Virus record (IMG/VR): IMGVR_UViG_3300042549_010246 | Coordinates: 1 to 64,000 of that record | Strand: one strand, 5' to 3' | DNA length: 64,000 bases | Source: a virus | Shown here: positions 1 to 64,000 of the stretch, in pieces | Layout of the letters: each line of letters begins with the position of its first letter | Position numbering within the stretch: the stretch's first letter is position 1 | Made by a program: the position numbers and the translations under genes | Notes under the pieces: generated by a model | Told to the model about the DNA's origin: nothing | What the model saw: only the letters and a program-made list of their open reading frames with translations | Databases searched by the model: none

Positions 1-371
1 GTAGCACGTGTGCGACAATGTGAGCCCCTCGAAGCAAACGAGGGAGAGGCGCGCTCAAGGGGGGTAGTTTTTGAAAAAAGGGGGGTATAAATATTAAGTC
101 TTAATAATAAAGGAAGAAAAAAAAATAGAAAGGAATAAATAAAAAAAAGGAATAGGAATGAATATAAGAGGATATAAAGGATTGGGGTATGGTTGGATAA
201 CAGGAAGGAACCAAAGAGGTCTACAGGGGGAAAGAAATAGGTCTTAATGCCGAGTACCAATCGTTGACCCGTATCAGGAAGGAAAGAACAAAGTCCGCAA
301 CCTATTTGCGTAAAAAAGAAAGTCCACTTTTTACAGAAAAGTTGGTACTGTATGGATTGTGTACCGAAGAG

Positions 372-452
372 TGTTACGGTAACAGTAAACGGTAACAGGG
401 TAAAGGAGGCTCTCAGGGAAAGGAAAAGGGGTAAATGGGGTACAAGTACCCC
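372..452. repeat. Palindrome and direct-repeat cluster
   Basis: TGTTAC-G-GTAACA palindrome (372-384); ACGGTAACAG at 376 and 389; GGGGTAC-AA-GTACCCC (437-452). Confidence 0.7.
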
Positions 453-458
453 TTAAAC

Positions 459-481
459 AAAAAAAGAGCCCCTCAGGGCTC
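459..481 (-). terminator. Rho-independent terminator of the leftward glycosylation operon
   Basis: GAGCCC-CTCA-GGGCTC stem with an A7 run on + (U-tract on -), just past the stop at 501. Confidence 0.8.
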
Positions 482-500
482 CATTTTCGTGTTTTTGAGG

Positions 501-1232
501 TTAATCCGTCAGTTCGATGTTGAATTGATTCATAACCGTTTCAAACTTGTAGCGGTGAACAAAATCATAACCACTGAATTCCCTGTCAAACTCATTTTCA
601 ATAAGTTCCTTCCAATTTTTATCACCGTGATGACCCCAAGAGGAAACTTTTTTGAGCATTTGTAATTTGGTTTTGACCCAAGAGAAGTGATGCATAATTA
701 CCAATCCATTATACTCTTCATTTTCGATGCTTGGGATATTGTACAATTTGTAACTCCATCTTTCTAACGGTGTGAAGAACAAATTTTCGGTCAATAAACT
801 ACGATGAGCAAGTAAACCGCAAATTTCATCTCTTTTCGCCCTATAAATAGGTTCTCTGAAATACCAATGACACTTGAAATTTATCAAGGAATTGTATTTT
901 AAATCGGCCTCTTGCAAATAATTGTACATCAAATTGCCGTCAGGTATTTCATCCGCATCTAAAAACAATACGAACTCGCTGTGACTCAATTCAAGACCTT
1001 TATATCGCGCATAATTGTGATGATACTTGATATCATTGTTGGGTAAATAATCAAAAATATGATGCGTTACTCCCAAATGGCTCAAATCTTCAAGTTGATT
1101 GTCTATTTGACCGTTAAAATAATGAGAGCAAGAAATAATCACTATTTCATCAGAAAATATTTGACATTGCTCAATAAGAGGCTTAATAAAGCACTTATCG
1201 TTACTGCAATATGAAATAACTACACTAATCAT
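501..1232 (-). CDS. GT2-family glycosyltransferase
   Basis: ISVVIS start and FVLFLDADE DxD motif; ATG at 1232 preferred. Confidence 0.8.
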   Translation of the reverse strand: MISVVISYCSNDKCFIKPLIEQCQIFSDEIVIISCSHYFNGQIDNQLEDLSHLGVTHHIFDYLPNNDIKYHHNYARYKGLELSHSEFVLFLDADEIPDGNLMYNYLQEADLKYNSLINFKCHWYFREPIYRAKRDEICGLLAHRSLLTENLFFTPLERWSYKLYNIPSIENEEYNGLVIMHHFSWVKTKLQMLKKVSSWGHHGDKNWKELIENEFDREFSGYDFVHRYKFETVMNQFNIELTD

Positions 1233-1237
1233 ATATT

Positions 1238-1936
1238 CTAACCCAACCCCCTTGCAAACAAGCAAATGTTTTCATTTGATGGTAATTGATTATCGTGATT
1301 AACAAAGTCCAAATAATGATTACCAATTAAAATATTCATATCAATCTGATTATAAATTATCGACGCGCAGGATTGGTCGTGTCGATGACCATTACATCTG
1401 ACATCTTGACTTTCTGTTTGATTTATATTGCTGACTTTGCCATTAAAAATACCGTTTAGCATAGATTCTTTCCAAGCGTCATAAAAAAAATTGCTTTTTT
1501 GATGTGTAAAATCCAAAGCAAAGAACTTGGTATCCAACATAGTCATATTCATTGTTTCGTCGCGTGTTAAATTGAAATAATTCAAAGCCCTGTCATTAGT
1601 CCAATTTCCAACTTTGAATCCTGAATCCATAAAAACATATCCATATTTATCAAGGGCTTCAAATATTGGTCCCAAGTCCCTTACCACAAAAACAGAGCAA
1701 TCTAACCATATAATTTGATTATATCCCATCGATAATAAATGTTCAAAACAATAAACTTTAAATGCGTGTGAGTTATCTGCGTGCAAGGGTGCATTGACTT
1801 GACTTTCCGACTTGTACACGAAAAAATCTTCTTTACAATGACGCTGAAGGCTATTTTTTAAACGAATTCTACCTTTGGTATAAAATCTACCATCTTTTCT
1901 TTTATCCGTGCCCAATGTGATTACAGCCCTTTTCAT
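1238..1936 (-). CDS. GT-A fold nucleotide-sugar transferase-like protein
   Basis: IIWLDCS and GHRHDQS motifs; operon context. Confidence 0.6.
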   Translation of the reverse strand: MKRAVITLGTDKRKDGRFYTKGRIRLKNSLQRHCKEDFFVYKSESQVNAPLHADNSHAFKVYCFEHLLSMGYNQIIWLDCSVFVVRDLGPIFEALDKYGYVFMDSGFKVGNWTNDRALNYFNLTRDETMNMTMLDTKFFALDFTHQKSNFFYDAWKESMLNGIFNGKVSNINQTESQDVRCNGHRHDQSCASIIYNQIDMNILIGNHYLDFVNHDNQLPSNENICLFARGLG

Positions 1937-2574
1937 AATATTTTTTTTTTTACATAAATGACATTTTCAGGATTTTTCAAGAACATAGCCATCCCGTATT
2001 TAATACATTCTGTATTTATTTGTTCTAAAAGTTCAAAATCGCTATTCCATTCAATACACAAGCATTCGCACCCCAATTGGTTTAAATCCATTTGACGAAG
2101 AAGATTTAAGTCAAAACCTTCGCAGTCAATACTGATAAAATCATATTTCAGGTGATTTTGACTACGAAAGTCAAACCAAGTTATAAAATCGGCTTCGACC
2201 TCAATAAAAGGCACATCCTGTTTCCATTTTTCAATTTCTTCTTTGTCCAATGATGAATATAATGCCACATCTTTACCATCCCTGTAAGCACCGCTTTCGT
2301 AAAAAGTTTGAGTTCCATTAAACATTGCAAATCCAAAATTGTGTAAACTAATATTCGGTTTATTTGAATGTAATTTTTCAAGAAGAGTAAAGGCCCTCTT
2401 GCTTGGTTCGATAAGGGTACATTTCCATCCATTTTCAGCAAATAAAAGACTATTAGAGAATGTTTTGCCATCATTTGCTCCAATTTCTATCATTGTTCCA
2501 ATACCTAATTTTTCAGGGTATTGGTTTTTGAAATAATTAAAAATTATTTCATCTTCATTATTTTGTGAGTACAT
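1933..2574 (-). CDS. FkbM-family methyltransferase
   Basis: YSQNNED, IEIGANDG, LIEP and FISIDCEG motifs. Confidence 0.9.
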   Translation of the reverse strand: MYSQNNEDEIIFNYFKNQYPEKLGIGTMIEIGANDGKTFSNSLLFAENGWKCTLIEPSKRAFTLLEKLHSNKPNISLHNFGFAMFNGTQTFYESGAYRDGKDVALYSSLDKEEIEKWKQDVPFIEVEADFITWFDFRSQNHLKYDFISIDCEGFDLNLLRQMDLNQLGCECLCIEWNSDFELLEQINTECIKYGMAMFLKNPENVIYVKKKIL

Positions 2575-2580
2575 ATTTAA

Positions 2581-3144
2581 TTATTTATGTGAAACGTATT
2601 TATAGTGATACAAGCAACCTTTAATCCTTGCTTCATTTTTACAAAAAGGCAATACTCTTTTACTGTATTCCCTGTCTTCTCCGTATGTGATATCAGGGAA
2701 TTTTGCTCTTAAAGCGTGCTCTCTTCTTATTGGGCTAATATGGTTTGGTGTTCTAAAATATTTGTTGTTTTCTTCATACCAATCTTTGCATTCAATACTT
2801 ATCAACCAATCTTTTTGTTTCTCACCATCTGTGGTTATAATACCTTCAATGCCAATACAATCAACATATGGATGCTTCAGTATTGTGAAAAAAATCTTCT
2901 CCACGTAGTCATCAGAAACATCATCATCATCATCCACAAAAACAATGAATTTGCCGCGAGACATTTCTAAAAGAGCATTCCTCTTAGCCCCTGTCGTTAG
3001 GACATTGTTATTATGGGAACAAATTTCCACTTCGTTACAAAATACTCCCAAATCAAAACATTGATTATTCAATTTAGCCTTAATAGAATCAAACATTTCT
3101 TTCCTGTCGGGCATCGTACAAATCAGTATGCTCAAAGTTATCAT
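2581..3144 (-). CDS. GT2-family glycosyltransferase
   Basis: LSILICT, GAKRN, FIVFVDDDD and GED motifs. Confidence 0.85.
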   Translation of the reverse strand: MITLSILICTMPDRKEMFDSIKAKLNNQCFDLGVFCNEVEICSHNNNVLTTGAKRNALLEMSRGKFIVFVDDDDDVSDDYVEKIFFTILKHPYVDCIGIEGIITTDGEKQKDWLISIECKDWYEENNKYFRTPNHISPIRREHALRAKFPDITYGEDREYSKRVLPFCKNEARIKGCLYHYKYVSHK

Positions 3145-3851
3145 AAGAATTTTTCCCTTTTAAACCTGAATACAACTTCTTCTTCATTGATGTAGAAATC
3201 TGCATCATACCTATCCAAGAACAAAGATTTACCTTGGTCCCAAGTTGAATCATTCTTTACAGCAATTTCATCTTTTTCCATAAGTCCTATGGTATGGTGA
3301 TTGTGTTTAAAAACCTTATTAGTAAAATGCTGTAAGTCAATTATTTTGCCCAACATTTTTGCAACTACCGTCATTTCAGTATCACACCATAAGTGCTTAT
3401 ACTCAGGATAGTAAATGTATCCGAAACGGTTGTAATACTCTCTATCTAAAATCGGCAAAGTGATAAGCCAATTGTTACCCAAATAACCGTCATTGGTTTT
3501 CACGATAAAATCGTGTTTCCCGTTAAGGTTCTCGTGCAAAAACTGATTCCAACCAAAGAACGCATCGAAATCATCGCTGACAACTACAAAAAGGTCTCCT
3601 TTTGCATTTTTGGCGGCTACGTTAACTGCATCAATTGCACTTCTGTTGGTATTGTATTGAAATCTAACATCTTTGGCATTCCTGAATTCCCAATTGTACT
3701 GTTGCAAAGTAGGGTCATCATTGTCTACGGACAAGATATATTCAACCTCAGGAGGATTCACAGCGTTTGTCATCCACTTCTTGTAAGTCTCAAACGCCAT
3801 TAATGGTCTTTGACGACTTGGGTGAATAATCGATATTGGTTTATTTTTCAT
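3141..3851 (-). CDS. GT2-family glycosyltransferase
   Basis: ISIIHPSR, VDNDD, VVSDD and WCDTE motifs. Confidence 0.75.
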   Translation of the reverse strand: MKNKPISIIHPSRQRPLMAFETYKKWMTNAVNPPEVEYILSVDNDDPTLQQYNWEFRNAKDVRFQYNTNRSAIDAVNVAAKNAKGDLFVVVSDDFDAFFGWNQFLHENLNGKHDFIVKTNDGYLGNNWLITLPILDREYYNRFGYIYYPEYKHLWCDTEMTVVAKMLGKIIDLQHFTNKVFKHNHHTIGLMEKDEIAVKNDSTWDQGKSLFLDRYDADFYINEEEVVFRFKREKFL

Positions 3852-4032
3852 ATGTGTTCAGTAAGATTTGTTCTATCTGTTGGGAATATTCGCGCCTTAC
3901 GGCCTCTTCTTTGTTTGTAAGTGGGATTCCTTTTTTGATTTGAAAAGCAATCATTATTAAATATTTATTATCAATATAACCTGTATTAATAAAAATATTC
4001 CAAGAATATGAATTAATTATTCCCTCAGCCAT
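3841..4032 (-). CDS. Hypothetical protein
   Basis: 63 aa ORF overlapping both neighbours within the operon. Confidence 0.55.
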   Translation of the reverse strand: MAEGIINSYSWNIFINTGYIDNKYLIMIAFQIKKGIPLTNKEEAVRREYSQQIEQILLNTYEK

Positions 4033-4441
4033 ATATAATTAATTGTTTATTTTCAGCGTCATAATGAAACCCATTTCCGCACCCATACATCACTATTTCT
4101 TCTTTTTGGGTCAAAATTCCACTTTCTCCTAAAATTTTTAAAGAATTAACTTGAAAGGTAAAACTCATAAATAATCCGTTAACGGAAATCATTTCTGCCA
4201 ACATATGAGTTGTTTTACATTGTTCGCAGAAAAAAATATTTCCAAAAATAAATGTACAAGACCATTTATTTGCCAAGTCATAAATCACAACTCCATTCTC
4301 TTCAATGACTTCAGACTCTTTGACAACAAAATTTCTCGTTTCAAAAAGCGTCGCAAAATTTTCCAATGTGATGGTAGATTCGGATTCCATAATGGCAAAA
4401 GAAATTATTTTCCCCAATAAGATAACACTCAATTTTTCCAC
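4025..4441 (-). CDS. Hypothetical protein
   Basis: 138 aa, overlapping operon arrangement, CxxC. Confidence 0.6.
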   Translation of the reverse strand: MEKLSVILLGKIISFAIMESESTITLENFATLFETRNFVVKESEVIEENGVVIYDLANKWSCTFIFGNIFFCEQCKTTHMLAEMISVNGLFMSFTFQVNSLKILGESGILTQKEEIVMYGCGNGFHYDAENKQLIIYG

Positions 4442-5247
4442 AAATTGATGGTTCTTAAATGACCATCTCCGTGATATAAAACGAAAGATTTAAAACCAAA
4501 ATTTTGACATTTTTGAATAAAATTTTCTTGAAAAATATCGAATTCAGGGGTGTGAGAATGGAACTCCGCTGCTATACATACTAAACGCTGTAAAGCCGCG
4601 TCAGGCAAGGCCCCAAGTACCATTTCCTCTGCGCCTTCTATGTCAATTTTGAGGAAGTCCACATCGCCCCAAATTTTATCGCAAAAAATCGCGCGTATGT
4701 CAATGAGGGCGCAAGTTTCAGAATGAACCACATTTGCCAAAAACGGGTTAATTTTTGAGATTTGGCCACCACCGTTATGAGTATAATCTGTATGAATTTG
4801 AAAAGTGGTACTTTCAGATTTGTCCGAAACACCCAATTTGAATGTTTCAATAACATCGGGAGCAAACTGCGCATTTAATTCAAGACACCTATATGTGGGT
4901 GTCATTGGTTCAAAACAATATACTTTTTGCGCACCTCGTAAAACAGCGGCCCTCGCAAATGCTCCAATATTTGCTCCTATATCAAGGACTTTCATTCCTG
5001 AATCTATTCGGCAACCGTATCGTAAGTAATCACATCCCGTCGCATCAAATTGGGAATATGAAAAATTCTCGTGATAGAGATAGTTGTAAGAATCAAATTG
5101 TCCACTGTGATATTTTTCAACTGTGAAGTCTTTATCCTCTTCTTTTAAGTTTCTAAGTTGTAAGTGCCCTTCAGGGGTTAATGTTACAAAGTCGCCTTCT
5201 TGTAAGTTCCAAGGAGCAAATTGCTTTAAATATATCTTGTTCTTCAT
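4429..5247 (-). CDS. FkbM-family methyltransferase
   Basis: VLDIGANIG, CFEP and FLKIDIEGAE; ATG at 5247 forms an ATGA overlap. Confidence 0.9.
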   Translation of the reverse strand: MKNKIYLKQFAPWNLQEGDFVTLTPEGHLQLRNLKEEDKDFTVEKYHSGQFDSYNYLYHENFSYSQFDATGCDYLRYGCRIDSGMKVLDIGANIGAFARAAVLRGAQKVYCFEPMTPTYRCLELNAQFAPDVIETFKLGVSDKSESTTFQIHTDYTHNGGGQISKINPFLANVVHSETCALIDIRAIFCDKIWGDVDFLKIDIEGAEEMVLGALPDAALQRLVCIAAEFHSHTPEFDIFQENFIQKCQNFGFKSFVLYHGDGHLRTINLWKN

Positions 5248-6167
5248 ATGTGATAAATCCATCCCTTTTTAAATATTTCTTTCAAAACCTGTTCCGCTGA
5301 TATTTCTGAACTACAGCAAAACTCTTTTTCAGTTCCCTGATGCTTTGGGCACCAATACCAATCACCCCTGTTAAAACTTATGCCATCGGTGGTCCAACAA
5401 TGCCGACAATCCGAATTGCTTTCAATCCTTATGTGATTTTCGTTTGTGGGTCCAAATTCGTTTATGTCTTCTGCCCAAGGTGCAATCATAACAGTTTTTT
5501 TACCCATAGCCTTTGCCACCCAACTTAAACCACTTGATAAACCGATGTAGAATTCGCTGTGAGCGATTATATTCAAAACTTCGTCAAATGGTAAGCCAAC
5601 TTTAATTACAGCGTGTTTGGGAGGCTCGTTCCAATTTGGGTCGACTCCAAAACCAAATTCTTTATCCACCATAACAGGAGTGACATCTATTTTACGCAAC
5701 ATATGACATAACTCGGCCCATCGTAATGAATATCTATTGTCCTTACGGTTTCCTGAATTCCAATATTTTATTTGGGCTGTGGAATGGATACTAAAAGAAA
5801 CGTATTTGTTTTGAATTGGACGATTCATTTCAGGGTACCAAATCTTTGGGTCAATGAAATCCCATTTGAATTCTGATTTAGGACATCCATTACCAAATAG
5901 TTGATAAGCAAAGCCCGCTTGAACGGGCATATCAAACAGGTAATCTAAGTATATGTCGGCATTTATATCATCCACAAAATTTATTGTGGGATAAACGGGC
6001 TGCAGATATTTAATGAGCCAATGAGCACAGGAAAAATTCACAATGTCAAAAGGGCTGAATGCTTGATACTTTTCTACCACTGCTACACAGGCTAAAGTAT
6101 CACCAAGAGCGTGAGTGTTACATTTTATGTTTTGGTATATCATTGGAAATAATGGCAAATTATACAT
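5244..6167 (-). CDS. Aah/TibC-like autotransporter-type O-heptosyltransferase (GT9-like)
   Basis: ALGD, IGLSSGLSW and the CRHCW...WYWCP...C cysteine finger. Confidence 0.75.
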   Translation of the reverse strand: MYNLPLFPMIYQNIKCNTHALGDTLACVAVVEKYQAFSPFDIVNFSCAHWLIKYLQPVYPTINFVDDINADIYLDYLFDMPVQAGFAYQLFGNGCPKSEFKWDFIDPKIWYPEMNRPIQNKYVSFSIHSTAQIKYWNSGNRKDNRYSLRWAELCHMLRKIDVTPVMVDKEFGFGVDPNWNEPPKHAVIKVGLPFDEVLNIIAHSEFYIGLSSGLSWVAKAMGKKTVMIAPWAEDINEFGPTNENHIRIESNSDCRHCWTTDGISFNRGDWYWCPKHQGTEKEFCCSSEISAEQVLKEIFKKGWIYHI

Positions 6168-6186
6168 TTTTGCCTTTTTGATGTTA

Positions 6187-6217
6187 CGAAGATATACACA
6201 ACACTTTAAGTAAACAA
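6187..6217 (-). promoter_or_regulatory. Probable Bacteroidota sigma70 promoter for the glycosylation operon
   Basis: On - strand TTG-N20-TATCTTCG, one mismatch to TAnnTTTG. Confidence 0.45.
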
Positions 6218-6240
6218 AAAACCCCCTGAAAACGGGGGTT
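6216..6240 (-). terminator. Rho-independent terminator
   Basis: AACCCCC-TGAAAAC-GGGGGTT stem with an A-run on +. Confidence 0.7.
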
Positions 6241-6323
6241 AACTAAACATATGTTTACATTTTACCATTTCGCATAAGTATATGCTTATCGATTGACCAT
6301 AACCATTTAAATAGTTTTTTCAT

Positions 6324-6545
6324 TTAATCTCCTTTGAAAATTTCTTTGTTATCATCACCAAAATTACGTGACTCTCGATGTTCATCAAAAGTTCGTTCTT
6401 TGAATTTTTGAATTACTACTCTAATCGCTTCGGTTATTTCTGAGGGTTTTGGTGGGGGAATTCCGTCACCTCGCCTCCAATCATTGTAATAAGCCAAAGT
6501 AATGATGGCTTCTTTCTCGGACATTGGTCGTGGGTTGTTTTTCAT
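6324..6545 (-). CDS. Hypothetical phage protein
   Basis: 73 aa ORF with ATGA overlap to the upstream ORF. Confidence 0.6.
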   Translation of the reverse strand: MKNNPRPMSEKEAIITLAYYNDWRRGDGIPPPKPSEITEAIRVVIQKFKERTFDEHRESRNFGDDNKEIFKGD

Positions 6546-6718
6546 TCTTCATCCCCTCCAAAATTGGTTTTGGCATAATTGACTTCAATCGATTGAATTT
6601 CAGATGATATTTTCTCAATCATTTTAATCAACTCTCCTGTTGAATATTTGATTGCCGTGCCGTTGTCGTTGTCATCAATTTCAATTTCGGTGTCTTTGTG
6701 TTTAATCTTAATTTTCAT
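6542..6718 (-). CDS. Hypothetical protein (58 aa, not in ORF track)
   Basis: MKIKIKHKDTEIEIDDND...GGDEE read manually; stop overlaps the next start. Confidence 0.6.
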   Translation of the reverse strand: MKIKIKHKDTEIEIDDNDNGTAIKYSTGELIKMIEKISSEIQSIEVNYAKTNFGGDEE

Positions 6719-6878
6719 TTAGCAAATCCTTTTTTGACTTTCGACGTTTAATTTTTCTTTCTTCTTGATACTCTTGATTTCTCAATTTTTTGCTTTTTGC
6801 TTTATTTTCAACAGTGTCTTGGGCCCTCAAATAAACCAAAAGGGCCCAATATATATCACCGTTTATGTTCATCAATAA

Positions 6879-7475
6879 TTAATAAATTGCCCCCTGTATT
6901 TTTTGTAATTCCTGTTGGTGCAAATCAATATTGCTATTGACTTCATACAGAACTACAACCAATCCACTACCTTTAATTTCAACGGATACATTTAAATTAG
7001 GGAACGAAGTCATATCGAACCAAAGGCTAATCCAACTTCCTTTTTCATTTTCAATCGCATTAAGTTCATAACCATCTCCTTCATAATATGGGGAACTGAA
7101 ATATTCATATTTCTCCCCTATGACACCATATTTTGTTTGAAGTAATTCAACCATTGTTTCATATTTGGTTTTTGCAGATTGCCAAGAGACTCCTCCATCA
7201 TAAAAAATGCTCACCTTTCTGACCTTTTTTGAAGTTATCGTGTGATACACGGTCAGGGTAACATTGTCATTAGCAAGTTTTCCTTTAAGGGATGTGTAAC
7301 CCTTTTCAGTCTTATCGATGACGAAACCTTTGGCAACGAGCGCATTAACAACATAGTTTTTATGTTGGTTTAATTCAATCCCGTAGAATGTTTGAGATTT
7401 TAATTCTTTCGGGGCGTAAAAGAAAGTGAATGCAATTAGGATGCATTGAACAACTGATAATTTGAGATTTTTCAT
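6879..7475 (-). CDS. Secreted or periplasmic protein with signal peptide
   Basis: Basic-then-hydrophobic N-terminus, followed by SQTFYGIEL. Confidence 0.7.
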   Translation of the reverse strand: MKNLKLSVVQCILIAFTFFYAPKELKSQTFYGIELNQHKNYVVNALVAKGFVIDKTEKGYTSLKGKLANDNVTLTVYHTITSKKVRKVSIFYDGGVSWQSAKTKYETMVELLQTKYGVIGEKYEYFSSPYYEGDGYELNAIENEKGSWISLWFDMTSFPNLNVSVEIKGSGLVVVLYEVNSNIDLHQQELQKIQGAIY

Positions 7476-7478
7476 ATT

Positions 7479-8153
7479 TTATTTTATTTTGATTTGATTG
7501 ACGTATTCAGGCAAAAGTTTGCGGAATGAGTATGACTGAACGAACTCTTTAAACATTTGCTCAAAAAACTCATACTGCTTGATTTTGTGCGAACGGAGAA
7601 GTGCAACAAAGTTTTCACCTAAATCTATAGGGTAATGGAATGCAAAAGATACTGTTTCGCGTTGCGTATTTTTTATACGTTCTGATTGTTTTATGCGGTC
7701 AAGAATCATATTCCTGTAACGCGGGCGGTCAAGTGCAATTAACATCATTGCTCGACACACTTCGGTAAGATTGAAACCTGATTCTTTGAGTTGTCGTGAA
7801 AACATTTTACCAATTGCAGGGTCTATATAAAGTTGAGTTCCCTTTTTGTTAATCCTGACTTTTTTGATGACTGATGGGTCAGGTTGAGATTCTTCCTGTG
7901 TGGATTCCGAAGATTCCTCTAATGTATTTTGACAATTGGCTTCTGCTGTGAGTTGAACATTCAAAATTGAATTGTTTGCCTGAAGTTGCTTAATTTCGGT
8001 CCTGAGCATAATGTTTTCTTCAATCAATTGACGATTGTAAATCATCATTTCCCTAATAATCATAGGGGTTTCAGAATTCAAAGGTTCAGTTTCGTGATGG
8101 TTAATCCCAAATAAGGGGGATTTTCTGATTGGATGTTCCATAGTTTTGTTCAT
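7479..8153 (-). CDS. Putative DNA-binding regulator (coiled coil plus two RHH-like repeats)
   Basis: Coiled coil followed by two similar beta-alpha-alpha segments. Confidence 0.45.
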   Translation of the reverse strand: MNKTMEHPIRKSPLFGINHHETEPLNSETPMIIREMMIYNRQLIEENIMLRTEIKQLQANNSILNVQLTAEANCQNTLEESSESTQEESQPDPSVIKKVRINKKGTQLYIDPAIGKMFSRQLKESGFNLTEVCRAMMLIALDRPRYRNMILDRIKQSERIKNTQRETVSFAFHYPIDLGENFVALLRSHKIKQYEFFEQMFKEFVQSYSFRKLLPEYVNQIKIK

Positions 8154-8410
8154 TGTGTGTTATCTATTTGTGATTTCTATGCAATATTAAATAGGCTAAT
8201 CGATTTGTGCAATGATGTTGATAAAAAATCTAATTGAATATTTGCAAATGGACCAAAATGTTTGTGAATGGTTGAAATGCATTTAGATTTTGATGATTGA
8301 ACATAGAAAAAGTAAACTATTGGTTTTGAAAAATGTATTAGTGTAATGGATGATGTAATGCTATTTGTAATACAATATGTTAATATAATCAGCAAGATAT
8401 GATATTATTA

Positions 8411-8442
8411 TGTAACGATGTATGTAACGGTCTTGGTAACGG
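8411..8442. promoter_or_regulatory. Three GTAACG direct repeats at 12-bp spacing (operator or iteron candidate)
   Basis: GTAACG at 8412, 8424 and 8436 in the divergent intergenic region. Confidence 0.55.
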
Positions 8443-8521
8443 TACAAAAAAGTTTACATTCAAGATAAATGTGCATAAACAAGAATTGTACTTTTGAAAA
8501 ACTTAGCGTAAAATTGCACTT

Positions 8522-8737
8522 ATGGAAAATTCAACCTACGAAGAAATTTACAACATTGTAGAATTTGCAATTGATGATGCTATTGTCGCTTACGATATTG
8601 ACGAAAGACCAATTATGGATAAGGCGAAATTACACGACGTGATAACTGAAATAATTCAGAAACGCGAAAAAGCCCTGAGAAAGAGGTTGAACAAGCAAAT
8701 AAATGAAAGTGTAAAAAATATTTTGGAAAATAATTGA
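8522..8737 (+). CDS. Hypothetical protein
   Basis: 71 aa; TACTTTTG -7-like box at 8489-8496. Confidence 0.65.
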   Translation: MENSTYEEIYNIVEFAIDDAIVAYDIDERPIMDKAKLHDVITEIIQKREKALRKRLNKQINESVKNILENN

Positions 8738-8763
8738 CTTATTTCCTAAAATAATTATTTTTG
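8734..8763 (+). promoter_or_regulatory. Bacteroidota sigma70 promoter
   Basis: Exact TTG-N19-TATTTTTG. Confidence 0.75.
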
Positions 8764-8783
8764 CCCTCACAACGATAACAACA

Positions 8784-8945
8784 ATGAGCATAATTGAGCC
8801 TTTTCCTGAAGGTTTTGACCAACAGGACCATTACGAAAAAATGTTTCACACGGATGACGAAGAGCAATTTTGTCACTGTGACATTAGTGAAGAATCACAG
8901 AATGAAGACGGTATTTGTGGTGTTTGCGGATTTAAATACGAATAA
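8784..8945 (+). CDS. Small acidic Zn-finger protein (53 aa, not in ORF track)
   Basis: MSIIEPFPEG...FCHCD...GICGVCGFKYE, directly after the promoter. Confidence 0.65.
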   Translation: MSIIEPFPEGFDQQDHYEKMFHTDDEEQFCHCDISEESQNEDGICGVCGFKYE

Positions 8946-8963
8946 ATACGAATAAATACATAT

Positions 8964-9323
8964 ATGGAAACAATAACAACACAAACATTTTTACCAATCG
9001 TTGTCGGTCTTCTTTTGTTAATTGGACTGATTCGATTTCTTGCACAAAAGACTCAAAAGGACTATTTGTATGAGCACTATGATTCCGATTACGACCCTGA
9101 AAAAGAATTAGGTATTGGAGCCTTTCAAAAACCGATTGAGCACAAAAACCAAAATTTAATCGTTTTGAAACACTTGGAAAACGGACTTATTGCGGATGAC
9201 AAATTTGCCAAACAACACGGTATAAAAAAGTTGTCTGCTGTTGTGTCAACATTGAAAAAAAGAGGTCATAGTATTGATTACTTGAAAGAAGGAAGCGTTA
9301 AAGGATACGTTTTGAAAAAATAA
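8964..9323 (+). CDS. Membrane-anchored winged-HTH protein
   Basis: N-terminal TM helix; C-terminal VLKHLENG...GIKKLSAVVSTLKKRGHSI...Y.L. Confidence 0.65.
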   Translation: METITTQTFLPIVVGLLLLIGLIRFLAQKTQKDYLYEHYDSDYDPEKELGIGAFQKPIEHKNQNLIVLKHLENGLIADDKFAKQHGIKKLSAVVSTLKKRGHSIDYLKEGSVKGYVLKK

Positions 9324-9326
9324 AAA

Positions 9327-9551
9327 ATGGCAATTACCAAATTAGCAAAATTGCTTATCCTGAAAGGGATGACGCAACAGGAATTATACAACCTTGTTCA
9401 GCAAAAAACGGGCAGGGCAATACAATTGTATCGCATTAGTACAATGGTGAACGGTAAACTTACTGATTACAAGGTGAGCACTGCAAGGACTTTGGCAAAA
9501 GCATTAGAGGTGTCCACAGATGAAATAATTGAGGATAGTTTTGAAAATTAA
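9327..9551 (+). CDS. XRE/Cro-family HTH regulator
   Basis: KGMTQQEL...ISTMVNG...LAKALEVSTDEII. Confidence 0.85.
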   Translation: MAITKLAKLLILKGMTQQELYNLVQQKTGRAIQLYRISTMVNGKLTDYKVSTARTLAKALEVSTDEIIEDSFEN

Positions 9552-10191
9552 AGACTTTTTTAAAAGGGTAGTAAGTAAAGGTGAGCACTATATGTTGGTG
9601 TGGGTCATTGTATTTGCAAATCTTGATGAGTCAATTTCGCTATCTACTATCAGTCAAAAAGTAGGAATTTCCAAAACGCACGTATTCAGGATTATTAATT
9701 GGGGTATGGAAGTATTGAAAGAGTTGGGAGTGGAATGTCAATATGTGAGCGATACATTTGGATTTACAGTGAGCGTTGGAAAAGCAGCGGTGAAATCAAA
9801 TGAAATTATAAAAATCGCAGAAAAGTCGCAATCAATGCCGATACCAAAAAACAACGAAATGATTACTCAAATCATCCTGTACCTAAATGAAAAAGCGAAT
9901 AAGAATTACTCAGTAGAAGCAAAAGAGGCCAAAAGGTGTATTAATGCTCGCATCGCTGAGGGGTATTCTTTAAACGACTTTAAAAAAGTCATTGACATCA
10001 AAATAAGCAAGTGGTTTAACACACCACAGGAAGACTATTTAAGACCCATAACTTTATTCGGAACCAAATTTAATTCGTATTTAAATGAAAGACCACAACA
10101 CGAACAAATCACTCAGCAAAGTAACATCGCAAGAACAATCGCTGTCGCTAACAAAGTCGCAAGCGAACTTAGCGGTATGGACTCGGAATAG
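9529..10191 (+). CDS. Phage replication initiator (HTH plus Phg_2220_C-like domain)
   Basis: IILYLNEKANKNY...EGYSLNDFKKVID...YLRPITLFGTKFNSYLNE. Confidence 0.8.
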   Translation: MRIVLKIKDFFKRVVSKGEHYMLVWVIVFANLDESISLSTISQKVGISKTHVFRIINWGMEVLKELGVECQYVSDTFGFTVSVGKAAVKSNEIIKIAEKSQSMPIPKNNEMITQIILYLNEKANKNYSVEAKEAKRCINARIAEGYSLNDFKKVIDIKISKWFNTPQEDYLRPITLFGTKFNSYLNERPQHEQITQQSNIARTIAVANKVASELSGMDSE

Positions 10192-10972
10192 TGTTGAAAA
10201 AGAAGTTGTTCTCGCGGCTTATGACAAGCAACTTGGTAATTATACCACAGCGGAAGACATAACCAAATTGATTGGTATGGTCACGAAGTGGCGAATTATG
10301 TTGGGCTTGAGTAAAGAGATGAGTGAAGAAGAACTGAAAATCAATGTGCAGTTCATTAAATCAAACTATCAAAAATTCACCTTGAAGGATATTGACATCG
10401 CAATCAATTGGTCCTTACAGGGAAAACTTGGGGTTACCGTTGAGCCTTACGGTGCATTTTCTCCGCTGTATATCAGCAGGATTCTGAATGCCTATGGTGC
10501 TAAAGCAGAAGATATGATAAATGAGATTATGCAAAGGCGAAAAATGGAAGCGCGTTTGCAAGCGTCAGAAAAAACTGTTTTGACCTACGAGGAAACGATA
10601 AAACAACGAAGAAATTATGTGGTGTGGTTTATCAATAAAATCAAAACAGAGAATAAGTACCTTGGAGACTTTGACAACATTATGTGGGATTTTGTCACCA
10701 AATACAACCTGATTAAAGTCAGTGAAAAATGGACTGAAGAGGCAAGCGAATTTGCTGATGGTGAAATTTTACGTGAAAATATGGATGAGGGATATGCGAA
10801 ATTTTACGATAAATTACAGTTTAACGATAAAAAAATCGAGATGAAGAAACGTCGTGAAATGTATGGCCGATATTACCTCTTAAAGAAATTTTGTGCAACA
10901 ATTGAAAATCCCGAGGAGTGGATTTCCAAATACGAAGACAGTATGTTAATAGCACCCCCTAAAAGCAAATAG
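10085..10972 (+). CDS. Hypothetical protein, possible helicase loader or initiator partner
   Basis: Helical 295 aa ORF overlapping the initiator; function inferred from position only. Confidence 0.5.
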   Translation: MKDHNTNKSLSKVTSQEQSLSLTKSQANLAVWTRNSVEKEVVLAAYDKQLGNYTTAEDITKLIGMVTKWRIMLGLSKEMSEEELKINVQFIKSNYQKFTLKDIDIAINWSLQGKLGVTVEPYGAFSPLYISRILNAYGAKAEDMINEIMQRRKMEARLQASEKTVLTYEETIKQRRNYVVWFINKIKTENKYLGDFDNIMWDFVTKYNLIKVSEKWTEEASEFADGEILRENMDEGYAKFYDKLQFNDKKIEMKKRREMYGRYYLLKKFCATIENPEEWISKYEDSMLIAPPKSK

Positions 10973-10973
10973 A

Positions 10974-11609
10974 ATGGAAGAATTTAGCACCCTTTGTTTG
11001 GGTATCCCGACAATTAATCAAGCGGAACTTTTGAATAAAGCCCTTGAAACTTATAAGGATACTTTCTACGGTAGACACATATTTGTCGTAGATAATGGAA
11101 ACCAAGAAATAAACAGGGTTTCTCAGTCGATGAAAATTATGGTTCAAAAGCAAAATTTGGGCGTGGCGGCTTCGTGGAATTTAATGTGCAGAATGGCATT
11201 TTCATCAGGCTACACCCATATTGCAATAATGAACGATGACATCGTTTGCGAAAAATACGCGGATGACCTTGAAGACTTTATCGATATTACAGGAGCGGGA
11301 ATTTACACAGGGTACAAAAACTTTAGTGTGTTCATCATTTCATACGAAACATACAAGTTTATTGGTCCATTTGATGAGGATTTCATCGGTGCTTACTTTG
11401 AAGATAGTGATTACCTATACAGGTGTAAATTGAAAGGCGTATTCATCGAACAAACGGAATTGTTGAATCCTGAAATGTACCATCAGTCTATGAGTATTCG
11501 TAAAGACCCAAACTTGAATAAAAACTTTGAGGAAAACAAAGCGCGATATATCAAAAAGTGGGGCGGTGTTCCAACTGAAGAAAAATATTTAACCCCTTAT
11601 AACCAATAA
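10974..11609 (+). CDS. GT2-family glycosyltransferase
   Basis: VVDNG, NLGVAASWN, MNDD and YFEDSDY. Confidence 0.85.
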   Translation: MEEFSTLCLGIPTINQAELLNKALETYKDTFYGRHIFVVDNGNQEINRVSQSMKIMVQKQNLGVAASWNLMCRMAFSSGYTHIAIMNDDIVCEKYADDLEDFIDITGAGIYTGYKNFSVFIISYETYKFIGPFDEDFIGAYFEDSDYLYRCKLKGVFIEQTELLNPEMYHQSMSIRKDPNLNKNFEENKARYIKKWGGVPTEEKYLTPYNQ

Positions 11610-11610
11610 T

Positions 11611-11886
11611 ATGAAAAATCAAGAAAATGAAATGAAACCTACAATATTTGATTGGATGGTCAAATTATTTGAGTTCCCTGCAGTCATCCTCATTGCAATT
11701 ATTTGGTTCGCCAAATTTATGTATGAAGCGAAAAAAAGGCAATTCGAAAATGAGGATTACAGTAATGCAATTTTGAGAGTTTGGAAAGAAAACGTCGATT
11801 ACGCGAATTTTTTCTTGTTCTTATGGAAAATGCCCGTGACAATTCTTTTTTGGTCATCACTCATTTGTTTTATGATATTTTTATGA
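11611..11886 (+). CDS. Small two-TM membrane protein
   Basis: Two hydrophobic segments. Confidence 0.6.
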   Translation: MKNQENEMKPTIFDWMVKLFEFPAVILIAIIWFAKFMYEAKKRQFENEDYSNAILRVWKENVDYANFFLFLWKMPVTILFWSSLICFMIFL

Positions 11887-12188
11887 AATTCAGAGACCCT
11901 CAAATTTACGCGGTAGAAATACACTCCAAAGACCCGAGCAGAAAAGTCAGTGCACCATTTGAATATTTGTACGAATATTCCCTGAAAGATGGTTGGTATA
12001 ACGGAAGTAAACAGCCCGAGTTTGCTAAGAAATTAACACTCTCAGAAGCAAGTATGTTTATTTCATCATTTTCTAAAATGTATCCTGAATTTTTTCATAT
12101 AACATTGATAAAATCATACAACGTGCCTATAGAATTAGGTAAAAACAATACAATAATTTTAGAATCATCGATGAATTCAATGCAATAA
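11883..12188 (+). CDS. Hypothetical protein
   Basis: ATG at 11883 in ATGA overlap. Confidence 0.55.
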   Translation: MKFRDPQIYAVEIHSKDPSRKVSAPFEYLYEYSLKDGWYNGSKQPEFAKKLTLSEASMFISSFSKMYPEFFHITLIKSYNVPIELGKNNTIILESSMNSMQ

Positions 12189-12222
12189 ATAAAAACCAAA
12201 AAATATTTTAGAAAATATAATT

Positions 12223-12558
12223 ATGAGCGAAGAAAAAAAAGCCCCCGCACCAATTCAAATTTCTCACACCTACACTCTTGCTGATTATAACGTAGTTAAA
12301 AAGGCAAAACTGATACTGAAAGACGGCCATATGGTCAAGTGTCATAAATGTGGCCCTCAGTTGGTGCCAAATAATCAATTGGGAACGTTGGCACCCCTGT
12401 ATGAGCATTGTTCAACACATTGTTCGCGAGCATTGATTGGTGTTGAAAACGATAAGGTAGTTTATATCCAAACTTGTGAAGTTCAGAATCAGAAATTCAT
12501 CATTGATAATGCGAATGCTTCAACTGAGAAACAAAGCAATTTGATTGTAAATCGATGA
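12223..12558 (+). CDS. Hypothetical Cys-containing protein
   Basis: CHKC...CSTHC. Confidence 0.6.
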   Translation: MSEEKKAPAPIQISHTYTLADYNVVKKAKLILKDGHMVKCHKCGPQLVPNNQLGTLAPLYEHCSTHCSRALIGVENDKVVYIQTCEVQNQKFIIDNANASTEKQSNLIVNR

Positions 12559-13781
12559 AAAGAGTTTTAGCATATATGGACTTTGATAGTCCCACGGGTT
12601 TTGGAAATGTATCTAAGAATCTTTTCGAAAGGTTGACACCATTCTTTGAAAAAAATCAAATCCAAGTAGACGTGTGTGCTACGAATTATGGGAACAAAGA
12701 AACGTATCAATTTCACAAAACTGTTACAGTCTACAACGCGAAAAATTTTGCTAAGGACCTCAGAGATAAATGGTATCGTGATGGTTTTCTGAAGTTGCTT
12801 CAAAGCAAACCTTACGACCTTGTATGGATGATGAATGATTTACCCGTAATCAATTCATTTATGTCAGTGATGCCACGAATAAGGGAAACTAAAGCCAAAT
12901 TAATGCATCCTGATTTTAAACTTCTGTTGTACACGCCAATTGATAGCCCCCCTGACGTATCTTGGTTGAAATCGGCTAAAGAGATAGACCAAATTGTCAC
13001 TTACACCCAATATGGATTCAGTGAAATTCAAAATATCAAACGATTGAAAAACCTTTTGGTCGTACCCCACGGTTTTGACACAAAGAATTTTTTTGAACAA
13101 TCAGGTAAAAAGCAAGAATGTCGAAAACGAGCGGGCATCCCTCAGGATAAATTCGTAATTGGCACAGTCAACAAAAATCAGCCAAGAAAAGATATGGCTA
13201 ATGCTTTAATTGCCTTTTCTGAATTTAAGAATGCTTTACCCAAAGACAATAATGCATTTTTGTATTTGCACACATATTTTGATGACCCAACAGGAGTTAA
13301 TCTACGTTCAGTGGGTGACAGGTTAGGGCTTGTTTGGGACAAAGATTATTCAATGCCGATGCACAAAAAATACACCGATGGGGCGTACACTCTTGAAGAT
13401 ATGAATGATGTTTACAATTCATTCGATGTTTTTTTGACCACCTCCACGGCTGAAGGATGGGGTTTGACTCTGACTGAGGCCATCTGCTGCAAATTGCCTG
13501 TGATTTATGGTGCTCACACATCATTAAAAGAAATTGCGGGTACCCTTACAACGGGCAAGTGCGACCAATTGATAAAAACTGTACAAAATAATGATGGCAA
13601 CGCAATACGGTACAAATTAAATCCCGTACAAATTGCTAATCGGATGTTGAGTTTTTATAAAAGATATGAAGCATCACAAACCAATATAGAGGCCGATGAG
13701 TGTGATAAAATTATCAAAAAGTACAATTGGGATACCATAGCAATTAAGTGGTCGGAAATTATTGCTAAATTGCTTAAATGA
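12555..13781 (+). CDS. GT4-family (GT-B) glycosyltransferase
   Basis: TGFGNV, VPHG, NQPRK and EGWGLTLTEA. Confidence 0.9.
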   Translation: MKRVLAYMDFDSPTGFGNVSKNLFERLTPFFEKNQIQVDVCATNYGNKETYQFHKTVTVYNAKNFAKDLRDKWYRDGFLKLLQSKPYDLVWMMNDLPVINSFMSVMPRIRETKAKLMHPDFKLLLYTPIDSPPDVSWLKSAKEIDQIVTYTQYGFSEIQNIKRLKNLLVVPHGFDTKNFFEQSGKKQECRKRAGIPQDKFVIGTVNKNQPRKDMANALIAFSEFKNALPKDNNAFLYLHTYFDDPTGVNLRSVGDRLGLVWDKDYSMPMHKKYTDGAYTLEDMNDVYNSFDVFLTTSTAEGWGLTLTEAICCKLPVIYGAHTSLKEIAGTLTTGKCDQLIKTVQNNDGNAIRYKLNPVQIANRMLSFYKRYEASQTNIEADECDKIIKKYNWDTIAIKWSEIIAKLLK

Positions 13782-13918
13782 AATGGGAAGACTACCTGAC
13801 CGTCTTATTGGTGATGTCAAATACAGTTTGGTATTTTTTATTCAAAGTGGTTCGGAAGGTTGCTGAATCAAGACGGGACATTATTAATCAACTTTTAGAG
13901 GAAAAGAAAAGGGCGTAA
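13778..13918 (+). CDS. Small membrane protein (46 aa, not in ORF track)
   Basis: MKWEDYLTVLLVMSNTVWYFLFK...; ATGA overlap. Confidence 0.55.
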   Translation: MKWEDYLTVLLVMSNTVWYFLFKVVRKVAESRRDIINQLLEEKKRA

Positions 13919-13933
13919 CATTCCGCTACGCCC
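13902..13933 (-). terminator. Terminator for the small antisense gene
   Basis: GGGCGTA-N9-TACGCCC stem with AAAAGAAAA on +. Confidence 0.65.
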
Positions 13934-13979
13934 ACTCCTCAGCCGAGTTTGTTCAGACAAACTTGATACAAGTCGTTAA

Positions 13980-14087
13980 TTAACGATTCTTGTAAACCAA
14001 GTAAGCGAGCAAAGCAATGGTGATGGTGTTGTGAACATTCACTCCACCCAACCAATTGGGGCTTTTGATGTCGAAAATTCCATTCAT
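13980..14087 (-). CDS. Stand-alone 35 aa membrane microprotein
   Basis: MNGIFDIKSPNWLGGVNVHNTITIALLAYLVYKNR; A-rich leader, own terminator, C-ending codons. Confidence 0.65.
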   Translation of the reverse strand: MNGIFDIKSPNWLGGVNVHNTITIALLAYLVYKNR

Positions 14088-14285
14088 AGTTTTTTTGTCA
14101 TAAATTTGACTCTACAAATATCAATTACAAATTCATTGAATCTGTAAAATTGTTAATTGTAGTAAAATAAAATTAATTATTTTACTGCAAAAGTTTAATA
14201 ATCAATAACTTACAACCGTTCAATAATGGATAAATGATATTAAAAGAAACTTAAAAACACTTTAATACACCCAATTTACATCATT

Positions 14286-14672
14286 ATGAGAAATGGACCT
14301 AAGTCTTTGTCACAAACACCCGCACCAAAAAAGGAACAAATACGGGGTAGTAAAATTAATCGTTCAGGAAGTGCTTCAAGTAAAGCAAGTGCAAAATCAA
14401 TTCAATTTAGCGAAGCCCTTGACAAGACAGTTCGGGCCAAAGTGTCATCACACAATTTGAAATACCCGAACAAAAAAATCACTGTGCCTACAGCGAAAGC
14501 GGTAGTAAGGAGGGGTATGGGCGCATATTCAACATCACATAGACCTACTATTAGTGGAGGGGCTCCAAATTCAAGAACTGCGTGGGGTCTTGCAAGGCTA
14601 AATAAGTTTATGGAAAAGAAAGTCGGGAAGCCTGTCAAACGCGCTTATATCCAAGATGATGATTTACTTTGA
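14286..14672 (+). CDS. Basic conserved viral protein (DUF5824-like)
   Basis: VVRRGMGAY...HRP...WGLARLNKF...DDDL; family recalled from memory. Confidence 0.55.
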   Translation: MRNGPKSLSQTPAPKKEQIRGSKINRSGSASSKASAKSIQFSEALDKTVRAKVSSHNLKYPNKKITVPTAKAVVRRGMGAYSTSHRPTISGGAPNSRTAWGLARLNKFMEKKVGKPVKRAYIQDDDLL

Positions 14673-14728
14673 TATAGATATGGCTATATGTTTGAATTAC
14701 AAGAAAAATACACCAAATTTGTATTAAT

Positions 14729-17023
14729 ATGTCATTTAAAGACGTTTTAAATAAAAATTATGCGCACACTCAAAATTCGGTGAAAAAATACGAAGTGGGT
14801 GGTAAAGTAGTAACCAAAGAAGGTGCTACTAATGATGCAAAGAAAGGAGGTTATTTTGATGGTAGGCCCCACTCCAAAGGTGGCATAAAAGCCGTTAACA
14901 TCGATAATAATCAACCGATAGAAGTCGAAGGTGGCGAAGTCGTTATCACAAAACGCGCAGTTGCTGACGACACGAAAAAAGAATTTGAAGGCAAGATGAT
15001 GACCAACAAACAAATCTTGTCAAAAATAAATGAATCAGGTGGTGGAGTTTCTTTTGAAAAAGGTGGACAAGTCAAATCAGACGATTCATCATTTTCTAAC
15101 GGTGGTAAGTTGGATGAAGATGAATACTATATTTCGGATGAAGATTTGAATTTTGAAATTGACGAAAAAGAGTTTGCGGATGGTGGTGTTACTCCTACAA
15201 AGAACGAAATTGAAACACTCATTATTCGAATAGCCGATATTCAAAATCCCGAAAAACTGAGTAACAAAGGTGTTACCAAAAAGTATCTTGGAACTTATGA
15301 GCAAATTTTTGAAATGGTAGTTTCCGCTGAGGATGTGGACGAAAAGTTTGAATCATTCGGTCAAAACGAAAAAGGCAAAGACTTTAACTATTTCACTATT
15401 ACGTTGACGAATCCTGTTGTAAGATTTGATACAGACCAAGAAGGGGTAGAATTTTTTAAGAATTTGTTTGGTGTAGACTATGTGAAGGTAATTTATAAAA
15501 ACGCGCTTAGTACTCAAGAAGTAAAGATTTTAGATATCGTGAATTTAAAAAATTTGCAAAATGAATTTGCAGATTTGGAAGAATTACAAGATGCTTTAGT
15601 TCAAAAGAAAACTGTTTTAATGGATGCATTTACCAAGACAGATTTGAAAAATGCTCTTAAAAAATTGAATGGTGGCACTGATGGTAAGGGTATTTACTAT
15701 TTAAGTAATACTAAAGGTTACAGTGGTACACGTAAAAAGGAATATTATGGGATTACACAAGAGGGTATTGACTATTTAAAAAATCTTTCTTTGTCAAACT
15801 CCAATACGCCTACGGCAGATGAAAATCAAGAACTCCCAAGTACTGTAGAGTTCCCATATTTTGCTCCCGATGCGGTAAAAGAGTATAATCCTGAAGCCCT
15901 GACTGTTGAGAAAAGGCGTATTGATAATTTAATTTTAAGCCAAGAGTTTGAAAACAAAATTGAAAAAAAGAAAAAAATTGTTAATGCTGCTACCGAAATA
16001 TTAAAAGACATACCTGTTGAAAACGTATTAGAAAGGGTAGAATTATCTTTGTTGAGGGATGCTGAAGAAAAGGAATTGCAATTATTGGAAAATCCAACAT
16101 TGCAAAAAGTTAAAAAAGAATTTTCTCTCCGTTTTTACAGCGGTAACATTTTGGAAGACTTAATACAAGCAGGTCAAATTGAACAAACAAATCTTGTCAA
16201 TTTTAGGCCAAATGAAGCAAATTTGCGCTCCAAATACAATGCATTAATGCTATATATTATAGATTATCCAACCTCTTACGTTGCACATTGGATTGAGAAT
16301 TTTTTTGGTAAATTTATGCTGTATAGCGATTCTTACAATTTTGATTATGCGAGTTTGAGTAATTTTTCAAACATACCTCCAACGATAAGCAAAGTAGGTA
16401 GGCTTTTGAATTTAAATAACAAAAAAGTGATGTATGTTCCTGAATTAGTTTTTCAAGGATTATCACAGCCATATGACAGGGTAGGGTTCGAAGTTTTTCC
16501 TATTTCGTACTATGCAACGAATTGGGATTATGCTGATTGGTTTGCAACTACCAAAGGACAAAAATTAAACACGAGGGGCGTTATTCTTCCGTGTTTTTTA
16601 AATATTCGAAGGGCTTTGGAATTAAGTTTCTTTTCCATCCAAAAAGTTAGCCCTACACAATTTTTCGATGCCGTTTATTTACAAACAGGTTTGACACCTG
16701 AAGAGTTGAAAGTAAATCCTGCCTTTTTATCACCCAACACACCTGATATGGAAGTTTGGGTTTACATAAGGAGTAATACAGAAATGTTAAAAATCTTGAA
16801 AGAATCAAAAATTGTGGATGGTATTCATATGTATGAAAATAACCCCGCAGTGGATGAAAATGACGCAGCATATATGACCGAAGTTTGGGTGACTTTTTAT
16901 CCTGAACAAACTAAAGTGGCTCCATTGTTTCAATATGCAGATGTGATTTATGGTGCTCGTAAAGAAGTAGACCGAGGATGGTTTACTAAGTCGCAATTTT
17001 TAAAAAGTGGAGGTACGATATGA
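14729..17023 (+). CDS. Polyvalent protein with C-terminal ART-PolyVal-like ADP-ribosyltransferase domain
   Basis: PELVFQG...SYYAT...ILPCFLNIRRAL...DGI...EVWVTFYPEQTK; N-terminal GRPHSKGG...EVEGGEVV. Confidence 0.6.
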   Translation: MSFKDVLNKNYAHTQNSVKKYEVGGKVVTKEGATNDAKKGGYFDGRPHSKGGIKAVNIDNNQPIEVEGGEVVITKRAVADDTKKEFEGKMMTNKQILSKINESGGGVSFEKGGQVKSDDSSFSNGGKLDEDEYYISDEDLNFEIDEKEFADGGVTPTKNEIETLIIRIADIQNPEKLSNKGVTKKYLGTYEQIFEMVVSAEDVDEKFESFGQNEKGKDFNYFTITLTNPVVRFDTDQEGVEFFKNLFGVDYVKVIYKNALSTQEVKILDIVNLKNLQNEFADLEELQDALVQKKTVLMDAFTKTDLKNALKKLNGGTDGKGIYYLSNTKGYSGTRKKEYYGITQEGIDYLKNLSLSNSNTPTADENQELPSTVEFPYFAPDAVKEYNPEALTVEKRRIDNLILSQEFENKIEKKKKIVNAATEILKDIPVENVLERVELSLLRDAEEKELQLLENPTLQKVKKEFSLRFYSGNILEDLIQAGQIEQTNLVNFRPNEANLRSKYNALMLYIIDYPTSYVAHWIENFFGKFMLYSDSYNFDYASLSNFSNIPPTISKVGRLLNLNNKKVMYVPELVFQGLSQPYDRVGFEVFPISYYATNWDYADWFATTKGQKLNTRGVILPCFLNIRRALELSFFSIQKVSPTQFFDAVYLQTGLTPEELKVNPAFLSPNTPDMEVWVYIRSNTEMLKILKESKIVDGIHMYENNPAVDENDAAYMTEVWVTFYPEQTKVAPLFQYADVIYGARKEVDRGWFTKSQFLKSGGTI

Positions 17024-18450
17024 ACATCGGTCAAATATATAAATTTGGAGGAGTCAATTTAAGTGGACTAAGCGCGGCTAAACTTAATGGTAAAACAATA
17101 AATAATGTCGAAATTGATGGTAACTATATCCAATCAATTTATTGGGCTAATGATTATTTCTATGGCCTTCCAAGCGAAAACAAAATACCAATATTGATAC
17201 AGTTATCTAAGAATGATTACAGTAAGATTTTTTTGGTTGGATTTTTTAAACACCAATTTTTTGATGAAATTTCTTCTACTGACGAAACTGTCAATTTCGA
17301 AATAAAAATGAATCCTGTTGTGATTCGGAACTCATATGGTTTTTATTATGAAGAAGAGGCTTATGATTTCTTTATGGACCTGAATGAGCGATATCAACAA
17401 CAGCAAACAGGTAATCCACCACCACAGGAGCAAGAACAAAAAATGTTATTGGCTCGATTTGATATCAACTCAGACAATTATTTGTATGTGTATGAATCAG
17501 AAATGACACCTGATTCGAGTGGTAATTTTACGGGAGAATACGTTACTACACTTGATTTAAGACAGGCAAAACTTAATCAATCAACTGCGTTAGTAAAAGA
17601 TTATACGGTAGATGTAAATGGACAAGAGGTCAATTTTTTATTGGTTTATGATAAAAATTTCAGTGATAAAGTTTCTTTGCCTATCCCAACGATTTTAAGT
17701 GGTAATGGAGGACCTTCCACTACTACATACTTTATGATTCCCCTGCAAAACGATGGTACAGGTCACGGAGAGCCACCACAAACGCCTTCACAGGGCTCAC
17801 AGGGCTCACAGGGCTCACAGGGCTCACAGGGTTCACAGGGTTCTCAGGGTTCTCAGGGTTCTCAGGGTTCCCAAGGTTCTCAGGGTTCCCAAGGTTCTCA
17901 AGGCTCAGGTGGTTCACAGGGTTCTCAGGGTTCTCAGGGTTCTCAAGGTTCAGGTGGTTCGCAGGGCTCTCAAGGCTCACAGGGTTCTCAGGGTTCTCAG
18001 GGTTCTCAAGGTTCTCAAGGCTCACAGGGTTCTCAGGGTTCCCAAGGTTCTCAAGGCTCAGGTGGTTCACAGGGTTCTCAAGGTTCGCAGGGCTCGCAAG
18101 GCTCTCAGGGTTCTCAGGGCTCTCAAGGTTCTAAGGGTTCATCAGGCTCGCGTGGTGCGAGTACATCAGGGACTTCAGGAAGAGCGGGTAATTTACAAGG
18201 AGGGCAAGATAGCGGTGCCGTATATGGTGATACTCAAACTGAAGATATTCCATTAATACAAATGGTTGCAGACACACTTAATAAAACTACAAACCAAGTA
18301 CGCGGTCAACTTAGAACTGCGGGTTCCGCTATGATGTTCCTTGCATCAAATCCTCAAGCAATTGAACCTATCAAACAAAATTTAGGCGTAGCAAATACCA
18401 ACATATCAATGAATGATTTGGCAAAAAAAATAATTGAAAAAATAAGATAA
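17020..18450 (+). CDS. Protein with (Gly-Ser-Gln)n collagen-like tract
   Basis: About 41 G-X-Y triplets between globular ends. Confidence 0.8.
   Translation: MNIGQIYKFGGVNLSGLSAAKLNGKTINNVEIDGNYIQSIYWANDYFYGLPSENKIPILIQLSKNDYSKIFLVGFFKHQFFDEISSTDETVNFEIKMNPVVIRNSYGFYYEEEAYDFFMDLNERYQQQQTGNPPPQEQEQKMLLARFDINSDNYLYVYESEMTPDSSGNFTGEYVTTLDLRQAKLNQSTALVKDYTVDVNGQEVNFLLVYDKNFSDKVSLPIPTILSGNGGPSTTTYFMIPLQNDGTGHGEPPQTPSQGSQGSQGSQGSQGSQGSQGSQGSQGSQGSQGSQGSQGSGGSQGSQGSQGSQGSGGSQGSQGSQGSQGSQGSQGSQGSQGSQGSQGSQGSGGSQGSQGSQGSQGSQGSQGSQGSKGSSGSRGASTSGTSGRAGNLQGGQDSGAVYGDTQTEDIPLIQMVADTLNKTTNQVRGQLRTAGSAMMFLASNPQAIEPIKQNLGVANTNISMNDLAKKIIEKIR
17794..18162 (+). repeat. 9-bp coding repeat encoding GSQ
   Basis: GGYTCNCAR repeats with synonymous variation. 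Confidence 0.95.
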
Positions 18451-18458
18451 TAAATTAT

Positions 18459-19862
18459 ATGGCACAAAGAGGCACATTAGAATACTATCAGGAAATCGTT
18501 AATGATACGAACAATCCTGAATTACTTAGAAATCAAGCACAAAAGCAAATTGACCGTTTGGCTTCGATTGGCTCTGCTCAGGTTCAAACAGGTGCCGTAA
18601 CAGGCAATATGGACCCACAAATTCAAGCGGTGATAAATGCGATGCAGGCTGCAGTAAATGCATATGCGGGAAAGTCAGCAAATCCACAGCAAATCAAACA
18701 AATTGTAGACGATGAAATTGCAAAAGCAAAAATTGATTTTTCTCAGTTGAGCGATGGATTGAAGGCAATGCTTCAGTCTCAGGTTAAAGTTGAATTGACT
18801 TTACGTCAAATGGCCGTAGTTTCTACTAAAGTCGTAAGTAATTCCTTTATTAAACGCCCGCTTGTTCAAGATTTGTTATCTGACGTGCAAGCACGAAATA
18901 ACGCATATTTGTATGGCGGTGCAGGAACGGGTAAAACATTTACTGCGGGTGAAATAGCGGATTTGTTGGATTGGGAATTGATTACTTTAAATTGTAACCA
19001 ATTTACTTCTCCAATTGATATCATCGGAGGTCAAACTATTGATGGTTATCAAGAGGGTAAAGTATCTATGGCTTGGGCAAATGAAATCATTTCCCCAAAT
19101 GGAGACAAAAGAAAAGTATCAGGAGTCGTTTTGCTGTTAGATGAGTTGCCTAAACTTGACCCAAACACTGCGGGTTTGTTAAACGAAGCGTTAGCCAAAG
19201 TCAAAGATTTCAAATTGGATAAAGTGACGGGTGCAATTAAGCCACCAACTATATTGAATGGTCGAAATGAAAAATTGGTTTTGGGTAATTTGATGGTAAT
19301 TGCAACGGGTAACGTACCCTTAAATACTATTGACCCTGACTATGAAGCAAACTTCAAACAGGATTTGTCTTTGCAAGACCGTTTTGTCGGAAGCACATAT
19401 AAAATCTTTGTAGATTATGAATATGAATTCAATTCAATTATGGAAGGTTTCGCATTCATATGGATTTATGGTACCAAATTGCGCGAAAAAGTGATTTCAT
19501 TGAACGCCACAGGACAAGCGTTTGTATCAATTCGTTTAATGATGAACTTAAAAGAGACTTACAAGGTTTACAGAGAGGTAGTGGACAAGAACAAGCAAAA
19601 TGTTGGGAATCAAGCATTTGATTTAATTACAGAACCTAAGACGATTATTGAATCTCTTCAAACCTTTTTAGATTTGTTCAAACCTGCAATTAAACAAGCA
19701 ATTCAAGATGACCCAATGACCAATCTTGATAATTTTAAAGTAATTGTAGATGCAAAAAATCAAATGCCATATGACCCAAAAGCACCAAATTTCAACACGC
19801 AATCGGAACTCAGTGAGGCCGAAAGAATGATTAAAGCATACGAGGCGAGTAAAAATTCGTAA
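18459..19862 (+). CDS. MoxR/CbbQ-like AAA+ ATPase
   Basis: GGAGTGKT Walker A, LLLDE Walker B, ATGN and DLSLQDRF. Confidence 0.85.
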   Translation: MAQRGTLEYYQEIVNDTNNPELLRNQAQKQIDRLASIGSAQVQTGAVTGNMDPQIQAVINAMQAAVNAYAGKSANPQQIKQIVDDEIAKAKIDFSQLSDGLKAMLQSQVKVELTLRQMAVVSTKVVSNSFIKRPLVQDLLSDVQARNNAYLYGGAGTGKTFTAGEIADLLDWELITLNCNQFTSPIDIIGGQTIDGYQEGKVSMAWANEIISPNGDKRKVSGVVLLLDELPKLDPNTAGLLNEALAKVKDFKLDKVTGAIKPPTILNGRNEKLVLGNLMVIATGNVPLNTIDPDYEANFKQDLSLQDRFVGSTYKIFVDYEYEFNSIMEGFAFIWIYGTKLREKVISLNATGQAFVSIRLMMNLKETYKVYREVVDKNKQNVGNQAFDLITEPKTIIESLQTFLDLFKPAIKQAIQDDPMTNLDNFKVIVDAKNQMPYDPKAPNFNTQSELSEAERMIKAYEASKNS

Positions 19863-19867
19863 TTGAT

Positions 19868-21520
19868 ATGGCAATTTTTGGTAATTGGACAGGATTTCCT
19901 ATTGTTGGTTGGTCATATGATGACCAAGAGGCTTTAATAAAGGCAATTGCAGATTTTTCGGGCAATCGGGTTGATTGGGGCCAAAGGACTTATGACGAGG
20001 AAATTTCTACATACCGTCAAGATTTTTATGACTCAAGTTTTAAAAAGGTACTTTTTGATTTTGGTTTAAAATTTCAATTAGGAGGCTCAAAAGACAAATC
20101 TCGAATTATAACTACTGACAAACCACAGGGCATTTTTGATTTTTCGTTGGCCTCAAAAGGCTTGTACAGAGTTCCTGAGTATTATTCAGAAAAGTTGGCA
20201 ACAGAAAAGCCTAATAGGTTTGCTGAATATGAAACCCTAAGTGGTATTGTGCCACCGAATTTTGTTCAGCAAAGGAATTTACTTGGTATTCGCCAATTTT
20301 ATTTCATTGATGAGGATGGGAAGGAATACATATGCCAACAATATCAAAAAGGAACTGTTGCAATCAAAGACAACGTTAAGGGTGCCAAATTAAAATTTGC
20401 AACCAATACTAAAAAAGTTTATTTGAAATTCAAAAGACAGGGCGGTAAAGTAAATTACGTTGAAATTTACTCTTTATTTTATTATACAAGTGTTGTCGGT
20501 AATGAGGGTTTTGCCTTACGACATCTACCTGCAATTATGGTTTGTGAATACTTTGAAAGTCTTGGTATTAAATGCCGTTTTTATCCGACTCGATTTGTTG
20601 TGTTCAGTTCAAACCATACAATCAGAGAAAAAGATTTGCTCACAGATGCAGAACTTCCGATGTATAAAATACGAAATTTACTTACAGAGAAGGCTGATTA
20701 TTTAACTGTTCAACCATTTTTAGCAAAAGAATATGGCGAAGAATTTGACCCTGCAATAGCCTTGGCTATATCAAAAGAGTATTCGGGACAAATATATAGA
20801 AACGTAATTAAAGAGGCGCAAAGGCACGATTTGGTTGCGGACGCATATCCCACAGGAGGAAATCCTGATTGGCAGGAAATTGATTATAGGGTGGGATTTG
20901 AGCGGTATAAAAATAAATATCAAGAGTATGTAAAAGCAGGTATTTTTAAAGGTAAAGAAGTAAAACCTGAGGCTCAAATTTTATTTCACTCGATGTCAAT
21001 TAAGTACTATCAATATGAAATTTTTAATGAGGCCCAAAATATTTATAGATTAAATGAGATTGATAGAATTATAGCGAAGTCTCAATATTATGGTAAATTT
21101 ATCGAGTGGTGGATGAATTTTTGCGCAATGAAATTACGCGATTATATTCTTTTATTGAACACAAAAGAACCGAGAAAAGAAATGGAGTATATCGCTAAAG
21201 AAATGAAAAACTTTTTGAGCGAATACGTTTATTACGTTAACAATAAAGCGGTAACAGATGAGGATAAACGATTTCGTGACCAAGCGATTTTCCGCTATAT
21301 GGGTCCTATATGTTCACAAGAATATTTATCCTTAAACGAACAAGTTTCGGGTGTTGATATCAAAATAAATCCTGATATCAAAGGATATATTAGTAATTTG
21401 ATTAATGATGTTGCGATTTATGCTGAAAATGAGCCATTCCCAACACCCGCAGAACAAATTGAAAAAATGGATGCATTGGCAGAGAATTTATATAATGAAT
21501 TGGAAAGGGTAAACATATGA
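19868..21520 (+). CDS. Probable MoxR partner (vWA-like) protein
   Basis: Directly downstream of MoxR; no clear DxSxS seen. Confidence 0.4.
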   Translation: MAIFGNWTGFPIVGWSYDDQEALIKAIADFSGNRVDWGQRTYDEEISTYRQDFYDSSFKKVLFDFGLKFQLGGSKDKSRIITTDKPQGIFDFSLASKGLYRVPEYYSEKLATEKPNRFAEYETLSGIVPPNFVQQRNLLGIRQFYFIDEDGKEYICQQYQKGTVAIKDNVKGAKLKFATNTKKVYLKFKRQGGKVNYVEIYSLFYYTSVVGNEGFALRHLPAIMVCEYFESLGIKCRFYPTRFVVFSSNHTIREKDLLTDAELPMYKIRNLLTEKADYLTVQPFLAKEYGEEFDPAIALAISKEYSGQIYRNVIKEAQRHDLVADAYPTGGNPDWQEIDYRVGFERYKNKYQEYVKAGIFKGKEVKPEAQILFHSMSIKYYQYEIFNEAQNIYRLNEIDRIIAKSQYYGKFIEWWMNFCAMKLRDYILLLNTKEPRKEMEYIAKEMKNFLSEYVYYVNNKAVTDEDKRFRDQAIFRYMGPICSQEYLSLNEQVSGVDIKINPDIKGYISNLINDVAIYAENEPFPTPAEQIEKMDALAENLYNELERVNI

Positions 21521-21828
21521 AAATAAGTCAAAATGCGTTTAAAACGCTACAAGAAATACTGAAAAACTTGCAAATTGCGAGCACGAATGGTGCTAAAGTA
21601 TTGAACCTTTTGGTACTACAGAATCCAATTATCCCTGATACATTTTTCATTAAATATGATATTGAATATATGTCAGGGGGTGACAGAAAATTTGAACCAC
21701 GCTTGACCCAAATAACCGACTCAGGTGAGCCAATGGATATTAATGACCAATTCGACAATGTGTATCAGAGATACGCATTTTTAGGGGATTGTATCCCCGT
21801 TAATGTATCTGATTTAAAAATAAAATAA
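21517..21828 (+). CDS. Hypothetical protein
   Basis: 103 aa, overlapping both neighbours. Confidence 0.65.
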   Translation: MKISQNAFKTLQEILKNLQIASTNGAKVLNLLVLQNPIIPDTFFIKYDIEYMSGGDRKFEPRLTQITDSGEPMDINDQFDNVYQRYAFLGDCIPVNVSDLKIK

Positions 21829-24737
21829 TGGCTAATCGGGATAAATATAATTTTACACAGAAAACAGACGATTGGGGCTCTATTTACTATCAGAATGTCC
21901 CATCATATAGCAATACAAGTATTGGAAGTACAGGAAATGCTTATTTAATAAGAAATTTCCTTAAAACTTTTTTTCCATTTTTGGATGTATCTGTTAACAA
22001 AACTTCAGGTGGCTCAGTCAGTGTCAAAATGCTGAATTATGAAGTGAAATTCAAGTTTACTGAAAATGGAGTAAATAAAGAATTTTTACTTAATCCAAGA
22101 GCGTTGGAGGATATTTTGGAACCACTATTCGAAGGTCAAGGATTCGATGGAATGACCGATTCAACATATTCAAAACCATTGCCTAAAATGTTGAATGATT
22201 TAGGTGATGATACGAGTTATGGATACAATTATCTTTTCATTGGAGCCAACAATCTTGATGGAATATATGAGGTAGAGTTAAATGCTAATATTTCCGTATC
22301 AGCAGCGTACCCATTTATTGTTGGACGTAGCAATGGTAAAATGGTTGACAAATATATTAAAATTCCTGAGAAAACTCAGGAGTATATAAGAAAAGTCGCT
22401 AATTCAATCAGCAGTTCACCGTCAACTCAAACCAATAAAAGTGATTTGGTCACTTTGGAAAAAGGGGATGCAAAATTATCATTGACGACTTTAGAACAAG
22501 AAATAATCGATTTTTTGGCAGAAAATAATTCGGGTGTGGAGTTGATTACAATTCGTAATTTTTTCTTAGCGAATAAAAATTATGTAGACAGTGATGTTAA
22601 TCGTGCGATAAGTAATTTGCTTCAAAAAGACTTAGTCGATAATAACCAAGTTAGTAATGTGGGATTACTGTATTATGTCACCACAAAAGGTTTGGATTAT
22701 GTGAGTAATCCCGCTGTACAAATATTAGTGGAGGAGGCTACCCGAAATTTAACTGAAGACGAAGAAGATATTTTAAAATTATTAAATCGAGGCCCATCAC
22801 TTACTCTAAACCAACTTTACCAATTTTTAACAATACCTGACCTACGAATAAATGATGGTGTAAAAGAGTTATTAAAAGATAATTTTATAGCATTTGTAGA
22901 CCCCACAAAAAAAAGACTCAAATATGAAATCACTCAAAAGGGTAAAAATGCCCTTCTGAATACATCGGCTTCACCCGCTGTACAAGCAGTAGTGGAAGAG
23001 GCCACACCCGTATCAAAGCCTATTCCAATGGCTACAGAAGGAGAAATGGCGAGTTTTAAATTTATAAGTCAAAACATCGACACGTTAAAGGATATGGAAA
23101 ATAATGACCCTGAGTTGTTCGATGCGCTGAGTCAAGGTATTAGATTGTTGCAAAAATTGACGGCAAATACGACGGGAGAACTTTTACCTTTCACACCTAC
23201 AGGAGACCAAGAAAAAATTGAATCCGCTTTAATGGATGATGATTTTGATTTGAATGAAGCAGACTTGGCAGAAATTGACTTGTCAGGAATTGAAGAAGAT
23301 TTAGAACTAAGTGATGATGAATTAGCCTTTACAGACCTTGGTGAATTCGAGGAGTTAAAAGATTTTGTAGAAAATGAATTAATGCCGAGTAAACCCCTGA
23401 CACCTGAATTATATTCAGTTTTAACTGCAGTTGTAGTAGCAGGTATTGGCAAAGGTGATGAAGCCACAAAAAAAGACATTTTTGATTTAGCATCAAAGGA
23501 AAGGTCAAAAGGTTATCGAATTGACAATGCAGGCTTGAAACCCGAAGAAAACCAAATTAATAATTTGACTTGGGATTTATTCACGTTGGAGGAACAGGGA
23601 TATGTAAATAGAAAGGCTGATAAAACTTTTGGTACAGTTTACTACAGTGTCACAGATAAGGGTGGTGAAGCAATATTGAAGTATCCTGAAGAACAAAAAC
23701 AAGTATCAAACGCACCTTTTGACATCGAAAATTTGAGTGCTCTTGAAAAAAATATTTTGCTCATTTTGGATAAGCCACCCGCTGCAGAAAAAGGAACATT
23801 GTATAATGAAATGACCCTATCTGAAATTTGGGCAGAAGTGGATGAGACAATAGCGTCTCAATATAGTAGAGATTTGGTTGAAATTGCATTACATAATCTC
23901 ATCGACTATCAATTAGTTAATGAATTAAATCGTGTACCTGTAGAATACAGAAATTTTGATGATGCAAGGACAAATTCAACTATATCGGAATTAAAAAAGA
24001 AACCCACAACTTTAACTCCGACAACATTAAAAATACTTCGAATTTTATACCGTTTTACAGGTAAATTATCCGCTGATAATATTAAAGATGATTTATCATT
24101 TGAAAATGTTGCATTTCCTCATAAGGCAGTATTTAATCGTTTAATTGAATTGCGAGATATGGGATTAGTTGAAGAAACTAATACATCTTATGGAGGAATC
24201 GTGTGGCAAATTACACAGGCAGGAAATGAATATATCGATAAACTCCCAAAAGAAAAAACAGTAAATCAAATTAGGGAAGAGGAAAAACAACAGAAAGCCA
24301 AAAAAACAGGCGATGGACTTGATTACGAATATTACTTGATAGCCAAGATTTTAAATGACGATACAGGATATCTCACTGCAGGAAGTGTAACAACAATTCT
24401 TCAACAGCAATTCAACAAAACCCCAAAGTGGGATGAAAAGGAAATATTACTAAAACTTCAGGTTTTAGCGGCTTTAGGAGTGGTTGCATCATACATTCAG
24501 AACTCGGTTCCCTATTTTGAAATTAATGAATTAGGAGAAGACGTTGTAAAGTATTTAACTGAAAAAGATAATCAAGGTTTATTTAGTGCTACAGAAACGA
24601 AAGTTTCCTCACGACCATCTCCAACGGACAGTGCCACGATGTACAATGTAGGAACTATAAAAGTAGGTAATGACGGTAACAATTGGCAGATAAAAGAAAG
24701 TAAAACAGGTGTCAAGCGTTGGGTAAAAATGAAATAA
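21828..24737 (+). CDS. Polyvalent protein: LPD29-like domain, about six winged-HTH repeats and a C-terminal RPSP/GNDG domain
   Basis: IRNFLKTFFP...SGGSV...FDGMTD; repeated LT..E..IL..L...Y.IT.KG; RPSPTDSAT...GNDG..W...GVKRW. Confidence 0.7.
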   Translation: MANRDKYNFTQKTDDWGSIYYQNVPSYSNTSIGSTGNAYLIRNFLKTFFPFLDVSVNKTSGGSVSVKMLNYEVKFKFTENGVNKEFLLNPRALEDILEPLFEGQGFDGMTDSTYSKPLPKMLNDLGDDTSYGYNYLFIGANNLDGIYEVELNANISVSAAYPFIVGRSNGKMVDKYIKIPEKTQEYIRKVANSISSSPSTQTNKSDLVTLEKGDAKLSLTTLEQEIIDFLAENNSGVELITIRNFFLANKNYVDSDVNRAISNLLQKDLVDNNQVSNVGLLYYVTTKGLDYVSNPAVQILVEEATRNLTEDEEDILKLLNRGPSLTLNQLYQFLTIPDLRINDGVKELLKDNFIAFVDPTKKRLKYEITQKGKNALLNTSASPAVQAVVEEATPVSKPIPMATEGEMASFKFISQNIDTLKDMENNDPELFDALSQGIRLLQKLTANTTGELLPFTPTGDQEKIESALMDDDFDLNEADLAEIDLSGIEEDLELSDDELAFTDLGEFEELKDFVENELMPSKPLTPELYSVLTAVVVAGIGKGDEATKKDIFDLASKERSKGYRIDNAGLKPEENQINNLTWDLFTLEEQGYVNRKADKTFGTVYYSVTDKGGEAILKYPEEQKQVSNAPFDIENLSALEKNILLILDKPPAAEKGTLYNEMTLSEIWAEVDETIASQYSRDLVEIALHNLIDYQLVNELNRVPVEYRNFDDARTNSTISELKKKPTTLTPTTLKILRILYRFTGKLSADNIKDDLSFENVAFPHKAVFNRLIELRDMGLVEETNTSYGGIVWQITQAGNEYIDKLPKEKTVNQIREEEKQQKAKKTGDGLDYEYYLIAKILNDDTGYLTAGSVTTILQQQFNKTPKWDEKEILLKLQVLAALGVVASYIQNSVPYFEINELGEDVVKYLTEKDNQGLFSATETKVSSRPSPTDSATMYNVGTIKVGNDGNNWQIKESKTGVKRWVKMK

Positions 24738-24756
24738 AAAATAAAGAAATACGAAT

Positions 24757-27700
24757 ATGAATAATCAAGCAAAAATCAAACTTGAGAAGATAAAAAAACT
24801 GAAACTCCCTGAAAAAGTAAGGGCTACAGCAGACAAAATTGAAAAAGGTTTGTCAAGTGAAGACGCGGCTACTCAAAAGAAGGCTGAAGATGCATTGAAT
24901 AAACTTTATGAACAAATCAAAGCAGTTGCGGCTAAACAGCGCGAAGAAAAAACGGAAAAAGAAGTCAATGAAAAGACGATTGTTCCTCAAAACGCTGACA
25001 TCGCGGCTCCTGAAGTTAAAAAAGAGTTAACAAAAAAAACCACGGTTGCAGATGAGATTATTGATAAGGCATTAAAAAACGACCCTGAACTTGCGGGATT
25101 TGGAAAATCAGATAAGCGCAGAGACGCGGGTCGTAAAGCACTTCCTGCGGGTAGACGTGTATCTAAAAAAGGATGGAAAAATCAATATGGTAAATCTGAT
25201 GGTGGACGTGTGTATTACGAAAACCGTGAAAACCGTAAAGACCGTAAAAGTCCTGCGTACAAAGCAGGATATCCTTTTTTGGCCAAAGGGGGTAAAATTC
25301 ACCCTATGGATGACGAAGACGGAACTTTTTATGTAAACCTTTACAAAACTAAAGGAGACCAAATTGTTTCAGTGGATGAGCGCGAATACAATTCTAAAGC
25401 ATCGGCTATGACTTATGCGATGATGAAACGCGATTTTATGAAAGTTGGTGAAAGCATATTTGTTATGAATGATGACGGTGATGTGTTGTACACTTCAATC
25501 GGTACCAAAAAAATGGCTATGGGAGGCAAATTCCCTTATCAAAATGCTCAAGTGGGAGATAATGCTCGAGTAATTCTTGACAATAAAATGGGAACTATTA
25601 TGGTGGCTTATGGCCGTAGATTCCATTTGAAATTCCCTGATGGAACTGAAAAGACATATTCCGCTGAGGAATTGGAATTTTTTCCGACGGATGAAATGAT
25701 GGCTGATGGTGGTAATATTGGAAATCCAACATTCGTAGTTAAAAACTTAGACGGAAAAGTTGTTTTGAAAACTAAAAGTTTAAATAAAGCATCGGATTAT
25801 CACGGTTTACTCGGTAGGGATACTCATACGGTTGAAACTCTTGACGGCAGAATATTGAGTGGTTCAAGTGATGATATGGCCGATGGTGGAATGATGCCTA
25901 ATAGTGGTAAAAAATATGATTATTCTGAGTATTTCGACTTTAATGCTAAAGGTAATTTTGCATCTAATTTAAATGGTAAAAATTACGAAATAATTTATCG
26001 TGATGACAAATCTAAAATGTATGATTTGTTTGAAGATGGGAAAAAGATAAAAAGTAGTATGTATGTTCTAAATTTAATGTTTTTTCCTGATGAGAGGAGG
26101 GAGTATTTTCAAGGTACTATGAGTGATGATGCTTTAAAAAGTATTTTAGATTATGAATATCCTAATAATAGTTTTTCTGTTGAGTATGATTCAATATCAG
26201 GGACAAAAATTTATGGAGCAAAATCCAACCTTTTAAAGGCACAAGCCAAACTCAAAGATATTTATAAAATGAAAACCACATTGATGGGTGAAAATCAAAT
26301 AGGTAAGAATTATTTATCCGTTCCTTCACAATTTGTGTATTTTGCTAAAGGTGGTATGATGGCCAAAGGTGGCTATATGGCGAAAGACGAAAATTATGAG
26401 TATGTAAATACATTCAACTATTATGATAGCAATGTTCCTGTACCTCAGGATGATTTTGAAAAATTGATTGATGCTTATCACAAAAAACTTTCAGGTGATA
26501 AACTTGATGAGGCCAAATACAATGTATTGAAAATTCAAATGGGTAACTATTTGGGCCATAAAACAGTTGACAAAATGGAAGAATACATTGAAAAAACACA
26601 CAATGCACACAAAATGGCAAAAGGTGGCTATGTTTCCAAAAGAGATGTTGAAGCAATCACTATCATAAATCCAAATAAAAGTGATTCCGCAAAGAAATAT
26701 TTGACATTTAAGAGTGGTGAATTCCTTAATGGATTAAATCAGTTTGAGAAAGGTGGAAAATTGATTGATAATTACACTTACATCAAGCGAGGTGATATTT
26801 TTGCTGTTTATTACAAGGACAAAACTAAAAAAGCCTATTTCCAAACTACGATGGAAGATAAACCTAAAAATGGTTTTTGGGTCAGCAAAAAGGCTTTAAT
26901 TAGAGAGGGTGGAAAAACGCCAAGTAAGTCAAGTGCAACTTTTGATGCTTACGAATCATATGATGAATTATCCAAGTTGAATGGCAAAATTTGGGACAAA
27001 TTAAAAATTGAAAGTGGCAGTCAAATTTATGCTTCGGACTCATTACAAAAGAAATTGGCTATTGAGTATCCAAATTCAGGTATTGATGCCAAATTCAAAA
27101 GTTTGAAAGCCGCTCAAAGAAAAAAAGTTGCTGAAGTTATGACCGATGAAAACGAGCATAGTTTACGTAATTATTTGACACTACGAGGATACCTTGGACC
27201 AAAAGAATATGACAGTTATGAAAGAATATTTGACCCAAAAAGTCGGTATGTATTAAATCCTGATAATTTCAAAAATTATACTGCTGATAAGGTGAAAGTT
27301 GGTTCAATTTTAACTACAAAAACAGGTACAAAAGTAAAGGTAGTTGAATACAATCCTCAATACGGAGTGAAGGCTATACGAATGGATGCGACTGCAGCCG
27401 ATAAGCCATCTCAATATATAGAATTGTCAAAATTTAAAGGATTTGAAAAAATGGCTGATGGAGGTTCTATTGGTTTTGAGGCACTTTCCAAAAAAGTTGC
27501 ATCGAGGTATGCGGGCAAAAATGTAAAGCCTAAATATCAAAAAGAATATGGAAAGACCTATGACAAGGCTGAAGCAAAAGAAGTCGGTGACAAAGTAGCG
27601 GCAAAAGTGTACCGTATGCAGCAAGGTAAAATGGCCTCAGGTGGTAAAATTGAATTGCCTCATCAATTGGACAAATACTTTACAAAGCCCGCAGGTACAA

Positions 27701-28041
27701 TCGAAGTTGAAATGAGTAAATTAATTCCGATTCGTGCACGAAAAAGCGGTATTGAGAATGCAGAAGTGTATATGAAAAAGGCTTACGATGGCGAAATGTC
27801 GAAGCGTAAACCTATTGAAATTTACAAGACGCGCAATAAAAAGTATCGCGTGAACGATGGAAATAGCACTTTTGCCGTTGCTAAAAAGAATGGTTGGGAA
27901 ACGATTTATGCTACCGTAGTTTCCAATCCAAACGTCACAAAACGCGCGGAAAAAAGTACATTTACAATAGCAAAAGAAATAAGAAAAGCAGGTGAAAGTT
28001 GGTCGGATGCAGTTAAAAGAGTAAAGGAAAACAGAAAATGA
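24757..28041 (+). CDS. Basic multidomain (polyvalent) protein with about 11 xxxGG motifs and a C-terminal ParB/Srx-like domain
   Basis: MADGG/MAKGG repeats; KPIEIY...YRVNDGNST..VAKK.G. Confidence 0.7.
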   Translation: MNNQAKIKLEKIKKLKLPEKVRATADKIEKGLSSEDAATQKKAEDALNKLYEQIKAVAAKQREEKTEKEVNEKTIVPQNADIAAPEVKKELTKKTTVADEIIDKALKNDPELAGFGKSDKRRDAGRKALPAGRRVSKKGWKNQYGKSDGGRVYYENRENRKDRKSPAYKAGYPFLAKGGKIHPMDDEDGTFYVNLYKTKGDQIVSVDEREYNSKASAMTYAMMKRDFMKVGESIFVMNDDGDVLYTSIGTKKMAMGGKFPYQNAQVGDNARVILDNKMGTIMVAYGRRFHLKFPDGTEKTYSAEELEFFPTDEMMADGGNIGNPTFVVKNLDGKVVLKTKSLNKASDYHGLLGRDTHTVETLDGRILSGSSDDMADGGMMPNSGKKYDYSEYFDFNAKGNFASNLNGKNYEIIYRDDKSKMYDLFEDGKKIKSSMYVLNLMFFPDERREYFQGTMSDDALKSILDYEYPNNSFSVEYDSISGTKIYGAKSNLLKAQAKLKDIYKMKTTLMGENQIGKNYLSVPSQFVYFAKGGMMAKGGYMAKDENYEYVNTFNYYDSNVPVPQDDFEKLIDAYHKKLSGDKLDEAKYNVLKIQMGNYLGHKTVDKMEEYIEKTHNAHKMAKGGYVSKRDVEAITIINPNKSDSAKKYLTFKSGEFLNGLNQFEKGGKLIDNYTYIKRGDIFAVYYKDKTKKAYFQTTMEDKPKNGFWVSKKALIREGGKTPSKSSATFDAYESYDELSKLNGKIWDKLKIESGSQIYASDSLQKKLAIEYPNSGIDAKFKSLKAAQRKKVAEVMTDENEHSLRNYLTLRGYLGPKEYDSYERIFDPKSRYVLNPDNFKNYTADKVKVGSILTTKTGTKVKVVEYNPQYGVKAIRMDATAADKPSQYIELSKFKGFEKMADGGSIGFEALSKKVASRYAGKNVKPKYQKEYGKTYDKAEAKEVGDKVAAKVYRMQQGKMASGGKIELPHQLDKYFTKPAGTIEVEMSKLIPIRARKSGIENAEVYMKKAYDGEMSKRKPIEIYKTRNKKYRVNDGNSTFAVAKKNGWETIYATVVSNPNVTKRAEKSTFTIAKEIRKAGESWSDAVKRVKENRK

Positions 28042-29153
28042 AACTATTAAAATTAACTAAACAGGAAGTCGCAAAACTTCAAAAGCAATATAAATTTGGT
28101 TCTGATTTGACCAAACAGGATGTAGTTGTCAAAATTTTTAATCCATATGGTCGCGGCAGATGGTATTTGGTAAACCAAGACCCTGATGACCCTGATTATA
28201 TTTGGGCAATCGTAGATATGGGAATGGGACCTGAGGTTGGCTCGGTAAGTTTAAGCGAACTACAAAACTTTCGAATGCCTGTATATGGGTATAAATTTCC
28301 TTTGGAAAAGGACAGGTTTACACAACGGAACGCTGTTGAAGTGATTGAAGGATTACAGCGAGGAAACTATTTTGCAGATGGTGGTGAAATTAAGGTCAAA
28401 GTTGCATCCAAAGATATTTACAACAAAAATCACTACAGGGGTATTTTTCAAGATTCCGATAAGGATGGTGTTCCTGACATAGATGATTTGCAGCCTAAAA
28501 ATCCCAAATTACAGGGTGAAGTTGAAGAGTTAAAGTTTTCTCAAGTCTTTGAACGATTGCTCAGAACAAAAAAGTCTTTGGACAAAATTATGAGGGCGGC
28601 CATCGCAGAACTTGAAGCAATTTCTCCCGCAGGAAGCACAATTTATGCAAGAACTAAAACTCCATACTCAATTGTCAATAAATTGATAAATAAAAAGTCT
28701 ACAAGTCTTGAAAGGACGAAGTTAGGCGATGTCGAGGGTTTGACGGATTTAATTGGAACTACGGTAGTTGTGAAAAGTTTGGATGACATTAATGATGTAG
28801 CAAAAGAATTGGATAAGGGAGTATTAGGTGAGATTTTGGAGAAAAAAGATTACTATGAAAAACCAAAAGCGGGATATCGCGCGATTCACTACATTACAAT
28901 TTTTGAGGGTGTCGCGATTGAAGTTCAATTAAAAACTTATCGTCAGAAAGAAATAAATGAGGCTTCGCACGAGGCTTATAAATATGAAAATCTTGAAGCG
29001 GACCGTTTATTGTATTTAACCAATTTGGCAAATGAGGCTGACAAAGGAAATAGAAAAGCACAACTTGCAATTGACAAGATATTCCTTGATAAAAAAGCAT
29101 TGAAGGAATCTTTGTACAAGGACAAAATCAGACGAAATAAATTACCTTCGTAA
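28038..29153 (+). CDS. DUF2958-like domain fused to a RelA/SpoT small alarmone synthetase domain
   Basis: KIFNPYGRGRWYL...EVGSVSLSEL; RTKTPYSIVNK, DLIG, GYRAIH, EVQLKT, H..YK. Confidence 0.8.
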   Translation: MKLLKLTKQEVAKLQKQYKFGSDLTKQDVVVKIFNPYGRGRWYLVNQDPDDPDYIWAIVDMGMGPEVGSVSLSELQNFRMPVYGYKFPLEKDRFTQRNAVEVIEGLQRGNYFADGGEIKVKVASKDIYNKNHYRGIFQDSDKDGVPDIDDLQPKNPKLQGEVEELKFSQVFERLLRTKKSLDKIMRAAIAELEAISPAGSTIYARTKTPYSIVNKLINKKSTSLERTKLGDVEGLTDLIGTTVVVKSLDDINDVAKELDKGVLGEILEKKDYYEKPKAGYRAIHYITIFEGVAIEVQLKTYRQKEINEASHEAYKYENLEADRLLYLTNLANEADKGNRKAQLAIDKIFLDKKALKESLYKDKIRRNKLPS

Positions 29154-29167
29154 TAAAATTTACATAT

Positions 29168-29599
29168 ATGAAAAAAATAACAGTTATCCTTCAGGAGAAA
29201 AATGTGAAATTGAACAGTTTACCTGAGAACATTCAGACAGCAATTGAAAATTCAATTAATTTGTATGATGACATTCAGAATTTGGAAGCAACATTGACCG
29301 AAGAGTCAACTGATGAAGAAAAGGCTGAATTAGTCGAAATGAGAGAGACCCACGATGAATTTAATGAATCTATCGTAGGTGCTATTGAAAATTTTCAGAA
29401 AGAAACTGAGGCTAAGACAAAAGCCGAACAGAAAAACGACCAACCCCCAACTCCCCCACCTGCGCCAATAAACACACCCGCGCCAATTGGCGAAACTGAT
29501 GAAAAGAAAAAAGGTTTTGGAATCGGAACCTTTATTCTCGGAGCGGCTGTATTGATTGCAACAGCGGGTGCAGTTAATATGATGAGAAACAAAAACTAA
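29168..29599 (+). CDS. Acidic coiled-coil protein with C-terminal TM
   Basis: Pro linker followed by GFGIGTFILGAAVLIA. Confidence 0.75.
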   Translation: MKKITVILQEKNVKLNSLPENIQTAIENSINLYDDIQNLEATLTEESTDEEKAELVEMRETHDEFNESIVGAIENFQKETEAKTKAEQKNDQPPTPPPAPINTPAPIGETDEKKKGFGIGTFILGAAVLIATAGAVNMMRNKN

Positions 29600-29808
29600 T
29601 GGAAAAATTACCCCAACACTACTTTGCATTTAATCCACAATCCGTCCGTTGGATGGATATGGTATTTGTAGCACCAATAATGATTTATGCGGGTGTCAAG
29701 GGTGATTTTAAACCGTATGTTAAATTTTCTTTGATTGCTATTGGGTCTTTGACTTTTCTGTACAACGGCATTAATTATGTAACCAATTTACAAAACGGAG
29801 AGAAATGA
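29599..29808 (+). CDS. Small two-TM membrane protein
   Basis: Two hydrophobic segments. Confidence 0.7.
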   Translation: MEKLPQHYFAFNPQSVRWMDMVFVAPIMIYAGVKGDFKPYVKFSLIAIGSLTFLYNGINYVTNLQNGEK

Positions 29809-30098
29809 GTTACCGTATTACGAGATACACTTTTGAACAGGCCAAAAAATTGGGGGTGACGGTGAAGCCGTCTACGGTCCAAGGCAAAAAAATTGATGTG
29901 TTCAAAAACGGAACTAAAGTCGCTTCGGTTGGAGCAGTTGGCTACAATGATTATCCGACATTTATGCGATTAGAGCGCGAAAGAAAAGTTCCCGAAGGAA
30001 CAGCAAATTTGCGTAGGAAAGCATATAAAATCAGACATCAAAAAGACAGGACCGTCCGTGGAAGCAATGGATGGTACGCTGATAAACTATTATGGTAA
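29805..30098 (+). CDS. Small basic viral protein (DUF5754-like)
   Basis: PST..KKIDV...GAVGYNDY...RRKAYKIRH...GWYADKLLW; family recalled from memory. Confidence 0.65.
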   Translation: MSYRITRYTFEQAKKLGVTVKPSTVQGKKIDVFKNGTKVASVGAVGYNDYPTFMRLERERKVPEGTANLRRKAYKIRHQKDRTVRGSNGWYADKLLW

Positions 30099-30250
30099 TG
30101 GACAAGAAATTAAAAGTAGTAATCGTAGCATCAATAGGTATTGCCGCAGTTTTGATTGGAGTGTCTTTACTCTTTATTCAAAGGGGTATTGACCGAAAAG
30201 CAATTACAGAGGAAGACCGAAATGTTTTAAGACAAATTAGAATTTCGTAA
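30098..30250 (+). CDS. Small membrane protein (50 aa, not in track)
   Basis: MDKKLKVVIVASIGIAAVLIGVSLLFIQR... Confidence 0.7.
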   Translation: MDKKLKVVIVASIGIAAVLIGVSLLFIQRGIDRKAITEEDRNVLRQIRIS

Positions 30251-30252
30251 TT

Positions 30253-30978
30253 ATGGAAATCAAAATACCCGCAATTCAAAAGGAGTGGAAAGTCCCATCC
30301 AATCAACCACCTTGGAAAAACCAAGCAATATCTGTAATTAAGAAAATTAAAGCAAATTACAGTGTTCAAATGGCAAAAGCATCACAATATACAGGTGTTC
30401 CTGTGAATATTTTGGTAGCGTTTGCGGCTACGGAGAGTGGAGGTGCTTTGAATCAAACTTTAAATGGACCATCAAAAGGTATTATGCAAGTCAATCCGTC
30501 ATCGGCTTGGCAGGCTTTATCTGACCAAATAAAAGTCGATACAATAGGTCGTTTTTATCCTTTGTATCAATTGGCACCAAATGCATTTGTTGTAAAGAAA
30601 GCGGTTGCTGCTAATTCTGTAGGAAAGGCTACTGATTATCTCACTTTGAAGCCTGTTTCTACGGCTGCGCCTTACCTTGGACAAAGAATGGTGGCAGATG
30701 CACAATTCGCTATTTATATGGGGTCGTTATTGTTGGCTCAGTTAATTGCAGGAACTATTGCAAAAACAGGTCAGATTCGTCTTGACCATATTATTGTAAA
30801 GTATAATGCGGGCACGGGTCGATTTAAACAGGTTGTAACAAATCGTGGTTTGGAAAGTGCGAGTGTGGATACCACCCAACTATACAGCAAATTAGGGATT
30901 CCTGTTTCTCAAGCGTACATTGTCAAGATGATGGGAATCAATGGATATTTAGATGTGCAAAAACAGGGATTGGCGTGA
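30253..30978 (+). CDS. Lytic transglycosylase (SLT domain)
   Basis: AATES catalytic Glu, GIMQV and YNAG. Confidence 0.85.
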   Translation: MEIKIPAIQKEWKVPSNQPPWKNQAISVIKKIKANYSVQMAKASQYTGVPVNILVAFAATESGGALNQTLNGPSKGIMQVNPSSAWQALSDQIKVDTIGRFYPLYQLAPNAFVVKKAVAANSVGKATDYLTLKPVSTAAPYLGQRMVADAQFAIYMGSLLLAQLIAGTIAKTGQIRLDHIIVKYNAGTGRFKQVVTNRGLESASVDTTQLYSKLGIPVSQAYIVKMMGINGYLDVQKQGLA

Positions 30979-30992
30979 TAACAATAACGGCA

Positions 30993-31022
30993 TTGAACTG
31001 TAGAAAAAAGTCACTATTTTTG
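30993..31022 (+). promoter_or_regulatory. Bacteroidota sigma70 promoter
   Basis: Exact TTG-N19-TATTTTTG. Confidence 0.75.
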
Positions 31023-31047
31023 TTTTAACAATTTAATTAATAACGCT

Positions 31048-31167
31048 ATGTCAAACACTAAATCAGGATTCGTACCAATGGCTATTGGAATTGCATTGTC
31101 TCTTGCCACAATTTATGTTATTGCATATTTTGCAGGTAAAGGATGGGAAAAGGCAACCGATAAATAA
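31048..31167 (+). CDS. Small membrane protein (39 aa, not in track)
   Basis: MSNTKSGFVPMAIGIALSLATIYVIAYFAGKGWEKATDK. Confidence 0.7.
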   Translation: MSNTKSGFVPMAIGIALSLATIYVIAYFAGKGWEKATDK

Positions 31168-31169
31168 TT

Positions 31170-31664
31170 GTGCAAGGAATCTTTAAACAAATATTGGATG
31201 CGACGGAAGGTCGTCACGCAAGTGGAGTTCTCTATGCAGGGGCTGTAGGAATTTTATTGTCTAATATTATACCAACCCCCGCTGAAGCATTATTCTACCA
31301 TACTGAAAAGAAACTCAGAAATAAATGGGATAATGATGAAATAACTGCTGAAAAATATTGGCAAAAAACTGCAAGCGCATATTACTTGTATAAACCCGTT
31401 TGGTGGGGACTTGTAATCAGTGCAATGTATTTTACCAAGGGCGATGTGAAAAACAAAGCAAAAATTGGTTTAATAATTGTAACTGCAGGTGCGGTTGTGG
31501 GCATAATTTACAAAAATTACACAAAAGACATTCGCGATATACGTCGAGAAGTATTGACTTCTATGGAGCCCAAGAAAAATGTTACAGGTCCTACAAAACC
31601 TGTAAAGGTGGGTCAATATAGGTCAGTTCTCAGAAAAGGCAACGTATTGAAGTTTGTCGCTTAA
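31170..31664 (+). CDS. Multi-TM membrane protein
   Basis: Three hydrophobic segments; GTG start. Confidence 0.7.
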   Translation: MQGIFKQILDATEGRHASGVLYAGAVGILLSNIIPTPAEALFYHTEKKLRNKWDNDEITAEKYWQKTASAYYLYKPVWWGLVISAMYFTKGDVKNKAKIGLIIVTAGAVVGIIYKNYTKDIRDIRREVLTSMEPKKNVTGPTKPVKVGQYRSVLRKGNVLKFVA

Positions 31665-31674
31665 TAAATAAAAA

Positions 31675-32034
31675 ATGGAAAATTCAACAGCAACACCTGC
31701 AGCAGCAGCACCCGCAACACCCGCAGCACCTGCGGCACCCGCAGCACCCGCGGCACCATCAGCACCCGCTATGGCACACGGTGGTAGCGTTGCAGACGCA
31801 GCACCACAAATGATAGAGGGTGGTGATGTATCATCAATAGAAAATAATTGGGGCACTTGGATAGCCATCGGTTTAGTCTCTCTTACGCTTGTTGCATTAA
31901 TTTTACAGATTGCTGTACATCGCAAAAATTTGAAAAAAGTCGATGCAGACGATGAAGCATTGCTTAAAGATGTCAGAGAACTGAAAATGAATGTGAAGAA
32001 ACAAATGGGCGAAAAGTATGAAACCTTGGCTTGA
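31675..32034 (+). CDS. Membrane protein with Pro-Ala linker and MAHGG motif
   Basis: (PAA)n, one TM and a C-terminal coiled coil. Confidence 0.75.
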   Translation: MENSTATPAAAAPATPAAPAAPAAPAAPSAPAMAHGGSVADAAPQMIEGGDVSSIENNWGTWIAIGLVSLTLVALILQIAVHRKNLKKVDADDEALLKDVRELKMNVKKQMGEKYETLA

Positions 32035-32665
32035 CGAAGTTACATATGGCAACCCAAATGATGAACTACTTCCTTATTTAGAAAAAGGGGAATTCGATTT
32101 CGTTTACGAATCCCTAAAAAAATATCCCTTTCCCAAAAACACTTCGGAGACGACGAGGGATGAAATGAGAGAACTGATTTCAATTCAGAACGCTCCCGAA
32201 CAAAAAAACGAAGAAATTATGTCGAGGTATCTAAACTACGACGAACACTTCGGAGATGTGATAAAAACCTATTGTAAGGAAAAAATAGGTGTAGATATGG
32301 ATGAGGTTATTGACTCAATAACAAAAGATGGGTACTATGTTCTTGTTAAATTAAAATTTTTCTATCAGCGACCACGCCCCTATCAGTTGGCACAATATTT
32401 AAGGGCGCGGCTTTTTCCATATAAGGCCCCTTCTGCACTGACTCCCGCATATCCTTCGGGACATTCATTTGAGTCATATGCGTTAGCGGAATTTATTGGA
32501 AGTAAATATCCTGAACACTATCAGTTTTTAACTGATTTAGCACACGACATATCAATTAGTCGATTATTTCTTGGATTGCATTTTGCCTCGGATTTGGATT
32601 TTGGCAGATTTGCGGCTAAAAAATATGTCGGCTCAAAACAATTTGCAAGTAAATATGGAATATGA
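32018..32665 (+). CDS. PAP2/vanadium-haloperoxidase-superfamily phosphatase
   Basis: KFFYQRPRP, PSGH and SRLFLGLHFASD. Confidence 0.85.
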   Translation: MKPWLDEVTYGNPNDELLPYLEKGEFDFVYESLKKYPFPKNTSETTRDEMRELISIQNAPEQKNEEIMSRYLNYDEHFGDVIKTYCKEKIGVDMDEVIDSITKDGYYVLVKLKFFYQRPRPYQLAQYLRARLFPYKAPSALTPAYPSGHSFESYALAEFIGSKYPEHYQFLTDLAHDISISRLFLGLHFASDLDFGRFAAKKYVGSKQFASKYGI

Positions 32666-33068
32666 ATTTCTTGTAACTCCTATTGGAAAGCCACGAATGA
32701 CGCAAAGGGATAAATGGTTGAATCCTCCGCGTAAACCTGTCTTGAATTATAGACTTGCAAAAAATGGTTTGCAATTTTATGCTTGTGAACAAAAATTTAC
32801 TTTGCCCGAAATTATTAATGTTATTTTTGTTTTACCTGTTTCACTAACTTGGAGCAAAAAGAAAAAAACATCAATGATTGGGCACCCACATCGTCAAAAA
32901 CCTGATTTAGACAACATCCTCAAATTTTTGATGGATGGTTTGATGCCCAACGGTGGTGATGAAGTTGTACATACCATAAACGCCCGTAAAATTTGGGGTG
33001 AAGAAGGTAAAATATTAATTGAAACAAACAATGACCCGACAACGCAAAATCGAAACGAAACCAATTGA
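32655..33068 (+). CDS. rusA: RusA-like Holliday junction resolvase
   Basis: PIGKPR and KPDLDNILKFLMDGL...D; ATG at 32655. Confidence 0.85.
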   Translation: MEYEFLVTPIGKPRMTQRDKWLNPPRKPVLNYRLAKNGLQFYACEQKFTLPEIINVIFVLPVSLTWSKKKKTSMIGHPHRQKPDLDNILKFLMDGLMPNGGDEVVHTINARKIWGEEGKILIETNNDPTTQNRNETN

Positions 33069-33465
33069 ACAACTATTTTCAGCATTAAGTGAAACGCTGA
33101 ATGAAATTGGTTATATGAGAACAATTCACCTTCTGAGGAAGGGGCAAGAAAATGTATGGAATTCTGATTTAAAACTTGCAACGGATGCTGTTTGCAAGGT
33201 GTTTAATATATCTCCCGACGTAGTATTTGGCAAATCAAGAAAATATCCCCGAAAATATGCTTTTGCAATTTGGGTTTATTTATCATACACTAAATTAAAT
33301 TATACTTTGCCTGACTTAGTGAATTATACACACAAGTCGTTATCCACTATTAGCAAGGCGAAAGGCACAATCGACAATCGAAGAAACACAACGGCATTTG
33401 AAAAAAAGATTAATGACAAACTTGATGAATGCATCACAATCATAAATGAAATTAAACCCGAATAA
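33031..33465 (+). CDS. DnaA domain IV-like HTH protein
   Basis: VCKVFNISPDVVFGKSR...AIWVYL...TL.DL...STI. Confidence 0.65.
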   Translation: MTRQRKIETKPIEQLFSALSETLNEIGYMRTIHLLRKGQENVWNSDLKLATDAVCKVFNISPDVVFGKSRKYPRKYAFAIWVYLSYTKLNYTLPDLVNYTHKSLSTISKAKGTIDNRRNTTAFEKKINDKLDECITIINEIKPE

Positions 33466-34442
33466 TGATGGAAAATACAGAAAATGTGAATTCAGAAATC
33501 TTTGAAGATTTCTCCCCGCTTACGCAAGACAATGTAATTCAACGTGATTACACAAAACCAAACGTAGACTATTCCCAAGTCAATGCAAGCCCTATTGAAG
33601 AGCCCATATTTACCGCACCTTCTTTTGAGGATATGGATAAACATTGGAACTCAAAAGGAGTTGAAGAGGCGCAAATCATAGATGAAAAGGCAAGTGCAAA
33701 TCCATATACTGAAAACCTTGATAAAAAAGACCAACGGAAAGCGTCAGCGGCTTTAGTCGAGGCTTTATTGGATGGGTATTCTCAGTTAAATAAATTTGGT
33801 AACAAACTTGTTCAATTCAATCCCGAAAAAATTCAAGCGATGATGCGCTCAGGGGAAATAGACCCTGATTTGACCATCCCTATTAATGGTAGGAATATTG
33901 GAGTGCTCGACTATGTAAACGCATACAATGAGGAAACGTCAACGGTTATTTCTGTGGATGATGACTTCAAAGACAAGGTTCGTCCTTTGTTAATTGAAGA
34001 ATTTATGGAGCGGAATATCGGTATGACCCGCCTACAACTTATTGGATATTATTTTGGTACAGATTTGTTGACTAAGGGAACATTAATTTATTCATTAAGA
34101 AAGCAAAATCAAGCAGTATTGGATTCATTGGTGGAAATAAGTAATAATTCACGTCCTGCGCCAACACCACAAGCAAGTCGTGTAGAGAAGACTGAACCTA
34201 ATACTGAAGAGAAGCCTGTTAGGGAGCCACAACGCGAATTTGTAGAACCCGAGGAAGAATACGCTGTGATTGAGGATTTCGAACCAATCATTGAAGTGAA
34301 AAATGCAAATGACGACGTGAAGCGTTCAAGAAAACCAACAGCAGGACCAAGGTTCGGTGACAGTGCGATTTTAGAACAAATGGAACAAATTGCCAATGGT
34401 GAAACCTCGTCCAAGCGTAGAGGAAGACCAAGGAAAAAATAA
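33465..34442 (+). CDS. Acidic hypothetical protein upstream of the packaging ATPase
   Basis: 325 aa; C-terminal RRGRPRKK AT-hook-like tail. Confidence 0.7.
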   Translation: MMENTENVNSEIFEDFSPLTQDNVIQRDYTKPNVDYSQVNASPIEEPIFTAPSFEDMDKHWNSKGVEEAQIIDEKASANPYTENLDKKDQRKASAALVEALLDGYSQLNKFGNKLVQFNPEKIQAMMRSGEIDPDLTIPINGRNIGVLDYVNAYNEETSTVISVDDDFKDKVRPLLIEEFMERNIGMTRLQLIGYYFGTDLLTKGTLIYSLRKQNQAVLDSLVEISNNSRPAPTPQASRVEKTEPNTEEKPVREPQREFVEPEEEYAVIEDFEPIIEVKNANDDVKRSRKPTAGPRFGDSAILEQMEQIANGETSSKRRGRPRKK

Positions 34443-34451
34443 TTTAAAAAT

Positions 34452-35273
34452 ATGAGAGAACCATTATTGGGCGTAGCCGTCGGAAAGAAAGGGGTAGGGA
34501 AAACCTTTACAACCAATAGGGTGATTAAACAATATGTGATGGGTAATCCCGCTTCGGGAATTATGCCAAGAAAAGTTTTGATTTTAGATGCAAACGATGA
34601 ATATACTGAGTATAAGGCAATTGCATTAAAGGATTTGATGTTGTTTAGTGTACACCCTTTGGTTGAAGCAAGAAGAATTAGACCGATTCACCCCGACGGT
34701 AAAAAAATGACCTTGGATGATTTGGCTGCTACGTTGAATTATATTTTGGAGGTATTTTCAGGGGGCCTATTATTGATTGAAGACATTAATCGATTTACTT
34801 CTGATTTTATGCCACAAGATTTAATGGGAGCGATTGCGACGAATCGACATCGTGACTTGGACATCATTTTACACTATCAAGGTATAGGTCGTATTGGAAC
34901 GAAGGTATGGCAAAATATCAATTGGCTAAGGATGCATAAAATTACGGAGTCCGCAATCAGGCACGCCAAAAAGTTTGAAGATAAATATGAGATAATCCGT
35001 ATATGCGAATTGATGGTAAACATTCAGTATTTTTTGGGTAACGAAAGGACTTTTCAGTACATCGATTGTGAGAATATGTGTTTTCAAGGTAAGGTGGATG
35101 AAAAACTATTTGCAGATGCTTGTAAGCAATATTTGGAGGAAAATTATCGTAGAATTATTTCACCACTTTTACAGATTCGTGGTGTGGGTGATAAAAAGAA
35201 ATTTACTGCAGATACCGCAATGAAGTCTGAGATGGAAAGATTGCGTAAAATGTATTTAAAAAGGCAAGTGTAA
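34452..35273 (+). CDS. A32/FtsK-HerA-family genome packaging ATPase
   Basis: GKKGVGKT, ILD, LLLIED Walker B, NRH Arg finger and IILHYQ sensor; 273 aa; next to the MCP candidate. Confidence 0.8.
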   Translation: MREPLLGVAVGKKGVGKTFTTNRVIKQYVMGNPASGIMPRKVLILDANDEYTEYKAIALKDLMLFSVHPLVEARRIRPIHPDGKKMTLDDLAATLNYILEVFSGGLLLIEDINRFTSDFMPQDLMGAIATNRHRDLDIILHYQGIGRIGTKVWQNINWLRMHKITESAIRHAKKFEDKYEIIRICELMVNIQYFLGNERTFQYIDCENMCFQGKVDEKLFADACKQYLEENYRRIISPLLQIRGVGDKKKFTADTAMKSEMERLRKMYLKRQV

Positions 35274-35305
35274 GTTACATTAAGTGTACTATACAAATAA
35301 TCGAT

Positions 35306-35332
35306 AAGCCCCCTTGTAAACAGGGGGTTTTT
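35306..35332 (+). terminator. Rho-independent terminator
   Basis: AAGCCCCCT-N7-AGGGGGTTTTT. Confidence 0.75.
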
Positions 35333-35459
35333 CATTTTATATACTTGTATTTTACCATACAAATATTATTTGCTAAAATAATCAATCGATAATAGTACAT
35401 TTTATCAAAGGTATTTTTGAAACAATAAGCAGTCTGAACGGCTTATAAAACAAAAACTT

Positions 35460-35573
35460 ATGAACGTAGAATCTTTAAAAAAAATCGGAGGACAAGTCCT
35501 TTTAATTGTAGTCGGTGTTATTGTTGCTAATGAAATTCAAAAGCAAATTGACAAACGTCGCGCAGCAATGTAA
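35460..35573 (+). CDS. Small membrane protein preceding the MCP (37 aa, not in track)
   Basis: MNVESLKKIGGQVLLIVVGVIVANEIQKQIDKRRAAM. Confidence 0.75.
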   Translation: MNVESLKKIGGQVLLIVVGVIVANEIQKQIDKRRAAM

Positions 35574-35611
35574 ACTCACAAAAAAACAAAAACCTTAAAA
35601 AAACAAAAACT

Positions 35612-36313
35612 ATGAATAATGTCCGTAAATACCTTGCTGACGCACAAAATCGTGCTCACGAGGGCTTCTTGAATGCCGATGGCTTCTTTGATGACGATTT
35701 GAACTTCACCGCAGGTGATGATTTTATGAATGCAAATGGCAACGACGCTATGCCTGCTGCCGCTCCAACCTCACAACCTTACATCATTCAAATTTCTAAC
35801 ACAGGTTCTGCTGTTGCGAATTTCAGTGTATTGGGTTCTTACGAGCAGTTGGGTGATACTGCAGCATTTACTTCGGGTAACTTTATATCAGGAGACGTGA
35901 CTATTTCGTCTGCTATTCCAAACGTAACCTATCAGCAAATGTTGTATCAGTTTATGAACAACCCTTTCAGCACAGGTTTGACTTACATTCAGTCTTCTTC
36001 AAACACACAGTTGTTGGAAACAATCAGTGTGCAAACTAAAGACGCGAATGGTAACGTGGCCCAAAAGCCTTTGGTGCCTACTATTGACCCATATCAGTTT
36101 CAGACTACCGTCCTTGCTCTCCGTTTCGGATACAGAATTGACGGTTACACTAAATTGATTTTGAATTCAATTTTGGCTTCAACCACCGTGAAGTTGTATC
36201 TGTACCCTGCAGACAACATCAACTTGGCTCGTGGATTGTCAGGACGCGCTGTATCAAAAGATTTCAGCAGCCCAGGCATTGTACGTGCTCAAACCGTGAA
36301 AATCCAAGGTTAA
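35612..36313 (+). CDS. Candidate major capsid protein (jelly-roll)
   Basis: Beta-rich with no TM; high-expression codons (TTC/AAC/ATC/CGT); long A-rich leader, own terminator, adjacent ATPase. Confidence 0.55.
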   Translation: MNNVRKYLADAQNRAHEGFLNADGFFDDDLNFTAGDDFMNANGNDAMPAAAPTSQPYIIQISNTGSAVANFSVLGSYEQLGDTAAFTSGNFISGDVTISSAIPNVTYQQMLYQFMNNPFSTGLTYIQSSSNTQLLETISVQTKDANGNVAQKPLVPTIDPYQFQTTVLALRFGYRIDGYTKLILNSILASTTVKLYLYPADNINLARGLSGRAVSKDFSSPGIVRAQTVKIQG

Positions 36314-36334
36314 TCCCTTTTTTACGATTTATAG

Positions 36335-36373
36335 AAAAGGGGCGATGGCACACAGCCTCGCCCCTTTTTTTTT
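36335..36373 (+). terminator. Strong Rho-independent terminator after the MCP
   Basis: AAAAGGGGCGA...TCGCCCC followed by T9. Confidence 0.9.
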
Positions 36374-36395
36374 AATAGGCTAAAATCAAATAATT

Positions 36396-36566
36396 ATGGC
36401 ATATAAAGTCAAATTGGGTAACAAGGATTACTTCTCAGAAGAATTTTCTTCAGAGACGGAAGCAAAAAAAGCAAAGTATTTCGCCATTGTAGGTGCAAAA
36501 ACTTTTCGCAGTGCATCGAAATCGATGGACACAAAAATTGTAAAAGTTGTAAAAAAGAAAAAATAA
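36396..36566 (+). CDS. Small basic protein (56 aa, not in track)
   Basis: MAYKVKLGNKDYFSEE...VVKKKK. Confidence 0.65.
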   Translation: MAYKVKLGNKDYFSEEFSSETEAKKAKYFAIVGAKTFRSASKSMDTKIVKVVKKKK

Positions 36567-36949
36567 TGACAATCTACGAGTATATCGCAAGAAACAATCC
36601 GATGGGTGCTAAAAGAGTAATTGAATCTTTTGGCTATGTGGTAACACAACCTAAAAAAATGGGCGATAACCTTCGTATGTTGGTTGCGCAAGAAGGAGAG
36701 CCCGCTTTAAAAGCAGTCGTTGATTTACATCCTGATAAAGACTTAATTTTAGAAGTTTTCGGGAATAGTCAAAGTGTTAAAGCAACGGGTGAAAATTTCT
36801 TTGGAGCCGATGGTCTACTTCAAAGCGCAGTTTTAAATAACAACCAACAGCAAAATGACAGCAACAATAAAATGGTGCTTCAAACAAACACATTAATTGT
36901 GGCCTTATCACTCCTTGTAGTTGCAGGGTTAATATTAAAGAATCGATGA
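36566..36949 (+). CDS. Virion membrane protein (C-terminal TM)
   Basis: FFGADG motif; TM followed by KNR. Confidence 0.75.
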   Translation: MTIYEYIARNNPMGAKRVIESFGYVVTQPKKMGDNLRMLVAQEGEPALKAVVDLHPDKDLILEVFGNSQSVKATGENFFGADGLLQSAVLNNNQQQNDSNNKMVLQTNTLIVALSLLVVAGLILKNR

Positions 36950-37548
36950 AAAATTTGAAACCTAACGAAATTTACGCTGTATCAGCGATGACAATTGACA
37001 ACAATACTGAAGGGGTAAAAACCCTGATTACAAAGTATGGTGTCATTTTGCCAAACAATGCAAGTCGAAGTGATATTGACAAAGCATTTGCAGCCCTTTT
37101 AAGAAAGAGTAAATCTTTCCGCAACGATTTTGCTGTATTGGCGGCAAATGAAAGTCAGAAGAGCGAAAACTTCTCAAATTTTATGGAATTTTTAGGTATG
37201 TCAGGAAGAGGTATTGGAACAGCAAGTGCTCCTTTAAAAACTCCCGACCCAATTCCTGTAAAAACAAGTTTACCGAACACAACTGCAAAAAAACCAAGTG
37301 CATTTGCGGAAGCATTTGATGCTGACACAATTAGAAACGTCATCAATACGGGATTAAATATTTGGGCTACCCGCTCAGGTACTACAGCCTCAACTACAAA
37401 TGATTTACAATCAGGTAGGGAATCTTTGAATTTACAACCCCAAAGTCAACAAACACGTGGTATTGGAACGACGGGAATCGTTTTGATTTCAATTGGTGCA
37501 CTTGCAGCGGTAGGTGTTTTGATTTATTACCTATCTAAAAACAAATGA
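36946..37548 (+). CDS. Virion membrane protein (C-terminal TM)
   Basis: GIVLISIGALAAVGVLIYYL-SKNK. Confidence 0.75.
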   Translation: MKNLKPNEIYAVSAMTIDNNTEGVKTLITKYGVILPNNASRSDIDKAFAALLRKSKSFRNDFAVLAANESQKSENFSNFMEFLGMSGRGIGTASAPLKTPDPIPVKTSLPNTTAKKPSAFAEAFDADTIRNVINTGLNIWATRSGTTASTTNDLQSGRESLNLQPQSQQTRGIGTTGIVLISIGALAAVGVLIYYLSKNK

Positions 37549-37549
37549 T

Positions 37550-37723
37550 ATGGAAAATAAAGATTATACCAAAGTCGTTGGATACTCTCAAATAGGTGGT
37601 GCCATAGGTATCATTTATGCATTTTCAACAAAATCAGGATTCTTCAAAGGGGTCGGCTATTATTTAGTTGGGTCTTTTGTTGCAGGACTGATTGCATCAG
37701 GTGTGACCGCAGTAAAGAAATAA
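37550..37723 (+). CDS. Small two-TM Gly-rich protein (57 aa, not in track)
   Basis: MENKDYTKVVGYSQIGGAIGII... Confidence 0.7.
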   Translation: MENKDYTKVVGYSQIGGAIGIIYAFSTKSGFFKGVGYYLVGSFVAGLIASGVTAVKK

Positions 37724-37947
37724 TGGCAAACGAATTTCAAGACGCTTTAGACAATGTTAAAGAACTGAGTGGACAATCTACTCACGATACCTTTTTGAAG
37801 CAAAGCAAGCGCATTATGAAGGGCAGTGCTACAGGTCTTGTTGTTGGTTTGATGTATGGATGGTACACGAAAAAAAATATTTATGTAACTGCAATACTTG
37901 GAGTAATTGCAGGAGGCGCGGTTAATTACTTTATTTTCTCAGAATAA
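37723..37947 (+). CDS. Small two-TM protein
   Basis: GLVVGLMYGW...ILGVIAGGAV. Confidence 0.7.
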   Translation: MANEFQDALDNVKELSGQSTHDTFLKQSKRIMKGSATGLVVGLMYGWYTKKNIYVTAILGVIAGGAVNYFIFSE

Positions 37948-37951
37948 AATT

Positions 37952-38359
37952 ATGACTTTAGATTCAGCGATAAAATATAAAGATTTTTCGAACCCAAATA
38001 TAGTTCGTGCAAGGCCAATTAATATACAAATGGCCAATGATGACTATTTTTCTGTAGCGGGTCCTGCGGGCGCAACACAATTAAAACTCACCAAGGTTTT
38101 GACTGTAAAAAATGCTCAGGGTAAAAATACGAATTATGAGGTGGGTTCAGTTGTTTGGGCGTTCCCTATTCAAACCATCGCCAAATCAAATAGTTATGTT
38201 TTTACAACGGAAGGTCAAGGGTATATTTTGACTGTAGGTGTTAACGCTGAAATTTATAATCAAAAAGAGTCTAAAGAGACAAAAAAAGGTTTTCCTTTTT
38301 CTTTAGTCGGATTAGCCTTAATCGGAATAGTAATAATTTATACAATGAAAAAATTATGA
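37952..38359 (+). CDS. Membrane protein (C-terminal TM)
   Basis: ATG at 37952; beta-rich domain plus TM. Confidence 0.7.
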   Translation: MTLDSAIKYKDFSNPNIVRARPINIQMANDDYFSVAGPAGATQLKLTKVLTVKNAQGKNTNYEVGSVVWAFPIQTIAKSNSYVFTTEGQGYILTVGVNAEIYNQKESKETKKGFPFSLVGLALIGIVIIYTMKKL

Positions 38360-38457
38360 AAACAGCGAATGATGAAAAGAAAAAAGGTGGTGCGTTGATG
38401 CTTGTAGGTTTTGCGATGCTCGCCTATGTTGTTTATAAAATAATCGAAAGTAAATGA
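38356..38457 (+). CDS. 33 aa membrane microprotein (not in track)
   Basis: MKTANDEKKKGGALMLVGFAMLAYVVYKIIESK. Confidence 0.65.
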   Translation: MKTANDEKKKGGALMLVGFAMLAYVVYKIIESK

Positions 38458-38678
38458 AAAAAGAATATATTGAAGCCCTCGTTTTAATTGGAGCCATTGG
38501 ATTGGCTATTTACTTAGCAAGTTCTAAGGACTCCGTATTGAAAAGTGCAAAATCAAATTCTCCAACACCGACAGGACCAAAAGGCGGTTTTGAGAATTTC
38601 ACTGCAGACGAATTAACTTATGACGACCATTTGTATGGAAATGCAGATGGAGGATTAAAAGGTTTAACATTTAAATAA
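38454..38678 (+). CDS. Small membrane protein
   Basis: N-terminal TM; YGNADGG. Confidence 0.7.
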   Translation: MKKEYIEALVLIGAIGLAIYLASSKDSVLKSAKSNSPTPTGPKGGFENFTADELTYDDHLYGNADGGLKGLTFK

Positions 38679-38686
38679 ATAAAACT

Positions 38687-38776
38687 ATGACAAAAAACAC
38701 AAAAACAATCTTGACTTTAGCCGCTGTTGCTGCGGTATTGTTCTTCGTTTTCAAGAAGCCAAAAACAGACGCTTAA
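38687..38776 (+). CDS. 29 aa membrane microprotein (not in track)
   Basis: MTKNTKTILTLAAVAAVLFFVFKKPKTDA. Confidence 0.65.
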   Translation: MTKNTKTILTLAAVAAVLFFVFKKPKTDA

Positions 38777-38787
38777 TTGTAATTGAA

Positions 38788-39282
38788 ATGAATCGTGACG
38801 TATTATTAGGCGCGGGGGTCGTTTTGGCCTTCATCGTCCTTGTTAATCGAGCCAAAAAAAACCAAGTAACTGACACCCAAGGTGGCGGTGGTGGTGGTGG
38901 CGGTGGTTTTGGTGGTGGTCCCTTTGTAGGGGGCGTACCCGCAGGACCAATGACTGTCAATACTATTGTTCAACCCGCAGCGCGTCCTGCAAATCAAGGA
39001 CGCTCTTACAACGCTGCTGATGTGACTAAAAGTAAAGACACCACTCCAACTGCAGCAGTTACAAGTTCCGCTCAAGCAAAAGCGATAGAAACAGCCACCA
39101 ACACGGGTGGAATCGTTCCTATCGGTCAAGGGGGAAGCAGTACACCTACCTACAGCACAGGGACAGTGACTCAAGCAGATTTAGCGAAAGGTGTTGCAGG
39201 TAACACTGTATTCAAACCTTTCAGCGGAGATGCTAAATTCTTGGGATTTGTAGGTTCAAGACCTAAATTTGAATTTAATTAA
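38788..39282 (+). CDS. Membrane protein with poly-Gly linker
   Basis: N-terminal TM and G9 tract. Confidence 0.7.
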   Translation: MNRDVLLGAGVVLAFIVLVNRAKKNQVTDTQGGGGGGGGGFGGGPFVGGVPAGPMTVNTIVQPAARPANQGRSYNAADVTKSKDTTPTAAVTSSAQAKAIETATNTGGIVPIGQGGSSTPTYSTGTVTQADLAKGVAGNTVFKPFSGDAKFLGFVGSRPKFEFN

Positions 39283-39283
39283 T

Positions 39284-39565
39284 ATGTTGTCAGCAAATAA
39301 ACTATACAAGGAATCAGGTACCACTTTGTCTTTCAAAGAATGGTTGGAGCGTGAAAAGGCAAAAGGCAAATTCATTCCCAACGTGGAAGCGATGGAAGAG
39401 TTTGTGAATGCCGATGGTGGAACTTCAGAGCAAGCCTCTGAGCAACCCGAAATCACAGCGAAATCAGTTGAGAATAAACAGATGTTTACCTCGATTGCTC
39501 GAGTAGGTTTAATTGTTGTATTGACATACTTCGTTTATCGAACTATCAAAAATGAAATTAAGTAA
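39284..39565 (+). CDS. Small membrane protein
   Basis: FKEWLEREK, FVNADGG and C-terminal TM. Confidence 0.7.
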   Translation: MLSANKLYKESGTTLSFKEWLEREKAKGKFIPNVEAMEEFVNADGGTSEQASEQPEITAKSVENKQMFTSIARVGLIVVLTYFVYRTIKNEIK

Positions 39566-39776
39566 TACTCAAATAAAGCGCATCATTATTGCAGGGGGAT
39601 TTTTCTTCCTGCTTTTGCGCTTTAGAGGATACTTAAATCCCTCAAAAGAAACATTGTCGGCAAAAGACGATAGTGTTTCTGCAAATGGTACCAAATCGGT
39701 AATCGACAGAGCGATTCACAAAGTAAAAAGTGGCGCGGTAAAAGTTGCAAGCACACCATCTGAAATAAAAAACTGA
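39552..39776 (+). CDS. Small membrane protein
   Basis: N-terminal TM. Confidence 0.65.
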   Translation: MKLSNTQIKRIIIAGGFFFLLLRFRGYLNPSKETLSAKDDSVSANGTKSVIDRAIHKVKSGAVKVASTPSEIKN

Positions 39777-48419: not shown

Positions 48420-50183
48420 ATGACAAACATAGCAACCCCTTTATTTAGAGTAGAGTATGAAAAAGACGGCAACAAAATTTTTGTTTACTATCAAAATGAA
48501 AAACCAATTGATGTAAGTATATCCGTAGCAGACATCGATTCAAAACACGCGATTTATGCATTTGACTCTCATTTTAGAGATTATTCAGGCTGTTGGAATG
48601 TTCCTGTACCTGTAGCCGCTTTGAATCATTACAATCGGACAGGATACTTTAGGGGATATGAGGTTTCGATTTACACTTCGGATAGACTTACTCTGTTGGA
48701 ACAACATACGATTTGGTATAATGAAAACGCTCCAAAATTTGATAGAGTATTATTCCCTACTGACCCTTGGAATTTGACTTGGATTAATTACACGGAAATG
48801 TTTGTTGAAGACTTCTACAACCCGCTTCAAATGAACATCAATGGAGTTTGTTTGGATATTGGCGCAAATGATGGTCTATACACAGAATATTTGCTTCGTA
48901 ATGGAGCAGAACGGGTTTATGCAGTAGAATGTGACCCCCGTAGTATAAAGTTCCTTAACAAGCGTTTTAATGGCGATAAAAGGGTAGTTGTGGTTGACAA
49001 AGGATTATGGAATGCAAACCAAAATGGTGTAAAGTTGGCTTACAAAGAGGACACGAGCACAGTTTCATCTATCAAGACTGAAGTTCATCACTTTGATGAA
49101 AACAATTATTTTTACATTGATACTTGGGATTATGCGACTTTGAAGAGCAAAATGAATATCAGTAAAGTTGATTTTTTCAAGATTGATATTGAAGGTGCTG
49201 AATATGAAGTTTTCGAATCAATGACCGATGATGACATTTGTGAAATTGAAGGTTTTATGGTCGAGATTCATTGGAATTCAAATGGCCGTATTTATGGTAT
49301 CACTGATAGACTTGAGAAATTAGGTTATTCAATTGAACTTCGCAGACATACGGTGGACAATGCCGTAGTAGAGAACCGTGACGAATGGAAAGATTACGAC
49401 CTATGCACATTCTACGCTTCAAAAAAAAAAGAGCCACGGAAGTTTAGTTTAAGCATCCATCATTTGCAAACGAGTCTTTTTACTGATGTTGAAAGGCAAA
49501 GTCGTGACAAAATTGATTATTTAATTCATTTGTTGAAGAAAGATTCTCGTTTTAGTGAGGTCTATTGGAGTCGTCATATCAATACTCCTTGGAAGGAATT
49601 ACCAACTAAAGAGAATTGTAAAAGACCAAATGCGTTGTCGATGGAAAAATTTCCAAATGGCATAAATGAATATGGAGAAACTGCGCTGACACCCGCTCAC
49701 TATGGCTGCTTTAGAGCATTTAATGATGCTATTCAGATGCATTTCAACAAGGACTATTCAGCGACGTTGATATTTGAGGGTGACGCGGATATTCGAGATG
49801 TGTATTCGTTTATTGAATGCCTATACCTTGCCCTGTGTGAGGCAGACAAAAATGAAATAGATTTCATTTCATTTGGAGGAGCGTATCATTTGGAGACAGG
49901 CGAATTATTAGCACATCCCGTGGAGAGAATTGATTCCTTAAATTTTGGGTGGATTTCAAAACACGTTCCATTTGCACATTCGATAATTATTCCTCAGAGA
50001 TACATCAAACAGATGATGCACGCCTTTGCAACTGAGCCTTGGGATGTTGCTGATTTATTTTTTATGAATCATTTTAATATGCATCCAAACAGGAGACAAT
50101 TTGTAAGCGAAATTCAACTGAGTCATCAAATTGATGGATATTCATTAATCGATAAAAAAGTCAAAAATTACTTAATCAAATGA
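48420..50183 (+). CDS. FkbM methyltransferase fused to a GT25-like glycosyltransferase
   Basis: LDIGANDG and FKIDIEGAE; HYGCF.A...LIFEGDA. Confidence 0.75.
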   Translation: MTNIATPLFRVEYEKDGNKIFVYYQNEKPIDVSISVADIDSKHAIYAFDSHFRDYSGCWNVPVPVAALNHYNRTGYFRGYEVSIYTSDRLTLLEQHTIWYNENAPKFDRVLFPTDPWNLTWINYTEMFVEDFYNPLQMNINGVCLDIGANDGLYTEYLLRNGAERVYAVECDPRSIKFLNKRFNGDKRVVVVDKGLWNANQNGVKLAYKEDTSTVSSIKTEVHHFDENNYFYIDTWDYATLKSKMNISKVDFFKIDIEGAEYEVFESMTDDDICEIEGFMVEIHWNSNGRIYGITDRLEKLGYSIELRRHTVDNAVVENRDEWKDYDLCTFYASKKKEPRKFSLSIHHLQTSLFTDVERQSRDKIDYLIHLLKKDSRFSEVYWSRHINTPWKELPTKENCKRPNALSMEKFPNGINEYGETALTPAHYGCFRAFNDAIQMHFNKDYSATLIFEGDADIRDVYSFIECLYLALCEADKNEIDFISFGGAYHLETGELLAHPVERIDSLNFGWISKHVPFAHSIIIPQRYIKQMMHAFATEPWDVADLFFMNHFNMHPNRRQFVSEIQLSHQIDGYSLIDKKVKNYLIK

Positions 50184-52330
50184 GAATAGCACATATTCAA
50201 CCAAGCGTAATTTCAGTCCCCCCTAACGGATGGGGGGCAATTGAAAAAATCATTTGGGAATACAAAATGGTTTTGAATCAGTTAGGACACGTCTGCGAAG
50301 TAGTCAATTTGCAGGATTTGAAGGCTGAAGAATGGGATATCATCCATTGCCATATGTTTGACCAAGCATTATGGTTGGCTGAACAAAAAGTTCCATATTT
50401 TTATTCGCACCACGACCATCATTCGATGGTTTGGGGTGAAGAAAGTGCTAATTATCAATTAAATCTAAAAGCAATGAGACTTGCTGAGATTGCCTTTGTT
50501 CACGCACAAAGTAGTATTGAGATGTTTAAAAATATCCCTTATTATTTGAGTCACGGTGTGAATACTGAATTCTTTGATTTTATAAGGCCGAAAAATATTG
50601 ATGAACCGAATATTATTATTGTCGGGAACAATGGTTTGGCGGGAACTGAGCAAGTCTTTGACCGAAAAGGTTTCAGGTATGCAATTGAGGCCGCACGTGA
50701 ATTAAAATGGACAATTACTATGGTTGGTCCCAAAGCAACCCAAGAACAGTTTCTGAAGGAAAATCCCGATTTGCAGTATGAAAAACTAAGGTTGGTTTTT
50801 GATGCGGACGAGGAGCGGTTGAAGAAAGAATTACAGAATGCTCATTTAATGATTCACGCTACGTTTGTAGAGGCAGGTCATCCACCTTTAACACCTTTGG
50901 AAGCAATGTCTTGCGGGGTCCCTGTAATTGGTACACCAATGGGTATTGATGTGCCTCAAATAATATGTGAAAGAACTACCGAAAGCGTAGTAGAAGGAAT
51001 TAAACAATTCGTATTTCAAAGAAATTCATTAATTGCAGAAGCACGCCTAATTGCTGAAAATTACGATTGGAAAATTATTGTTGAAAATAATTTATTGAAA
51101 TGGTATTTTCAGGTCTTGGACCGAAACAATATGGCTAATACGGCCCGTAGAATTTACCATCAATCGACCATAAATAAAGTGCAAGACACTATGATGTTCA
51201 AGTACTTAGATGGTGCGAGAGTGGATTTGGTTGGTAGTAGCGATAAAACGTATAAGGCCGAACTTTCGGTTCGGGATGAGCACTTAGGAATTATTTTCAG
51301 TGCAGATTTAAAATGCGGTATGTATGCTCAGGGTGCAATGAAATATCATAGATATTGGGAATGGAAAATTACGGATGAAAAAGGGAACGAATTTTTACAT
51401 CCATATGATGCGACGGACAAACGTGTTTATGTGGCGATTGAAAGTTCAAGTTTAGGAGACTCTTTGGCTTGGGTCCCAATAGTTGATGAGTTTAGAAAGG
51501 TGCACAATTGCAAAATGATTATCAGCACTTTTTGGAACGATATGTTCAGGGATGCATACCCTGAAATGGAATTTATCAGGGCGGGAACACCCGTTAATAA
51601 TATTTATGCAATGTACAGGATTGGTTGGTATTACGAGAACGACGGTTTAGAGGTACATTATGGACATCACTCACGCGATTTCCGCAAATTTTCTTTGCAA
51701 GGTACAGCCTGTGATATTTTAGGTCTTCCTGACATCGAAATAAAACCAAAATTAAAGGAAATTGAAGGGCAAAAAAATGATAAAAAATATGTAGTTATTG
51801 CACCTCACGCTTCGAGCCATTGTAAATATTGGCACAACGAAGAAGGATGGTCTAAAGTTGTCGAATTTTTAAACGAGTTAGGTTATGAGGTTTGGAACAT
51901 CTCAAAGGAGTCTGCATCAAGCGATTGGGAGAATTCTAAGTTGCCAAAAAATGCATTAAAAAACGTAATTGATAAGACGGGAGACATACATATAGACGAA
52001 AGGATTTCTCAAATAAAATCCTCATCTTTGTTTATTGGATTAGGAAGCGGACTTTCTTGGTTGGCTTGGGCCTGTGATACACCTGTTGTTCTGATAAGTG
52101 GTTTCTCACGGCCTATAAGCGAATTTAGTGATTGCACCCGCGTTTTTAATCAAAATGTGTGTAATGGATGCTTTAACGATTACAGGCTTGACGCGGGTAA
52201 TTGGAATTGGTGCCCTAAATATGAAAATACTGACAAAATGTATGAATGCAGTAAGTCAATTACACCTGAACAGGTAATTGACGCAATTAGGAAAACACTA
52301 AACAAGCACCAAACAGCACCCGATGGCTAA
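50180..52330 (+). CDS. GT4 fused to Aah/TibC-like protein O-heptosyltransferase
   Basis: VPPNGWGAIE and LEAMSCG; SLGDSLAWVP, IGLGSGLSWLAW, LISGFS and CNGC...WCP...ECSK. Confidence 0.85.
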   Translation: MRIAHIQPSVISVPPNGWGAIEKIIWEYKMVLNQLGHVCEVVNLQDLKAEEWDIIHCHMFDQALWLAEQKVPYFYSHHDHHSMVWGEESANYQLNLKAMRLAEIAFVHAQSSIEMFKNIPYYLSHGVNTEFFDFIRPKNIDEPNIIIVGNNGLAGTEQVFDRKGFRYAIEAARELKWTITMVGPKATQEQFLKENPDLQYEKLRLVFDADEERLKKELQNAHLMIHATFVEAGHPPLTPLEAMSCGVPVIGTPMGIDVPQIICERTTESVVEGIKQFVFQRNSLIAEARLIAENYDWKIIVENNLLKWYFQVLDRNNMANTARRIYHQSTINKVQDTMMFKYLDGARVDLVGSSDKTYKAELSVRDEHLGIIFSADLKCGMYAQGAMKYHRYWEWKITDEKGNEFLHPYDATDKRVYVAIESSSLGDSLAWVPIVDEFRKVHNCKMIISTFWNDMFRDAYPEMEFIRAGTPVNNIYAMYRIGWYYENDGLEVHYGHHSRDFRKFSLQGTACDILGLPDIEIKPKLKEIEGQKNDKKYVVIAPHASSHCKYWHNEEGWSKVVEFLNELGYEVWNISKESASSDWENSKLPKNALKNVIDKTGDIHIDERISQIKSSSLFIGLGSGLSWLAWACDTPVVLISGFSRPISEFSDCTRVFNQNVCNGCFNDYRLDAGNWNWCPKYENTDKMYECSKSITPEQVIDAIRKTLNKHQTAPDG

Positions 52331-55300
52331 AAACATTTTAATAACACCCTATAGGAATTCCACGAATCCTTTAGAGTTGCCGAAAATAGACTTTATTAAT
52401 GGCTCGACTGCCATTACACTTCAAGTTGAAGAAACCTCACAGTCGTTAACTTTTGTTGGTTCTGCAGGCACACTGTTGCAAATCAATAATGATTTAACAG
52501 GCACGACAATATCAACCAAAAACATTGCAATTACAGGTGTAATTAAAAACACAGGTATAACCTCGAATTCGGGGCTCAATGATTTTGTGGTAGTTGATAT
52601 TGCTACGGGTCAGTTTTATTACCGTAGTGCACCAACGGGCACTTCAGGTAGTTCAGGTCAAAGTGGAACAAGCGGAACCTCGGGAGCAAACGGCTCTTCG
52701 GGCACCTCGGGAGCAAGCGGTTCAAGTGGTACTTCAGGAGCAAATGGCTCATCAGGTACTTCGGGAGCAAACGGCTCAAGTGGTACTTCAGGAGTGAACG
52801 GTACATCGGGAACATCGGCATCAAGTGGTACATCAGGAGCAAATGGCTCTTCGGGTACTTCAGGTGATTCAGGTAGTTCAGGTACGTCAGGAGCAAATGG
52901 CTCATCAGGCACTTCGGGAGCAAACGGTTCATCGGGAACATCGGGCGCAAACGGCTCAAGTGGAACATCGGGTAACTCGGGTTCATCGGGAACATCGGGT
53001 GCAAATGGTTCATCAGGTACGTCAGGTGAAAGTGGTTCTTCAGGTACTTCAGGGTCGAATGGTTCATCAGGAACTTCGGGTTCAAGCGGAACTTCAGGGA
53101 ACTCAGGCTCTTCAGGTACGTCGGGTGACTCAGGTTCTTCGGGTACTTCAGGTGCTAACGGCACTTCAGGAACTTCGGGTGAAAGTGGCTCAAGTGGAAC
53201 ATCGGGTAATTCAGGTTCGTCAGGAACATCGGGTAACTCAGGTTCATCAGGCACATCAGGAGCAAACGGTTCTTCGGGAACATCAGGTGCAAGTGGTGCA
53301 GAAATTACAGATGGTTGGGATTGGGGAACTCCTGTTAACAGTACGAAAATGTATTCAAGTAATGGAAACTTGGATTCATCAACTGTATTATTAAATATTT
53401 CGGAAACCTCTTTATCATTGACCGATTATGCAAGTCAATTTGCATTGATGGGAGTTGGGTCTCGAATCACTACAAGAGGGGGCCTTTTTGCGGCAAATGT
53501 TACAAATTGGGAAGTTACCTCAGTTACAGATGCGGGAACGTATTACGAATTCGGAGTTGTATATCTTTCAGGTACACAATGGACTCCAACTTCAGGAGAT
53601 GATATTTTATGTGATTTTGCAATTGCAGGTAAATCGGGTTCAAGTGGAACAGCGGGTACCTCAGGGCAAAATGGCTCTTCGGGTACTTCAGGAGCGAATG
53701 GTACATCAGGTACTGCAGGAACAACGGGTTCATCAGGTACTTCAGGTGCAGGTGTAGCAAACTATTATGCTCAATATAGCAGTAGCCAATCACAACCATT
53801 ATTGGCTGTAAATACACCTCAGGTAGTTACTTATGACACGGTTGAAATTGAAAATGGTATTTCGTTTTCAGGTGGACAAATCACTGTTCAATACTCGGGT
53901 ATTTACGAATTTACTTTTTCTCCTCAAGTAGAAAAAACGCAAGGTGGTACAGCAGTAAACGTCGACTTTTTTATAAGGAAAAATGGCTTTGATGTTATTC
54001 GAACGGATTCAATACTCGGATTAGTATCTAATAGTTCGACACAACTTCCGTTTGTTGCATTGACGTTGGAATTATTGCAAAATGATTTTATTGAATTATT
54101 ATTTGCATCAACCACCACCTTTGTACAGTTAACTGCGGTTGGCGCAAAGACAACACCATTTATTGCGCCCGCAGCACCATCAATTATTGTTTCATTGAAA
54201 AATATTGGTGTAGCCGCAGTTGCATATACATCAACATCAGGTACTTCGGGTCAAAGTGGTACTGCGGGAGTTTCGGGGTCTTCAGGAACATCAGGTTCTA
54301 CAGGTTCAAGCGGAACGTCAGGAGAAAGCGGCACAAGTGGTACATCAGGTTCTACAGGTTCAAGTGGTACATCGGGAGAAAATGGTTCAAGTGGAACTTC
54401 GGGTTCTACAGGTTCAAGCGGTACATCGGGAGAATCAGGTTCAAGCGGAACTTCAGGAGAAAACGGTTCAAGCGGAACTTCGGGTTCTGCAGGTTCAAGT
54501 GGAACATCAGGTTCTACAGGTTCAAGCGGAACTTCAGGAGAAAGCGGCTCAAGCGGTACATCAGGGTCTTCAGGAACATCGGCATCAAGTGGCACATCAG
54601 GTTCTACAGGTTCGAGCGGTACATCGGGTTCTGCAGGTTCAAGTGGAACTTCAGGTTCTACAGGTTCATCAGGAACTTCAGGAGAAAGCGGCTCAAGTGG
54701 AACTTCAGGTTCTACAGGTTCATCAGGAACTTCAGGAGAAAGCGGCTCAAGCGGTACATCAGGTGAAAGTGGTTCAAGCGGTACATCAGGTGATAGCGGT
54801 TCAAGCGGAACTTCAGGAGAAAGCGGTTCAAGCGGAACTTCAGGAGAAAGCGGTTCAAGTGGAACTTCAGGAGAATCAGGTTCAAGTGGAACTTCAGGTA
54901 CATCGGCATCGAGTGGAACGTCAGGTTCTACAGGTAGTTCGGGCACTTCGGGAGAAAATGGTTCAAGTGGAACGTCAGGTTCTACAGGGACTTCGGGTTC
55001 TTCAGGAAGTTCAGGTACTTCAGGAGAAAATGGCTCATCAGGTACAAGCGGTGAATCAGGAACCTCGGGAACTTCAGGTTCGAGCGGTAGTACGGGTACA
55101 TCAGGTTCTGCGGGCACAAGTGGCAGCACAGGAACCTCAGGTTCTACAGGTTCATCAGGAACAAGCGGTTCTTCAGGTACTTCGGGCGAAAATGGCTCAA
55201 GCGGTACTTCAGGTTCAGCGGGCTCAAGCGGCACTTCGGGCGAAAATGGCTCAAGTGGTACGTCAGGTTCATCAGGGACTTCGGGTTCTACAGGGACAAG

Positions 55301-58300
55301 CGGTGAATCAGGAACGTCGGGAACTGCGGGTTCAAGCGGTAGTACAGGTACATCAGGTTCTGCGGGCACAAGTGGTAGCACAGGTACTTCGGGTTCTGCG
55401 GGTTCAAGCGGAACAAGCGGCTCTTCAGGCACTTCGGGCGAAAATGGCTCAAGCGGTACTTCAGGTTCAACGGGCTCAAGCGGAACAAGCGGTAGCACAG
55501 GAACTTCAGGTTCTACGGGTACAAGTGGTTCAAGCGGTAGCACAGGCTCAAGTGGGTCTTCGGGCGAATCAGGAACTTCAGGTTCTACGGGCACTTCGGG
55601 TTCTACAGGTTCTTCAGGAACAAGTGGTGAATCAGGAACATCAGGCACTACGGGTTCAAGCGGTTCGACAGGTTCTTCAGGAACGTCGGGCTCAAGTGGT
55701 ACATCGGCATCAAGTGGAACGAGCGGCTCATCAGGTATAAATGGTTCTTCAGGAACTTCAGGAAGCACAGGTACTTCGGGTTCTGCAGGAACTTCAGGTG
55801 CAAATGGCTCTTCAGGAACAAGCGGAAGCGCAGGTTCAAGTGGAACAAGTGGTTCTACGGGTTCTTCAGGCACTTCGGGTAGTTCAGGAACGTCCGCATC
55901 AAGCGGTTCAAGTGGTTCAAGCGGCTCTACGGGGTCAAGCGGAACTTCAGGTTCATCAGGAACTTCAGGCGCAAATGGCTCTTCAGGAACAAGCGGAAGT
56001 GCGGGTTCAAGTGGAACAAGCGGTTCAACAGGTTCTTCAGGGACATCAGGTTCAAGTGGTACATCCGCATCAAGCGGCTCAAGCGGTTCAACAGGTTCTT
56101 CAGGAACATCAGGAAGCGCAGGCTCATCAGGAACTTCAGGCGCGAATGGTTCTTCAGGAACAAGCGGTTCATCAGCAACATCGGGTTCAGCAGGTTCAAG
56201 TGGTTCTGCGGGTACTTCAGGTAGTTCAGCAACATCAGGTTCTTCAGGGTCTTCAGGCACTTCAGGTAGTTCAGGTACCTCAGGGGCTAACGGTTCATCG
56301 GGAACAAGTGGCTCATCAGGAACGAGTGGTTCTACAGGTTCAAGCGGCACATCGGGTGCCAATGGTTCATCGGGAACATCGGGTTCTTCAGGAACAAGCG
56401 GTTCTGCGGGTTCAAGTGGCTCTACAGGCTCATCGGGAACATCAGGCTCTTCAGGAACAAGTGGTTCTGCGGGGTCAAGTGGCTCTACGGGCTCTTCGGG
56501 AACAAGCGGCTCTTCGGGTTCAAGTGGAACATCAGGTGCAAATGGTTCGAGCGGAACTGCAGGTTCAAGTGGTACATCAGGTTCTTCAGGAACAAGCGGA
56601 AGCGCGGGTTCAAGTGGAACATCAGGTGCAAATGGCTCTTCAGGTACTGCAGGTTCGTCAGGAACAAGCGGAAGCGCAGGCTCAAGTGGTTCTGCAGGTA
56701 CGTCGGGAGCAAATGGCTCTTCAGGGACTTCGGGTAGTTCAGGTTCAAGTGGCTCCACAGGTTCAAGTGGAACATCGGGAAGTTCAGGTTCTACAGGAAC
56801 TTCAGGGTCTTCAGGAACATCGGCATCAAGTGGAACTTCAGGTTCTTCAGGAAGTGCAGGAACGTCAGGAGCAAATGGTTCTTCAGGAACATCAGGGTCA
56901 AGCGGTAGTTCGGGTTCAACAGGTTCGTCAGGAACATCGGGTGCAAATGGCTCATCGGGAACAAGTGGTTCTGCGGGTTCAAGTGGCTCTACAGGTTCTT
57001 CAGGAACATCAGGGTCTTCAGGAACTTCAGGTTCTACAGGTTCAAGCGGTTCTGCAGGTACATCAGGTAGTTCGGCAACTTCAGGCTCTTCAGGTTCTTC
57101 AGGAACAAGCGGAAGTGCAGGAACATCAGGTGCAAATGGCTCTTCAGGGACTTCGGGTTCATCAGGAACAAGCGGAAGCACGGGTTCAAGCGGTTCTGCG
57201 GGTACATCAGGTGCAAACGGCTCTTCGGGCACTTCAGGCTCCACAGGTTCAAGCGGAACTTCAGGTTCTGCAGGTTCAAGTGGTTCTACAGGCTCTTCAG
57301 GAACATCGGGTTCTACAGGTTCAAGTGGTTCAACGGGCTCTTCAGGGACTTCGGGTTCATCAGGAACAAGCGGAAGCGCGGGTTCAAGCGGTTCTGCGGG
57401 CACTTCAGGTGCCAACGGCTCTTCAGGAACTTCAGGCTCTTCAGGTACAAGCGGAAACGCAGGCTCTTCAGGTACATCAGGTTCATCAGGCTCAAGTGGT
57501 TCTGCAGGGACAAGCGGTTCTACAGGTTCATCAGGAACAAGTGGCTCTGCAGGTTCAAGTGGAACATCAGGTTCAGCGGGTTCAAGTGGTTCAACAGGTT
57601 CCTCAGGTACTTCAGGCGCAAATGGCTCTTCAGGTACTTCAGGCTCTTCAGGAACTTCGGGAAGCACAGGTTCAAGTGGCTCTTCAGGGTCTACAGGCTC
57701 ATCAGGAACTTCAGGTTCATCAGGAACGAGTGGTTCTACGGGTTCAAGCGGTTCTACAGGTTCTTCAGGAACAAGCGGTAGCGCAGGTTCATCGGGAACA
57801 TCGGGCGCAAATGGTTCGAGCGGAACATCGGGCTCATCAGGAACTTCAGGGTCTACAGGTTCTTCAGGAACTGCAGGCTCATCAGGTACTTCAGGAACAA
57901 GAGGTTCTTCAGGTACAAGCGGAAGTACGGGTTCAAGTGGTTCTACAGGTTCTTCAGGTACTTCAGGCTCAAGCGGCACAAGTGGAAGCGCAGGCTCTTC
58001 GGGCTCTGCAGGTACTTCAGGTGCAAACGGGTCATCAGGAACGTCAGGTTCAAGCGGTACAAGTGGTAGCACGGGCTCAAGTGGTTCTTCAGGTTCTACA
58101 GGCACTTCAGGAACGGCAGGCTCTTCAGGAACAAGTGGAAGCGCGGGTTCAAGCGGTTCAACAGGTTCTTCAGGGTCAAGCGGAACAGCAGGCTCGTCAG
58201 GAACATCAGGAGCGAATGGGTCCTCAGGCACTTCAGGTTCAAGTGGTTCTTCAGGTTCAACAGGTTCTTCGGGAACATCAGGGTCTTCAGGAACAAGCGG

Positions 58301-61300
58301 AAGCGCAGGTTCAAGCGGTTCTACAGGTTCTTCGGGCTCAAGTGGTACTGCAGGTTCTTCAGGAACATCGGCATCAAGTGGTAGCGCAGGAACTTCAGGT
58401 TCATCAGGAACTTCGGGTGCAAACGGTTCAAGCGGAACGAGCGGAAGCGCAGGTTCATCAGGAACCTCGGGCTCTTCAGGTTCTGCAGGAACTTCAGGTA
58501 TAAATGGTTCTTCAGGAACATCGGGGTCTTCAGGGACATCGGGTTCTTCAGGTTCAAGTGGTTCAACAGGCTCAAGTGGAACAAGCGGTAGCGCGGGTTC
58601 AAGCGGTTCTACAGGTTCATCGGGCTCAAGCGGAACTGCGGGTTCATCAGGAACTTCAGGCGCAAATGGTTCTTCAGGAACGAGCGGAAGCGCAGGTTCA
58701 TCAGGAACATCAGGTTCAAGCGGAACATCAGGAACTGCAGGTTCAAGCGGAACGTCGGGTACAAGAGGTTCAAGTGGAACGAGTGGCAGCACAGGTTCAA
58801 GCGGTTCTACGGGTTCTTCAGGCACCTCAGGTTCTTCAGGAACTTCAGGAGCAAACGGTTCATCAGGGACTTCAGGTTCAAGCGGAACAAGTGGTTCTGC
58901 GGGCTCTTCAGGCACTTCGGGTTCAAGCGGAACAAGCGGTAGCACAGGGTCAAGTGGGTCAACAGGTTCAAGTGGCACAAGCGGTAGCGCAGGTTCTTCA
59001 GGAACATCAGGTTCTGCAGGTTCCTCAGGTACTTCAGGCGCAAATGGTTCAAGCGGAACAAGCGGAAGCGCAGGTTCTTCGGGTTCTACGGGCTCATCAG
59101 GTACCTCAGGTTCAAGCGGAACAAGCGGTAGCGCAGGCTCAAGCGGTTCTACAGGTTCAAGTGGAACATCAGGCTCGGCAGGTTCAAGTGGCTCAACAGG
59201 TTCATCAGGTTCTTCAGGAACTGCAGGCTCTTCAGGAACATCAGGAGCAAACGGCTCAAGTGGCACATCGGGCTCTTCAGGAAGCGCGGGCTCTTCGGGT
59301 TCTACAGGAAGTTCAGGAACCTCAGGTTCAAGTGGAACGAGCGGTAGCACAGGTTCTTCGGGTTCTACGGGCTCTTCAGGCACATCAGGCTCAAGCGGAA
59401 CATCCGCGTCAAGTGGTTCTTCGGGTACATCGGGTTCCGCAGGTTCTTCAGGAACTTCGGGAGCAAATGGCTCTTCAGGAACTTCGGGCTCTGCAGGAAG
59501 TGCGGGCTCAAGCGGTTCAACAGGCTCTTCAGGCACATCAGGCTCAAGCGGAACATCAGGAAGTACGGGTTCAAGTGGCTCTACGGGTTCGTCAGGAACT
59601 TCGGGTTCTTCAGCAACATCAGGCTCTGCGGGTTCTTCGGGAACAGCAGGCTCGTCAGGTTCTTCGGGAACTTCGGGCGCAAACGGCTCAAGTGGTACTT
59701 CAGGTTCTGCAGGTTCTACAGGCTCAAGTGGTACTTCGGGCTCCTCAGGAACTTCGGGCACAGCGGGTTCAAGTGGTACTTCGGGCACAGCGGGTTCAAG
59801 TGGTACTTCAGGCACAAGGGGTTCGAGCGGTACTTCAGGAAGTACAGGCTCAAGCGGTTCTACGGGTTCATCAGGAACGAGTGGTTCTTCAGGCACCTCG
59901 GGTGCAAACGGTTCAAGCGGAACTTCGGGTTCTTCAGGTAGTGCGGGGTCAAGTGGCTCTACAGGCTCATCAGGAACTTCAGGTTCAAGCGGTACAAGTG
60001 GTAGTACAGGTTCTTCAGGCTCTACGGGTTCTTCAGGGACATCAGGTTCATCAGCAACTTCGGGCTCTGCAGGTTCGTCAGGGACTTCAGGAAGTGCGGG
60101 TTCATCAGGTACTTCGGGGGCAAATGGGTCGAGCGGAACAAGCGGTAGCGCAGGTTCTTCGGGTTCTACAGGTTCATCAGGAACCTCAGGTTCAAGCGGA
60201 ACAAGCGGAAGTGCAGGCTCAAGCGGTTCAACGGGTTCAAGCGGAACATCAGGCTCTGCAGGTTCAAGTGGAACGAGCGGTTCTGCAGGTTCTTCAGGAA
60301 GTGCGGGCTCATCAGGTACATCAGGTGCAAATGGTTCAAGCGGAACAAGCGGAAGCGCGGGTTCTTCAGGAAGCACAGGTTCATCAGGAACATCGGGTTC
60401 TTCAGGAACAAGCGGTAGCACGGGTTCTTCGGGGTCTACAGGCTCAAGCGGAACAAGCGGTAGCGCAGGTTCTTCAGGAACATCGGCATCAAGTGGAAGT
60501 TCAGGAAGCGCAGGTACATCAGGAAGTTCAGGAACATCGGGGGCCAACGGCTCAAGCGGTACTTCAGGTTCTGCAGGTAGTGCGGGCTCAAGTGGTTCTA
60601 CAGGGTCAAGTGGTACTTCGGGTTCATCAGGAACAAGTGGTAGCACGGGTTCAAGTGGTTCTACAGGCTCATCAGGAACTTCAGGTTCGAGTGGAACAAG
60701 TGGTAGTGCAGGTTCAAGCGGAACTTCAGGTTCTTCGGGAACTTCGGGCACAGCGGGGTCAAGCGGTACTTCAGGAACAAGAGGTTCGTCAGGAACTTCA
60801 GGTTCGACAGGTTCATCAGGTTCTACGGGCTCATCAGGTTCTACAGGAACTTCAGGCTCAAGCGGTTCGTCAGGAACTTCAGGAGCAAACGGTTCAAGTG
60901 GTACAAGCGGTAGTGCGGGCTCATCAGGTTCTACAGGTTCTTCAGGCACATCAGGCTCAAGCGGTACATCAGGAAGCGCGGGTTCAAGCGGCTCTACGGG
61001 GTCATCAGGAACATCAGGTTCTTCAGCAACTTCGGGTTCTGCAGGTTCATCAGGAACTGCAGGCTCTTCAGGTTCTTCGGGAACTTCAGGTGCAAATGGC
61101 TCAAGCGGTTCAAGCGGAACAAGTGGTAGTTCAGGTTCATCAGGCTCTACAGGTTCTTCAGGAACATCAGGTTCAAGCGGAACAAGCGGAAGCGCGGGTT
61201 CTTCGGGTTCAACGGGTTCAAGCGGTACAAGCGGCTCTTCAGGAACATCGGCATCAAGCGGAAGTTCAGGAAGCGCAGGCACATCAGGTAGTTCGGGTAC

Positions 61301-64000: not shown

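Follow-up and report, generated by a model that had tools for sequence, protein, structure and literature searches.

We find that proteins of an uncultured lake virus carry a seven-residue peptide, centred on Gly-Gly, that joins small, swappable modules; the peptide is conserved, it lies at the junctions between modules, and modules are exchanged there. Within the 64,000-nucleotide stretch of DNA analysed here (the window; positions 1 to 64,000 of IMG/VR virus record IMGVR_UViG_3300042549_010246), it is carried chiefly by four open reading frames, ORFs 14729, 24757, 28038, and 31675 (Table 1). A first-pass annotation of the same DNA had listed the recurrent motif in these four ORFs, and every motif and coordinate in that list is present; most of the copies fit the heptad, although IREGG and some of the ORF 14729 sites are weak or different variants. 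No published description of the heptad was found in the literature, and it seems to be undescribed so far. Our leading reading, held with rather less than even confidence, is that it may be a processing code of a virus-encoded protease, with the zincin-like product of ORF 39776-40558 as the best candidate.

Table 1. Positions in the window of the heptads, the proteins that carry them, and the candidate reader.
Feature	Position	Strand	Basis
764-aa protein with seams FEKGG, FSNGG, FADGG	14729..17023	+	ORF; homolog comparison
C-terminal heptad LKSGGTI-COOH, last seven residues of ORF 14729	17000..17020	+	homolog ends
Cassette ("polyvalent"-type) protein, 1094 aa, 123.9 kDa, cysteine-free	24757..28041	+	ORF
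Seam LAKGGKI, aa 175-181, closes conserved head module	25279..25299	+	G178/G179 nearly invariant in alignment A1
Seam MAMGGKF, aa 253-259	25513..25533	+	clustered HSP starts and ends
Seam MADGGNI, aa 315-321	25699..25719	+	motif scan; contig break nearby
Seam MADGGMM, aa 374-380	25876..25896	+	motif scan; contig joint nearby
Tandem seam, aa 529-541	26341..26379	+	two heptads, 6-residue register
Seam MAKGGYV, aa 620-626	26614..26634	+	motif scan, HSP ends
Seam FEKGGKL, aa 663-669	26743..26763	+	motif scan
Weak variant IREGGKT, aa 715-721	26899..26919	+	Arg at -2, Thr at +3
Seam MADGGSI, aa 899-905, precedes DUF5661-like module	27451..27471	+	G902/G903 nearly invariant
Seam MASGGKI, aa 959-965, precedes conserved C-terminal domain	27631..27651	+	30 HSP ends in bin 961-980
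Seam FADGGEI between DUF2958 and RelA_SpoT, ORF 28038-29153	28371..28391	+	domain search
Small single-pass membrane protein	31675-32034	+	ORF
Heptad MAHGGSV in its Ala/Pro-rich low-complexity N-terminal tail	31771..31791	+	orthologs
Zincin-like protein, 260 aa, HEFSH and downstream E-x-E-A-D; candidate motif reader	39776..40558	+	family conservation

Composition and codon usage of the heptad

A logo of the 120 listed homologs of ORF 24757 gives the consensus [M/Y/F]-A-[K/D]-G-G-x-[M/I/V/L], with information at -3, -2, -1, the glycine pair, and +3, and with about equal conservation of the hydrophobic residues at -3 and +3. The glycines and both hydrophobic positions are fixed and the other choices are degenerate but chemically sensible (M/Y/F; K/D/E), a pattern that points to selection on the peptide. 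The heptad is proline-free (0.000 at -3 to +1 and at +3, 0.002 at +2; background 0.027) and is set in short polar spacers, where hydrophobic residues stand at 0.11-0.25 from -8 to -5 and at 0.09-0.21 from +4 to +7, against a baseline of 0.296. Judged by its sequence, it has the character of a linker motif. In tandem copies the six-residue register is strict (of 1348 spacings, 163 equal exactly 6), as at FAKGGMMAKGGYM in ORF 24757, where one hydrophobic residue is common to both heptads.

The enrichment that had been claimed for the motif holds. The pattern [MFLIYVW][AE].GG occurs 10 times in ORF 24757, compared with 0.27 on average and 5 at most in 20,000 residue shuffles, and the strict form [MFY]A.GG occurs 8 times (shuffle mean 0.065, maximum 2), whereas the 12 Gly-Gly dipeptides are unremarkable (mean 6.2, maximum 17); it is the context of Gly-Gly, rather than its number, that is non-random. 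Across the 98 ORFs of the genome there are 16 matches (shuffled 4.8 +/- 2.2, maximum 15 in 2,000 shuffles), 15 of them in the four named ORFs, where 15 of 25 Gly-Gly pairs have the motif context, compared with 1 of 69 in the other 94 ORFs.

It had also been argued that the codons differ between copies and that selection therefore acts on the peptide. This is half right, because the peptide is conserved but its codons are biased: in all seven genomes compared, GGT encodes 67-85% of motif glycines and 41-53% of the other glycines in the same genes (21/30 against 70/131 in the window alone, p = 0.11). The bias is not found at non-motif Gly-Gly dipeptides (65/136, 48%), GCA is avoided in the motif, and pairs of sites with the same peptide have identical codons at 63% of degenerate positions (expectation 40%), a figure inflated by orthologous sites. 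Such spelling, together with the RecT protein and PDDEXK nuclease that the genome encodes, would suit a peptide that has no reader and is tolerated as a flexible linker, its DNA (ATG GCT GAT/AAA GGT GGT) providing microhomology for cassette exchange, perhaps by the virus RecT/exonuclease pair, with repeated exchange keeping the peptide uniform. We consider this passive origin unlikely. Imperfect identity over 15-21 nt is very short for recombination, the mixture of fixed and degenerate residues argues for selection at the peptide level, and the peptide is kept without visible cassette exchange at the C-terminus of ORF 14729, in its leader, and in the tail of the membrane protein.

Position of the heptad at module junctions

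ORF 24757 is divided into 11 modules (43-184 aa each); its head (aa 1-179) and tail (aa 904-1094) are conserved, and the middle varies. It has 288 homologs at E <= 0.001, and the motif is present in 120/120 among the matches listed, with a mean of 10.3 copies. Blocks of homology begin and finish at the motif: 44% of interior HSP starts and 52% of interior HSP ends lie within 8 residues of Gly-Gly, compared with 19% at random positions. A first boundary test gave no sharp ends, with alignments running at least 10 residues past the seam in 302/518 cases upstream and 255/518 downstream. Cutting 129 proteins at the motif yields 1716 segments with a median length of 65 aa, and relatives have these segments in permuted order. 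The motif flanks Zeta_toxin, DUF2958, and RelA_SpoT and lies outside Pfam domains, which, with its conservation at module edges in hundreds of relatives, bears out the first-pass placement at domain boundaries. Likewise, FADGG in ORF 28038 does separate DUF2958 (aa 6-93) from RelA_SpoT (aa 205-317), as had been proposed; this seam is retained in 5/5 orthologs (FADGG, FEDGG, YAKGG), and in relatives the motif also closes a leader of RelA_SpoT proteins, whose N-terminus is MAKKTRKYGIGG or MKKIQRKKYEIGG. No HMM confirmed the "ParB-like" label given to the C-terminal domain of ORF 24757, and IREGGKT is doubtful as a seam because it departs from the logo at both -2 and +3.

A seam follows each of the 74 internal DUF5661-like modules, and none follows the 13 terminal ones, all of which stop 5-7 residues past the core without the hydrophobic-Ala part. 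This bears on whether the heptad is simply part of the folds, a tight turn at Gly-Gly with the hydrophobic residues at i and i+6 packing on neighbouring modules; the N-terminal EVEGGEVVI of ORF 14729 can indeed be read as hairpin-like. We find such a structural role quite improbable: the terminal modules indicate that the upstream half of the heptad is not needed for that fold, the motif is also seen in tails of low complexity and at the very ends of proteins, and tandem copies exist.

The termini in question are themselves conserved. ORF 14729 consists of a 25-aa leader ending in YEVGG, a conserved GG-rich N-terminal region, the seams, a variable middle, and a C-terminal domain that is assigned to ART-PolyVal on distant homologs (PF18760, precomputed, P0446-P0449). 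The fixed 25-aa leader ending in KKY[E/D]VGG opens 40 of its 47 homologs, and G-G-x-[I/L] is the exact C-terminus in 45 of the 47 (of the other two, one ends in GGKVK and the other is truncated); in more distant relatives the motif is retained and is followed by a tail of 4 or 12 residues. Other proteins that end in the heptad are L005_13372/L009_13387 (YRKGGKL) and the product of genome ORF 77981-79024 (FKRGGQV). Within ORF 14729, AKKGG, HSKGG, and EVEGG are weak or different variants, and the N-terminal GG cluster is, in part at least, one conserved region of ~70 aa and not a series of seams. Orthologs of ORF 31675 in L003, L006, L007, and L008 keep MA[QSE]GG in a tail that is not otherwise conserved.

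Lake-metagenome contigs break at motif DNA as well: 8 of 15 loose or joint contig ends fall within 2 nt of it, where motif DNA makes up 7.3% of the stretch, and an unrelated contig shares the 34-nt tandem seam only. In run X17, a contig departs from the window 18 nt upstream of MADGGNI (25699) and continues to its own ..FAKGG seam, a contig joins 25859 to 26343 with the loss of ~aa 369-528 (one module and one seam), and a contig begins its similarity at 28370, at the seam of ORF 28038. For contigs of runs X11, X13, and X20, the match to the window is confined to 26348-26381, the tandem seam, or breaks off within it. These breaks would favour the passive account given above, but a Logan contig ends wherever a 31-mer is shared, and a single tandem seam accounts for 5 of the 8 motif-DNA ends, so that the contig result is not independent evidence.

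A candidate reader, and cutting versus docking

If the heptad is read by a protein, the zincin-like ORF 39776 product is the best candidate, linked to the motif by co-occurrence. It is found in 4/5 related records, the fifth being a 50% fragment. Its family has 657 representatives, with HExxH in 139/139 full-length ones and with H187, E188, H191, E201, and D205 invariant in 58 sequences. It has no significant match to Pfam or PDB proteases (best PDB E-values 0.16-1), and its Pfam metallopeptidase matches stay below threshold and involve no more than 9 of 58 members. Searches of the genome, which is rated 100% complete, in six frames at E <= 1 returned no Peptidase_C5, C48, C39, S77, S78, or JAB/RadC.

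The observations that we count for cleavage are the junction specificity, the leader ends, and the invariant HExxH zincin in 4/5 related records. Counted against it are the following: a cut after Gly-Gly in the G-G-x-[I/L] ends would free only a dipeptide, the tandem register would free hexapeptides, the conserved +3 hydrophobic residue would be no less expected of a bound peptide than of a scissile site, known Gly-Gly-specific protease families are not detectable, and ORF 21828 (969 aa, several winged-helix repeats, cysteine-free), in the same gene block, has no motif matches. The proteins that carry the motif may be virion cargo, to judge from gene position and cysteine depletion.

It is also worth considering that the protein may stay intact, the whole heptad serving as a docking or packaging tag. 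Its receptor during particle assembly might be a membrane protein, the inside of the shell, or the conserved MoxR/CobS-like AAA+ ATPase encoded at 18459-19862, and the many copies would give avidity. We regard this as possible but rather doubtful. The chain finishes in a full heptad, its carboxylate free, in 45/47 ORF 14729 homologs and in two other protein families, conservation at -3 and +3 is symmetric, the shared hydrophobic residue fixes the register of tandem copies, the heptad is present in the disordered tail of the membrane protein, and no Gly-Gly protease was detected in the six-frame search of the genome, all of which suit a tag. However, a tag need not stand at every junction, or only there, as the DUF5661-like modules have it; ORF 21828 does without one; and the receptors named are candidates. 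The cargo proteins of crAss001 are packed in the virion and ejected ahead of the DNA (Bayfield et al. 2023, PMC10172136), and gp45 is described as one chain running through capsid and tail (PMC10172136), a point in favour of docking; the available part of that paper treats gp45 as an uncut chain and contains "cleav" 0 times. We find FAEGG at 260 and FAYGG at 559 in gp45, past the resolved segments 214-245 and 425-552, and 4 motif-like sites among 20 GG in all, with INEGG 444 inside a resolved domain; no sequence similarity was found between crAss001 and this virus.

Known systems and a possible mechanism

ASFV polyproteins are processed after Gly-Gly, and a likeness to adenovirus and ASFV had been suggested for the heptad. 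The adenovirus protease AVP has a Met-Arg-Gly-Gly substrate and the site IVGL|G, and an 11-residue C-terminal peptide, pVIc, is released from pVI (PMC4246237, a review). AVP processes a number of particle proteins at a brief consensus that contains Gly, and pVIc recalls the short tails past the last heptad here. However, our motif has its hydrophobic residue one position more distant from Gly-Gly and an extra conserved one at +3, and the search for clan-CE proteases (Peptidase_C5 and C48) found none at E <= 1 in six frames; homology is not supported, and the likeness is an analogy at most.

Prohead proteases also read one short code (L/I-x-E in T4, S/A/G-x-E in phiKZ-like phages) in many head and internal proteins and remove leaders or propeptides, although the motif chemistry differs and S77/S78 are not detectable here; to our knowledge these phages do not arrange exchangeable modules in strings around it. 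In polyubiquitin and ubiquitin-like precursors, modules are joined head to tail and each ends in Gly-Gly; JAB/DUB peptidases remove the short tail that follows, whose one or two extra residues compare with our G-G-x-[I/L] ends. In contrast, the modules here are mutually unrelated, beta-grasp folds are unproven for them, and JAB/RadC is absent from this genome. RadC modules are present in relatives; a C-terminal peptidase role is described for JAB, and binding of ubiquitin tails by such RadC domains is judged unlikely (PMC5512222).

Among known systems, the nearest are the polyvalent proteins that phages and conjugative elements encode, long mosaics of unrelated effector domains whose genes lie among late genes and which are believed to accompany the DNA into the host (PMC5512222; Iyer, Burroughs, Anand, de Souza, Aravind 2017). 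Processing by a metallopeptidase into functional units has been proposed for them, and in P1 the cleavage of DarA and DdrB precedes packaging (PMC5512222); we count both as precedent for cutting at the heptad. The domain repertoires overlap in RelA/SpoT, in RadC, which relatives carry, and in ART-PolyVal, which is on distant homologs here. In the accessible portion of PMC5512222 the words "linker" and "glycine" occur 0 times, and so no conserved junction peptide appears to be described there. In contrast to polyvalent proteins, the hub domains MPTase-PolyVal, ART-PolyVal, and ddrB-ParB are not detected in this genome at E <= 1, the candidate peptidase has a gene of its own, and most modules are short (median 65 aa) and without a name.

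The heptad would be a short linear recognition motif, exposed in polar spacers at every junction of polyvalent-type cassette effectors and also closing short N-terminal leaders. Its likeliest role may be that of a code for a virus-encoded protease, with the invariant HExxH zincin as the best candidate, which would break up the 124-kDa string, and the proteins encoded next to it, into individual modules of 5-21 kDa, perhaps timed to particle maturation or after delivery into the host. The seam is also a site of module gain, loss, and permutation, because the same peptide and similarly spelled DNA frame every module.

The heptad and its distribution

In a virus lineage widespread in lakes, the cassette effector proteins carry a strongly conserved and apparently undescribed element, [M/Y/F]-A-[K/D]-G-G-x-[M/I/V/L], here called the heptad or, where it lies between modules, the seam. 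All of the Gly-Gly motifs reported in the first-pass annotation, with their coordinates, proved to be present, and their enrichment holds against shuffled sequence: within 24757-28041, which encodes the 1094-residue cassette protein (ORFs are named by start coordinate), the pattern [MFLIYVW][AE].GG is found 10 times, where 20,000 shuffles averaged 0.27 and never exceeded 5, and the strict form [MFY]A.GG is found 8 times, where they averaged 0.065. Plain GG dipeptides are ordinary in this protein (12, with a shuffle mean of 6.2 and a maximum of 17), and it is their context that is non-random. Specifically, GG stands in the motif context in 15 of 25 cases in ORFs 14729 (764 residues), 24757, 28038 (DUF2958 plus RelA_SpoT) and 31675 (a small membrane protein), compared with 1 of 69 in the rest of the genome, and these four ORFs hold 15 of the 16 matches found in all 98. 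A search of 5.8 billion proteins with ORF 24757 (E <= 0.001) gave 288 homologs; the motif is present in 120 of the 120 listed, with a mean of 10.3 copies and a minimum of 3.

The residue profile of the heptad, drawn from 1183 distinct GG contexts, is set out in the table together with the positions of other features. Proline has a frequency of 0.000 at positions -3 to +1 and +3, and of 0.002 at +2, against a background of 0.027 (847 strict contexts), and hydrophobic residues drop from a baseline of 0.296 to 0.11-0.25 at -8 to -5 and 0.09-0.21 at +4 to +7. The heptad therefore lies between two short polar spacers. The spacing of copies is bimodal: exactly 6 residues in 163 of 1348 cases, 12 in 23, 2-5 or 7 in none, and at least 25 in nearly all others. 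A spacing of 6 means that tandem heptads overlap, with one hydrophobic residue in common. That the heptad is a structural turn, we consider very improbable.

Composition of the heptad (first Gly = position 0) and locations of features
Feature	Location	Content	Information (bits)
Heptad residue	-3	M 39%, Y 17%, F 16%, L 7%	1.75
Heptad residue	-2	A 63%, E 12%	1.67
Heptad residue	-1	K 40%, D 20%	
Heptad residues	0, +1	G-G	
Heptad residue	+2	unconstrained	
Heptad residue	+3	M/I/V/L, 76% combined	1.36
Second motif	window 35612-36313, 36566-36949, 38454-38678, 39269-39565, 42243-43869; loci L024-L027	hydrophobic-x-N-A-D-G(G)	
GG-rich region of ORF 14729	aa 30-115 (window 14729-15000)	~70 aa; ..GRPHSxGGIKA..QP[IL]E[VM]EGGEVVIT..EFEG.M[ML]TN..ILS.INE.GGGV.F	
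ORFs with no cysteine	within window 14729-37548	ORFs 17020, 21828, 24757, 28038, 30253, 35612	
ATPase pair	window 18459-21520	MoxR/CobS-like AAA+ ATPase and next 550-aa ORF	
Winged-helix repeat protein	window 21828-24737	969 aa; PadR/FUR/HTH_45-like repeats	
Candidate zincin	window 39776-40558	260 aa	
Gly-X-Y triplet open frame	window 52323-64000, on to genome 68339	5338 aa; shadow ORFs in other frames	
ORF with C-terminal heptad	genome 77981-79024, minus strand (L001:13981-15024)	347 aa; C-terminus FKRGGQV	

The related IMG/VR loci (L003-L009) have the same gene order and 1-3 motif-rich genes each. A further set, L010-L023, comprises unrelated phages of 35-69% G+C that have in common only the C-terminal domain of ORF 24757, which is there joined to MuF, topoisomerase IB or C39-like domains; the large ORFs of these phages contain 0-3 motif matches. 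Across these loci, the motif is a property of this virus lineage and not of one domain.

The heptad is also kept where it closes or opens a protein. In the ORF 14729 family, a fixed 25-residue leader ending KKY[E/D]VGG opens 40 of 47 homologs, and 45 of the 47 have the exact C-terminus G-G-x-[I/L] (TI, AI, AL, KL, TL or VL), the exceptions being one that ends GGKVK and one incomplete sequence; remote members retain the motif and follow it with a 4- or 12-residue, mostly basic tail. Likewise, a protein of L005 and L009 ends YRKGGKL, and ORF 77981-79024 ends in a complete heptad as ORF 14729 does. Every ortholog seen of ORF 31675, a family of small single-pass membrane proteins (L003, L006, L007, L008), has MA[H/Q/S/E]GG within an unconserved Ala/Pro- or Gln/Thr-rich tail, and the seam of ORF 28038 is retained in 5 of 5 orthologs. 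Such family-wide retention is evidence that the heptad may be a recognition unit. In literature listings judged by title and abstract, no paper on viruses matched the literal motif strings, and no such phage code was described among the matches listed for phage-virion Gly-Gly maturation cleavage.

Several observations on the same genes may be added. ORF 77981-79024 lies in the RecT/nuclease region and is highly charged, cysteine-free and without a Pfam match. The GG-rich region of ORF 14729 is common to all members of its family, distant ones included, and matches nothing in Pfam, PHROG or PDB; searches of PDB by sequence and by profile likewise gave nothing significant for ORF 14729 or for the alignment of ORF 24757. 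The second motif occurs in the N-terminal arm of the 233-residue capsid candidate (F[LV]NADGFFDDDL; L003, L007, L008), for which the best Atlas score was 0.76 and nothing useful was found, and, in small membrane proteins, where the soluble part gives way to the membrane anchor. In the ORF 39269 family, relatives retain it as FVNADGG, FYNADG, FENADG or YNNADG.

Module boundaries and variation at the seams

The first-pass annotation placed the motif at domain boundaries, citing FADGG between the two domains of ORF 28038, and both points stand: DUF2958 covers residues 6-93, FADGG 112-116 and RelA_SpoT 205-317, and across the family the motif appears outside Pfam-defined domains, flanking Zeta_toxin, DUF2958 and RelA_SpoT. 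In the homolog P0100, Zeta_toxin (residues 268-429, its sole internal GG being the P-loop) lies between motif copies at 203-207 and 444-448, and a copy at 1520 comes after DUF2958 (1415-1506). ORF 24757 itself comprises 11 modules, many unrelated domains in one polypeptide with mosaic relatives, whose modules include Zeta_toxin, DUF2958, RadC and RelA_SpoT. Pfam searches with ten pieces of ORF 24757 gave nothing significant at E <= 1, and PHROGs gave no match for ORFs 14729, 24757 or 31675. Among the relatives P0150-P0201 are shorter cassette proteins that open with a RadC-type JAB domain, its HxHx7Sx2D motif intact, and continue with a tandem seam and modules in common with ORF 24757; others have a DUF2958 head or a RelA_SpoT end.

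When 129 proteins were cut after each hydrophobic-x-x-G-G, they yielded 1716 segments (median 65 residues, quartiles 47-97) in 260 clusters, and 62% of the 66,956 significant segment pairs align across at least 90% of both members, a figure partly inflated by orthology. Across the architectures the head (clusters 1-3) and the tail (5-2-0) are conserved, and the middle shows insertions, deletions and permutations; the order 13-7-6 in some proteins is 7-13-6 in others, and cluster 4 may be third or twelfth. All-against-all BLAST comparisons put a motif Gly-Gly no more than 8 residues from 44% of 9249 distinct interior HSP starts and from 52% of 8754 ends, compared with 19% of random positions, and the starts peak at -6 to -3 and the ends at 0 to +4. 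Sharp ends were not seen for segment pairs in different contexts, where likeness overran by at least 10 residues upstream in 302 of 518 and downstream in 255 of 518, probably because the filter failed where adjoining modules travel together. The DUF5661-like module has the motif within 14 residues downstream in 74 of 74 distinct internal copies, and all 13 terminal copies end in ..QQGK, ..QLGKK or the like, without the motif. These alignments show the motif to be the boundary at which modules meet and are exchanged.

Natural variation in the region 24500-28500 was surveyed in Logan contigs from four lake runs, each of a different study, counting only the parts covered by contigs. One contig of run X17 joins 25859 to 26343 and is missing approximately residues 369-528, one module plus one seam; a second departs 18 nt upstream of the seam at 25699 and continues with its own ..FAKGG; and an X17 contig is similar from 28370 onward, the base preceding the FADGG seam of ORF 28038. 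In runs X11, X13 and X20, the match is restricted to, or breaks inside, the tandem seam at 26348-26381. Altogether, 8 of 15 loose or joint contig ends lie within 2 nt of heptad DNA, which makes up 7.3% of the stretch, with the caveat that five are at one seam and that de Bruijn contigs break at any common 31-mer. The contigs show common DNA at seams and a module-indel variant, not a recombination rate; that the heptad is a passive recombination seam strikes us as decidedly unlikely.

The DNA spelling of the heptad bears on the earlier argument that codons differ between copies and that selection therefore acts on the peptide. Codons do vary between copies, but not freely: in 7 of 7 genomes GGT encodes 67-85% of motif glycines, compared with 41-53% of the remaining glycines of those genes, and GCA is avoided at the motif alanine. 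For the window by itself the counts are 21 of 30 motif glycines and 70 of 131 others (p = 0.11), and non-motif GG dipeptides of the genome use GGT in 65 of 136 cases (48%). The bias could stem from duplication having spread the motif, from selection for translation accuracy where the site is critical, or from microhomology for exchange.

Cleavage, docking and candidate proteases

We lean, tentatively, towards the heptad being a cleavage or processing code, because it occurs at junctions only, closes short leaders and divides modules that include enzymes and toxins, which would plausibly act apart. Metallopeptidase processing of polyvalent proteins has been proposed, with P1 DarA and DdrB described as cleaved (PMC5512222). 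A docking tag that is never cut is the second leading reading, somewhat less probable. In its favor, a cut at the G-G-x-[I/L] C-termini would free only a dipeptide and a cut at tandem copies only hexapeptides, and position +3 is conserved equally to -3; a peptide that is bound whole fits these three features, as compared with a plain separator. Cleavage and docking are not mutually exclusive, because a protease must bind the heptad too.

The parallel that the first-pass annotation drew with Gly-Gly cleavage in adenovirus and ASFV survives as an analogy only: Peptidase_C5 and Peptidase_C48, the two clan CE families searched, have 0 matches in the genome at E <= 1, and the form of the site differs. 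The clan CE site of adenovirus AVP, ASFV pS273R and Ulp1 is (M/I/L)-x-G-G, cut before the next residue, and Met-Arg-Gly-Gly is an adenovirus substrate quoted in PMC4246237; the heptad, in contrast, has its hydrophobic residue three places before the first glycine, favors alanine at -2 and is also conserved at +3. Double-glycine leader systems with C39 peptidases offer a likeness in the 25-residue leader of ORF 14729, but most heptads are internal, and Peptidase_C39 has 0 matches in the genome at E <= 1. The prohead proteases S77 (T4 gp21; PF03420) and S78 (HK97; PF04586) likewise have 0 matches at that threshold.

The candidate heptad protease is the product of ORF 39776-40558, a zincin-like protein whose tie to the motif is co-occurrence only: of 5 related records, 4 have it at 66-95% identity, and the remaining record is itself a 50% fragment. 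The family has 657 representatives at E <= 0.001, with HExxH in 139 of 139 full-length members among the best 150, and H187, E188, H191, E201 and D205 are invariant across 58 diverse members. HExxH with a downstream third ligand, the mark of the zincin class, is present family-wide. Pfam matches were sub-threshold only (PhageMetallopep in 9 of the 58, best E 0.0047; M48 in 8, SprT-like in 4, M56 in 4, M78 in 2), two zincin alignments gave nothing significant against PDB (best E 0.16-1), all Atlas leads scored < 0.9, and PF18894 had no match in the genome at E <= 10.

Two other leads were set aside. A RadC-type JAB domain as the Gly-Gly protease was dropped: RadC and Prok-JAB (PF04002, PF14464) have 0 matches in the genome at E <= 1, RadC modules occurring in relatives only, and Iyer et al. 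argue against a ubiquitin-tail groove in RadC. As a check of the motif as a domain end, crAss001 gp45 was too weak, with 2 of 4 sites after resolved segments, 1 inside a domain and 1 near the N-terminus; the parallel with crAss001 cargo is weak.

The virus lineage and the meaning of the heptad

The virus record is one contig of 84,705 bp with ~35% G+C, rated linear and 100% complete, and the window takes in its first 64 kb. GenBank phages gave no DNA or tblastn match to the region, ORF 24757 or the capsid candidate, and nearly identical copies of ORF 24757 lie in contigs of 20 metagenome runs on lakes or fresh water (19 studies; 7 possibly being the source), with no RNA datasets among the listed carriers. 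Searched against Pfam, ~55 of the 98 ORFs yielded numerous glycosyltransferases and FkbM methyltransferases, an SLT transglycosylase, PAP2, RecT, a PDDEXK nuclease, a MoxR/CobS-like AAA+ ATPase and, weakly, a HerA/FtsK-like ATPase; no terminase, portal, HK97 capsid or prohead protease was recognised in that set. The AAA+ ATPase (AAA_5, E 7e-11; PHROG 'porphyrin biosynthesis') and the adjoining ORF are kept adjacent in all relatives, between the ORF 14729 family and the cassette proteins. The winged-helix repeat protein lacks the heptad and is highly variable: L003 has it in two parts, the L004 version is 34% identical, and L005 and L009 have a replacement. Three large glycosyltransferase/FkbM genes precede the Gly-X-Y frame.

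The cassette gene block is conserved in order, adjoins the SLT transglycosylase, the HerA/FtsK-like ATPase and membrane proteins, and is depleted in cysteine, which fits proteins exported from the cytoplasm or housed in the particle. Among the ORF 24757 homologs (120 of 288 listed) there are 34 cysteines in 125,322 residues and 101 of the 120 have none; glycosyltransferase genes, by contrast, have 1.4-3.3%.

The cassette proteins act like, and probably are, phage polyvalent proteins, whose mosaic, multi-domain, single-polypeptide architecture (Iyer et al. 2017) they have. The hub domains by which much of that class is defined, MPTase-PolyVal, ART-PolyVal and ddrB-ParB (PF18818, PF18760 and PF18763), however, have 0 matches in the genome at E <= 1; ART-PolyVal appears as a precomputed label on 4 remote ORF 14729 homologs only, and MuF only in the unrelated phages with the common C-terminal domain. 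PMC5512222 describes no junction peptide, and 'linker' and 'glycine' each have 0 occurrences in it.

A broader proposal, rather unlikely as we judge it, is that the heptad would be a dual 'cut-and-swap' code in a whole lineage of bacterial viruses, at once a peptide read by the zincin and a microhomology for exchange. A dedicated viral zincin would recognise and cut the heptad, turning cassette polyproteins into a set of small injected effectors, and the biased spelling of heptad DNA would be the microhomology through which co-infecting viruses swap effector cassettes without loss of reading frame. Processing of the arsenal and its diversification would then depend on one and the same seven-residue element. 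If true, bacterial viruses would be using a polyprotein strategy that is otherwise characteristic of eukaryotic viruses.

Mosaic effector proteins are a known kind of phage protein; we know of no account of how their parts are delimited, released and exchanged. One conserved junction peptide in hundreds of proteins gives a simple rule for splitting uncharacterised viral proteins into functional units, which here applies to the 288 homologs of one gene, found in lake metagenomes from 19 studies. Should the heptad be cut, bacterial viruses would have a new protease-substrate code; should it serve as a docking tag, it would be a candidate handle with which to load foreign proteins into particles. 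The seam is, in addition, a natural system for the study of in-frame domain shuffling.

Follow-up and report, generated by a model that had tools for sequence, protein, structure and literature searches.

Annelid cuticle collagens, for example those of Riftia, form micrometre-long triple helices in which glycosylated threonine takes the place of hydroxyproline. Among viruses, the tailless membrane-containing phage PRD1 carries the spike P5, in which an N-terminal vertex anchor is followed by a short collagen-like segment and then by a trimeric, TNF-like head. A phage collagen of about 18 residues was described by Bamford and Bamford in 1990 (in PMC8968730), and tailless viruses can carry S74-ended fibres of up to 3.9k aa with collagen repeats (PMC12220804). 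In bacteria, BclA is a glycosylated collagen-like filament (PMC8968730). Bacterial collagens generally have proline at 19-31% of their X positions (PMC8968730), and proline and charge pairs are their usual stabilisers (PMC8968730, PMC3368898). The glycosyltransferase TibC acts on serine, not on threonine (PMC4358343). Our literature searches returned no paper on a proline-free giant viral collagen, no paper pairing a heptosyltransferase with a phage collagen and no described fibre of ~1,600 triplets.

Here we analyse a single-contig virus record of 84,705 bp without N, of which bases 1-64000 form the window, the whole stretch of 64,000 nucleotides to which positions refer. With moderate confidence, we propose that it holds a complete gene for a 5,338-residue homotrimeric, glycosylated collagen-like virion fibre, a long tether of an uncultured freshwater virus of bacteria.

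A complete fibre gene extends beyond the window

The fibre ORF spans 52323-68339 on the + strand, is complete on the contig and takes up a fifth of the 85-kb genome. Because the ORF ends at contig base 68339, the protein has 5,338 aa, with a mass of 438 kDa before processing. A preliminary description, made from the window alone, had proposed a giant ORF masked by the window edge and containing more than 1,080 in-register, proline-free triplets. We confirm this giant Gly-X-Y ORF. Frame 3, translated from 52323, yields 3,892 aa with 0 stops to the window end and holds 1,084 such triplets in its main block (aa 640-3892); extension along the contig to the stop makes the protein bigger than claimed. 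As in collagens, glycine recurs every third residue over long runs: there are 1,599 Gly-X-Y triplets in three runs, the longest of which is unbroken, proline-free and 1,511 triplets long.

The fibre is laid out as an N-terminal anchor-like domain, two short collagen-like segments flanking a globular domain, a C1q/BclA-type node, the main array, a tip and an S74 domain (Table 1), so that recognisable domains lie at both ends and in the interior of the complete frame. Further long ORFs run over this DNA, both in other reading frames and on the minus strand. These are shadows, since frame 3 encodes the N-terminal, C1q-like and S74 domains alike.

Table 1. Features of the fibre gene and of the genes upstream of it
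Feature	Position	Strand	Evidence or remark
Short collagen-like fibre gene, 294 aa, Pro-free G-S/T-S triplets and C-terminal globular domain	44785..45669	+	Pfam Collagen E 2.7e-17, PHROG tail-fibre families
Second short fibre-like gene, 255 aa	45666..46433	+	phrog_28536 E 3e-27, phrog_17490 E 8.5e-24
Glycosyltransferase (GT1/GT4) fused to FkbM-family methyltransferase	46430..48409	+	Pfam Glycos_transf_1, Methyltransf_21; TIGR01444 81 bits, cut-off 37.7
FkbM-family methyltransferase, uncharacterised C-terminal half	48420..50183	+	Methyltransf_21 E 9.9e-14; TIGR01444 67 bits
GT4 domain fused to TibC/AAH-type protein serine O-heptosyltransferase (BAHT)	50180..52330	+	TIGR04414, PDB 4RAP
Giant fibre ORF, part in window, aa 1-3892	52323..64000	+	Reading frame 3, continues to contig base 68339
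N-terminal domain, aa 1-105, candidate virion anchor	52323..52637	+	Kept in related fibres
Collagen-like block 1, aa 106-327, 74 triplets, mostly (GTS-GAN-GSS)n	52638..53303	+	
Globular domain, aa 328-435	53304..53627	+	Conserved in G001, partly in G003
Collagen-like block 2, aa 436-477, 14 triplets	53628..53753	+	
C1q/TNF-type jelly-roll domain, aa 478-639	53754..54239	+	AF2, Foldseek, VIA
Main collagen-like array, aa 640-5172, 1,511 in-register triplets, no Pro	54240..64000 in window, on to contig base 67838	+	
Tip and Peptidase_S74 chaperone, aa 5173-5338	Contig 67839-68336, beyond window	+	PF13884, PHROGs

Domains of trimeric proteins flank the main array

The internal domain that precedes the main array had been called C1q-like, and structure prediction agrees. 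The AF2 model has a pLDDT of 95.6 (a run from the single sequence without alignment gave 38.8 and was discarded), and Foldseek places BclA, F-BclA, C1q and the NC1 domains of collagen VIII/X on top with a probability of 1.0. VIA likewise finds BclA and F-BclA closest (Z 16-17), within a top set that includes C1q and collagen VIII/X NC1 (Z 15-17). The jelly roll superposes on F-BclA, BxpB, BclA and C1q with an rmsd of 1.8-2.4 A over 125-134 residues. In solved proteins, the domains of BclA, F-BclA, C1q and collagen VIII/X NC1 are trimerisation domains that sit beside collagen helices.

The likeness to C1q is at the level of the fold only, since the domain has no Pfam (C1q or other) or PHROG match at E 0.01 or better and shares 9-19% identity with solved members. 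The GenBank phage collection gave only seven weak matches. With 2,830 sequence relatives, the domain has a large unnamed sequence family of its own. A C1q-type domain has both ends of its chain at the base, so that placing one in line between two helices is geometrically awkward. The same order of collagen, C1q-like, collagen and S74 parts is found in smaller database proteins (P0010, P0011).

After the main array, Peptidase_S74 is recognised by PF13884 with 60.8 bits (cut-off 22), the match covering residues 94-153 of the C-terminal 189, giving the array a C1q/NC1-type fold before it and an S74 chaperone after it as flanking trimerisation domains. The C-terminus also matches phage tail-fibre PHROGs, best phrog_8215 with an E value of 4.9e-44. 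Before the S74 domain, at aa 5241-5248, lies FSTS/DKRFK (the slash marks the predicted cut), which agrees with the conserved serine cleavage site of the family. For the globular domain at aa 328-435, we found no Pfam, PHROG or NCBIfam match.

A TibC-type enzyme is encoded directly upstream

Two short fibre genes and three genes for sugar-related enzymes precede the giant fibre gene (Table 1). The two short fibre genes have the N-terminal motif EGNGLA in common, and the C-terminal end of the second resembles that of a group of giant fibres (P0003-type). The final 8 bases of the TibC-type gene overlap the fibre start codon, and the two genes are translationally coupled.

The TibC-type enzyme scores 302.5 bits with TIGR04414 (equivalog cut-off 200), covering model positions 7-373 of 374, and matches TibC itself (PDB 4RAP) with an E value of 4.5e-54. 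All four iron-finger cysteines, TibC 339/342/358/370 in the numbering of PMC4358343, align to cysteines. BAHT enzymes usually act on autotransporter adhesins with ADP-heptose as donor; we saw no autotransporter gene beside this one, and its coupled neighbour is the fibre gene. Accordingly, we place the enzyme in the family but presume that its substrate is of a new kind.

The genome has at least 11 genes for glycosyltransferases or FkbM methyltransferases. Across 67 distinct viral loci with TibC-like genes, 28 have a proline-free Gly-X-Y ORF within 10 kb; for loci with full flanks the count is 17 of 29, and 11 pairs are directly adjacent. From this gene neighbourhood, the fibre is probably sugar-coated. 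The known substrates of TibC are beta-helical autotransporters and not collagen-like chains, which counts against such a substrate.

Every third glycine of the main array is under purifying selection

The main array comprises 4,533 residues in a single register, with 0 register shifts in its 1,511 triplets. Position 1 is glycine in 1,489 triplets and alanine, the sole substitute, in the other 22. The array is devoid of proline, lysine, aromatic residues and cysteine, and its charges amount to 16 Arg and 21 Asp+Glu. Serine or threonine fills X in 92% and Y in 82% of the triplets and makes up ~55% of the residues; the fibre as a whole has 2,118 serines. Fifteen super-repeats of 45-351 aa each can be delimited with GTR as marker. 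The tandem units of the gene are just 65-85% identical in DNA, so the array is no trivial perfect repeat.

Such a register cannot have arisen by chance. Between adjacent super-repeats, the glycine codons differ in 0.000, 0.013 and 0.437 of aligned triplets at codon positions 1, 2 and 3, respectively. Every third glycine is under purifying selection, and the strength of this codon-position asymmetry indicates that selection is ongoing.

The array has no imino acids and almost no charge pairs, the stabilisers that are typical of collagens without strictly defining them. With the same gene and the same place on the virion, it might instead be a heavily O-glycosylated mucin-like or polyproline-II brush, whose three chains are held together at just two places, the C1q-like node and the C-terminal tip. 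Such a hydrated glycan cloud, tens of nanometres wide, could act as a shield, as a mask from grazers or enzymes, or as a source of stickiness. The lack of proline and the near lack of charge fit this description, as does the high Ser/Thr content, which together with a protein O-glycosyltransferase and many sugar enzymes nearby recalls mucin domains. The register could also stem in part from duplicated 9- and 27-bp units. Nevertheless, a disordered linker needs no glycine every third residue, whereas here the first two positions of the glycine codons are kept while the third has diverged by 44%, and neither the 4,533 residues nor the orthologs contain a register-breaking indel. The C1q/NC1-like and S74 flanks, moreover, are the classic partners of trimeric rods. 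We therefore take a brush seriously but hold it to be unlikely.

Fibre location, particle type and host

The N-terminal domain gave no Pfam, PHROG or NCBIfam match and no protein match in the GenBank phage collection. It belongs to no known family, and its attachment to the virion is therefore presumptive. Fibres of related contigs keep the domain at 62-91%, and other fibres of 3.8-4.5k aa, whose shafts differ, have N-termini homologous to it at 33-42%.

An N-terminal domain of no known family would also suit a protein outside the virion, which infected cells might release or display, perhaps as a matrix or coat around themselves or their lysate; filaments of the BclA kind, for instance, belong to cell surfaces. 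This seems improbable to us. By eye, no signal-peptide-like hydrophobic stretch is evident at the N-terminus, and virion fibres and spikes typically end in an S74 chaperone (PMC12220804). The gene closes a morphogenesis-like module that is rich in membrane-type proteins and stands after two other fibre genes, and giant fibre genes with different shafts have its N-terminal domain in common.

Most ORFs of at least 300 aa (ORF 5244-6167 was outside the set) and many smaller ones were scanned for tailed-phage families. With Pfam, PHROGs or both, none of the scanned ORFs matched a terminase large subunit, a portal, an HK97-fold capsid or tail proteins. Membrane-type segments occur in 24 of 37 ORFs, and the genome encodes a P-loop ATPase of 273 aa. 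Together, the ATPase and the membrane-type ORFs hint at a tailless membrane-containing particle. A 233-aa capsid candidate and ORFs of 764, 550 and 1,094 aa had no match in Pfam, PHROGs or NCBIfam; in the ESM Atlas, the 233-aa protein gave no usable lead (best score 0.76, no model). The genes 3' of the fibre had no PHROG match, and the contig ends bear no direct or inverted terminal repeat.

The ATPase has no protein match in the GenBank phage collection. In our host-genome scan, its relatives were found in only three MAGs, namely a Sediminibacterium, an unclassified Bacteroidetes bin and an alphaproteobacterial bin, and these MAGs have collagen-like ORFs on other contigs. For the host, this may be taken as only a hint. 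A eukaryotic host appears less likely because of the RecT/PDDEXK pair, the RelA/SpoT domain, the TibC-type enzyme and the overlapping, operon-style genes.

Array length in relatives and reads

Contigs related to this one, from independent assemblies, hold a 4,184-aa ortholog and a frame that stays open for at least 4,412 aa. The three blocks count 74, 14 and 1,511 triplets here and 56, 17 and about 1,141 in the related contig G001, all in register. Gene order around the fibre is kept in three related contigs (G001, G003 and G005). The same sequence was found in 20 lake-water runs, and none of the runs listed with it was an RNA run; one lake sample has a 9-bp insertion, which is in register. 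At the DNA level, the region 28-52.3 kb matched nothing in the GenBank phage collection. A search of the databases for relatives of giant size brought up S74-ended giants that lack collagen (P0157, P0158), and the collagen-like proteins among the results had at most 174 triplets (P0002).

We also considered that the length of the array could be an assembly artefact, made by expanded or mis-joined repeats, or that the gene could be a decaying relic. The Logan contigs of four runs break inside the array, none spans it, and many of their apparent joints are spurious repeat noise. The total length therefore rests on the original assembly and on the relatives. Near the 3' end, one 135-bp unit has an uncertain copy number owing to an exact repeat of 145 bp. 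No other exact repeat in the 16-kb gene reaches 77 bp, the remainder being unique at k = 77, and the independently assembled relatives are long as well. In the contig sequence, the 16,017 bases of the gene contain 0 stops and 0 frameshifts, and the codon-position asymmetry speaks against a relic. On this evidence, artefact and relic are both very improbable.

Least credible of all is that the Gly-X-X array folds back into compact polyproline-II/polyglycine-II bundles in the manner of snow-flea antifreeze proteins or phage gp38-type adhesins, for which period-3 glycine is a signature too. The preliminary description had named the snow-flea type as an alternative on general grounds. The array, however, has no regular turn or capping motifs at the short spacing that such bundles need, only GTR triplets every 45-351 residues, and the bundles known so far run to tens of residues rather than thousands.

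A proposed tether and its implications

We return to the glycosylated homotrimeric fibre as our preferred reading and outline how it might be made. Chains would be O-glycosylated on serine in the cytoplasm, and the sugars would then be extended and methylated. The S74 domain and the C1q-like node would align three chains in register, upon which the array would zip into a collagen-type triple helix, with sugars and hydration replacing proline as stabiliser. Self-cleavage of the S74 domain after Ser5243 would expose the tip, and the N-terminus would sit on the particle. The resulting flexible thread of ~1.3-1.4 micrometres could work as a fishing line that widens the capture radius for small hosts that are sparse in lake water.

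If triple-helical, the run of 1,511 triplets would measure ~1.3 micrometres, and the physical length would come to ~1.3-1.4 micrometres, more than the 0.9 estimated from the window. As a whole, the earlier interpretation is partly supported: the giant ORF, the C1q-like domain and a viral record with marks of trimeric fibres all stand, while the helix stays conditional, a role in host capture is plausible, and buoyancy and shielding are conjectural. To our knowledge, a thread of this length would be the longest virus-encoded rod, and a fibre of over a micrometre would far exceed any described phage fibre.

More tentatively, and with some doubt, we suggest that the fibre may represent a distinct class of collagen, a proline-free, near-uncharged Gly-Ser/Thr helix stabilised by sugars that a TibC-type transferase, carried by viruses next to the fibre gene, puts on serine, and drawn out to a thread of that length. 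Its particle may be that of a tailless, membrane-containing freshwater Bacteroidota virus whose genome, at 85 kb, is unusually large.

Should the thread be real, viruses of bacteria can build appendages more than 10 times their own diameter, and models of the encounter rate between viruses and sparse, tiny freshwater bacteria change. An array without proline, hydroxyproline and charge pairs, encoded next to a dedicated serine glycosyltransferase, makes the minimal requirements of a triple helix testable. BAHT enzymes, so far linked to virulence adhesins, are here paired with viral fibres, a pairing that recurs in many uncultured viruses (28/67 loci). A proline-free, sugar-tunable collagen that is independent of hydroxylase would also be an attractive biomaterial.

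Comparison with known systems

The first 640 residues of the giant fibre presumably follow the same order of parts as PRD1 P5. P5 has a few hundred residues, whereas the giant fibre adds, after the head, an array of 4,533 residues and an S74 domain. For a proline-poor collagen that is stabilised by sugars, the Riftia type offers the closest precedent. Those collagens are animal and secreted, still contain some proline and carry galactose on threonine, and they have no relation by descent to the giant fibre.

Like the fibre, BclA and F-BclA combine a hydroxyl-rich Gly-X-Y stalk with a trimer domain of the C1q/TNF jelly-roll type. This domain is internal here and C-terminal in BclA, identity to BclA/F-BclA is only 16-19%, and the viral fibre, unlike BclA, ends in a phage-type S74 chaperone. 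The glycosyltransferases of BclA presumably belong to another enzyme family than the TibC type. The collagen regions of Bcl proteins have 27-1,158 residues with proline, compared to 4,533 without it here (PMC8968730).

The EPclA-D proteins of E. coli O157 prophages are trimeric fibres that likewise place a collagen-like shaft in the structural region of a virus (PMC3368898). Their shafts, which carry no sugars and melt at 42 C, have charge pairs and, in about half of the X positions, proline (PMC3368898). The giant shaft, in contrast, has ~1,600 triplets, 0 proline, almost no charge and glycosylation genes of its own adjoining. Fibres of Polinton-like viruses share the S74 end with the giant fibre and are modular and up to 3.9k aa long (PMC12220804).

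Finally, the locus resembles the TibC/TibA and AAH/AIDA-I systems, for example in the equivalog match, the iron-finger cysteines and the N-terminal barrel, all of which are kept. As with TibC/TibA, the enzyme gene adjoins the gene of a very serine-rich, repetitive surface protein. The enzyme differs from TibC and AAH in its fusion to a GT4 domain and in its presumed substrate, a collagen-like viral fibre in place of a beta-helical autotransporter.

A complete gene for a probable giant fibre with a proline-free array

The frame-3 ORF starting at 52323 (+) covers 3,892 aa inside the window and is open through the window end in the ORF listing, while long shadow ORFs occupy the same DNA in other frames. 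The source virus record is one N-free contig of 84,705 bp, of which the window forms bases 1-64000; on it this frame stops at base 68339. The giant ORF reported in the preliminary description is therefore a complete gene of 16,017 bp (18.9% of the contig), with a product of 5,338 aa and 438 kDa made almost entirely of Gly-Ser/Thr-Ser triplets. The more than 1,080 triplets described for the window also hold, the exact count being 1,084.

Features of the fibre and of other genes discussed in the text (contig coordinates run past the window end)
Feature	Position	Length, content or order
Fibre, N-terminal domain	aa 1-105	
Fibre, collagen-like block	aa 106-327	74 triplets
Fibre, globular domain	aa 328-435	
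Fibre, collagen-like block	aa 436-477	14 triplets
Fibre, globular domain (C1q-like internal node)	aa 478-639	
Fibre, main block	aa 640-5172	1,511 triplets, single register
Fibre, tip and chaperone domain	aa 5173-5338	
GT1/GT4 + FkbM methyltransferase fusion		first of three genes before fibre
FkbM methyltransferase		second of three genes before fibre
GT4 + TibC-like domain fusion	50180-52330 (+)	third, directly before fibre
Sugar genes	window 501-5262 (-), 10974-11609, 12555-13781, 46430-52330; contig 83997-84638	
Gly-Ser-Gln protein	17020-18450	476 aa, ~50 triplets
MoxR-like AAA ATPase	18459-19862	
DUF2958-RelA/SpoT fusion	28038-29153	
P-loop ATPase, stand-alone	34452-35273	273 aa
RecT and PDDEXK-like nuclease	contig 71546-74567 (L002 5546-8567, minus strand)	
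GDSL acylhydrolase	contig 79495-80133	
tRNA-Met	contig 83912-83984	
Giant Gly-X-Y ORF, locus L112		at least 3,195 aa, 955 triplets
Giant Gly-X-Y ORF, locus L086		at least 2,856 aa, 832 triplets
Giant Gly-X-Y ORF, locus L111		2,735 aa, 705 triplets

In the main block, position 1 holds 1,489 Gly and 22 Ala residues, and Ser or Thr fills X in 92% and Y in 82% of triplets. A composition count over aa 640-5172 found no Pro, Lys, aromatic residues or Cys. The 20 Glu are confined to aa 668-1103, within the first 470 residues of the array, and Arg occurs only in 16 'GTR' markers bounding 15 super-repeats of 45-351 aa. Along the array (54240-64000, on the contig to 67838) charge zoning is accompanied by a length gradient: super-repeats shorten from ~351 to 144 aa and lengthen again close to the C-terminus. 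A GNTGAAGSS-type unit is restricted to the region near the array end.

Assembly and selection

Tandem units of the array share 65-85% DNA identity, and a 145-bp stretch near the 3′ end is the sole exact repeat of at least 77 bp in the entire gene. Short-read assembly with k of at least 77 can accordingly settle everything but how many copies of a single 135-bp unit are present. In 20 metagenome runs from lake water, 53-95% of the 31-mers sampled from 51-61 kb occur. Logan contigs of four runs show few or zero differences to the flanks and inner pieces of the gene; they break up inside the array and none bridges it. One lake sample carries a 9-bp in-frame insertion.

The gene is also found in independent IMG/VR assemblies of three related viruses. 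G001 (74.7 kb, proteins 88-95% identical to those of this virus) encodes a proline-free ortholog of 4,184 aa with the same ends and blocks of 56, 17 and ~1,141 triplets. In G005 the frame extends over at least 4,412 aa without a stop and continues off the contig. The version in G003 measures 733 aa, and a second collagen-like gene comes after it at the end of that contig.

We compared adjacent super-repeats at each nucleotide position of the triplet (n = 858 aligned triplets). Codon positions 1/2/3 differ in 0.000/0.013/0.437 for Gly, 0.125/0.058/0.396 for X and 0.234/0.125/0.420 for Y. With synonymous sites strongly diverged, Gly kept and the register unbroken, the pattern reflects selection on the protein rather than noise or a recent duplication. 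The giant fibre gene is a real feature.

Domains of the fibre

Within the C-terminal 189 residues, Pfam recognises Peptidase_S74 ('chaperone of endosialidase'; 60.8 bits, cut-off 22), and the same segment hits many tail-fibre families in PHROGs (best E 4.9e-44). The motif FSTS|DKRFK stands where S74 cleavage is expected.

The internal globular domain has zero Pfam or PHROG matches and 2,830 HMMER relatives, found mostly at the C-end of their proteins. An AF2 model built with a 54-sequence alignment (pLDDT 95.6) adopts a predicted C1q/TNF jelly-roll fold by Foldseek and VIA-align, in line with the C1q-like domain proposed in the preliminary description. Its neighbours are F-BclA, BxpB, ExsFA, BclA, Caprin-2 C1q, C1q heads and collagen VIII/X NC1 (Z 14.8-17.1, rmsd ~2 Å over 125-139 residues). 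Two database proteins of 1.1-1.3k aa (P0010 and P0011) have the same order of collagen, C1q-like domain, collagen and S74.

For the N-terminal domain, searches of Pfam, PHROGs and GenBank phage proteins found no family. The fibres of the relatives retain it. At 33-42% identity it also forms the start of metagenomic proteins of 3.8-4.5k aa that have another kind of repetitive shaft and a C-end resembling the ORF at 45666-46433. These four proteins (P0003, P0160, P0161 and P0162) have a shaft of the SAGTAGTATNAG-type repeat. Since this domain is common to giants with other shafts, giant fibres with one anchor and swapped shafts seem characteristic of this virus group.

Predicted glycosylation genes beside the fibre gene

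The end of the TibC-like gene overlaps the fibre ATG by 8 bases, and the enzyme-fibre order is retained in G001, G003 and G005. The TibC-like domain passes the NCBIfam equivalog TIGR04414 ('autotransporter strand-loop-strand O-heptosyltransferase'; 302.5 bits, cut-off 200), matches TibC (PDB 4RAP) at E 4.5e-54 and keeps 4/4 of the TibC iron-finger cysteines (339, 342, 358 and 370). TibC transfers heptose onto serine, not threonine, of a repetitive adhesin substrate (PMC4358343).

Searching IMG/VR with this domain gave 80 loci, 67 of them distinct. We scored partner ORFs inside the fetched flanks that were Ser/Thr-rich with <2% Pro and at least 30 Gly-X-Y triplets. Such an ORF lies near the TibC-like gene in 28/67 distinct loci, and in 17/29 with full flanks, on contigs of 12 to 436 kb. 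This enrichment is descriptive; direct adjacency, found in 11 of the 28, is not expected by chance. TibC-like genes are common in uncultured viruses (loci L036-L115), including contigs of 100-436 kb.

The genome encodes at least 11 glycosyltransferase or FkbM methyltransferase genes (~12 kb by summed ORF lengths). Together with the fibre gene they would devote roughly one third of the contig to this structure. The sugar toolkit, with GT2, GT1/GT4, galactosyltransferase-like and FkbM methyltransferase domains, is unusually large for an 85-kb virus.

Virus type and other genes

Several gene products suggest a bacterial host: RecT, a PDDEXK nuclease, wHTH regulators and a RelA/SpoT domain. Among the scanned ORFs (most ORFs of at least 300 aa), Pfam and PHROGs gave no match to terminase, portal, HK97 capsid or tail families. 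The P-loop ATPase has weak HerA/AAA similarity, lies within the 33465-37548 region, where small proteins follow it, and has relatives in a Sediminibacterium MAG, a Bacteroidetes MAG and one alphaproteobacterial bin. Of the 37 ORFs in the block that precedes the fibre genes (29168-46433, 29-46.4 kb), 24 have a membrane-type hydrophobic segment. Upstream of genes, Shine-Dalgarno cores are rarer than in the background (5/82 vs 12%). Together these features are a reasonable hint of a tailless virus that contains a membrane and infects freshwater Bacteroidota, with a genome very large for that kind.

The Gly-Ser-Gln protein carries a second, distinct proline-free collagen-like tract, and the MoxR-like ATPase gene directly follows it. 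DUF2958 is fused to a RelA/SpoT-type nucleotide pyrophosphokinase domain, with which the virus may synthesise or mimic alarmones. The RecT/PDDEXK-like cluster, with a methyltransferase-like gene between the two, is by its predicted domains a phage-type recombination module.

A proposed assembly of the fibre

The fibre architecture, the adjoining enzyme family, the selection on Gly and the recurrence of the fibre are shown by the sequence analysis, and around them we propose the following assembly. Fibre chains would be glycosylated on Ser by the TibC-like enzyme in the cytoplasm, and the sugars extended and methylated by the GT4/GT1 domains and FkbM methyltransferases. The C1q-like node, together with the S74 domain, would align three chains in register, and the array would wind into a helix of the collagen type, with sugars and hydration instead of proline as stabilisers. 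Self-cleavage of S74 would then expose a tip of ~70 residues, with the N-terminus docked on the particle. Worm cuticle collagen, with its glycosylated threonine, is one precedent for sugar stabilisation. Glycosylated BclA is another precedent, as a sugar-bearing collagen-like protein (PMC8968730).

In the main rival explanation the array would be a glyco-brush without a helix; that Gly recurs so strictly, and under selection, makes this less likely. If the array is helical, the blocks measure ~63, 12 and 1,296 nm at 0.286 nm per residue. The helix of at least 0.9 micrometre suggested earlier thus lengthens to a total of ~1.4 micrometres for the whole gene, a figure conditional on the helical fold. 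Reported persistence lengths of collagen range from ~15 to 100 nm, at which the mean reach of the thread would be ~0.2-0.5 micrometre. Such a reach equals several capsid diameters and would suit a line for catching sparse hosts. C1q-type domains have both chain ends on one face, which makes the entry of one helix and the exit of a second at an internal node a puzzle.

Comparison with known fibres

The fibre is of high interest, since it may be both a collagen that relies on sugars instead of proline and a viral appendage on the micrometre scale. Collagen-like phage fibres are already known (PMC3368898), as are BAHT enzymes (PMC4358343). Tailless viruses have modular fibres of up to 3.9k aa that end in S74 and contain collagen repeats (PMC12220804), and BclA is glycosylated, carrying a C1q-like head as well as collagen regions of up to 1,158 residues (PMC8968730). 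Our literature search found no publication describing such a proline-free giant viral fibre or its TibC-type pairing. New here, compared with S74 and collagen-like fibres and BclA, is the scale of 1,511 unbroken triplets in 5,338 aa. Unlike known collagen-like fibres, this one wholly lacks proline and nearly lacks charge, and unlike in BclA, its C1q-like node is internal. Also new is the coupling of a Gly-X-Y fibre to a TibC-type enzyme, which recurs on many viral contigs.
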